A stretch of DNA of 47,472 nucleotides, from NCBI GenBank assembly GCA_001661245.1, contig KV454016.1:557381-604852 (forward strand), read 5' to 3'. This document shows positions 1 to 47,472 of the stretch, piece by piece. The stretch comes from Pachysolen tannophilus NRRL Y-2460 (lineage: Eukaryota). The notes under the pieces were generated by a model. It did no database searches, was not told where the DNA came from, and was given only the letters and a program-made list of their open reading frames with translations. Both the position numbers and the translations under genes were made by a program. Each line of letters starts with the position of its first letter. Position 1 is the stretch's first letter.

Positions 1-3000
1 GAAAGAAAGAACTACAGGTGATATTGTGAACTTATTATCTGTGGATGTTGGTATAATTCAAACAATGCTTGAAGATATGCAATTTTTTGTGATTGCTCCA
101 ATTAAATTTATTTTATGTTTAATCTCAATTTATTATTTATTAGGAAATGCTGTCTGGGGAGGTGTTTTAGCATTATTCATCATAATGCCTATAAACACTT
201 ACTTAACCAATAAAATACGTATATATGAAACGCTACAAATGGATTTCAGAGATAAAAGAACAGGAATTGTGAATGAGATTTTATCTTCGATGAAAAGTAT
301 CAAATTGTATGCTTGGGAGAAACCAATGTTGAAAAAATTAAATGATGTTAGAAATGGTCAGGAATTAAAGAATTTGAAGAAAATAAGCATTTTAAATGCA
401 TTGATGCAGTTTACTTGGCATAGTATTACACTCTTGGTTAGTTGTTCCACTTTTCTAATATATGTCAAGGTTTTGAAAAAACCATTGACCCCAGATGTTG
501 CTTTCCCAGCATTATCTTTATTTAGCTTGTTAAAAGATCCAATTTATGCATTACCAGCTTGTATTAAGCAGTTCATTGAATTTCGTATATCTTTGGGTAG
601 AGTCTCGAGCTATTTAACTGCAGAAGAAATTAACGATGAAACAGTGAAGAAGTTATCAAAAGTTGTTCATTTAGGTGATCAGAGCATCACAATTTCAAAT
701 GCTACATTTTTGTGGAACAATGTGAAAACTGATGACGGAGGTGAAGAACAAGATTTTTCTTTAAACAGTGTTGCTTTGAAAAACATTGAATATGATGCTA
801 AAAAGGGTGAGCTTTCTTGTATTGTTGGTAAGGTCGGAGCTGGAAAGTCTACTTTTTTGAAATCTTTATTAGGAGAACTACCAATGGTACATGGTTCTGA
901 TAAGTTTAAACCACCAATTCTAGAAGTTCATGGATCTATTGCTTATTGTCCTCAGGTAGCATGGATAATGAATGCTTCTATTAGGGAGAATATTTTATTT
1001 GGCCATAAATTTGAAGAAGATTTTTATGAATTAGCATTAGATGCATGTGATTTGAAGGAAGATTTAAAATCTTTACCAGATGGTGACGAAACAATGGTTG
1101 GTGAAAAGGGAATTGCGCTTTCTGGAGGACAAAAGGCAAGAATATCATTGTGCCGTGCCTTATATTCAAGAGCAGATATTTATATCTTGGATGATATCTT
1201 ATCTGCTGTTGATGCCCACGTAGGAGCAAAGATCACAAGAAAAGTACTAAGTAAAGATGGTTTACTAGCTTCCAAAACGAGAATTCTAGCGACTAACTCT
1301 GTTACTGTATTAAGTGGATCCGATAATATTGTATTGTTAGAAGGTGGTGAAATTATTGAAAGAGGTAGCTATCAGGAAGTTGTTGGAAATTCTGGTAGCA
1401 AATTATCTGGATTAATTAAAGAGTATGGTGCCAATGAGCAAGAGAAAATAAATTTACCTGAAAAGGAAAGTGATTTTTCAGTTGGCTCCAAAACTACATC
1501 GACAGATGGGTCTGAAGTAATTGCGGTTGATGAAATCGACGAAACTGATGATATTGAAATGTTAGCTGACAATTTAGGAACTCATCCGTTTAACTCAGGA
1601 AACCCCAATTCTATTGGTGGCTCACCTTTGGAAAGAATTGCAACTCATCAAACATTAAGGAGGGCTAGTGTAGTTACTTTATCAAAAGAAGTATCTCAAA
1701 AAAATAATAAAAAGAATATCATTACTGCTCAGAAGGAAGAGACAGCAGCAGCTGGGAAAGTCAAATTGGCAGTGTACATGTCATATGCAAAAGCATGCAA
1801 TATTGCTGGTGTTATTTGTTATCTCTCGATATTGTTAATAACTGGCTTTTCATCAATTTTAGAAAGCTTTTGGTTAAAATATTGGGCTGAAAATAATAGT
1901 CAAACTGGGGAAAACTCTAATAGTACATTTTTCCTTAGTATTTACCTGCTGTTAGGTATTACGACGGGTGTATTAACTGCTATCCACACTGCTATTATGT
2001 GGGCATTTTGTGCTTTCAATGGATCAAAAGTTTTACATGATAAGTTAGCTAGGTCCATTATGAGGTCCCCAATGTCATTTTTCGAGACTACTCCCATAGG
2101 TAGAATTATGAATAGGTTTTCTGATGATATCAATAAGGTTGATGAACAATTACCAAATGCATTCGACGGTATGTTTTATGAGATTGTTAGTATTAGTTTC
2201 ACAATTGCAATTGTTGCATATAATTTACCGATGTTTTTGGTGATATTTGCAATTTTATCCATACTTTATATTTTTTATCAGGCATACTTTGTGGTTACTT
2301 CGAGAGAATTGAAAAGAATTGTCAGCATATCAAGAAGTCCCGTTTTCTCTCATTTGTCTGAATCTGTTGGTGGTGCTGAAACTATTAGAGCTTTTAACCA
2401 GAAGCTGAGATTCATATTTCTCATGTCGAACTTTGTTGATTTTAATTTGAAATCGCTTTATAGTTCAATTAGTATAAACAGATGGTTATCAGTAAGATTG
2501 CAATTTATTGGATCTTTAGTTATTTTAGCATCTTCTCTGTTGGCTATATTGAGCTTGAGAAGTTCTACTCCATTGAGCCCTGGTCTCATAGGTTTGGTGA
2601 TGAGCTACGCATTACAAGTGACTTTTTCATTGAATGCGATGGTCAGATTGACTGTGAACGTTGAAGTCCAAATAGTTAGTGTTGAAAGAATCAACGAATA
2701 TTGTGATATAAAACCAGAAGCAGAATCGATAATTGAAAATAAGAGGCCACCAGCTTATTGGCCCTCTGTTGGAGCAGTTAAATTTAAACATTACACAACA
2801 AGATATAGAGAAGATTTGGATCCAGTATTGAACGATATAACATTAGATATAAAGCCTCAGGAGAAGATTGGTATTGTTGGAAGAACTGGTGCTGGGAAAT
2901 CCACCATGGCCATGGCTTTGTTCAGATTGATAGAAGCCACCGATGGTTGTATTGAAATTGATGGTTTCAACATTGGTGAGATTGGACTACATGATTTGAG

Positions 3001-3553
3001 GAAAAATTTAAGCATTATCCCTCAAGATTCACAAGCTTTTGAAGGAACTATAAGATCAAATTTAGATCCTATATCGCAATACTCTGATGAAGAATTATGG
3101 AAAGTCTTGGAGTTGGCGCATTTGAAAGATCATGTTTTATCTATGGTTGAAGAAACAAATGACTCAAAACAACCATTGTCGATTGAAGAAAAACACAAGT
3201 TGGCATTAGAATCTAAAGTTGCTGAAGGGGGTTCAAACTTATCGGTGGGACAAAGACAATTGATGTGTTTAGCAAGAGCATTATTGAATTCATCAAAAGT
3301 ATTAATTTTGGATGAAGCAACAGCTGCGGTTGACCTCCAGACAGATAAAGTTGTACAAGAAACTATCAGATCCGAATTCAAAGACAGAACAATCTTAACC
3401 ATTGCTCATAGACTAGATACCGTCATGGATAGCGATAGAATTCTTGTATTGGAAAAGGGGAAAGTAATGGAATTTGAAGACCCAAAGGTTTTACTAGAGA
3501 ATAAAAACAGTTTATTCTACAAATTATGCGAACAAGGAGGTTACCTTAGTTAA
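1..3553 (+). CDS. ABCC/MRP-type ABC transporter, YCF1/BPT1/MLT1-like (5' part lies outside the window)
   Basis: Frame is open from base 2 (KERTTGDIVNLLSVD). TMD1-NBD1 (GKVGAGKS, LSGGQKAR, LDD), linker with the LRRAS PKA site typical of Ycf1, TMD2 (FFETTPIGRIMNRFS), NBD2 (GRTGAGKS, NLSVGQRQ, LDEATA, IAHRL). Confidence 0.93.
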   Translation, partial: KERTTGDIVNLLSVDVGIIQTMLEDMQFFVIAPIKFILCLISIYYLLGNAVWGGVLALFIIMPINTYLTNKIRIYETLQMDFRDKRTGIVNEILSSMKSIKLYAWEKPMLKKLNDVRNGQELKNLKKISILNALMQFTWHSITLLVSCSTFLIYVKVLKKPLTPDVAFPALSLFSLLKDPIYALPACIKQFIEFRISLGRVSSYLTAEEINDETVKKLSKVVHLGDQSITISNATFLWNNVKTDDGGEEQDFSLNSVALKNIEYDAKKGELSCIVGKVGAGKSTFLKSLLGELPMVHGSDKFKPPILEVHGSIAYCPQVAWIMNASIRENILFGHKFEEDFYELALDACDLKEDLKSLPDGDETMVGEKGIALSGGQKARISLCRALYSRADIYILDDILSAVDAHVGAKITRKVLSKDGLLASKTRILATNSVTVLSGSDNIVLLEGGEIIERGSYQEVVGNSGSKLSGLIKEYGANEQEKINLPEKESDFSVGSKTTSTDGSEVIAVDEIDETDDIEMLADNLGTHPFNSGNPNSIGGSPLERIATHQTLRRASVVTLSKEVSQKNNKKNIITAQKEETAAAGKVKLAVYMSYAKACNIAGVICYLSILLITGFSSILESFWLKYWAENNSQTGENSNSTFFLSIYLLLGITTGVLTAIHTAIMWAFCAFNGSKVLHDKLARSIMRSPMSFFETTPIGRIMNRFSDDINKVDEQLPNAFDGMFYEIVSISFTIAIVAYNLPMFLVIFAILSILYIFYQAYFVVTSRELKRIVSISRSPVFSHLSESVGGAETIRAFNQKLRFIFLMSNFVDFNLKSLYSSISINRWLSVRLQFIGSLVILASSLLAILSLRSSTPLSPGLIGLVMSYALQVTFSLNAMVRLTVNVEVQIVSVERINEYCDIKPEAESIIENKRPPAYWPSVGAVKFKHYTTRYREDLDPVLNDITLDIKPQEKIGIVGRTGAGKSTMAMALFRLIEATDGCIEIDGFNIGEIGLHDLRKNLSIIPQDSQAFEGTIRSNLDPISQYSDEELWKVLELAHLKDHVLSMVEETNDSKQPLSIEEKHKLALESKVAEGGSNLSVGQRQLMCLARALLNSSKVLILDEATAAVDLQTDKVVQETIRSEFKDRTILTIAHRLDTVMDSDRILVLEKGKVMEFEDPKVLLENKNSLFYKLCEQGGYLS

Positions 3554-3859
3554 AAGACTTTTTTTTTCCCTTTATTTATTGATTTATTTATTTATAAACT
3601 TTATAACTAGCTTCTTCTCTTCTTTCGTAATTGGCATTTTCAATGTAGACCAACCTCTTCTTTATCAATCTTTATCAATCATCTTTCACTTTAACTTCCT
3701 GAGTCCATACAAAAGAGAAGAGCACTACCTTTTATATAAAATTTTCCAGGTATTAAATATTATAATAAATTAAATTAAAATATATTTTATATTCATATTT
3801 AAATAAAAATTTAAACATTTTCATTTGAATATCAGGTTGTAGTTGTTATTAGGAAGGAA

Positions 3860-5071
3860 ATGTTGTTTATGAAACCTGTTCAGAGGTCAGGTCTTTTAAT
3901 AGATAGAGGATTAATTAGAATATCGAAAAGACCTTTAGCTGTACATTTTAAAAGATATGTTGATGTAATCAAGCCTAATTTAAATATTCGATCGGTTTCG
4001 GTTAAGACTGATAATATTGATTGGAATCCAATGAAGACTCAGCGTCAATTAGATAGGGCTTCACTGCCCAAGAAAGGGAAAAAAGTTGTTTTAGGGTTAT
4101 TATGTTTAACTCCGGTCATTACTTTTTTCCTTGGTTGTTGGCAATTAGAAAGATTAAAATGGAAGAATTCTTTAGTTGCTGAATGTGAAGATAGATTAAC
4201 TTATAATCCTGCTCCTTTACCCAAGAGTGTTATGCCTGAAGATGTACCAGATTTTGAGTACCGTAAGGTGTTAGTTACAGGAAGATATGATTATGACCAT
4301 GAAATGCTTGTTGGACCAAGATTATTAAATGGTCAAAGAGGTTACTTATTAATTACTCCATTCATTAGATCCAGTGATGGTAAGAAAATTATTGTGGACA
4401 GAGGTTGGATATCTGCAGATAAAGTCAATCCTAATACAAGAACTCTACATCATTTATCAGTGCCGGAAGGTGAAATTACTATTCAATGTATGTTAAGAGT
4501 TCCTCCAAAGAAAGGTATGTTCCACATTGACCACGAACCGAACACCAAGATTTTCCGTTATTTGGACCTTGATCTGATGGCAAAACAGAATAACGCATTG
4601 CCTATATATGCTCAAGTAATCCAGGATTTCAGCGACCATCCTGAATACTTGCCAGAAAATAGAATCCAACAACAAGAAAATGGTGGTTCCTCTTTACCTG
4701 GTTCTTCTTGGAAATTCTGGTCGCATTCCAGTAACACCAATAGTAGCATTAGCAATATCAACCAACCGGACCAGAATACTAATGGTGTTCCCGCAGCAGC
4801 TCCAACATATTCTTTTGATTCCCCAACCGTTGCCCAAATGAGCAAAACGTTTGACAGCTCTATTCAATTCGATGAACACCAGTTCATCTCTGCAGGTGTT
4901 CCACTAGGTAAAATTCCAACTGTGGATTACAGAAATACACATTTGCAATACGTTGTGACCTGGTGGGGTATTTCTATTTCTTCAGCAATCTTATTGGCCA
5001 TTGTCTTCAAAAAGAGAAAAATCGTTAACCCACTACAAGAGAAATTAAGACATGCCAGCAAAACCATGTGA
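3860..5071 (+). CDS. SHY1: SURF1-family cytochrome c oxidase assembly factor
   Basis: Basic mitochondrial-type N-terminus, LGCWQLERLKWK, VDRGWI, and C-terminal RNTHLQYVVTWWG SURF1 motifs. Confidence 0.95.
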   Translation: MLFMKPVQRSGLLIDRGLIRISKRPLAVHFKRYVDVIKPNLNIRSVSVKTDNIDWNPMKTQRQLDRASLPKKGKKVVLGLLCLTPVITFFLGCWQLERLKWKNSLVAECEDRLTYNPAPLPKSVMPEDVPDFEYRKVLVTGRYDYDHEMLVGPRLLNGQRGYLLITPFIRSSDGKKIIVDRGWISADKVNPNTRTLHHLSVPEGEITIQCMLRVPPKKGMFHIDHEPNTKIFRYLDLDLMAKQNNALPIYAQVIQDFSDHPEYLPENRIQQQENGGSSLPGSSWKFWSHSSNTNSSISNINQPDQNTNGVPAAAPTYSFDSPTVAQMSKTFDSSIQFDEHQFISAGVPLGKIPTVDYRNTHLQYVVTWWGISISSAILLAIVFKKRKIVNPLQEKLRHASKTM

Positions 5072-5283
5072 AAAACAACCAAGAACTCTTACTTACAACT
5101 TTACAAAAACCATTACTACGCACATACCACACAAGGCAGACTTTCCCTTCCTCCTTTATGTTTATAGCCGTTATTTATTTGTAGATAGCTTCTTTCTCCA
5201 TAATATATTCAATTTTTACAAAGTAGTGTCTTTTGGACCCAAACTAAACGGTTTCCTTTAATTTAAATGATGTTTTCGAAAAT

Positions 5284-5332
5284 GTAAACAAAAAATTGAA
5301 AATAAAATGAAATGAAATGAAATATAACGCGT
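5284..5332 (+). promoter_or_regulatory. Forkhead (GTAAACA, 5284-5290) and MCB (ACGCGT, 5327-5332) cell-cycle elements upstream of DAM1
   Basis: Exact matches to yeast Fkh and MBF consensus sites 110-160 bp upstream of a kinetochore gene; short motifs, function inferred. Confidence 0.5.
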
Positions 5333-5441
5333 TTTAACAAGAGTAAGAACGACGATATTTATTGAAAAAGATCACGGTTAAGTCTTGAATTTGAGAAAAG
5401 AGATAGAGAGAAAGAAAGAAAGAAAAATAAATAAATAAAAA

Positions 5442-6362
5442 ATGTCGAGCCAGCAGATGAACCAGCGGTCGTCATCAAGACCTTCGACGCCTCATCGTTT
5501 GATGAGTAGACAACCAATACCTCAGCAATCACCAAAGTTACATTACCCTATAGAGGATAACATTCCATTATCACTTGAGCAGTTTCAAGAATTAGCGGAA
5601 TCTTTAAATGTATTAGAAGATAATTTGATCAAGGTGAATTTTATAAATGAGAGTATAGTTAAATTTAACGAAAGTTTTTCTAGTTTACTTTATGGGTTAT
5701 TAATAAATTCTTATTGTACAGAATTTACAGAAGCTCCATCAAGAGAAGATTTTTCCAAGAATCAGGATGCATTGGATTCTGTAATAGATAGGATGGAAAC
5801 TGAGATTAAAAATTTGGAAGAAGAAGAAAGATTAGAAATTGAAAGAGAAAAGGAGAATACAAATCAAAACAAGATAGGTAATAATTTAATTATTAATAAT
5901 AAAAGAGTTACTAGTAATCCTATCAATTCTACTAATTCAATAAGACACGATTTTAAAAGACCATTAACCAGTGCTACTTTAAATAGATTGACAAAACTGA
6001 GAAATCCATCATTACTTCCAAGTAGAGCTGTTGGTATTAAGAAAAATATTTCAGGAGATTCAACAACAACAACAACAACAACAACACATTTAAGTACAAG
6101 ATTCCCACAACAAGAACGTAAAAATAATTCTGATTTCAGTTACATGTCAAATGATTCATTTATAGAAAATCCAAAGAGTATTAAAAATACATTTACTCCA
6201 GAGTTTTCAAACGAATCTAGATTGAAAAGGAAAAACGAATTTGGAACAAGAAGCGGTACAACAGTTAAAAATAATGATGCAAATAATAGTGGTAACAGTA
6301 GTGGAAATATATCAAGTAGAATACCCGTACGAAAGACCTTTCCAAAGCCCGCTTGGAAATGA
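5442..6362 (+). CDS. DAM1: DASH complex (kinetochore) subunit Dam1
   Basis: RPSTP N-terminus, core FQELAESLNVLEDNL..INESIVKFNESFSSLLYGLLINSYCTEFTEAP, disordered tail ending SRIP..PAWK; follows SHY1 as in S. cerevisiae. Confidence 0.9.
   Translation: MSSQQMNQRSSSRPSTPHRLMSRQPIPQQSPKLHYPIEDNIPLSLEQFQELAESLNVLEDNLIKVNFINESIVKFNESFSSLLYGLLINSYCTEFTEAPSREDFSKNQDALDSVIDRMETEIKNLEEEERLEIEREKENTNQNKIGNNLIINNKRVTSNPINSTNSIRHDFKRPLTSATLNRLTKLRNPSLLPSRAVGIKKNISGDSTTTTTTTTHLSTRFPQQERKNNSDFSYMSNDSFIENPKSIKNTFTPEFSNESRLKRKNEFGTRSGTTVKNNDANNSGNSSGNISSRIPVRKTFPKPAWK
6061..6086 (+). repeat. (CAA)n microsatellite encoding a poly-Thr run in DAM1
   Basis: caacaacaac... visible in the sequence; translates as TTTTTTTT. 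Confidence 0.9.
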
Positions 6363-6459
6363 AAAGCCCATATATAGATATATAGATATATAGTGGCTAC
6401 AGTTAAGTCAAGTTATTTATATATAAATATACGAATATAAAAAATAAAAAAAATTAAAT

Positions 6460-6547
6460 AGCCCGACGCGGGGGTCGAACCCGCAACCTTTTGATATCCG
6501 TTTAATATCGTAAGAGTCAAACGCTCTACCGATTGAGCTAGCCAGGC
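6460..6547 (-). tRNA. tRNA-Lys(CTT) with a 15-nt intron (6496-6510)
   Basis: Minus strand: GCCTGGC-TA-GCTC AATCGGTA GAGC-G-TTTGA CT CTT A [CGATATTAAACGGAT] A TCAAA-AGGTT-GCGGG TTCGACC CCCGC-GTCGGGC-T. All four stems pair, the intron sits at the canonical 37/38 position, and a T-run Pol III terminator follows. Confidence 0.95.
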
Positions 6548-7198
6548 TTAAATTGTTTCACGCTGGAAGTCTGCCATTCAACTTAGCTGGGGAGTTTCCT
6601 GGTGTTTTGCTTTTGTTATTCCTTCAACACAGTTAAATGTGTTGAAGTAACACATTTAAATTGATGTTTATAGCTGGGAAGTCAAGATGTTTCTTTTTTG
6701 CCTTTTTATCCATTTAGAGTGAAAATGAAATATCTGGTTTTTATCTAAATCTGTAAATTGTTGTAAACTATTTTTAAAATGTTGATTTTTTCGCTTTTTT
6801 TAGTTCTCTTAAGTTATTAGTAAAAGTCCAAAAGATCATCAATTTATCAAGATCTTCATTGGAAAGTAAGGTACAACAATTTTTTTACAAGCCAAAATAA
6901 TTATAAAAATTGGGGAAAGAAAAGATTTACGATTAAAATGTATGTGATGCAGTAATTAGTTTTATTCATCTGCTTGCTTTTACATTAACATTGCTTGAAC
7001 GAATATTCGCTTTTTCAATTAAGAAAATAATTTTAAATTTTTTACTTAAATTTTTTAAAAAGATAAAGAAAATAAGGTGAATTTTTTATTATTTTAAGAA
7101 ATTTTCATGTTTTTTTTTTTTTTATTTTTTTTTTAGAAACAAACTTATTATATGATAAATGGATTTATAGTAGTTTCTAGTACTGGTATTGGTTGGAT

Positions 7199-8293
7199 AT
7201 GTTAAGTAGAAATAAGTGTAGGATAAAGTTTCTTTCTTCTTTTGAGTCCAGCCATTATGGTGGAATTAGACAATATTTTCTAAAATCGAGTGATTTGAAT
7301 CAATTAGTATATGGATCAATAATGGATAATAATTTTAATAAGGGGAAGAATAATTTTAAAATGAAAAGAGATGAAGGAATAAATAATATAGATTTACCCA
7401 ATAATAATCGTGAACTTTGGTTATTGAAAAAATATTCAAAAATTTTAACTAAATTCCCATTAATTTTGATTTTACAAGATAATCATGAAACTAAGACTAA
7501 TTTAAATTGGAATCAATTATGCCAAAAAATAGAGACTTTAAATATGGAAAAAAATTATGAAATACTATTTCGTAATAAAGATAAAGATAAAGAAAAAGAA
7601 AATAATAGTACAATTAGTTATAGTAGTTATAGATTTAGTGTTGATCCCAATAATTTATTACGATTATATGATACTCAAGCTATAAATAACGTGAAAATAT
7701 TTTTAATTGCGTTAAAATACTCTAGATTAATCTTATCAAATAAAGAAAATGAATTATTTAAATTTCAAAACAAATCGACAAATGATCTTTGTACCGAGTG
7801 GTCAAATAAAATTGACATTACAAGTGCAAGTGCAAGTGCAACTACAAGTGCAACAACCATAGATGCAAAGAGAGAAAAAAGAAAAGATGAAGAAGAATTA
7901 CTGAATCAAGATTCAATTACGCTGAGCTTAAGCCACGAAAAGGGTCTTAAAATCATATGCATATCCCGGGAAATGTTATCCAACAATAATGAAAATAGTG
8001 ATTCTTTTTCTAACCTTTTAAAACTGTTGTCTGATTTTAAATTTCGTACAAAATTGGTTCGATTATCTTTAAATCTATTAAGTAATAACGGTTTATTACA
8101 ATCACTAGAAAATTCTACTAATGAAATTCAAACAATAGAACAAGACTACTATAATACCTTATTAAGTTATAACAAATCAAGAGAAACTTATGAAAAGAAT
8201 TATTTGACAAAAATAGGTGAATTGGGTTTGACAAAAGTAGTCAAAAGCATGGATTCGGAGTACGCTTATCTTATGCACGAAAATATTTTCTGA
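7199..8293 (+). CDS. Uncharacterised 364-aa protein, probably a highly divergent mitochondrial ribosomal uL10 (Mrpl11)-like protein
   Basis: Long ORF; first ATG at 7199 with an in-frame stop at 7178. Basic/hydroxylated N-terminus. Segment [30 protein letters not shown] matches the recalled Mrpl11 pattern P...R..FL...Y..L.....MI..VH.N. The gene is likely real; the family call is tentative. Confidence 0.5.
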   Translation: [364 protein letters not shown]

Positions 8294-8487
8294 AATTAGT
8301 TTCTTTATTTTTGGACCCTTTAGTATAAATAAAGTACATATAATTTGATTCTAATAATATAAAATAAATAATAGTTGTAAGAATAGTTGTAAGAGTAAAA
8401 AAAATATCAGTTCTTGGTGTAAGATTAATTTATGATTATAAAAGCGCTTGGATTGATGGTTTAGACTTATTATCAGATGATTGAATA

Positions 8488-10335
8488 ATGGCGTTAATTT
8501 TTGTACATGGTAGGAGGTTAAAACCGTTAAAGTTTTTCGGTATTTTATTATTAGTGGTTTTCGGTATTTATTGGTCAACTAGAAGTTATAGAAGTGATGG
8601 AAATGAAGATGATGAAAAGGGGATTTCAGTTTCATATACAGATGTTGAATTTATTAATAGTGTTCAAAAATTAGAAAAAGAACAAAATGTATTATTTGAT
8701 GAAGAATCTACAAAAAAATTAAAGAATAAAAAACAACAACAACTGAAAATACTGCAAAAAGATTCTTCTTTATTTTTTGCCAAATCACATAATAAAAAAT
8801 GTGCTGATTATTTAGAATATTCCAAGAAACCACATCCTCCATTATCAGAAGGTGATTTACAATTACCATATATGAGACCTCCAGAACAATGTCGAACGTT
8901 TAAATCAGAAATTGTAGAAAAAATTATTAATGATTTAACTGGGAAAATAGAAAATCCTGATTTAGCTAGATTGGTAGAAAATTGTTTACCAAATACTTTA
9001 GATACAACAATCTTATGGTTTGAAGAAGAATCTGGACAAAAACAAGGTTACCCAAATACTAATTCAGTAGATTATACTAAATTAGCAAAGACATTTGTTG
9101 TCACTGGAGATATCCATGCTGAATGGTTAAGAGATGCAGCTAGGCAATTATCAGTTTATCAACCAATGATTAAATATGATAAAAATTTACAAAATTTGAT
9201 GAAAGGTGCTATAAATTTACAAGCATGGTATATTACAAAAGCTCCATATTGTAATGCTTTTCAACCACCAATGGAATCAAATATAAAAAGAAAACCTTCT
9301 GCAATAGATTATGTGACTCCAAGACCTTCTTGGAAACATGTTTTTGAATGTAAATGGGAATTAGATTCATTGGCTTCTTTCTTAACATTGTCTAATGAAT
9401 ATTACGAAAATTCGGGAGATTTATCATTTATTAATGATATATGGTTGGACGCTTTTGAAATGATATTGACAGTATTGAGAAGACAATCATCACCAACTTA
9501 TGATAAAAATGGAGGTGTATTACCTTATTATTATACTTTCCAACGAGACACAAAAATTGGCTCAGAAACTTTACCTCTTGCTGGTACAGGTAATCCTGTA
9601 AATCTCGATACTGGACTTATTAGATCTTCTTTTAGGCCTTCAGATGATGCTTGTATTTTACAATTTTTCATTCCTGCAAATGCTCATATGTGTGTAGAGT
9701 TGAAAAGAGCAATTAAATATTTGAAAAAAACAAATCAAAATAATTTATCAACAATTGCTGAAAATTTTATCGAAGCAATCTATAAAGGAATATATGAACA
9801 TGGAATAATTGATCATCCAACTTTTGGTAAAATATTTGCTTATGAAGTTGATGGGTATGGTGGTAAAATTTCAATGGATGATGCTAATCTTCCATCTTTA
9901 TTATCATTACCTGATTTAGGTTTTGTTTCAGCAACAGATGAAATTTATCAAAATACTAGAAAAGCTATTCTTTCAAAATCTGGGAACCCATACTACTTAA
10001 CAGGTAAATATTTTAAAGGTATTGGTGGTCCTCATATTGGTATCACTTATGCTTGGCCAATGAGTTTATTAATTGCTATAAGAACGTCTGATGATGATAA
10101 AGAAATTCTTGATACTTTAAATTTACTTATTGAAAGTACTGGTGGTTTAGGTTTAATGCACGAATCTGTCAATGTTAACTTTCCTCAAGGATTAAGTTAT
10201 ACAAGACCATGGTTTGCCTGGTGTAATAGTGAATTTGGTAAAACTATTTTAGATTTAGCTAAAAGAAAACCTCATTTGATTTTTAAAGATGAGTTTAAAA
10301 ATCTTAGTTACGACGTTGAGAATTTGAAGCTTTGA
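8488..10335 (+). CDS. Glycoside hydrolase family 125 (DUF1237/Mug157-like, putative exo-alpha-1,6-mannosidase) with N-terminal signal-anchor
   Basis: PNTLDTT, TGDIHAEWLRD, ECKWELDSL, FRPSDDA, MDDANLPSLL, GIGGPH, WPMS, TRPWFAWCNS motifs; hydrophobic segment FFGILLLVVFGIYW after basic residues. Confidence 0.9.
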   Translation: MALIFVHGRRLKPLKFFGILLLVVFGIYWSTRSYRSDGNEDDEKGISVSYTDVEFINSVQKLEKEQNVLFDEESTKKLKNKKQQQLKILQKDSSLFFAKSHNKKCADYLEYSKKPHPPLSEGDLQLPYMRPPEQCRTFKSEIVEKIINDLTGKIENPDLARLVENCLPNTLDTTILWFEEESGQKQGYPNTNSVDYTKLAKTFVVTGDIHAEWLRDAARQLSVYQPMIKYDKNLQNLMKGAINLQAWYITKAPYCNAFQPPMESNIKRKPSAIDYVTPRPSWKHVFECKWELDSLASFLTLSNEYYENSGDLSFINDIWLDAFEMILTVLRRQSSPTYDKNGGVLPYYYTFQRDTKIGSETLPLAGTGNPVNLDTGLIRSSFRPSDDACILQFFIPANAHMCVELKRAIKYLKKTNQNNLSTIAENFIEAIYKGIYEHGIIDHPTFGKIFAYEVDGYGGKISMDDANLPSLLSLPDLGFVSATDEIYQNTRKAILSKSGNPYYLTGKYFKGIGGPHIGITYAWPMSLLIAIRTSDDDKEILDTLNLLIESTGGLGLMHESVNVNFPQGLSYTRPWFAWCNSEFGKTILDLAKRKPHLIFKDEFKNLSYDVENLKL

Positions 10336-10526
10336 AATTGCTAATATTTGGCTATTATTTATTTGTTTTTTTAGAAAATTTAAAGAGAAATAAAGAAAGA
10401 AAAAAAAAGATAAAAGTATTTTGTTATCCTTATATTTGTCTACATGAATTACAAAAAAAAAAAAAAAACATAAGTAAAATAGACACAAAACAATAATTGT
10501 GTTAATAGAGTGAAGATTTAATTAAA

Positions 10527-11720
10527 CTAATTTGTTCTATTTATGTAGTTTGCAATATCTTCAGCTGTTTTACTACTAGAAGTTTTAGCAGTTTGTTCAA
10601 AAGCAGCTTGATAACGAGCTTGTAAATCAGCATCTGTCTTATTATTGATTTCTCCATTTCTATCAGTTGGAAAAGTATATTCTCTTTCTGGTTGTTCATC
10701 TTCATCTCTTTCTTCATAAGCAGTTTCTTCAGTTTCAGATTCCAAATCTGATAATACATCAACGTTATTATTTTCCAAATTTTCCCCATTTTTAAAATCC
10801 CCATTTTTTTTAATATTTTTAGTATGATCTTTAATTCCTAAATCATTCATTAAATGAGTTAAATTTTTTTCTTTTTCTTGTTTTTCAATTAATTGTTTTT
10901 CCTTTATTATTCTTTCCCTTTCCTTTGCATAAACTTCATTATATTCTTCTGTTTTCTTATCAATAGCATTCAAGAAATCATCAAAACCTTCCCCAGTATA
11001 TGCAGAACAAGCAACAACATCTAATGTAGAATAAAATTCTTCCAACATCAATGACATTGAATTTACCAAAGATGACATATAACCTGAACCATTTGAAAAT
11101 TCACCATTCATATTTGGATCAGTTCTTAAACTTTCTTGAAATTTTTCAAAATCTTGCATCCATTCTTTAGCAAAATCTGCTTTTTCAACATCTGTCTTAT
11201 TAAATACAACAATCATTGGTAATTTTGTCTTATATAATATTGAACATGCATATAACATATTTGAAATAAATGTAGTTGGAGAAGAACTTCTTGGGGTATC
11301 AATAATATAAGCAATAATAGTTGGGAAAGTAGAAGCAAACGCTTCAGTGATGATTGCACCAGAAGCAGACCAAATAAAACATTCAATTTGTCCAGGTGTA
11401 TCTATTATACAATGAGAAAAATTATCCAGTCTTTTCTCTACAAGATTAATAACTTGATCTATCTTTGTAGCAAATAAATTTAAAGAAGTCACAATAGCAC
11501 CATTAGGACCTAAATTATACTCTTCCATAACCTTCTTATATTTCACAGAATCCCTTATATCTATATTACAACCAAATGGAACTTTTGAAACAGCTGGATC
11601 TAAATTAATCACATATGGAGGTTTTTTCTTAGAATGTAAATGCGAATTTAATCTTTGCATAAATGTGGTCTTCCCAGAACCAGCCATACCAACACAAATA
11701 ACAGTCGGAGCATTAACCAT
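10527..11720 (-). CDS. NPA3: GPN-loop GTPase 1 (RNA polymerase II assembly/import)
   Basis: [10 protein letters not shown]-loop, NLDPA, GPNG loop, DTPGQIE, NKTD; acidic C-terminal tail. Confidence 0.97.
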
Positions 11721-12220
11721 CTTGCTTACTCTAATTTTTCCTTCTTCCCAAATTAAACCAATACCTACTCAGTAAGACAAACAAATAAAAAAAATTATAA
11801 TAATATAATATACACCTTATAGCTTGATAAAACCGGTATTATTATTAATATTATATAGAAAATTTTTCAAAAAAGAGGACAAAAACACAAAGAAGTGCAC
11901 AAGGACTCAAAACTCTAAAACAGGAAAATTTGTTTTGTTAATTGAAAAAGTTAATGGCTGGGCAGCCGCATACCAAAAGACGTTTTTACAACAGAAGAAA
12001 GAACCTTTCTCTTTGGTGAGTATTCATCTTTTATTTGGGTTGAAGAAGTAGGTATAGAAAAGTAGAAATGATGATGTTAACATTAGTTTTGTTGAAAAGT
12101 ATAAGATGTGGGATTTTTATAAATATTTCGTAATTTATATATATATATCTATATATTATTTTTGTGTAGTTATTCAATTTTTTATATAAAGATTTTTATA
12201 AATTAATTGCTTAATTTGAT

Positions 12221-13113
12221 TTAAGCGTATAATTTCAATATTCTTTCTTCAATTTCATCCATACATGATGTATATTGTAGTATCATTACACTTTCAGATT
12301 CTCCCTTCATGACTTTATGTACTTGTATATTAGCACCTGGCATTTGTATAGGCATTTGTTGAGTTTGTTGTTCTAATAATGCAGAATCACTTTTTAAAAT
12401 CAAACTATAAACAGCTTTTAAACCAAATAAATTAACAAAATACCAACTAATTGAGCTTACCCATCTAACATCTAAATCAGGTGTTGAAACTCCATTTTGA
12501 AGCATTGATTTAAATCTTAAAGTTAAAGGAAATGGTAATTTCATTATTACAAATCCAGCAAAGAAATAATTCACCCACCACATAATCACCGCCTGTGGGA
12601 CATAATTTGCTATATTATTTTTAATCATTGAAAACATTAAATTAGGAGCATTTGGATCTGAAAGAGGATTTGGAGGAAGTTCATTAGGATCTGGTATACC
12701 ATCTTTTAAATATTTCATGGATTTCATTGTCTCTGAAATATGTTTTTTCCTTAATTCAAAATCTTGTTTTGAAGGTAATATAAAATAATTTTTCCTAAAT
12801 ATAGCTGAATGTTGAAGGTGTTGTCTGTTGAACCAAACCAAAAAAAAATAATTAAAAATTAAAAATGATCAATTGTTAGTTTATTTCTATCCTCATACCT
12901 TCGAGTCCCTTTTAGAAAATTTTTTTTCTTTTTAAATTTCATTTTATTCACTTACTGTTCTCTAACCAGTTTCCATTCTTGTAACTTTGGAGATGGTTCA
13001 AGTAAAATCGTTATATATGTTCTTAATACACCAACTAAAACCATCGCAAAAGAAATGGGTAATAATACCCAATACCTTAAACTAGGATCTAGAACTAAAT
13101 CAGGAACTGCCAT
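12221..13113 (-). CDS. EMC3: ER membrane complex subunit 3; two exons (13113-12956, 12824-12221), 253 aa
   Basis: Exon 1 reads MAVPDLVLDPSLRYWVLLPISFAMVLVGVLR and joins in frame (CA|A) to exon 2 with KLPFPLTLRFKSMLQ and VRWVSSISWYF. Confidence 0.95.
12825..12955 (-). other. Spliceosomal intron in EMC3 (131 nt)
   Basis: GTAAGT donor, AACTAAC branch site (12881-12875), CAG acceptor; removal restores the reading frame. Confidence 0.9.
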
Positions 13114-13285
13114 TCTCTATCCAATTTTTCATTTAATAGATCAAATGGTTATTAAAGATATTATTTTTATATTTTTAAATATATTTATAAATATTTTATT
13201 TTATTTATTTATTTATTATACAAAAAGTTCAAAAGAGAATTTCGAGTTCCTGGCGCACTACCGGCAATTTTCCCAAATCCATTTT

Positions 13286-14311
13286 TTAGGCATACAAACC
13301 ATCTTCATAACCGACGGGAAGAGGTTTATTTCCATATACACCTAACCATGATTTTGGGATTTTATTTAAATTGATATTTTCTAAAAATTGAAGGATTTTT
13401 GGGTTAGATGTATTTAATAATTTAAAAATTTTGAAAAATTTTAAATCTAAGAGTTTAGCATCATGTGAATTATCTCCTTCATAAACAAAAATTGATAAAA
13501 TAATTAAATTTATTGAATAATTGTTTGTATTTTTAGTTTCAATTGTAGTATCTTCTGGAGCATTTGTTGAATTTGCACTTAAGAATTTTGTTAAATTATT
13601 TGCCGCTGTAGTTGCTTCTTTTTCAATTTGTGTTGGTTTGAATTTTTGTAATGATAAATCTTTATTATTTGAAACAATTTTTACAAACCCATTAATAAAT
13701 TTTGAATGATTTTTTTCATTTACTTCTTTAATTATATTAAAATTATTAATATTATTATTTTTAGTAAAATCATTTTCAATTTCTTCATCATCAATTGATA
13801 ATTTTTTGAAAAAATCATTTAAATTATCATCATCATAATATATTTGAAATTTTTTTTCATTATTTAATTGTAACCCAAAATCTTCAGAATTTAAAATTAT
13901 AACTTTACTAAATCCAACATTATGAATAAATGGAAGAATTAATTCTGTTAAAAACATATTTTGATAACCTGGTAAAATTGGAGATCTTTGTTGTAAAACT
14001 GAAATTTTTAAATCTTCACCATAATATAATTCTAATGATGATAAAATTCCATTTTCTTGATTTTCTTTCTCTTGTATAAAATTATTAGAATCTATGTTTG
14101 CATCTATAGCACAATCAACTGGTGAAACAAAAGGATACAAATACGTATCATCCAATCTACCAACTAATTTCAAATTCAAATTATAAATTAATAAATCCAC
14201 TGCTAATTGTGGTGTATTACCAATTGAAATTGTCGGAAGTACCAATACAGAATCTTTTAAAATATTCAATGTATCTATTGGATCTGAACCTGGCACAGAA
14301 TGAAACGACAT
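13286..14311 (-). CDS. ADD66: Proteasome assembly chaperone 2 (PAC2/Pba2)
   Basis: LVLPTISIGNTPQLAVDLL, YLYPFVSP, QQRSP, YEGDN and IPKSWLGVYG PAC2 motifs. First ATG is 14311; the ORF track start at 14419 is not an ATG. Confidence 0.9.
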   Translation of the reverse strand: MSFHSVPGSDPIDTLNILKDSVLVLPTISIGNTPQLAVDLLIYNLNLKLVGRLDDTYLYPFVSPVDCAIDANIDSNNFIQEKENQENGILSSLELYYGEDLKISVLQQRSPILPGYQNMFLTELILPFIHNVGFSKVIILNSEDFGLQLNNEKKFQIYYDDDNLNDFFKKLSIDDEEIENDFTKNNNINNFNIIKEVNEKNHSKFINGFVKIVSNNKDLSLQKFKPTQIEKEATTAANNLTKFLSANSTNAPEDTTIETKNTNNYSINLIILSIFVYEGDNSHDAKLLDLKFFKIFKLLNTSNPKILQFLENINLNKIPKSWLGVYGNKPLPVGYEDGLYA

Positions 14312-14677
14312 CTTTTCAATTTTTAATAATCTACTATTGCAAAACAAAAATTCACTAATAGTCAGTACTCTAAACAAAAATAATAAATAAAAGAAGAAGA
14401 AACACTCTGGTATTATCAAGTGATTTTGAATTTGAAATAAATATATATATAAATATATATATATAAGAAATGTGGTTTATTTTATAGCCTCTTTCATTAA
14501 AACTGTTTGCTAAAAACATAACTAAAAAATTAAAAAAATAGAAAAAATACAAAGGAAAGAAACAAAAAAGATAAAATTCTCATAAAAAGAAAAAGCAAAA
14601 AGCAAAAAAAAAGAAACACCGATTTGAAATTAGAATTAGAATATTAATTAGGTTGTTTCCATTAGGAGGAAAACGTG

Positions 14678-15595
14678 ATGGAAGAAGAGAAAGTTCTGAT
14701 AACAGTTATAGGTGATAGGGCGTTGATTTTTTCATTGGATGATGTCAAGAGATTAAGAGATTTAAAAGTGACTGGTGTACTTTCAGGAACACTTCCTATT
14801 GCTACTCAACAGAATATATTTCTTGGGTTGCCATTACAATTAATGAGTGAAGAAGTTGTATATTTAGTATTGAATCGGTATGGATATTTAGTTCCTAGTA
14901 AATTTTTTTATAATAATTTACTTTCAAGTAGTACTGATGGTGATTTAGAGAAATTTTTAGAATTAAAAAATGAAATTTTCCAATCTCAGACTAAGCAAAA
15001 AGAGTTGGATAATTTAGTCAAACAGAAAAATCTTGTTAATAATAATAATAATAATGGTAATGGGAATTCACATTTAGTTTTACATAAAGGTTCGAATAAT
15101 GAGTCAACTTTTTTCTATGAAATTGATAACCAATCACTTAAGAGTTATCCATCTTATAAAAGTTTCCAAAAATATTATGATAAATCAGATATTCAATTAA
15201 AATTGTTGAATGAATTTTTCATGAAAAATGGAGGAGATTTATTAATGGCTAATTGTAATATGTTTTCTTACCTTTTATCGAAAAATTATTATATAGCTCC
15301 AGGTTTAAAATTTGGTGGGAATTTTATTGCATACCCTGGTGACCCATTAAATTACCATTCTCACTTGATAGTTAATGTCATCCAGGATTTTTACACAGAC
15401 GATATCGGGTTGAATAGAATCGTTAATGGTGGTAGATTGGCTACTAGTGTCAAGAAAATTTGGACAATAGGAGGTAATAAGAATGGAAATAAAAGCTACA
15501 AAGATTTGAGGTTCCCACCAAACAATGAAACTCTTCACCAACAACAACAACAAGACTTGGTCTGCTTCTCTATAGAATGGTCGGGATTCGGATAA
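14678..15595 (+). CDS. SEN34: tRNA-splicing endonuclease catalytic subunit
   Basis: GVLSGTLP..QQNIFLGLPLQLM.EE, PGLKFGGNFIAYPGDPLNYHSH, GRLATSVKK, C-terminal FSIEWSGFG. Confidence 0.95.
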   Translation: MEEEKVLITVIGDRALIFSLDDVKRLRDLKVTGVLSGTLPIATQQNIFLGLPLQLMSEEVVYLVLNRYGYLVPSKFFYNNLLSSSTDGDLEKFLELKNEIFQSQTKQKELDNLVKQKNLVNNNNNNGNGNSHLVLHKGSNNESTFFYEIDNQSLKSYPSYKSFQKYYDKSDIQLKLLNEFFMKNGGDLLMANCNMFSYLLSKNYYIAPGLKFGGNFIAYPGDPLNYHSHLIVNVIQDFYTDDIGLNRIVNGGRLATSVKKIWTIGGNKNGNKSYKDLRFPPNNETLHQQQQQDLVCFSIEWSGFG

Positions 15596-15750
15596 CTGAA
15601 AAACCTTTTTTTTAAACCGTTTATTTCTTTGTATATAGTTATATATATTTATATTTTATCTATTTTGTACTAATTATATGATGTGATGACCTGATGATGT
15701 TAATTTTTAAACTATACAAAAAAGAAAGAAAAAAAATTTTTTTTTTCAGC

Positions 15751-15761
15751 TGAAAAATTTT
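15751..15761 (+). promoter_or_regulatory. RRPE element (TGAAAAATTTT) upstream of LIA1
   Basis: Exact RRPE consensus about 90 bp upstream of the ATG. Confidence 0.6.
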
Positions 15762-15847
15762 TTTGTTTTATCAAAAATTAATCTATTCAATCAAGAAGTT
15801 TTTGAAGTTTTAAGATTAGGTTTAATATCAGGTTGGAGGGTTAAAAA

Positions 15848-16816
15848 ATGTCATCGGATGAAGTAGATGAGAATAGTAACTTGGAACAGTTGAGAGATAT
15901 CTTGATAAATAAGTCAGGAGATGTTAAATTGTCCAGTAGGTTCAGAGCGCTTTTTTTATTAAAATCCATTGGATCAGAATTTGAAAAAGATAAAGTGAGA
16001 GCTAATACTGCTATTAGATATATTGTTGAATGTTTTAAAGATAATTCTGAACTTTTGAAACATGAAGTTGCTTATGTCTTAGGACAGACTAGGAATTTGG
16101 ATGCTGCACCTTTACTTAGACAAGTTTTAGCTGATAAAAATCAGCAATGTATGGTTAGACATGAAGCTGCAGAAGCTTTAGGAGCATTAGCTGATATTGA
16201 ATCTTTAAAAATGCTTCAAGATTATTTTGAAAATGATCCTGAATTAGAGATAAGGCAAACATGTGAATTAGCAATAGAAAGAATCAAATGGGAAAATAGT
16301 ACACTGTCAAAAACTGAAATTTTACAAGAATCTTTATATTCATCTATTGATCCAGCTCCACCATTAGCAATTACACAAGATGAAGATAAAAATGAATCCG
16401 AAAAAATTGCAAAATTAACACGAGTATTGAATGATCAAGAACTGCTGTTATTTGAACGTTATAGAGCAATGTTTAGACTTCGGGATATTGGAACAGATGA
16501 AGCTTGTCTTGCATTGGCAAGTGGGTTTAATGATCCTTCAGCTTTATTTAAACATGAAATTGCTTACGTCTTTGGACAATTATGTAATCCAGTTACCGTT
16601 CCTTCTTTGATAAAAGTATTACAAGATAAGTCTCAAGCTGGAATGGTTAGACATGAGGCTGCAGAAGCTTTAGGTTCAATTGCCACTGATGAAGTATTAC
16701 CAATTTTGAAAAGTTTTCTTAATGATGAGGAAGATGTGGTAAGGGAAAGCGCTGTTGTTGCGTTGGACATGTATGAGTACGAAAATTCAAACGAAATGGA
16801 ATATGCTACAGTTTAA
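15848..16816 (+). CDS. LIA1: Deoxyhypusine hydroxylase (DOHH)
   Basis: Four HE motifs in HEAT-like repeats ([36 protein letters not shown]) and the SIDPAPP linker. Confidence 0.97.
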
Positions 16817-16973
16817 TAACCTAAGGAAAAAAAAGAAAAAAAAAGAACTTAATTATTAATATATATATGCTTTTTTATATTTTAAATTAAAACCTTTATT
16901 AAACCTTTCTATGTAATCTAAAACCAAGTGAAAAAACAAACGAAAAAAAAAAATAACCTCAATGAAAACTATT

Positions 16974-17348
16974 TCAATTGTTAGTTCTAAACCTATAACC
17001 ACAATCTGTACAAGTATAAAAAACAGTTGCACCTTCATCAGCAGATCTTAACTGTAAAGTATGATATTGCATTTCTTCATTACCACATTGCGGACATTTT
17101 TCCTTTATAGTAGCACCTTCATCCAATTCAGATTTCTTCAACGAAGTCTTGACTACCGATTTCTTTGATTTCAAAGCCGAGGGGAAAGCATCTTCCGAAG
17201 TTGACGTTACCACTTTTAAATTTTTAAATTGTGTTGATTGATATTCTTTTAAACATACTTTGCAATTTAAAGGTTTTGATGGATCAGAAACAGAGTCCAA
17301 CAAATTCCCACAATCAGTACAAAATATCAAAGATCCAACTACAGACAT
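16974..17348 (-). CDS. RPA12: RNA polymerase I subunit A12.2
   Basis: MSVVGSLIFCTDCGNLL zinc ribbon and C-terminal TFIIS-like CPQCG..QLRSADEGATVFYTC..C; ATG at 17348. Confidence 0.97.
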   Translation of the reverse strand: MSVVGSLIFCTDCGNLLDSVSDPSKPLNCKVCLKEYQSTQFKNLKVVTSTSEDAFPSALKSKKSVVKTSLKKSELDEGATIKEKCPQCGNEEMQYHTLQLRSADEGATVFYTCTDCGYRFRTNN

Positions 17349-17445
17349 CCCTCCTATCCATATAGATATATAGATATATCTTATAATACCAATATCGTAA
17401 ATAATTTTAATTATCAATTCATAGTTATTAACTTGATAAACCTTT

Positions 17446-17505
17446 TGAAAAATTTTTTATAGAGAGAAAAAAAAAAATTTTTCACCAGGTAATAAAAGAG
17501 ATGAG
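17446..17505. promoter_or_regulatory. Two RRPE elements (17446-17456, 17474-17484) and a PAC core GATGAG (17500-17505) upstream of RPA12
   Basis: Consensus matches in the arrangement typical of ribosome-biogenesis promoters. Confidence 0.7.
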
Positions 17506-18108
17506 ATTGAATATACAACGACAGTGACAACGACAACGACAATGATACAAAGAACAAAAACAATAATCGTTAGATTACAATGGAACCCAAGAGAATAGAT
17601 CCAAGTAAATCAATTAGAAGATAGAGACACATCTCAGTAGAAGTTGTAAAAAAAAAAAAAACTATGAAATTGTATTTGTAATTGTTTCAAAAAAAAATGA
17701 ATAATAACTTGATCATTTTTAAAATCTTTCAAAGAAACTACAAAGTCATTTTTTTAAAAACAACAATAGCACATAAAGTTTCTAATTTCTACTTTACTAG
17801 AATCTCATTGAGCTACCAAAAACTCTAGACTATATCTTTATTTCAAGTTTCCAACAATTAGCTGTTGTTTTTAAGAGTTTTTTTGTTCAAATTTTCATCA
17901 ATTTTTTTAAAATAACGCGAAAATTTTGATTTTTGTCCGAATAATAAAAAAAAAGACGAAGAAGAAGAAGAAGAAGATTAAAATAAATATTTAATTATTT
18001 TAATTAAATATTCATCAAAGGATTAATCAGATTGATTGGGGATTTGTGTTCTGTATTCTTATTTGTTGTTGAAGAGGAAATAGGTAATAGATTGTTTAGT
18101 TTTTAAAA

Positions 18109-19791
18109 ATGGCTCAACAGCAACAACATATGATGGAGATGCCTGATATGTCCAATGCTATTGTTGCACAGGATGAAATGGGTAGGCCATTTATTATTGT
18201 TAGAGATCAAGGTAAGAAAAAGAGAACTCATGGGATTGAAGCTGTTAAGTCTCATATATTGGCGGCTAGGTCTGTTGCTTCTATTTTGAAAACTTCGTTG
18301 GGGCCAAGGGGTTTGGATAAAATTTTAATTAGTCCTGATGGAGAGATTAGTATAACAAATGATGGTGCTACTATATTATCTCAAATGGAATTATCTAATG
18401 AGATTGCTAAATTGTTGGTTGAGTTATCTAAATCTCAGGATGATGAGATTGGAGATGGAACCACAGGGGTTGTGGTGTTGGCTGGTGCATTGTTAGATCA
18501 AGCATTTGAATTGATTGAAAAGGGAATTCATCCAATTAAAATTGCAAATGGATTTGATGAAGCTTGTAAAATTGCAATCAATAATTTAGATAAAATTGCT
18601 GATGAAATTGAAATTAATCTTGATGATCTTGATGCAAATTTATCTAATGATTCTAATTTATTTAAAGCTGCAAAGACTTCTTTAGGTTCAAAAATTGTTT
18701 CTAAATGTCATGATCAATTTGCTAAAATGGCTGTTGAAGCTGTATTATCAGTTGCAGATTTAAAAAGAAAAGATGTTGATTTTGAATTGATTAAAATTGA
18801 AGCAAAAGTTGGTGGTTCATTAGAAAATTCTAAATTAATTAAAGGTGTTATTGTAGATAAAGATTTTAGTCATCCTCAAATGCCTAAAATTATTAAAAAT
18901 GCAAAAATTGCTATATTAACATGTCCATTTGAACCTCCAAAACCAAAGACAAAACATAAATTGAATATTTCTACAGTTGAAGAATTTCAAAGTTTACAAG
19001 ATTATGAACAGGATAAATTTCAAGAAATGATTAAATATGTTAAAGATTCAGGTGCAAATTTAGTAATTTGTCAATGGGGATTTGATGATGAAGCAAATTA
19101 TTTGTTATTAGAAAATGAGCTTCCAGCTGTTAGATGGGTAGGTGGTCCAGAAATTGAATTAATTGCAATTGCTACAAATGGTAGAATTGTTCCAAGATTT
19201 GAAGATTTGAAACCTGAAAAATTAGGTACAGCTGGATCAGTTAGAGAATTAGAATTTGGTACCACTAGAGATCGTATGCTTGTTATTGAAGATTGTGCAA
19301 ATAATAAAACTTGTACTGCATTCCTTAGAGGCTCTAATAAAATGATTGTTGATGAAGCAACAAGAGCATTACATGACTCACTTTGTGTTGTAAGAAATTT
19401 GATTCGTGATAATAGAGTTGTCTATGGTGGTGGTGCCGCTGAGATTTCATGTTCCATTGCTGTAGCAGATGAAGCAGATAAACAAAAAGGTATAGACCAG
19501 TATGCATTCAGAGCTTTCAGTGCTGCTTTAGATGTCATTCCAATGTCATTAGCTGAAAATTCAGGTCTAGATCCAATTGAATCATTAACCAGTTTAAAAT
19601 CAAAACATGTAATTGAAGAAAATAGCCATTTGGGTGTGGATTGCTTAGGTAAAGATAACAACGATATGAAAGAATTGTTTGTCATAGATCCATTGATTGG
19701 TAAGAAGCAACAATTGTTATTGGCAACACAGTTGACTAGAATGATTTTGAAAATTAACGATGTAATTATTAGTGGAAAAGACGAATATTAG
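18109..19791 (+). CDS. CCT5: Chaperonin CCT/TRiC epsilon subunit
   Basis: [54 protein letters not shown]. Confidence 0.98.
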
Positions 19792-20216
19792 AGATATTCT
19801 ATATCGGAAAAAAAAAAAAATACCTTTTTAATTTAAACCCATTTTTTATTTTGTTCTTGATTTTATTTTTGTTTTGATTTACATAGCTTGATTTATAAAT
19901 AATTTATCTTCTCGACCAATTATTGTAGAGGTTTACCTACTTAGTTTTAATTTCAAGTGATGAACTGATATGATTTGTGAAAGAAAAGAATTGAAAAAAA
20001 AAAGGCACAAAATGATTCAATTTTGATTCCTGATTAGGAAGTAGTCATATGCATGTTTAAATGTGCAACTTCACCACTAGTGTTCAATTGAGTTGAGTAA
20101 TCGAAGAAATCTCACTGGTGAAGAATAACTATATATAGTTTGTGAAGAATCCTCTTTTTCCTTATTCCAAATCTTGAGATCTTGTAGTGTTTATCAGAAA
20201 AGAGAAAAGTTTTATA

Positions 20217-21506
20217 ATGTTTTCGAGGACAAAAGCTAATGGTCTTAATGGCTTAACTTTATTAAAAATTCGTAATTTAACGACAACATCGAGATGTTTA
20301 TTAGCACCACCTTCTCCAACTGCTGGTGCAGCTTCTCAGCAGTCATTTCAAATCAAGTTAAAGACATCTGTGCTCCCACCTGATCCCAATTTTTTGTCTT
20401 CAACTATAATGAAGGATAATTGTGAACCACCACTATCAAACAATGTAGTAGAGAAAAAAGAGTCGACATTTGAAAAAGCATACAAAGCTACTGAAGCACG
20501 TCATGATTGGACAAAAGAGGAGCTTCGTGAGATTTACCACACTCCATTGATGGAGCTTATTCATCGTGCCCAAATATTTCATCGTCGTTTCCAAAACCCT
20601 TCAGAAGTTCAAATATGCAATTTGTTAAGTATTAAAACTGGTGGATGTTCAGAAGATTGTAAATATTGTGCTCAATCTTCCAGATATGATACAGACGTTA
20701 ATGCTGAAAAGATGCTTAGTATTGAGCAAGTACTTGAAGCTGCAAAAGAGGCAAAGGCCAACGGAGCTACTAGATTTTGTATGGGTGCAGCTTGGAGAGA
20801 GATGAAGGGAAGAAAAAGTGCATTGAAAAGGATTGCTCAAATGGTTTCCGAAGTTGATAAGATGGGTCTTGAAACTTGTGTTACTTTAGGAATGGTTAAT
20901 TTAGAACAAGCAAAACAATTAAAGGAAGCAGGGTTGACAGCTTATAATCATAATATTGATACTTCTAGAGAACATTATCCTAAAGTTATATCCACTAGAA
21001 CTTATGACGACAGACTAGAAACCATTAGACATGTTCAAGAGTCAGGAATCAGTGCTTGTACAGGAGGTATTTTAGGTCTTGGTGAAACTGAAGAAGACCA
21101 TATTAGTTTCTTATACACTTTATCCACTATGGAAAAACATCCAGAATCATTACCTATAAACAGATTGGTCCCAATAAAAGGTACACCAATGTCCGCAGAC
21201 TTGGAGAAATCAGGTAAAAAATTACAATTCGAATCCATTCTAAGAACAATTGCCACTGCAAGACTAGCAATGCCTGACAGTATCATCAGATTAGCTGCAG
21301 GTAGATATACAATGAAGGAAACAGAACAATTTTTATGTTTTATGGCTGGTTGTAACGCAATCTTTAGTGGAAAGAAAATGTTAACCACAATGTGTAATGG
21401 ATGGGAAGAAGACCAGCAAATGCTAGCAAAGTGGGGGCTAAAGCCAATGAAGGCCTTCACTAAGCATCAGAGCAAATCTTTTCTTCACCAACACCTGGAA
21501 ATTTAA
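20217..21506 (+). CDS. BIO2: Biotin synthase (radical SAM), mitochondrial presequence
   Basis: IKTGGCSEDCKYCAQS (CxxxCxxC), RFCMGAAWR, YNHNIDTS, GGILGLGE, HPESLPIN, IRLAAGR; first ATG at 20217. Confidence 0.97.
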   Translation: MFSRTKANGLNGLTLLKIRNLTTTSRCLLAPPSPTAGAASQQSFQIKLKTSVLPPDPNFLSSTIMKDNCEPPLSNNVVEKKESTFEKAYKATEARHDWTKEELREIYHTPLMELIHRAQIFHRRFQNPSEVQICNLLSIKTGGCSEDCKYCAQSSRYDTDVNAEKMLSIEQVLEAAKEAKANGATRFCMGAAWREMKGRKSALKRIAQMVSEVDKMGLETCVTLGMVNLEQAKQLKEAGLTAYNHNIDTSREHYPKVISTRTYDDRLETIRHVQESGISACTGGILGLGETEEDHISFLYTLSTMEKHPESLPINRLVPIKGTPMSADLEKSGKKLQFESILRTIATARLAMPDSIIRLAAGRYTMKETEQFLCFMAGCNAIFSGKKMLTTMCNGWEEDQQMLAKWGLKPMKAFTKHQSKSFLHQHLEI

Positions 21507-21902
21507 CTATTTAACTATTTAATATATATAATTATATAGGTTTTTAATAAAATAAGACAAAGTCCTGTGTCACATGTCACTCAGATGCAAATTTTCCCCC
21601 AAAAGGTGACGTGTCACTACTGCTTTCCCACCGCCCCTAACTTAGTGACACGTTTTATTGTTTTTTTGGTAATTTTACTAAAATCTGCCAACGAAATTAT
21701 GATTTTTGGCTGGTTCACCTTTTAAATATTGAATGTAAACGACGTAGAAAGATAACTCTTGAACAATATAATTAATCAATTCAAGTTTATTTGTTTGTAT
21801 TTATTTTTATTATTTCAGGATTCAATCAATTGAGTTATTGTATCAATTGCATTGTCTTGGCTTGATAAGTTTAATAGATAGGTAAATTCAGTAGATTTCA
21901 AG

Positions 21903-23407
21903 ATGTCTAGTATGGGTACACCGGCCGTTGTCATGGGTAAGTGTTATCTTTATGTTCAATTGATTGAATTGATTTAATTGATTTAATTAATTTAATTGGG
22001 AAAGTGAATATAGTTACTAACATGGTTATTTTTTTTTTGCTTTGATTTACAGACAAGTAAGTTTTTTTTTTTTTTTTATTCTTTTTGTTTTCTTACCGAA
22101 AATTTAGGTTATACTAACTTTTGACTTCTTACAGCGGTACTGGTTTAACAAAATTAGGGTTTGCTGGTAATGATGCTCCGTCGTGGGTTTTCCCAACGGC
22201 GATCTCTACTAGAGTTCCAGGTTCATCTGGTTCTAAATCTTCAGCTCCTTCCAAGCCTTCTATTTTGAGTTCTGCTTCTCTGGCTTCTAAAATTTCTTCG
22301 AATAACGTTTCAATTAAAAGAGGAATGGAAGATTTAGATTTTTATATTGGAGAAGAAGCTATAGAGGCTGCCAAGGGGCCTTCATATTCTTTGAATTATC
22401 CTATAAGACATGGACAGATTGACAATTGGGATCATATGGAAAGATTTTGGGAGAATTCAATTTTTAAATATTTGAAATGTGAACCTGAAGATCACTATTT
22501 TTTATTAACAGAACCACCTTTAAATCCACCTGAAAATAGAGAAAATACTGCTGAAATCATGTTTGAAAGTTTTAGTTGTGCTGGGTTGTATATTGCAGTC
22601 CAGGCTGTTTTAGCTTTAGCAGCTTCATGGACATCCTCAAAAGTTCAAGACAGATCTTTAACTGGTACGGTTATTGATTCTGGTGATGGTGTAACTCACG
22701 TTATTCCAGTTGCTGAAGGTTACGTTATAGGTTCTGCAATTAAAAATATTCCTATTGCAGGTAGGGATATTACATTGTTCATACAGTCATTATTAAGAGA
22801 TAGAGGTGAACCGGATACTTCATTAAGAACAGCAGAAAGAATTAAACAAGAATTTTCGTATGTATGTCCAGATATGGTTAAAGAATTTGGAAAATTTGAT
22901 TCTCAACCAGAAAAATTTGCACAATACATTGTGGAGACAACAAATAGAGCAAAACCATTAACCGTTGATGTAGGTTATGAAAGATTTTTAGCTCCTGAAA
23001 TTTTCTTTAACCCTGAAATTGCATCTTCAGATTTCTTAACTCCTTTACCAGAAGTTGTTGATCAGGTCATCCAAGCTTCTCCAATCGATGTTAGAAAAAA
23101 CTTGTATAGAAATATCGTTCTTAGTGGTGGTTCTACAATGTTTAAAAATTTCGGAAGAAGATTACAATTGGATTTGAAATCTATTGTCAACGAAAGAGTT
23201 CACCAAAGTGAAAGATTAAGCGGCGCCAAATCTTCTGGTGTTGAAGTTCAAGTTATAAGTCACAAAAGACAGAAAAACGCCGTTTGGTTTGGTGGGTCTT
23301 TGTTAGCACAAACAAACGAGTTCAAGAGCTATTGTCATACAAAGCAAGATTACGACGAGTATGGTCCAAACATTGTTAGAAACTTTTCATTATTTAGCGT
23401 TCCATAA
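21903..23407 (+). CDS. ARP3: Actin-related protein 3; three exons (21903-21936, 22053-22056, 22135-23407), 436 aa
   Basis: The spliced N-terminus [26 protein letters not shown] matches Arp3. [20 protein letters not shown] and C-terminal [15 protein letters not shown] are present. Confidence 0.97.
21937..22052 (+). other. ARP3 intron 1 (116 nt)
   Basis: GTAAGT ... TACTAAC (22015-22021) ... CAG. Confidence 0.93.
22057..22134 (+). other. ARP3 intron 2 (78 nt)
   Basis: GTAAGT ... TACTAAC (22112-22118) ... CAG. Confidence 0.93.
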
Positions 23408-23908
23408 ATGTTTTCCTTTTTTTCTTTCTTCTTTCTTCTTCATTTTCACAATTTTGGTTGGGTTTATTTTGTCCTTTTTTCTTATTTTTTTTTTAGAAAA
23501 AATTGTTTACTCTCTCTTTTAAGAGTTCTTCTTTTATCTCTTCCTATAGAACGTTCCTCCCCCTCTTTTTTTTTATGTAATACTGTTATTTTAAAAAAAC
23601 GATTCATAAGTTATCATCATCATCTTCTTTGATTAAATATTAAAAAAATTAAAACCTTTAATTTTGGTCGTTCAAATTGTACTGAATGGTTCAGCTTGAA
23701 AAGTGCCGAAAGCCTGACTGACTATAGAAAAATACTAAAACAAGTTATTTAAGTTATTAAGTTAATATTCAGAAAGTTGATTTGGATCTGTTGATTAGTC
23801 TTTGTTGTTTTGTGGGATATATTGAGAGTTACTTGTTTGTAGGACTTGGAAAAATTGCATTGTATTTGCATTTGTGTGGACATTAATTAAGTAAATAATC
23901 TCCGCGAG

Positions 23909-26900
23909 ATGTCCCAACTACAAGTTCAACAACAGCAGAATCAACAACAATTGTTGGCGGATAATTATGTTATAGAGCAAATATTCAATGGGTTAAAATC
24001 AAAGAATAACTCGATAAGGTTGAAAGCTGCTAGGGAATTGAAGAATCATATTATATCGATTTCTAGAGATTTCACGTCATCAGAACAAATTTCTCGGTAT
24101 AACAATGACATAAATAAGAGAATTTTTGAGTTGATAAATAGTAACTTGTCCAATGATAAGATGGGTGGTATTGCCGCTATCAATGCATTATTGGAATTAA
24201 ATAATGATGATGAATTTATTTCCCAGACAAATAATGCTTCATCTTTGGAAGAAAATACAAATAAGATTACAAGATTTGCAAATTATTTAAGAGTATTGAT
24301 TCCTTCTACTGATCTAGAAGTTATGAAATATGCTGCTGTTACTTTAGGGAAATTAGCTATGCCTGGTGGAACTTTAACGGCTGAATTTGTTGAATTTGAA
24401 ATTAAAAGATCTATTGAGTGGTTGGTTAATGATAAGCAGGATTTAAAGAAACATGCAGCTGTATTGATTATTAGCTCTTTAGCTTATAATTCACCAACGT
24501 TAATATATGGCTACATAAATGATATATTAGGAAATATATGGATTACTCTCAAGGATCCAAAACAAAATATTAGAGAAGATACTGCAATTGCAATGAGAAA
24601 TTGTATTGATTTAATATTTGATAGAGATGCACAATTGAAAAAATATTGGTTTAACAAATTATATAATGAAGCATCACTGGTTTTCAAAGTAACTCTGCAA
24701 GTGAATTCATCTTCATCATCAACTTCTGCAACTGTTGAAGAGATCCATGGTAGTTTATTGTGTTATAGAGAGTTGGTGTCAAGAAATACCTCTCTATTAA
24801 ATGATAAGATTGATGATATTTATGATTCGATAATGAAGTTGAAAGATTATAAAACTGTTATAATAAGAAATGAAGTTGCCGTTATAATTCCAAAACTTGC
24901 CAAATTCAATAGTGGCAAATTCATTGATAAATATCTTCATCGTGTATTACTCTACTATTTATCACAATTGAAGTTGAACAAAGATAGAAACTTCATATTT
25001 ATAAGCATTGGTGATATTGCAATAGAAGTTGAAGGACATATAACTACTTACCTTGATGGTATATTAAACAATATTAGAGAAAGTTTGTCCATTAAAAATC
25101 TCAAAGCTAAAAGAGAAATCGAACCTGCATGTTTTTATTGTTTATCAAAATTATCAATTGCTATAGGGTCATCATTAACAAAGTATTTACAAAGTCATCA
25201 TATTTTAAAATTACTTTTTAAATGTTCAATTAGCGACAATTTCATCAATTTGTTGAAATCATTGATAGAAAACTTGCCTTCTTTAGAACCATTGATTAAC
25301 GATAAATTAATTAATACTGTTAGCTTCTGTCTCAGCGGTTATGAATTCCAACAACCTGGTTCTCCAGAATCAAGAAGGCAAATGAATGCATTATTGGCAA
25401 TGAGATACCGTCAGTCAATGATTGTTAAAGATGGTACTATTTCTAGCTTATCATATAATGGTTCTGCTCTGAGTTTGCTGGATGATTTAAATTCCTCTCT
25501 GACAGATGATGCAGATGTTGCCGTTATCATTCAAGCTTTCAAAATCTTGAGTACTTTTAATTTCAAAGACTACTCATTGACAGAGTTAGTCAGAAGCTGT
25601 ACCATAAAATATATCGATAATGATTCTCCAGAGGTCCGTCTTAGAGCAGCATTGACATCTGCTAATATTTTTATGAGAGATAAGATTTGTTTTCAAACAA
25701 GTGAAAATTCTTTGAGAACTGTGAGCGAAGTTTTAGATAAATTGTTGACCATAGCTATAACAGATTCAATTTCAGACATAAGATTAGAAGTTTTAAAATC
25801 ATTAGGCGAAAACTTTGATCCTCAACTTTCTCAAGCAGATAATGTGAGACTATTATTTATAGCTTTAAATGATGAGAATTTTGAAATAAGAAAAGTCGCA
25901 ATAACAATTATTGGACGATTATCTTCAATAAATCCTGCTTATATAGTGCCCTCTTTGAGGAAAACTTTAATTCAATTGTTAACCAATTTGGAATATGGTG
26001 GACATAATATAAGAAAAAGAGAAGAGAGTGCAATTCTACTATCATTGTTAGTAAGTCATTCCAAGGAGATGACTAGGCCGTATGTTAAGCCAATCCTAGA
26101 TGTGTTGTTACCACAGGCCAAAGACCAAAGCTCTTCAGTATCTTCCAGTGCCATAACTGCAATGGGAGAGTTGTCCGTAGTAGGAGGTGAAGATTTGAAA
26201 CCATTTATCGGAGACTTAATGCCTATAATATTAGAGACATTTCAAGATCAGAGCTCTAGCTTTAAAAGAGACGCGGCATTAAAAACTTTGGGTCAGTTGG
26301 CGAGCTCTTCTGGTTATGTTATTCAGCCATTGCTAGATTATCCGCAGTTATTGGGTATGTTGGTGAATATTTTGAAATCAGAAACATCGCCTATAATAAG
26401 AAGGGAAACAGTTAGATTGTTGGGTATATTGGGTGCCTTAGATCCGTACAAGCATAGAGAAGTAGAAAGAAACAATAAAGATGTTAATTTGACCCAAGTC
26501 GTAGAGCAGAATGCTCCTTCTATTGATGTTGCATTATTAATGCAAGGAATGTCACCATCAAATGAAGAATATTATCCTACAGTTGTTGTCCATACCTTGA
26601 TGAAAATGCTAAAAGATACTTCTTTGGGAGCTCATCATACTGCTGTTATTCAAGCAATTATGTATATTTTCCAAACTTTAGGTTTAAGATGTGTTTCTTT
26701 TTTGAATCAAATTATTCCTGGAATCATAAATGTTATGCATACATGTTCTCCATCTATGTTAGAATTCTATTTCCAACAAATGGGTGTTTTAATTAGCATT
26801 GTAAAGCAGCACATAAGACCATTTTTGGATGATATCTTTCAAGTGATTAAGGAATTTTTTCATTTACCGAACTTACAGGTTACAGTTCTTGGTTTAATTG

Positions 26901-29900
26901 AAAGTATTTCCAGAGCTTTGGAAAGCGAATTCAAGCTTTATTTGTCGGATATTTTAACATTATTATTGGACATTTTTGATAATGATAAATCTGTTTATAG
27001 AAATGCTTCCTTAAGGGTGTTGAAGACTTTTGTTGTTTTTGGAAATAATATCGATCTTTATGTTCATTTGATTGTTCCACAAATAGTCAAAATGTTTGAA
27101 TTTGCTCCAAACAATTTAAGGAAAGCTGCGATCGAAACAGTTGGAAAGATTTCAAGAAATGTGAGCTTGAATGATATGGCGTCAAGAATTATACATCCTT
27201 TATTGCGGGTTTTATCAAGTAACAATAGTGATGAATTACGAAAAGTTTCTATGAATACTATATGCTTATTGTTGTTACAAATGGGCACAGACTTTATGGT
27301 TTTCATCCCAGTCATAAACAAAGTTCTATTGAAACATAAACTTTCTTCGGCTGTTTACGACCAGTTAGTTAATAAATTACTTAATGGTGAACCGCTTCCT
27401 CAAAATTTAATAATAGACAAAGAATTTGAATCGCAGGCACTTGAATCAATGGACATAGAACCATCGGCCAAGAAACTACCTGTTAACCAACAAGTTTTGA
27501 AAAATGTATGGGACGCAAGTCAAAAGAGAACTCGTGAAGATTGGCAGGAGTGGCTCAGAAGACTTAGTGTAGAGTTTTTAAAAGAATCACCTTCTCATGC
27601 TTTGAGAGCTTGCTCTTCATTGGCAGGGGTTTACTATCCTTTGGCTAAAGACTTATTTAATGCTAGTTTTGCAAGTTGCTGGAATGAATTGTATTCCCAG
27701 CATCAAGAAGAGTTGATCCAGTCTTTATGTATTGCTTTGTCGTCTCCCAACAATACCCCGGAAATTCATCAAACATTATTAAATTTAGCCGAATTCATGG
27801 AACATGATGATAAACCATTACCAATTAGAATTCCAACTTTGGGCCAATATGCACAACGTTGTCATGCCTATGCTAAGGCTTTGCATTACAAAGAATTGGA
27901 GTTCATGCAGGAACCTACTACGCCAACCATTGAAACATTGATTAGTATCAACAATCAATTGCAACAAGAGGATGCCGCCATTGGTATATTGAAACATGCT
28001 CAGCAACATCATGATTTGCAATTGAAGGAAACTTGGTTTGAAAAATTAGGTAGATGGGATGACGCCTTGCAGGCATATAGTGAAAGAGAAAAAGAAGACC
28101 CTGATTCAATGGAAATTACCATGGGTAAGATGCGTTGTTTACATGCTTTAGGTGAGTGGGAACAGTTGTCAGAATTAGCTCAAGAAAAATGGTTAAGTTC
28201 TTCTAGTGATGTTAAAAGAACAATTGCACCGTTAGCTGCAGCTGCATCATGGGGATTATACCAATGGGATAGAATGGACAAATATATTAATGTTATGAAG
28301 CTGGAATCTCCGGACAAAGCTTTCTTCAACGCTATTTTAAGTTTGCACAGGAACCACTTTGAAGAGGCTTCAAATCATATTTTAAAAGCAAGAGATTTGT
28401 TGGTTACAGAAATCACTGCCTTGGTAAGTGAATCCTATAATCGTGCCTATAGTGTTATTGTTAGAGTTCAAATGTTAGCTGAGTTAGAAGAAATTATCAA
28501 ATACAAGTGCTACCCACAAGGATCTGAAAAGAGAGCAATCATGAGAAAAACCTGGAACACAAGATTATTAGGTTGTCAAAGGAATGTCGATATTTGGCAA
28601 AGAATGCTTAAAGTTAGAGCATTGGTTGTGAAGCCAAAACAAGATATGGATATGTGGATAAAGTTTGCAAATTTATGCCGTAAAAGTGGAAGATTGGGTT
28701 TAGCAGAAAAATCGTTAAGCTCTTTGCTAGATGAAGGTAGTCCTGAAAATCCTAGACCATCGAAAGCATCACCTCAGGTTGTTTATGCTCAATTGAAATA
28801 TATGTGGTCTACAGGACAACAACGAGAAGCATTGAGCCATTTAGTTGATTTTACATCGAAGTTATCCAGAGATCTTGGTTTGAATGAAAATGAAGCGATT
28901 GCTCAGCCATTACCTTCTGAGGTTCCTGGAGCTCCGAAGCACGTTGAAGAATATACCAAGCTTTTAGCCAGATGTTATCTTAAGCAAGGTGAGTGGAAAG
29001 TGGTGCTAACTAATAATTGGAGAAAGGACGAAGCTGAAGGTATTTTAGGTTCGTATTTATTAGCCACTCATTTTGATGGTAAATGGTACAAAGCATGGCA
29101 TAACTGGGCATTAGCTAATTTTGAAGTCATATCATTACATTCAAGTGAAATTTCTACCAACAGCATAAACGGCGATTTTGAAGATGCTATGTCCTCAGCA
29201 AATGTAGACAGAGGCTTAGATGTTCAACCTGGATTGATTCAACATTATGTAGTTCCAGCTATCAAGGGATTTTTCCATTCAATTTCATTATCAGAAGCAA
29301 ACTCTTTACAGGATACTTTACGTTTATTAACATTGTGGTTCAAGTTTGGTGGAATCCAAGATGCTGCCCAGGCAATTTTAGAAGGCTTTGGAATGGTGAA
29401 GATTGATACCTGGTTAGAAGTTATTCCTCAATTAATTTCAAGAATTCATCAGCCAAATCAAATTGTCAGTACATCACTATTGGGTCTATTGACTGACTTG
29501 GGTAAAGCGCATCCACAGGCTCTTGTGTACCCATTATCTGTTGCTATAAAATCTGATAGTATTTCTAGGCAAAGGGCTGCTTCGACCATCATTGATAAAA
29601 TGAGGATTCATAGTGCTACTTTAGTGGAACAATCCGAGTTGGTAAGTCATGAATTGATTAGAGTTGCTGTCTTATGGCATGAGTTGTGGTATGAAGGTTT
29701 GGAAGATGCTTCAAGGTTATACTTTGGTGAACATAATACAGAAAAGATGTTTACCGTTTTAGAGCCTTTACATAAATTATTAGAAAAAGGTCCAGAGACT
29801 TTACGTGAGGTCTCGTTCCAAAATGCTTTTGGTAGAGATTTAAACGATGCTCGTGAGTGGGTTTTGAACTATAGGAGAACCAAAGATGTTGCAAATTTGA

Positions 29901-31210
29901 ATCAAGCTTGGGATATATATTATAATGTCTTTCGTCGTATTAGTCGTCAATTACCTCAGTTACAAAGTTTGGATTTACATTATGTTTCACCTAAATTATT
30001 AGCTGCAAAAGATTTAGAATTAGCTGTACCAGGTACATATGAGGCAGGTAAACCAATTATTAGAATTATTTGCTTTGACCCAACATTTACTGTTATTTCC
30101 TCTAAACAAAGACCAAGAAAATTAAATTGTAAAGGTAGTGATGGTAAGAATTATCAGTATGCTTTAAAAGGACATGAAGACATTAGACAAGATAGTTTAG
30201 TTATGCAATTATTTGGTTTGGTTAATACCTTGTTACTTAACGATGGTGAGTGTTTTAAGAGACATTTAGATATTCAGCAATTTCCAGCTATACCATTGTC
30301 GCCGAAATCGGGTTTATTGGGATGGGTTCCTAATTCTGATACTTTCCATGTTTTAATTAGAGAATATCGTGAATCAAGAAAGATATTATTAAACATCGAA
30401 CATCGTATAATGCTACAAATGGCACCTGATTATGATAATTTAACATTATTGCAAAAAGTGGAAGTTTTTACTTATGCGTTGGATAACACTAGAGGACAAG
30501 ATTTGTATAAAGTCTTGTGGTTAAAATCAAGATCATCAGAAGCATGGCTTGACCGTCGTACCACCTATACAAGGTCATTGGCAGTTATGTCCATGGTTGG
30601 ATATATTTTAGGACTTGGTGATAGACATCCGTCGAATTTATTAATGGATAGAATTACAGGTAAGGTTGTCCACATTGATTTTGGTGATTGTTTTGAAGCT
30701 GCTATATTGAGAGAAAAATATCCAGAAAAAGTACCTTTCCGTTTAACAAGAATGTTAAGTTATGCAATGGAAGTCAGTGGTATTGAAGGATCATTTAGAA
30801 TTACTTGTGAACAAGTTATGCGTGTTTTGAGAGACAATAAGGAATCATTAATGGCTATCTTGGAAGCATTTGCCTATGATCCTTTGATTAATTGGGGATT
30901 TGATTTTCCAATAAATCAAGTTGCAGAAGCTACAGGTTATACTTTCACTTCTGTTAACCCTGCAGAGTTATTGAGGACGGGGAAAATCACTGAACAAGAG
31001 GCAGCTAAGTTGGAATTGCAGTACAAGGCAGAAATCAGAAATGCAAGAGCAGCTTTAGTTTTAAGAAGAATAACCGATAAGCTAACTGGAAATGATTTTA
31101 AAAGATGCCACGAGTTGGACGTTCCTCAACAAGTGGATAGGTTAATCCAACAAGCTACTTCAGTTGAAAATCTATGTCAGCACTATATAGGTTGGTGTTC
31201 TTTCTGGTGA
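23909..31210 (+). CDS. TOR1: TOR serine/threonine kinase (PIKK), 2433 aa
   Basis: HEAT repeats, FAT, FRB ([18 protein letters not shown]), kinase ([28 protein letters not shown]), FATC ending [11 protein letters not shown]. The TOR1/TOR2 distinction cannot be made from this window. Confidence 0.97.
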
Positions 31211-31347
31211 GAAAAGAATTAAAAACTTTGTATTTATTTAATTTTTTTTTTCTTTTCTTCTTTTAGAAATCCCAATATGTTTATAATTAAATTGATAAAT
31301 GAATTATTTAAATCGAATAAACTATATAGTAGTAACACCATTAAAAC

Positions 31348-31931
31348 TCATAAATTATTTTGAAACTCTTCAAGTAGATTTTCAGCCAGTGCAGCCCATT
31401 TCTCAACTAATTTATGTTTCCCATCCAACAACTCTATATCTTCACTAAAATATTTATGATTTAAAACTTTACTTATAAATAATTCGTCTTTCATTTCTTT
31501 CCAAATCTTATCCACTTTCATGGAAGCTTCTTCGTTTTCACTGTCTTTCAAACAACTCAAGATCCCTATAGTCTTACCAACATCTAATCCGATATTTGCA
31601 CCAACTTTATAACCATCATCAAAACCTCTTTGAGTACTTTTTTCTTATTTTCAGTTAAACCTTCTACATAACCTCTCTTTGCATGTTGCCTTCTAAGTGC
31701 CAAAGTATCAACATGCTCCCCACCTTCCGTCCGCCCAGAATCTCCAAAATTATGATCTTCTTCATTTGCTGCATGAGGTTGAAAATGTTCTTCATCACCA
31801 TCAGATAACCAAACATCTTCCTCTTCTTCAGAAACTGTCTGTACACTGTTTTCCAATTTCTGACGTTTCTGAGCCAAATTGCTCACCAAAGCCAGGCTAT
31901 CCTGCTGTTTATTGCCTTTAGGATATACCAT
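31348..31931 (-). CDS. YAE1: Yae1 (Fe-S assembly adaptor for Rli1), interrupted by a 1-nt frameshift at about 31637-31646
   Basis: DVWLSD..LRRQHAKRGYVEG in one frame continues as STQRGFDDGYKVGANIGLDVGKTIGIL (GX3 repeat) in the -1 frame, through to the stop at 31348. Convergent with TOR as in S. cerevisiae. Start at 31931 preferred over 32030. Confidence 0.85.
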
Positions 31932-32084
31932 CTCAATTCCATTATTCCTCTTCCTTTTACCAATCCTCAAATTAAAAAAAGAACAATTTACCATAATATA
32001 ACCAACCCATCCTTTCATCATCCTCATCATCGTTTCTTATACCGCTAAAAGCTGAAAATTTGCAAAAAAAAGTCTATCATCAGA

Positions 32085-32216
32085 CGGAGAAGTTTGACTT
32101 CTCCGCTTTTTACTTTACTTATCCGCCTAGGAGACCTTATGACCCTTTAAAAATTATCTTCTCCAAAGATCTCCTTTCTGGAGACAGTATGACCCATAAA
32201 AATTTCTCCGTCTCCG
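32085..32216. repeat. 9-bp-arm palindrome plus two ~30-35-bp imperfect direct repeats in the YAE1-WHI2 divergent promoter
   Basis: CGGAGAAGT-ttg-ACTTCTCCG (32085-32105); GGAGACcttATGACCCtttAAAAATTatctTCTCC (32130-32164) and GGAGACagtATGACCCatAAAAATTTCTCC (32180-32209). Confidence 0.75.
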
Positions 32217-32752
32217 GTTTTTAAATTTTTTTTTTTTTTTTTTTTGGACTTTTTAAAAGTCGAGAAATTTTTGGTTTAAACAAGAAGAAAACCACAAAGA
32301 TTTAAATATATTAATTTTAATTGACTCATTAGTTATAGATTTAAATAGATTGAAAATAGTTATTGGTTTATAAAGACCTTGTACTTTGCATCGGTAGGAT
32401 TTGCATTCATTAGATTTTGTTTGTTGTTTTTTTTTTTTTTTTTTTTTTATTTATTTTTATTATTTACAAAAAATTATTTTTATTGTTTCTTTTTTTTTCA
32501 TTTATTTTTTTTTTTTCATTTATTGGTTTTCGGTTTTGATTATTATTATTCATTTCCTATTCCTTTCAAAAATTAATTAAGAGGTGCTGGTAACCTTGAT
32601 TTGTTCTTTGTAAAAAAATTTGAAAGCTTTTTTTGGATTTAGAAAAAATTTTGATTTTATCTTGGAAAAAAAGGACAAGGGTATTTTCAGTTTAAGCGCT
32701 AGGTAATAATATAGTTAATTAGTTTGTTATCTTATCGGTTGAGATCAAAATA

Positions 32753-33892
32753 ATGTCGTTTTCACCAGATAGTATTGTAACACAGGTGTCGCAGGATGCA
32801 CCAGTTTATCAAGGTGATTTAGTGAATGATGAATCTTTGAATGATGACTATAATACGGAAATTAAATTGAATATTAGAGGTGTACCTTTCACAATAACAA
32901 AAGATGAATTAATGGCGTTGCCAGAAAGTATATTGTTGTGTTTGTTTCCAAATGGGGTTTTTGTTGATGTGAATGGGAACATTATAACAAACCTAACTGA
33001 AGATGATGTTGTTTATGTAAATTTTCCTCCAGATTGTTTTAGATACATTGTACAAACTTTTAGTGAAGCTACCGCCGATTTATCACCACAACCTAAAAAT
33101 CATTACTATGATATGAATGATACAGATGTTTTACATGATAAACCATCAATCATAGTGTTGAGAGAAGATTTAGATTATTACTGCATTCCACCTTTCCATG
33201 GTATTAGTTTAGATGATATGAAACAAATTAAATTACGTACAGGTGAATATTTAAATAAAAATCCTCAAATATTTGATGGTCTAGGTTACAAGCCTGGTAA
33301 GACATTAGGAGCAGCTGAACAACATTTGTTAGATATGTTATGTTCTTCTGGGTTTTCTATAGATGGGAAATGGGGTCATAGGTCTATGGAACCTGGGAAA
33401 GCTGTAGTTAGCTCGTTAGCTTTGGTTAGATTAAGGCTGGACGAACCAACACCATCATCTCAAACTTCACCAAATCTTGCACCAACAAGTTCAATTTCAT
33501 CATCAAGGGATCCCCTTCAGCATCAAAATACAAATTCAAGTTCAAACACAAATTCAAATACAAACGCAAATAATACTAATAATACTAATAATACTAGGTC
33601 AAGATCAAGATCTCGTATTGCTACATTAGCAAATGCAGCCGCCAGATCGGCTTCAAGATCGGCTTCAAGGCTTTCAAAGAAAAAAGAAAATACTGTCGCT
33701 ACCAAATTATTGTTATTTTGGAGAAAACCAGCAAGAAAATGTTGGTGGACTAATGAAGAATTCGAAGTAGAACCTTTGAACCTCAAATTAAAGGATCCTT
33801 CAACGGGTAAATACCTAGAAGGAGGTACTAAGATAAAAGTTCATATAAGAAGAGTCTGGACTTTGGAACTTTCTGTCATTGGAGTACAATAG
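32753..33892 (+). CDS. WHI2: Whi2 general stress response / TORC1 regulator (BTB/KCTD-like)
   Basis: IKLNIRG..ELMALPESILLCLFPNG, IIVLREDLDYY, AEQHLLDMLCSSGF, KLLLFWRKPARKCWW, VHIRRVWTLELSVIG. Confidence 0.93.
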   Translation: MSFSPDSIVTQVSQDAPVYQGDLVNDESLNDDYNTEIKLNIRGVPFTITKDELMALPESILLCLFPNGVFVDVNGNIITNLTEDDVVYVNFPPDCFRYIVQTFSEATADLSPQPKNHYYDMNDTDVLHDKPSIIVLREDLDYYCIPPFHGISLDDMKQIKLRTGEYLNKNPQIFDGLGYKPGKTLGAAEQHLLDMLCSSGFSIDGKWGHRSMEPGKAVVSSLALVRLRLDEPTPSSQTSPNLAPTSSISSSRDPLQHQNTNSSSNTNSNTNANNTNNTNNTRSRSRSRIATLANAAARSASRSASRLSKKKENTVATKLLLFWRKPARKCWWTNEEFEVEPLNLKLKDPSTGKYLEGGTKIKVHIRRVWTLELSVIGVQ

Positions 33893-34288
33893 TTTTAGGT
33901 TCTATCTATATTGGTATTAGCTTTAACTTTTGTCTTGTTAATGTTTGATTTTTATATCTTTTTTTCTTTTTTTTTTCTTTCTTTTTTTTTTCCTAATTTT
34001 TTTTATTTTTATTTTATTTGAATTTAATTTCTTCCTCTTCTTCTTCTTTTTATCCATTTAATTTTTATTCATCTTTCATGTTTAAAAAAATTTTATTAAT
34101 ACTTTATTTTGTTCTTAATAGAATGTTTTTGTTCTTTCGACATTATTATTTTCGTTTTATTTGTCAGTCTTATTTATAATATATAGAATTTGGTTTGTAT
34201 ACTGTTTATTCTTTATCTTGCTCAACCATTAAATAGTCATCCATAAATAATATAAATATATATATATATATTTAATATACAAAATAAG

Positions 34289-35260
34289 TTAAACTATCAA
34301 TCTTTGCATTTCTCCTTCATCAGTACTTTTAACTGAGCAAATAGCATTTCTTTGATTATTTGTAAAAGATCCCTCTTCTGCTTCCTCCAGATACATATTT
34401 AAATGATCATGATCGTGTTCATGTTCATGTATGAAATTTTCTTCTTCTTCACGTAAATTTTTAAAAGGACCATAGATTTGAATATCAGCTTTATAATACC
34501 AATAATAATGTTGTAAGAAAAACACAATATCAGCGATTACAGCTTCAATACTTAGCAAAAGTTTTGGTAAATTGTTCAAAATATCTTTATAATTTTGAGA
34601 AATGGAAGCATCCAATACTAATTGAAGCAATGATAAGAGACCTCCAATAAAATCTAACCAAATCATTTCAATGGGCCAGCCATGTGTTGATTTTCTATTA
34701 TAATTATAAATAACTTGTGGAACATTTTTACAAACTGACATCAAGATTTTGAATAATCCCAACGAAGTCAAGAGATCTAACCATTGGAAATGTGGAGATT
34801 TATCATCTGTTTTCAAAATGTAAAAACACATACATGAAATTATTAAAAGTACTGTCAGCAAGATCTTTTTACCCAAAAGTGACATCACTTGATTATCATT
34901 TTTCCTAAAACTCCATGGCCAATAAGCAAAGGATAAAGTCAATAAATTCACCAGCAAACCGTGAGTTGCAAAAATAAAATCGTTTAATTTGATCAAAGGT
35001 AACCGCGGTGTAGGATCTGATGGTAAAGTATAACGCTCTGAATACTCTTTCCTAATATACGGATTAAACAATAAAAACCCATAATAAATAACATAGAAAA
35101 CATACCCTACGGCATTGAAATATAAAAAATCAATAGCTAATCCTTGAATTGATTTCAACTTTATAACAGTTAATATAGGCGGCCAAAATCCTAACCCCCA
35201 TAACACAATATAAGTATAACCAATTAGTGTTGAAAAACCAACCAAATCCATACCAAGCAT
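34289..35260 (-). CDS. ERS1: Cystinosin-family PQ-loop vacuolar cystine transporter (ERS1-like)
   Basis: W..GFWPP..KSIQGLAIDFLYFN, NDFIFATHG, KNVPQVIYNYNRKSTHGWPI..IWLDFIGG..S..Q, D..F..QHY; seven hydrophobic segments; first ATG at 35260. Confidence 0.88.
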   Translation of the reverse strand: MLGMDLVGFSTLIGYTYIVLWGLGFWPPILTVIKLKSIQGLAIDFLYFNAVGYVFYVIYYGFLLFNPYIRKEYSERYTLPSDPTPRLPLIKLNDFIFATHGLLVNLLTLSFAYWPWSFRKNDNQVMSLLGKKILLTVLLIISCMCFYILKTDDKSPHFQWLDLLTSLGLFKILMSVCKNVPQVIYNYNRKSTHGWPIEMIWLDFIGGLLSLLQLVLDASISQNYKDILNNLPKLLLSIEAVIADIVFFLQHYYWYYKADIQIYGPFKNLREEEENFIHEHEHDHDHLNMYLEEAEEGSFTNNQRNAICSVKSTDEGEMQRLIV

Positions 35261-35432
35261 AATCTCAGTAAATAACCAATCGACAAAACACAATATCACC
35301 TTGCTATCAACTATTTTCAACTGATCTTCTTCATATTAAACAAGGAACAAAAGACCAAAAAAAACCCTTTCCCTTCCCTTGCCTGCTATCTGATAGGGAC
35401 TGAGAAAATTTCCTAATCTGGAATCTGCATGT

Positions 35433-35441
35433 TCACGTGAC
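35433..35441. promoter_or_regulatory. Cbf1/CDEI site TCACGTGAC
   Basis: Perfect RTCACGTG on the minus strand, about 175 bp upstream of the cystinosin ATG. Confidence 0.65.
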
Positions 35442-35886
35442 CTGGATTTTTTGCAGTTGCTTTTTGAAACCCAATTCATCTTCATCCAGAAACTAGATAA
35501 CGATAACTAAGATGAAGTTGAGAAATGAGAGAGAGATAAACAAAATTTTCTGCTATTGAGAAATCTAGTCACTTGGAGATATGAAATAGAAAAAAAAATT
35601 TGTATGATTTTTGGCGGCTTTAAAAAGAATTGCTTTTAAACTGCAGAGTATTGCATAACCAGCACGAGAAAGAAGATATTAGCAAAACAAAACTTCCAGA
35701 CAATAACATCTCTCTTTGGGCAAGACTCCAATTGGCTCATATTCTTTTGGAATGGAAAATGTTTTGGAATCACCAGCACCACCAACAGTGCCTGCTCCTG
35801 CTCCTGGCGTATGCGCCAATAAAATGCTGTTGGTGATGATGTTAGTAATACCGCGCACTACCTTTTGTTTTCTCCATATGGAGCAG

Positions 35887-35895
35887 ATCACGTGA
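35887..35895. promoter_or_regulatory. Cbf1/CDEI site ATCACGTGA
   Basis: Perfect RTCACGTG about 125 bp upstream of the cysteine synthase ATG. Confidence 0.65.
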
Positions 35896-36020
35896 AATTT
35901 CAATGGAAGCTTTTTTCCAATGAAAAGTTTAACAGAATCAGTTTATGATAATTTATCTTTTACAAATTTTCTTTTCTTCCTTTTTTTTAAGTAGTTTACA
36001 AGACAAGAATAGTGAGAAAG

Positions 36021-37148
36021 ATGCTTTCATCAGTATCAAGAAGGTATAACTTGAAGTTATCTTCAGTTTCTTTGAGTCGTTTCAATTCTTCAGTAGCAGG
36101 TTTTAAACCTCCGTTTATACCGATAACAGCAGAGAAAGGTTTCCCAGATGCAGTTGGTAATACACCATTGATAAAGTTAAACCATCTTTCAAAAGAGACT
36201 GGAAGAAACATTTACTGTAAGGCAGAATGGATGAATCCAGGTGGATCGGTTAAGGATAGGGCAGCTTTATACATGATTCAACAAGCTGAAAAAAGAGGTG
36301 CAATTACTAAAGGAGCAACCGTTGTTGAAGGTACTGCTGGAAACACCGGAATTGGTTTAGCCCATATTTGTAGAGCTCGTGGTTATAAATGTGTAATATA
36401 CATGCCAAATACACAATCTCCATCAAAGATGAATTTGTTAAGGTTATTAGGTGCTGAGGTTTACCCTGTTCCAGTTAAACCATTCACTGATCCAATGAAT
36501 TTTAATCATCAAGCAAGAAGACATGCAGAAAAATTGGATAATGCTATTTGGACGGACCAATTCGACAATTTGGATAATAGACAGGCCCATATCGAGACAA
36601 CTGGGCCCGAAATTTGGTCCCAGTTGAACGGTAAAGTAGATGCATTCACCTGTTCTACTGGTACCGGTGGAACCTTTTCAGGTATTACCAGATACTTGAA
36701 AGAAATCTCTAATGGTAAAGTCTTATCCATTGTTGCTGATCCCCCAGGTTCATGCGTTTATTCTTATGTTAAGTCTGGTGGTAAAAGTTTAGAAAGAGCA
36801 GGTGGTTCTTTCACTGAAGGAATTGGTCAAGGAAGAATCACAAATAACGTTGCCCAAGATATTTCCCTTATTGACGATGCAATTAGAATCCCAGATGAAG
36901 AATCAATAGCTATGTTGTATAGATTATTGGACGAAGAAGGTGTTTATACCGGAGGTACAGGTGCTTTGAACGTTGTCGCTGCTGTGAAAGTTGCTCAAAT
37001 GGTTCCAGAAGGTTCAAATGTTGTCACAATATTAGCTGATTCTGCTAATAAATATGCAGACAGAATTTTCAGTAAGAAATGGTTAGAATCAAAAGGTATT
37101 TATGATGCAATTCCAGCACATTTGAAAAAATACGTTGCCTTGGAATAG
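36021..37148 (+). CDS. Cysteine synthase / O-acylserine sulfhydrylase (PLP fold II) with mitochondrial-type presequence (CysK/CysB/MCY1-like)
   Basis: [25 protein letters not shown] (PLP lysine), [29 protein letters not shown]; Arg/Ser-rich N-terminus from ATG 36021. Confidence 0.93.
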
Positions 37149-37523
37149 ATATAAATCTACGAATTCATTTTGTACATATACTGCCCTTTAGCCTTATTGA
37201 ATATAGTCAAGTCATATATATATATACATATATATTCAAAGTATAGCGAAATCAAAGAAACAATCTATTTTGATTATTTGATGGAATAAAACAACATATT
37301 TAGTAACGAAATGAAAAATACAACCCATGTAAAAAGGACAACAAGAAGTAAAAAAAATAATAAAAATAAAAACTAATTCATACAGATCATGTAATAGTGT
37401 ATAATAAAATATTCTAGACAAACCAACCCAATAACTCCAATTATTTGACAAAACAAATTTAATAACTCCTCCACAAAGATATCAGCATTAAAACGTTATA
37501 TATATATACTCAGCTTGATATTT

Positions 37524-40500
37524 TTACGATGCATGAACATAAGCTTTATTCAAATTGTAAATTTCTTTGCATAAGATAAACCAATCAACTTCCCTTAGCC
37601 AGCTATGATTGTTAGTCAGCAAACTGTTGAATACTCTAGTGTTTTTCGAGTTCTCCTCATTATAGTCGTTGTCTTCCTCTTCCAAACCATTTTGATTTTC
37701 CTTATTGTTTTCTTCTGGTTCTTCGTCGGAAATAACTGCATCCTCCTCCAGAATAGACTTAATATTCGTATTTGAACTAATAGAAATAGAAAATATTGAA
37801 CTATTCAACAGATTGCTAAAATTTTCTGCAGTAATCAAATTATTAGTGATACTGCTTACTGATGATAGACTTGTTGATAAAGATGTCCTTGAGGGAACTG
37901 AAAATGAGCGAGAATGTGAATGAGAATTGGAAAAAACTGAATTCAAACTTCCACTCAACTTAGATGTAGATTTAGATAGACAATGATGAACACTATTTTC
38001 TGTAACGACTGACGCTCTCTTGCCGTTACTATTAAGTGCTAGTGACCGTTGTGATTTAACATAAGTCTCTTCCCACTTGAATAATTCATACATTAGTTTT
38101 AAATTTGGCTGAATAATAACGTTTAACCTTCTAACTCTCACATAAAGGTAGGCTCTGACCAAACTTATATTTAAACGTTTTATAACTTCAGCAATGCAAA
38201 CAGTAGCAGATCTGGAAACTCCAACTTGGCAATGAACCAAAATTTTTTCATTTCTAATATAACCGGAATCAATGAAGTTCAATGCATCAGTTATCGTATT
38301 AGTTAAAGTCCCAATACCATCATCATTGATATTAGTAATATGCATTATAGAATCAATGAGACAATCATCATTGATTAAAGGATCATCAGACTTAGAATCT
38401 ATTAGTTTCATAATTTTGCAACCTGATTCGGTTGTAGATATCGTGAAATTATAATCAGATAACCAACCCAATTGTTCACCAACGGAGACAATCCTTGTGA
38501 TTCCAAGTTCATTTAATAACGGTAAATTGTTAGCATGGGTTAAAGAGCCTAAGTACAAATGAGGAAGAACTCTAGAAGGCAAAGAACCAAAAACTTGTTC
38601 ACAACAGCCAGGTTGTTCTCTGGTCTGCTCACTTTCCGAATCGCTAGAATCACTAGAATCATCATCATGAGGAAGATGTCGACTATTTGCAATTTTTTCT
38701 GCGTTTGAAAGGTCGATTAATACCCTTGGATTTGCTTTTCTAGTATTTGGAACCAACAAACATGAATTGATAACATGAGCTTCGATTTTATCCAATCCCG
38801 GTTCAAATTTTATATCCTTATTAGCAATTGGAGAATATTTTAAAAGTAGTCTTTGTAATTTCTGTAGTAAGAAGTAATCTGATTTGAAAATGAAAAATGG
38901 TCTACCATGATATTTATGCAATCTCAATATTGCCTTATCTAATGTTAATCCCTCCGAGTAAATAATAAAAGATAATCCCAATAAAGAACTTTCAGTATAA
39001 CCATCTGAACAGTATACAAGCCCATTGAAAAACTCATCCGGTTTACCTACCAAAGCTGTACCACACCTGTAATACAATAATTTACAAACATTAACTAGCG
39101 ACAAAATATCTTCATCTCTTAAATCCCCCAATCCAATTGATCCTGAAGGAGGGAATTCTAAATATATCTGCTCGTAATAATCATCCGTACAATGCAATAA
39201 AAACTGATGCAAGTCTGCCAACTGTGGGAATTGGGCACCATCGTAGCAGTTTATAAACAATTTCCAATTTTGTTTGGGTTTTGTTATCAACAATTGTTCT
39301 TTGCTCATATTTTTCTGCTTGGCATTACAAATATCTGTCCAAGTTAAAGTGGTTATAGTGTTAGCAGGATCACAATATAACGGTGGTGAACTATTTTGCA
39401 TAGAAGGGATTTGATTTGATAAAGATGTTCTTTCCGTTATCAGATTCTGATCATCCGAATTATTATTCCAAAGCTTATTACGATAAGTTTCAAAATCAGT
39501 TGTATTTCCAAACCAGACATTCCGGGATACATATGTTGCAGTAGACATTTTGCAAATTTCCAATTTTTCTCTGTATAAAGAGTTATCATCCCAATAGTTA
39601 AACAAATTAATGTCAAGTTCTGGCATTGATTGACCTATACTGTTATCTGGAGTCTTTATTTCCACAGCTTTCGTTTCCAACAAATCTGAATCTTTCTGTA
39701 AATCAAATGATTTCAAAATATAGGTATTGTAATAGTTATTATAGCGACAATTTGGAGCTTGCTGATTAATTTCTGGATGTTCGATTGAAAACTTAAGTTG
39801 TGCTAGGTATAATAATCTAGCTAACGAATCACAATGACAATTTCTTTTAGTTTTCAAAGATTTTAATATAATAGTGGTTTTTTCTTGTTTATAAGACATA
39901 TGATGATCATTCTTGAAACAATAAACGATAAAATCTGAAATGTGACTTATCTTACTTGATTGAATGTGGAAATTTCTTAAACTAACACCATTTTGGGGAT
40001 CTAATTCTTTGAAAAAAGGTAATAATTTTAATCGCAAGCAATCTCTATAAATTAATTCTGTGTTAAATTTCAAATCATTTTCAAATCTTAAAGCATTAAA
40101 TAATAAACTTATTGATTCTCTAAGCCTACTAAGTTCAATAAAATCTAAAGGTAATAAAACATCGGAAGCATTAATTGAACCTTTTAAACCATATAAATTC
40201 GAATTTGTATCATTTTCATTATCAAATGTGTCATTTTGTTTTAATGTTGGCGGTGAAGTAGCAATCATTAAGAATCTGACTTTTTCAGGAATTTTAAAAG
40301 GATCATAATTACTTTGATTATTATTCAAAAATTTCTTTTGAGCAGTATTGTGTCTATGCATACCATGAAGCCATGGGAACATTTTATCCACTGTAGGTAG
40401 TTCGTTGGAGTAATACCAATTAACAATATCTGTAAATTGTTGTTGATTCAATAATTTAATATTATGATTATCGTACAAAGATTCTTTTAAGCTCTGGTAA

Positions 40501-40931
40501 AAATCCAGAGATATATCCAAGGAGAAATTCTTAAATGATGATGATTCTGGCGCGTTATTCAATGAACTACATGCCAAAGACACCAATGATGACGATGGAG
40601 ATTTCGAATTAGAAGCTGGAGGCGTCATTAGATGTCCCGCGTTATCACCGGCATTAACGGTATTCATATATCTTGTCTTGAACTTATCTCTTGTATCAAA
40701 TTTCTCCGTAGATGTACTGTTAGACCTTTTATTCGATCTCTTACTCCCATCAATCTCATTATTGGTATTTTTCTTCAAATCTGAATCTGCTTCAATAAAT
40801 ATATTTTCTTGTTCATGCAAGATGTTTGTTATTATCGGTAAAGGCGATGTAGATCTGCTCTTCAGTCGACTATTCGACGAAATTTCAATGGGACCTATAT
40901 TCGATAGGTTCGTATCAACATTCGAAGACAT
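37524..40931 (-). CDS. PPS1: Dual-specificity protein phosphatase Pps1
   Basis: MFPWLHG, SLRNFHIQ, degenerate first domain YCSDGYTESS, SLPSRVLPHLYLGSL.HA, catalytic VHCQVGVSRSAT, YVRVRRLNVIIQPN; first ATG at 40931. Confidence 0.92.
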   Translation of the reverse strand: MSSNVDTNLSNIGPIEISSNSRLKSRSTSPLPIITNILHEQENIFIEADSDLKKNTNNEIDGSKRSNKRSNSTSTEKFDTRDKFKTRYMNTVNAGDNAGHLMTPPASNSKSPSSSLVSLACSSLNNAPESSSFKNFSLDISLDFYQSLKESLYDNHNIKLLNQQQFTDIVNWYYSNELPTVDKMFPWLHGMHRHNTAQKKFLNNNQSNYDPFKIPEKVRFLMIATSPPTLKQNDTFDNENDTNSNLYGLKGSINASDVLLPLDFIELSRLRESISLLFNALRFENDLKFNTELIYRDCLRLKLLPFFKELDPQNGVSLRNFHIQSSKISHISDFIVYCFKNDHHMSYKQEKTTIILKSLKTKRNCHCDSLARLLYLAQLKFSIEHPEINQQAPNCRYNNYYNTYILKSFDLQKDSDLLETKAVEIKTPDNSIGQSMPELDINLFNYWDDNSLYREKLEICKMSTATYVSRNVWFGNTTDFETYRNKLWNNNSDDQNLITERTSLSNQIPSMQNSSPPLYCDPANTITTLTWTDICNAKQKNMSKEQLLITKPKQNWKLFINCYDGAQFPQLADLHQFLLHCTDDYYEQIYLEFPPSGSIGLGDLRDEDILSLVNVCKLLYYRCGTALVGKPDEFFNGLVYCSDGYTESSLLGLSFIIYSEGLTLDKAILRLHKYHGRPFFIFKSDYFLLQKLQRLLLKYSPIANKDIKFEPGLDKIEAHVINSCLLVPNTRKANPRVLIDLSNAEKIANSRHLPHDDDSSDSSDSESEQTREQPGCCEQVFGSLPSRVLPHLYLGSLTHANNLPLLNELGITRIVSVGEQLGWLSDYNFTISTTESGCKIMKLIDSKSDDPLINDDCLIDSIMHITNINDDGIGTLTNTITDALNFIDSGYIRNEKILVHCQVGVSRSATVCIAEVIKRLNISLVRAYLYVRVRRLNVIIQPNLKLMYELFKWEETYVKSQRSLALNSNGKRASVVTENSVHHCLSKSTSKLSGSLNSVFSNSHSHSRSFSVPSRTSLSTSLSSVSSITNNLITAENFSNLLNSSIFSISISSNTNIKSILEEDAVISDEEPEENNKENQNGLEEEDNDYNEENSKNTRVFNSLLTNNHSWLREVDWFILCKEIYNLNKAYVHAS

Positions 40932-41463
40932 AACAATCTTCAATCTCCTTCAAATATACTGCAACAATTATTTATCCTTCTTTGTTTGCAAATATTTTCA
41001 GAAACCTAAAATAAAAAAAAAATTAAAAGAAATAAACAAAACAACAGTTTGTTTGTTTTAAAAGCGCCAATAACTGGCGGTTTAAAAATATTCAACAACT
41101 AAAATCAATAGAAATTAATCAATAGAACCCAGATTGTAAAATGATATTTATAATCAAGTTGAAGTTCAATAAATAATTAATTAAATTGATATCAGTTATC
41201 TTTAATACCTTTGCTTTTTTTGCTATCTTTTTTAAGATCATTTAATTAAACCTTGAAATAGATAAGAAATTTTTAATTTTTTTTTTTTTTTTACCTTTTT
41301 TTTTTTCACTTTTTGATGATTTTTCTGGTATTTTTCAATCAGTTTATACAACTGTTATTGAATGATTAGAACTACAAGAGAGCTATGGCGAGATCAAGGA
41401 GAGATGGGTTTAGTTTGCTATTTAAGTTATTGTATTTTTATTAGAATTTATATACGATATCGC

Positions 41464-43233
41464 TTAGTAGTGGTTTAATTTCCACAATCTAACTTTACCT
41501 GCTTGATTACCGACACAAAGCATCTCGCTATTTGGACTGAAGCTGACACTTGTTACTCTTCCCAAAGGTGTTCCACTTGTTGGCCAGTTGTTGAATACTT
41601 TGAAGCTTGGTAAATGTACTAATCTCAATGCGTCTTTCTTTGCTCTACTGGCGATACATAAGATTTGGCCATCTGTTGAAAATTCTAAACTTGAAATTGT
41701 TGTAATTAAATTATCAATCACTGCTGTAGGTTTCCTTGTAGATGATTCATTATTTTTCCTTTTATCGGTTGGTTGGTTTAAGATAGACAAAGTATCATAA
41801 ATATTTACAATACCTGTATTATTACCAATTGCAAGCCATTTGTTTTGTAAGCCGCCAACTTTAATTTTAGTAATACCTATTCCTGATTCATCTTGCCATT
41901 TATTTAAAATTTTCCCAGTGGAAACCTCCCATTCCCAAACTTCTCCCAGGGAATTAACGGCATAAAGAATTGTATCATCTTTCTTATTACTCTGTTGAAT
42001 ACTGAAATCAATATCTACTAAAGTTCCTTCTATTTTAAAACCTTTTATCCATTGTCCAGTGGATCCTGATAAGATGTTTACCCAACCAGAATTACCAACT
42101 AATCCAATATACTTGCCATTATTACTCATTTTAAAATTTTCAAAAGATCTTTGAGTATTTTCATGACCATATAATCTTGAAATTTTTTCTAATTCACCTT
42201 TCATAATATCCCATTTATACATATATCTTCTTCTACCACCTGCAAAAATTGTATCTTCTTGAAATTGAACTGTTTGTATAGGACAATTTCTTAAATGCAA
42301 AGAAGTAACCAAGTTATTATATTTACCATCTATGTGATATATTCTTAAAGTTCTATCATAACCACCAGTAAGTAATAATGGGTGTTGACTATGAAATGAC
42401 ATTGATTGTATTGCAGATTTTGAAGAATGTTTATACGTCACATCTTTTAACCTTGTTATATCAATTTTATTTGGAGGTAATAAGTTGTATTTACCATTTC
42501 CAATATTATATGCAGGTATTTGATTTGTTTCCAAGAATTTCAATAATGAATTTGAATTTTCAAGTATTGATTTAATTCTACTACTGCTACCACCATTCAT
42601 ATCGTCATTTTCCTCGACCTGACCATCATCATTTTCGTTTTCTTCCCCTGAGTTGCTATTCTCATCCTCATATTCGTCAACCCATTTTGGTCTTGGATAT
42701 AATTTTTCAAATTGAGATTTAAGTCTATTAATATATGTCTTTGCATTTATAGTAGAGTCCTGTTCACTATGTCTTAATTTTTTTATCCTGTCAGACAGAT
42801 TTAATGCTATAAAGGTTTTTTCGTCGTCTTCATCTTTCCAAGCATCTGAATCTGAATCTGAATCCGAGTCTGAATCTGAATATGCTGAATCATATTTCTC
42901 ATCTACATCCATTAAATCGTCTTCTTTTTCCTCATCATCATTTTCTTCACCTTCATCAACATAAAACAACTGGTCGTCATTTAATTTTTCCAAATTCTCC
43001 TCATCATTATCAAAATCACTCTCTTGCTCTTGGTCTTCATCACCTTCTTCATCACTTGAAAATTCATACAAATTATCAACATTTCTTAAATTCAATTCAA
43101 AACCTTTTGAATCCCCAAAAACAAGTTTTTCCAACTCCAACTCTTCCTCATCCTTGGGCGGTATCTTGACCTCATCCCTACTTTTCTCCATCACACTCGC
43201 ACTTGCACTCGCATTCACACTAGCACTCATCAC
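41464..43233 (-). CDS. UTP18: U3 snoRNP/SSU processome WD40 protein
   Basis: KDEEELELEKLVFGD, AWKDEDD, RLKSQFEKLYPRPKW, GGRRRYMY.WD, DALRLVHLPS..VFNNWPTSGTPLG, RLWKLNHY. Confidence 0.96.
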   Translation of the reverse strand: MMSASVNASASASVMEKSRDEVKIPPKDEEELELEKLVFGDSKGFELNLRNVDNLYEFSSDEEGDEDQEQESDFDNDEENLEKLNDDQLFYVDEGEENDDEEKEDDLMDVDEKYDSAYSDSDSDSDSDSDAWKDEDDEKTFIALNLSDRIKKLRHSEQDSTINAKTYINRLKSQFEKLYPRPKWVDEYEDENSNSGEENENDDGQVEENDDMNGGSSSRIKSILENSNSLLKFLETNQIPAYNIGNGKYNLLPPNKIDITRLKDVTYKHSSKSAIQSMSFHSQHPLLLTGGYDRTLRIYHIDGKYNNLVTSLHLRNCPIQTVQFQEDTIFAGGRRRYMYKWDIMKGELEKISRLYGHENTQRSFENFKMSNNGKYIGLVGNSGWVNILSGSTGQWIKGFKIEGTLVDIDFSIQQSNKKDDTILYAVNSLGEVWEWEVSTGKILNKWQDESGIGITKIKVGGLQNKWLAIGNNTGIVNIYDTLSILNQPTDKRKNNESSTRKPTAVIDNLITTISSLEFSTDGQILCIASRAKKDALRLVHLPSFKVFNNWPTSGTPLGRVTSVSFSPNSEMLCVGNQAGKVRLWKLNHY

Positions 43234-43321
43234 TACAAATGACCTTCAAATGACCTTCAAATACCTCTGTGAAATCTCAAGTTTATACTCTCTTGTTCCA
43301 CTCTAATATTATTTTAAAAAG

Positions 43322-43350
43322 TGAAAAATTTTTTGAATTTAAGAGATGAG
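43322..43350. promoter_or_regulatory. RRPE (43322-43332) and PAC core GATGAG (43345-43350) upstream of UTP18
   Basis: Consensus motifs adjacent to each other about 90-115 bp from the ATG of a ribosome-biogenesis gene. Confidence 0.72.
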
Positions 43351-43481
43351 ATTTAAATGACACGTTAAAATTCAACTCATTTTTAAACCTGGTGAAGAAA
43401 CTAAAAGAAACCCAAGTTGATAATATAATTAATAGTAATTAATCATTTGAATAAAATTTCTATATAATTCAAATCATCAAG

Positions 43482-43884
43482 ATGAGAGCTACTTCTTTCA
43501 GGTCACTGTAAGTAAAAGAATTATGGAATAATAAAGTTGGAAGTTTAATTAATTTTTTTTTGTTTTAAATTTAGAGAAAGTTTACTAATTTTTATTATAT
43601 ATATATATATATATAGGGTCACTGATCAATATCATTCGAAATATAACTATACCATGACTCCAGCTATGTTGAGAGCCAGGAAACCATATTTCTGGAGAAA
43701 TACGGTTTCTTTATTTGTGCTTGGTGGTATTTCGTTAAGTGTTTACGTTTATACATACTCGTTTTTGATGAAGGACGATTTTGAAGATATTCCTATTCCA
43801 CCTATTAGTGATGAAGATTTAGCAAAGTTGAAGAAAGAATATGAAGCTAATAAATTAAAAGATGCTGCTTTGAAAGACAAATGA
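43482..43884 (+). CDS. COA3: Cytochrome c oxidase assembly factor 3 (Cox25); two exons (43482-43507, 43617-43884), 97 aa
   Basis: MTPAMLRARKPYFWRN, one TM helix, YTYSFL.KDDFEDIPIPP. The upstream exon MRATSFRS joins in frame through CT|G. Confidence 0.88.
43508..43616 (+). other. COA3 intron (109 nt)
   Basis: GTAAGT donor, TACTAAT branch (43583-43589), (TA)n tract, TAG acceptor; frame is preserved. Confidence 0.8.
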
Positions 43885-44036
43885 AGAAAAGAAAAGAAAA
43901 GAAAAAAAAATTTTTTTTTTTAATTAAAACTTATTTATTTGAATTTTAAGTATAAACTTGTAAATAATATATGTATATGTATATGTATACATATATATAT
44001 ATATAAATAATCTAAATTATGTGACGAAAATAATCA

Positions 44037-45107
44037 TTATTTCAATGGGAGACCATGTTTTTTCTTGTAGTGTAAGATTTGTTGAACAGTGTCAACAACA
44101 CTTTTCTCCAAAGGAATGAATTGCACGCCTGTTAATTTAGCACTTTCACTGTTATCATAAGCTGGATAACTTTTAAGAGCATCCTCAGCAGCTTGTGGTG
44201 TACCTGTTGCAATTTTACCCTTTAATTCAGGGAAATCCTTATTAACAATGTTTAAAAAAGCTTGTTGTGAGAATTTCCCTTGAACTGGGAATAATCTTTT
44301 ATTTCCTAAATTTTTTTCAAAAGCCAATACATGAAACAATGCAACGTCTCTAACATCAACTGAAAGTAAACCATCTTTAGTGAATTTTGTAGGATCATCA
44401 GCACCATCACCAGGATTAGTTTTCAATACATCATTGATGAGTTCACAAGATGTATTTAATTTCCCACTTTGTAAAGCATCTTCAAATACTTGAGGACCAA
44501 AAATATAAGGTGGAAGTAAAGTTGTCAATTCAAAAGAAGGTTTTTCCTTTTCAACAAAATCCCAAGCTGCTTTTTCAGCTAAAGTCTTTGAAGCTATATA
44601 TGCAGCATGTTCATCAACTCTTGCTTGCTCCCAAGTAATTGGATTCCATGTCTTTTCAGTATGAATAAAACTTTGATCTGCAACCTTATCATAGTTAAGA
44701 ACAGAAGCAAATGACGATGTAATAATAACATTAGTAACCTGTGGTGCATACTTCTTAATAGCTTTTAAAACGTTAAGAGTACCTTCAACTGCAGGTTTAA
44801 GGTAAGCATCTTCAGGAGAAGTTTCAAACCCAAAACTAAAAGGACTAGCTGTATGAAGAACATACTTGATACCTTTATTTTGCTTTAAAACTTCATCAAA
44901 AGCTCCTTCCTCAGCAATATCTTTAACAATTTCAAATCTTAACGTAGCATTAGGATACTTGGTTTGAAATTGCTTCAAAATCTTATCACCTTTCTCCAGA
45001 CTTCTAACAGTACCAATTACCGGATAATTTTTCGATAATAAAACATCAACAACGTGTAAAGCAACAAATCCACTAGCACCTGTAACTAAAACTGTAGTAG
45101 CACTCAT
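44037..45107 (-). CDS. NADPH-dependent methylglyoxal/aldehyde reductase, GRE2/ARI1-like extended SDR
   Basis: VLVTGASGFVA, HTASPF, PAVEGT, TSSFAS, YIASKTLAEKAAWDF (YxxxK), VDVRDVA; ATG at 45107. Confidence 0.93.
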   Translation of the reverse strand: MSATTVLVTGASGFVALHVVDVLLSKNYPVIGTVRSLEKGDKILKQFQTKYPNATLRFEIVKDIAEEGAFDEVLKQNKGIKYVLHTASPFSFGFETSPEDAYLKPAVEGTLNVLKAIKKYAPQVTNVIITSSFASVLNYDKVADQSFIHTEKTWNPITWEQARVDEHAAYIASKTLAEKAAWDFVEKEKPSFELTTLLPPYIFGPQVFEDALQSGKLNTSCELINDVLKTNPGDGADDPTKFTKDGLLSVDVRDVALFHVLAFEKNLGNKRLFPVQGKFSQQAFLNIVNKDFPELKGKIATGTPQAAEDALKSYPAYDNSESAKLTGVQFIPLEKSVVDTVQQILHYKKKHGLPLK

Positions 45108-45614
45108 TTTTTTTTTTGGTTTTCTTCCTTCAATTGAATGATCAATATTAATACTAATAATAATAATAAGAATAATGAAATAATTATAATAAAATGAAAG
45201 AAGAAAAAAGAAAAGAATAGTAACTTGGTGGCTAGATGTCGTTTTTATATCTGCAGATGAGAGCAAGGAATAAACGTTTAAAATCCGTAAAAAATCCTCT
45301 TACCTTGCAGAATACAGCAAGATGACAAATAAAATTAAAAGCTTTAACAGGTTGATTTATTTTTTTTTACGATCGTCTTCCATCACTTCTAACCTTAAGA
45401 GACACCTCAAAGCATTTAGCGGCTTTTGAATTGTCGAATAAACGATGAATATTTGAAATGATACATTTTACACATACAAGTACTATTTACAACCTTATTG
45501 GGTGATAACTTATTAATTCTACTAATTTTTAATAATTTTCACTAGTTGTTAATGATGCAACAACAACAACAAAACAACTAAACAACAAAACAATTCTTTT
45601 TCACCATTTATTTT

Positions 45615-46365
45615 TCATGATTTACCAAATTTTGAAATAATTAAATTGTACAATTTTGGGAAGATGATATCTGATGTTTCTCCAGAGACTTTATGGAGGA
45701 TATTTTGATTTTCATAAAATTTTTTTAAAGGAGTAATTTCATTGTGATATTTTTGTAATCTTTGCTTAAATACTTGCAGATTATCATCAGGTCTTTTTGA
45801 TAAATTTTCACCTGTTATATCGTCTTTACCTGGGATTTTTGGAGGGTTATATTGAGTATTGTAAACTCTTCCAGAAGGAATATGCTAGAAAATTATTGTT
45901 AGTAATTATGATTTAAAGTGGAAAAAGGAAAAAGGAAAAAAAACTTACAACCCAACGATTTTCAACTCTTTGTAGTATAACATCTTCAGGAATATCCAAT
46001 TCTACAACTAAATTAATATTAACATTGTGTTTAGATAATCTATTATCCAATCCAATTGCCTGATTTAAAGTTCTAGGAAACCCATCTAATAACCAAGTTG
46101 CATTTGGAGAAAGCCAATTTTTATCAGATAATTCTTTATAAATTAAATCTAATATAATAGAATCTGGTAATAAATCTCCTTTTTCAATATACTTACTGGC
46201 TGTCTTACCAATTGAAGATTTAATTGAAATCTCTTTTCTTAATAAATCACCAGAAGAAATTGAGGTTAAAGTTGGAATCTTGGCCAATAATTTTGAAGTT
46301 TGTGTCCCTTTCCCAGAACCAGGAGCTCCTAAGAGTAATAACCTTAATGGCTTGGTTAATGACAT
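45615..46365 (-). CDS. ADK2: Mitochondrial GTP:AMP phosphotransferase (AK3); two exons (46365-45949, 45884-45615), 228 aa
   Basis: LLLLGAPGSGKGTQ, SSGDLLR, WLLDGFPRT; spliced RWV|HIPSGRVYN..NPPK.PGKDDITGE.L.KRPDD; C-terminal SGETSDIIFPKL. Confidence 0.95.
45885..45948 (-). other. ADK2 intron (64 nt)
   Basis: GTAAGT ... TACTAAC ... TAG, phase 0, restores the LID-domain sequence. Confidence 0.93.
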
Positions 46366-46628
46366 TTAATAAAAAAAAGAAAATCTAAAATAATATATGA
46401 TTTATGATTTATGATTTGATCATTACAACTTGTTTTCTCAAATATTTTATTTTTAATTTATTTTTCGGCACTTGTTCTACACCAAGAGTTTTTAACTAAA
46501 ACTTTTTTTTTAAAAAAAAAAAAAAATAAATAAAACACAAGAAATTTAATACAAATTAATTTCTAAAATCTAATGTAATTGAATTAAATTGAATTATTCT
46601 CTCTTTTTTTTATTAATTAATTGGAAAA

Positions 46629-47139
46629 TTAAATAACGTCTTCAGCATCTACACCACTTAATAATCCATTTTCACCTTGCATATTTTCTGGAGGTTCTAT
46701 ACTTGGTAAAAATTCTAAAATTGAATAACCAATACCTATTATTATTATAACAATACCAACACAAATTCTTAAAATATTTTCATGAGAAATTAATACACCT
46801 AAAAAAATATAAAAAATACCACGTCCAATAAATGAATAAAAGAAAGAACAATAATTATAAAATTGAGGCAGAACTTTAAATTCTAAGAACCCAATTGATA
46901 TACCTCCAGCTATTATAAATAAACCTAATAAAAAAGATTGAACTCCACTAAGTAATTGAGATACTCCACTTAATGTCTAATAATATAAAATAAAAAATGT
47001 TAATATATTAATTCAATTTTTTTCGTAAATTAAAACAATAATAAAATACTTAAATACTTACAGATAATATCCCAATAACTAAATTAACAATTTTGAAAAC
47101 TGGTGAAAAATCTTGACCTCTAACTTCTTCTAAATCCAT
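46629..47139 (-). CDS. TVP15: Golgi/COPI-associated membrane protein Tvp15; two exons (47139-47062, 46976-46629), 141 aa; absent from the ORF track
   Basis: Hand translation: MDLEEVRGQDFSPVFKIVNLVIGILS|TLSGVSQL...FLEFKV.PQFYNYCSFFYSFIGRGIFYIFLG...LEFLPSIEPPENM; SF..SF.GRG..Y is the COPI-associated family motif. Confidence 0.88.
46977..47061 (-). other. TVP15 intron (85 nt)
   Basis: GTAAGT donor, TATTAAC branch-like site (47005-46999), TAG acceptor, phase 0. Confidence 0.82.
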
Positions 47140-47472
47140 TTTAAAGAAAATCTTATATTTAATCAATCAATTATATATATATATAGAGAGATATATATAG
47201 ATAGATAGATGGATATATATAGATATATAACCCTGATTACGTTCAATTCCTTAGCTGGTCGTGTGTTTCTAAATTTCATTCAATATTTAATAAATTGTCC
47301 TTTTAATAAAAAAGAGTTAGTTTTTTTTAGTTACATTTTAAAACCTCTTTTTTTAATACAGTTGCAAAAAAATAGCTTTATAATAAAGATATATATATAA
47401 ACTCAAAAATAAAACTATGATAAAATTATTAGAAAAAAAAAAAAAAAAAAAAAAAATTTGACTAAAGATTAA

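Follow-up and report, generated by a model that had tools for sequence, protein, structure and literature searches.

Reading of CUG as alanine in a nuclear DNA window of Pachysolen tannophilus, with its alanine-type tRNA(CAG)

The CUG-alanine code of the yeast Pachysolen tannophilus was described by Muhlhausen et al. (2016, PMC4937558) and reportedly also by Riley et al. (2016), whom both that paper and PMC5951914 cite. Of 907 CUG positions with full LC-MS/MS support in P. tannophilus, 97.2% carried alanine, and CUG decoding was as unambiguous as that of AUG (PMC4937558). The code, its tRNA and the proteomic proof have been known since that publication in 2016, and public protein records already apply the code. 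In the accessible text of three papers, the CUG-alanine clade is the order Alaninales, which includes Nakazawaea and Peterozyma, and in Nakazawaea peltata CUG makes up 27.5% of alanine codons and lies at highly conserved alanine positions (PMC5951914, PMC11182611, PMC6041473). The CUG-serine codes (NCBI table 12) are alike in that the same codon was reassigned and captured by a tRNA charged without regard to its anticodon, but their CAG tRNAs are serine-type with a long variable arm, a kind that pattern searches did not find in the genome studied here.

We analyzed a window of 47,472 nucleotides and the genome to which it belongs. With a probability of about 0.98, the window belongs to the nuclear genome of Pachysolen tannophilus, a member of the order Alaninales, and its CUG codons are translated as alanine. 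The original prediction had reached the same code, NCBI table 26, from a handful of CTG sites and had placed the organism in the Pachysolen group; both conclusions are correct, the code by virtue of an alanine-type tRNA(CAG), P. tannophilus proteins with alanine at CTG and the published proteomics (PMC4937558), and the placement because the genome encodes proteins P0149 and P0241, both attributed to P. tannophilus in their source records. P0149, encoded in L184, is identical at 1600 of 1609 residues, and the remaining nine are CTG codons read as alanine. Alanine likewise stands at 22/22 CTG codons in midasin P0241, at 16/16 in dynein P0361, at 3/3 in the deposited LIA1 protein P0001, and, in the deposited ABCC protein P0121, at 4/4 (1946, 1949, 2405 and 2537) and at 6/6 in the P0121 tally. 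Alanine in these records reflects the annotators' translation table and is no fresh measurement. By protein identity the species is the one described by Muhlhausen et al. (2016), and we found no difference in the code (PMC4937558). The tRNA gene, its identity elements, the search for leucine- or serine-type CAG tRNAs, the rejection of leucine and the species match come from this analysis, and the charging rules and proteomic proof from published papers.

The alanine-type tRNA with a CAG anticodon and a G3:U70 pair, for which the original prediction had proposed a search, is present in the same genome. Its gene lies on the same contig, outside the window, on the minus strand (G000:C6:217831-217902, equivalent to L056:1454-1525), and was recovered with a pattern built from the 5' half of an alanine tRNA. 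It is 72 nt long, scores 57.6 bits against the Rfam tRNA model, occurs in a single copy in the genome when up to three mismatches are allowed, and combines an alanine body with G3:U70, A73, G37 and a short variable arm, matching by description the published P. tannophilus tRNA (alanine body, G3:U70, A73, G37, no extended variable loop; PMC4937558). It shares 54/72 positions with the Ala(AGC) tRNA and 51/72 with the Ala(UGC) tRNA of this genome, with alignment scores of 82 and 73, respectively, compared to 45 and 30 for two leucine tRNAs, 28 and 32 for two serine tRNAs, and 69 for a glutamine tRNA. According to published charging rules, alanyl-tRNA synthetase reads G3:U70 and A73 of the acceptor stem and disregards the anticodon, so that this tRNA would be charged with alanine; the tRNA also lacks the long variable arm required by the leucyl and seryl synthetases. 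The ancestral tRNA-Leu(CAG) would have been lost, with a single gene, probably derived from tRNA-Ala, bearing the CAG anticodon.

Searches for a competing CAG tRNA gave no candidate within their scope. The Rfam search of the genome scored 63 of 1003 candidates, so the tRNA inventory is partial; ARAGORN, run on 50 of those 63 loci, reported no CAG tRNA, and the CAG anticodon was absent among 16 long-arm tRNA genes. A pattern for leucine- or serine-type CAG tRNAs matched eight sites in the genome, none of which is such a tRNA, and the same pattern with CAA, used as a control, gave three matches, two of which are tRNA-Leu(CAA). A tRNA-Leu(UAG) gene is present, and by wobble it could read CUG as leucine under the standard code, with the cited CTG sites as chance substitutions; against this reading, a cognate alanine-type CAG tRNA exists. 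The sole CAG tRNA found, whose acceptor stem is of the alanine type and whose variable arm is short, also argues against a serine reading of the kind used in the Candida clade.

All six cited CTG sites, eight codons in total, are genuine and in frame. Across the 22 genes counted (2..46365), 38 in-frame CTG codons make up 0.32% of 11,693 codons. Read as alanine, they represent 38 of 669 alanine codons in the window (5.7%), more than the 30 GCG codons, and they lie mostly at variable positions, in contrast to the share and placement given for N. peltata in the accessible text of the papers cited above. At least one CTG occurs in 16 of the 22 genes, and six have none; the statement that the code changes every translation was therefore too strong. 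Because CUG is alanine, genes of this genome need table 26, without which 38 residues would be wrong in those 16 genes. The significance is practical only; the CUG-alanine code was published in 2016 and defines a named yeast order.

The original prediction held that these codons sit at alanine positions, which is borne out in part: among the eight, alanine leads the column at 1949 and gives the highest Pfam score at 4574. In the ABCC (YCF1/BPT1-like) transporter, the CTG pair at 1946..1951 (plus strand) falls in columns with Phe 55, Ala 40 and Leu 18 (codon 1946) and with Ala 46, Leu 39 and Phe 10 (codon 1949, where alanine has a plurality) among 119 homologues; further CTG codons of this gene at 2405 and 2537 face Asp 40, Lys 19 and Glu 16, and Gly 44, Ser 27 and Thr 19, respectively, among the same number. 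In SHY1 (SURF1 family), the CTG at 4574..4576 (plus strand) scores best as alanine against Pfam SURF1 (170.1 bits, compared to 168.8 for serine and 167.6 for leucine); a second CTG, at 4064, is outside the Pfam domain. In LIA1 (deoxyhypusine hydroxylase), which has a third CTG at 16304, the pair at 16442..16447 (plus strand) faces Lys 49, Glu 27, Thr 17 and Arg 11, with alanine in 2 of 119 homologues, at codon 16442, and Pro 103, Ser 9, Ala 1 and Leu 1 among 119 at codon 16445. TOR has an in-frame CTG within its FAT domain (28301..28303, plus strand) and five more at 24677, 24695, 25469, 25478 and 25499; the FAT-domain codon lies opposite Pro, Ser, Arg and Arg in the four alignments to solved TOR chains shown, and the Pfam FAT scores are 434.8 bits for serine, 434.3 for alanine and 433.0 for leucine. 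In the GRE2-like reductase, the in-frame CTG at 44997..44999 (minus strand) is opposite Gln, Gln, Thr and Thr in the four alignments shown, with Pfam Epimerase scores of 65.6 (serine), 64.9 (alanine) and 63.6 (leucine) bits. The CTG in exon 2 of ADK2 (adenylate kinase), behind an intron (45777..45779, minus strand), is outside the Pfam match and, among solved chains only, lies opposite Glu in three human AK2 chains and Ala in one. Leucine was the top residue at none of the eight.

Nine window proteins were scored by Pfam under tables 1, 12 and 26, of which seven were informative and two uninformative. By the top family of each of the seven, alanine exceeded leucine by 7.9 bits and serine by 0.3 bits. 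Serine scored best in five of the seven and leucine in none, although leucine was best in one second-rank family, 3Beta_HSD, a point in favor of the standard code. The claim that alanine fits better than leucine or serine is therefore firm with respect to leucine, but its margin over serine in the window is 0.3 bits only. The window columns alone exclude leucine and leave alanine and serine unseparated. The inference route of the original prediction is under-determined, and its argument is weaker than its conclusion. Column evidence of this kind has yielded serine for this species before: in the accessible part of its text, a 2014 study assigned serine to Pachysolen CUG from alignments (PMC4986446), an assignment refuted by the later proteomics showing alanine (PMC4937558). 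Hand-picked columns rule out leucine but cannot separate alanine from serine here, and the tRNA decides.

Larger column sets, which the original prediction had suggested tallying, likewise rejected leucine, but favored alanine over serine weakly and in a manner that changed with the set used. The orthologue set comprised midasin, dynein, LIA1 and four ABCC genes, with 65 CTG columns kept among 14,683. Its references excluded the records of the queries themselves and three further proteins of this species; those for ABCC include paralogues as well as orthologues, and some references were possibly translated with the wrong code. In this set alanine was best (−22.9 bits), compared to −42.1 for serine and −126.7 for leucine; over 10,000 bootstraps, alanine exceeded leucine in all and was best in 81%, and the method recovered the standard residue for 60/60 other codons. 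Without the ABC transporters, the ranking became serine, glutamine, alanine. The paralogue set drew on 70 of 94 matching kinases, 21 of 33 DEAD-box helicases and 10 ABCC-type transporters, with 105 of 140 CTG codons in columns of at least 70% occupancy; here the scores were −119 bits for serine, −137 for threonine, −140 for alanine and −195 for leucine, and no residue fits. Both of these rankings favor a serine reading, as do five of the seven informative window proteins. Against it, true serine codons have alanine-minus-serine values far below that of CTG and matched it in 0/5000 draws, and none of the 14 majority CTG columns of the orthologue set is serine. Taken with the tRNA and the proteomics, serine is highly improbable. 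Alanine minus leucine was +104 bits over the 65 orthologue columns and +55 over the 105 paralogue columns, compared to −341 ± 30 and −415 ± 39, respectively, for true leucine codons. Leucine is the residue in 2 of the 14 orthologue and 7 of the 29 paralogue majority columns (alanine in none of the 29), but it reaches at least 80% in 0/65 CTG columns compared to 614/1771 for other leucine codons (orthologues). Refuted by these column statistics and by the published MS/MS, the standard code has a vanishingly small chance of applying.

CTG is seldom found in conserved alanine columns. Muhlhausen et al. described CUG as reassigned "mainly at conserved alanine positions" (PMC4937558), whereas alanine is the majority residue in only 2/65 CTG columns of our orthologue set, compared to 294/717 GCN columns. 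One CTG, at midasin residue 1300, occupies a near-invariant alanine column (115/119). Columns conserved at 80% or more account for 3/65 CTG and 225/717 GCN codons (Fisher p = 5e-7). Ambiguous decoding, mainly as alanine with a sizeable leucine share from tRNA-Leu(UAG) wobble or G37-aided mischarging, would account for this avoidance; G37 adjoins the anticodon in tRNA(CAG), and the accessible text of PMC6041473 describes avoidance of conserved positions as a mark of the stochastic decoder Ascoidea asiatica. We nevertheless consider such ambiguity improbable, as CUG was decoded as unambiguously as AUG (PMC4937558) and the two base changes between CTG and GCN account for the pattern with no need of ambiguity.

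With CUG read as alanine, the codon is two base changes from GCN and one from leucine, methionine, glutamine, arginine, proline and valine codons. Most CTG codons probably arose by a single base change from one of these six at tolerant sites, which would explain why they are seldom in conserved alanine columns. We give roughly even odds to the broader proposal that CUG stands mutationally apart from the other alanine codons, that most CTG codons are non-synonymous arrivals at tolerant sites, and that the code opened one-step leucine-, methionine-, glutamine- and arginine-to-alanine paths that measurably bend protein evolution; if true, such steps, lacking in the standard code, are available here. 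Alternatively, CTG columns with a leucine consensus could be leftovers from before the reassignment. When majority columns were divided into neighbors of CTG only (L, M, Q, R) and of GCN only (S, T, G, D, E), the ratio was 7:4 for CTG and 18:140 for GCN codons (Fisher p = 1.5e-4; small counts), and 4:3 and 9:69, respectively, for orthologues only (p = 0.009). A rank test over all columns gave p = 0.10 with paralogues added and p = 0.002 for orthologues.

The original prediction held that CTG in the window is read as Ala (NCBI table 26, as opposed to Leu in table 1 or Ser in table 12) and that these codons sit at Ala positions. CTG codons were present and in frame at the predicted coordinates in all six genes cited, those for an ABCC transporter (1946/1949), SHY1 (4574), LIA1 (16442/16445), TOR (28301), a reductase (44999), and ADK2 (45779). 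The window, budding-yeast DNA at G000:C6:557381-604852 of a 12.6-Mb genome, has a G+C content of 30.7%. Its 22 genes, in 23 coding segments, total 11,693 codons, of which 38, spread over 16 genes, are in-frame CTG; this count leaves out two gene-like stretches, one YAE1-like near 31300-32030 and one spliced near 46630-47150. Six genes carry no in-frame CTG (12224-12727, 13289-14311, 16977-17348, 18109-19788, 22325-23404, and 36021-37145), and among them, from our reading of the translations, are presumably a chaperonin subunit, an actin-related protein, and cysteine synthase. In TOR and a phosphatase (37527-40931), CTG codons are clustered where the sequence is of low complexity.

The residues opposite the cited codons mostly did not bear out the claim of Ala positions. 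Among 119 homologues, the column at the first ABCC codon held Phe (55), Ala (40), and Leu (18), and that at the second held Ala (46), Leu (39), and Phe (10); for LIA1, the first column held Lys (49), Glu (27), Thr (17), and Arg (11), and the second held Pro (103), Ser (9), and Thr (4). In the four alignments displayed for each gene, the TOR codon stood opposite Pro, Ser, or Arg, the reductase codon opposite Gln or Thr, and the ADK2 codon opposite Glu or Ala. We also compared the Pfam scores of nine window proteins translated with tables 1, 12, and 26. The seven that were informative favored Ser (five) or Ala (two) and never Leu, with summed differences of +7.9 bits for Ala minus Leu and +0.3 bits for Ala minus Ser. 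Thus, the Pfam scores and cited columns indicate that the window by itself rules out Leu and does not decide between Ala and Ser.

That choice is decided by tRNA. Probing the genome with a pattern based on its Ala tRNAs (5' half) recovered six conventional Ala genes and, at three mismatches, one further site. This seventh site is a single-copy tRNA gene with anticodon CAG (G000:C6:217831-217902, minus strand, ~340 kb before the window; 72 nt; Rfam 57.6 bits). It combines G3:U70, A73, and G37 with a variable arm that is short; its alignment scores were 82 with Ala(AGC), 73 with Ala(UGC), 69 with Gln, 60 with Val, 45/30 with Leu, and 32/28 with Ser. None of 16 long-arm Leu/Ser tRNA genes carried a CAG anticodon, and none of eight matches to a Leu/Ser-type CAG pattern was such a tRNA, in a pattern search that a divergent gene could escape; as a control, the CAA twin of this pattern found two genuine tRNA-Leu(CAA) genes in three matches. 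Alanyl-tRNA synthetase recognizes G3:U70 and A73 and ignores the anticodon, so an anticodon-mutated tRNA-Ala puts Ala at CUG, and in published LC-MS/MS 97.2% of the 907 CUG positions with full support carried Ala, a decoding as unambiguous as that of AUG (PMC4937558). Of this route, the present analysis showed the tRNA gene with its identity elements, detected no competing tRNA, and rejected Leu. Based on the Ala-type CAG tRNA, Leu rejection, and the published LC-MS/MS, the reading of CUG as Ala is correct, with a probability we put at about 98%. In place of the wording 'sit at alanine positions', a fitting description is that CTG is not Leu and that an alanine tRNA is the sole one found with anticodon CAG.

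We tallied homologue residues per codon, with CTG masked, in two wider sets. Both the paralogue set (70 kinases, 21 DEAD-box helicases, and 10 ABC transporters; 38,356 columns) and the orthologue set (midasin, dynein, LIA1, and four ABCC genes; 14,683 columns) recovered the standard residue for 60 of 60 other sense codons. At 105 CTG columns of the paralogue set no residue fit (Ser -119, Thr -137, Ala -140, and Leu -195 bits), and the majority residue was Leu in seven and Ala in none of 29 majority-residue columns. At 65 CTG columns of the orthologue set, Ala scored -22.9, Ser -42.1, Gln -65.5, and Leu -126.7 bits; Ala was best in 81% of bootstraps and exceeded Leu in 100%. Ser ranked first when the ABC genes were removed, and CTG at midasin residue 1300 fell in a near-invariant Ala column (115/119). 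Columns conserved at ≥80% made up 3/65 for CTG, 225/717 for GCN, 236/1343 for Ser codons, and 647/1771 for other Leu codons. This high variability and the rankings indicate that CTG is unlike an ordinary Ala codon and unlike an ordinary Ser codon, and, judged by these alignments, Leu is ruled out in every column set.

CTG lies one base change away from TTG/CTN, ATG, CAG, CGG, CCG, and GTG and two away from GCN, so fresh CTG codons would be expected as non-synonymous changes at tolerant sites. Majority residues neighboring only CTG versus only GCN numbered 7:4 at CTG columns and 18:140 at GCN columns (p = 1.5e-4, small counts); rank tests of the same question gave p = 0.002 for orthologues and p = 0.10 with paralogues added. 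The Pro column at LIA1 16445 is in line with this pattern.

The finding is genuine, correctly read, and already known. CUG-Ala decoding was described in Pachysolen tannophilus in 2016 and later extended to Nakazawaea and Peterozyma (PMC5951914), and it is among the characters by which the order Alaninales is diagnosed (PMC11182611). For 453 of 462 yeasts, the CUG meaning called by Codetta was consistent with its known distribution (PMC8629427). Our weak column evidence agrees with the alignments of a 2014 study, which reported no Pachysolen CUG at 90%-conserved Leu or Ser positions and assigned Ser (PMC4986446). In N. peltata, CUG is much commoner than here and falls at conserved Ala positions (PMC6041473).

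Two tandem ABCC genes, paralogues of the first gene of the window, lie at G000:C8:718500-730300 (stretches L184 and L185). L184 encodes the deposited protein P0149, from Pachysolen tannophilus by its source; 1600 of the 1609 residues match exactly, and the other nine are CTG translated as Ala. Ala likewise stands at 22 of 22 CTG codons checked in midasin P0241 (same source species), 16 of 16 in dynein P0361, and 3/3 and 6/6 in records matching the window LIA1 and ABCC genes. This shows that table 26 is already in use in public annotation; the deposited Ala residues are no fresh measurement.

Contig C10 (L204-L207; 28,450 bases) is the mitochondrial genome. CUN codons there are read by a 73-nt tRNA (L010:1791-1863) that has an AAG anticodon and lacks a long variable arm. 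P. tannophilus mitochondrial genes are listed under NCBI table 3, with CUN as Thr (PMC9154068). All six CTT codons in cox1 exon 1 stood opposite Leu in both solved chains displayed, and table 4 outscored table 3, which alters ATA too, in four of four mitochondrial genes. These comparisons point to table 4, against the listed table 3.

An apparent tRNA-Val(TAC) at 6459-6548 (minus strand), from an intron-blind scan, is really tRNA-Lys(CTT) with a 15-base intron. The minus-strand gene at ~31300-32030, which we take to be YAE1-like from a motif, shows an apparent frame change near 31620, with ~75 codons more in the other frame and no evident intron, possibly an assembly slip or frameshift. ADK2 (45618-46365, minus strand) has a ~65-base intron near 45885-45948, which places its cited CTG in exon 2.
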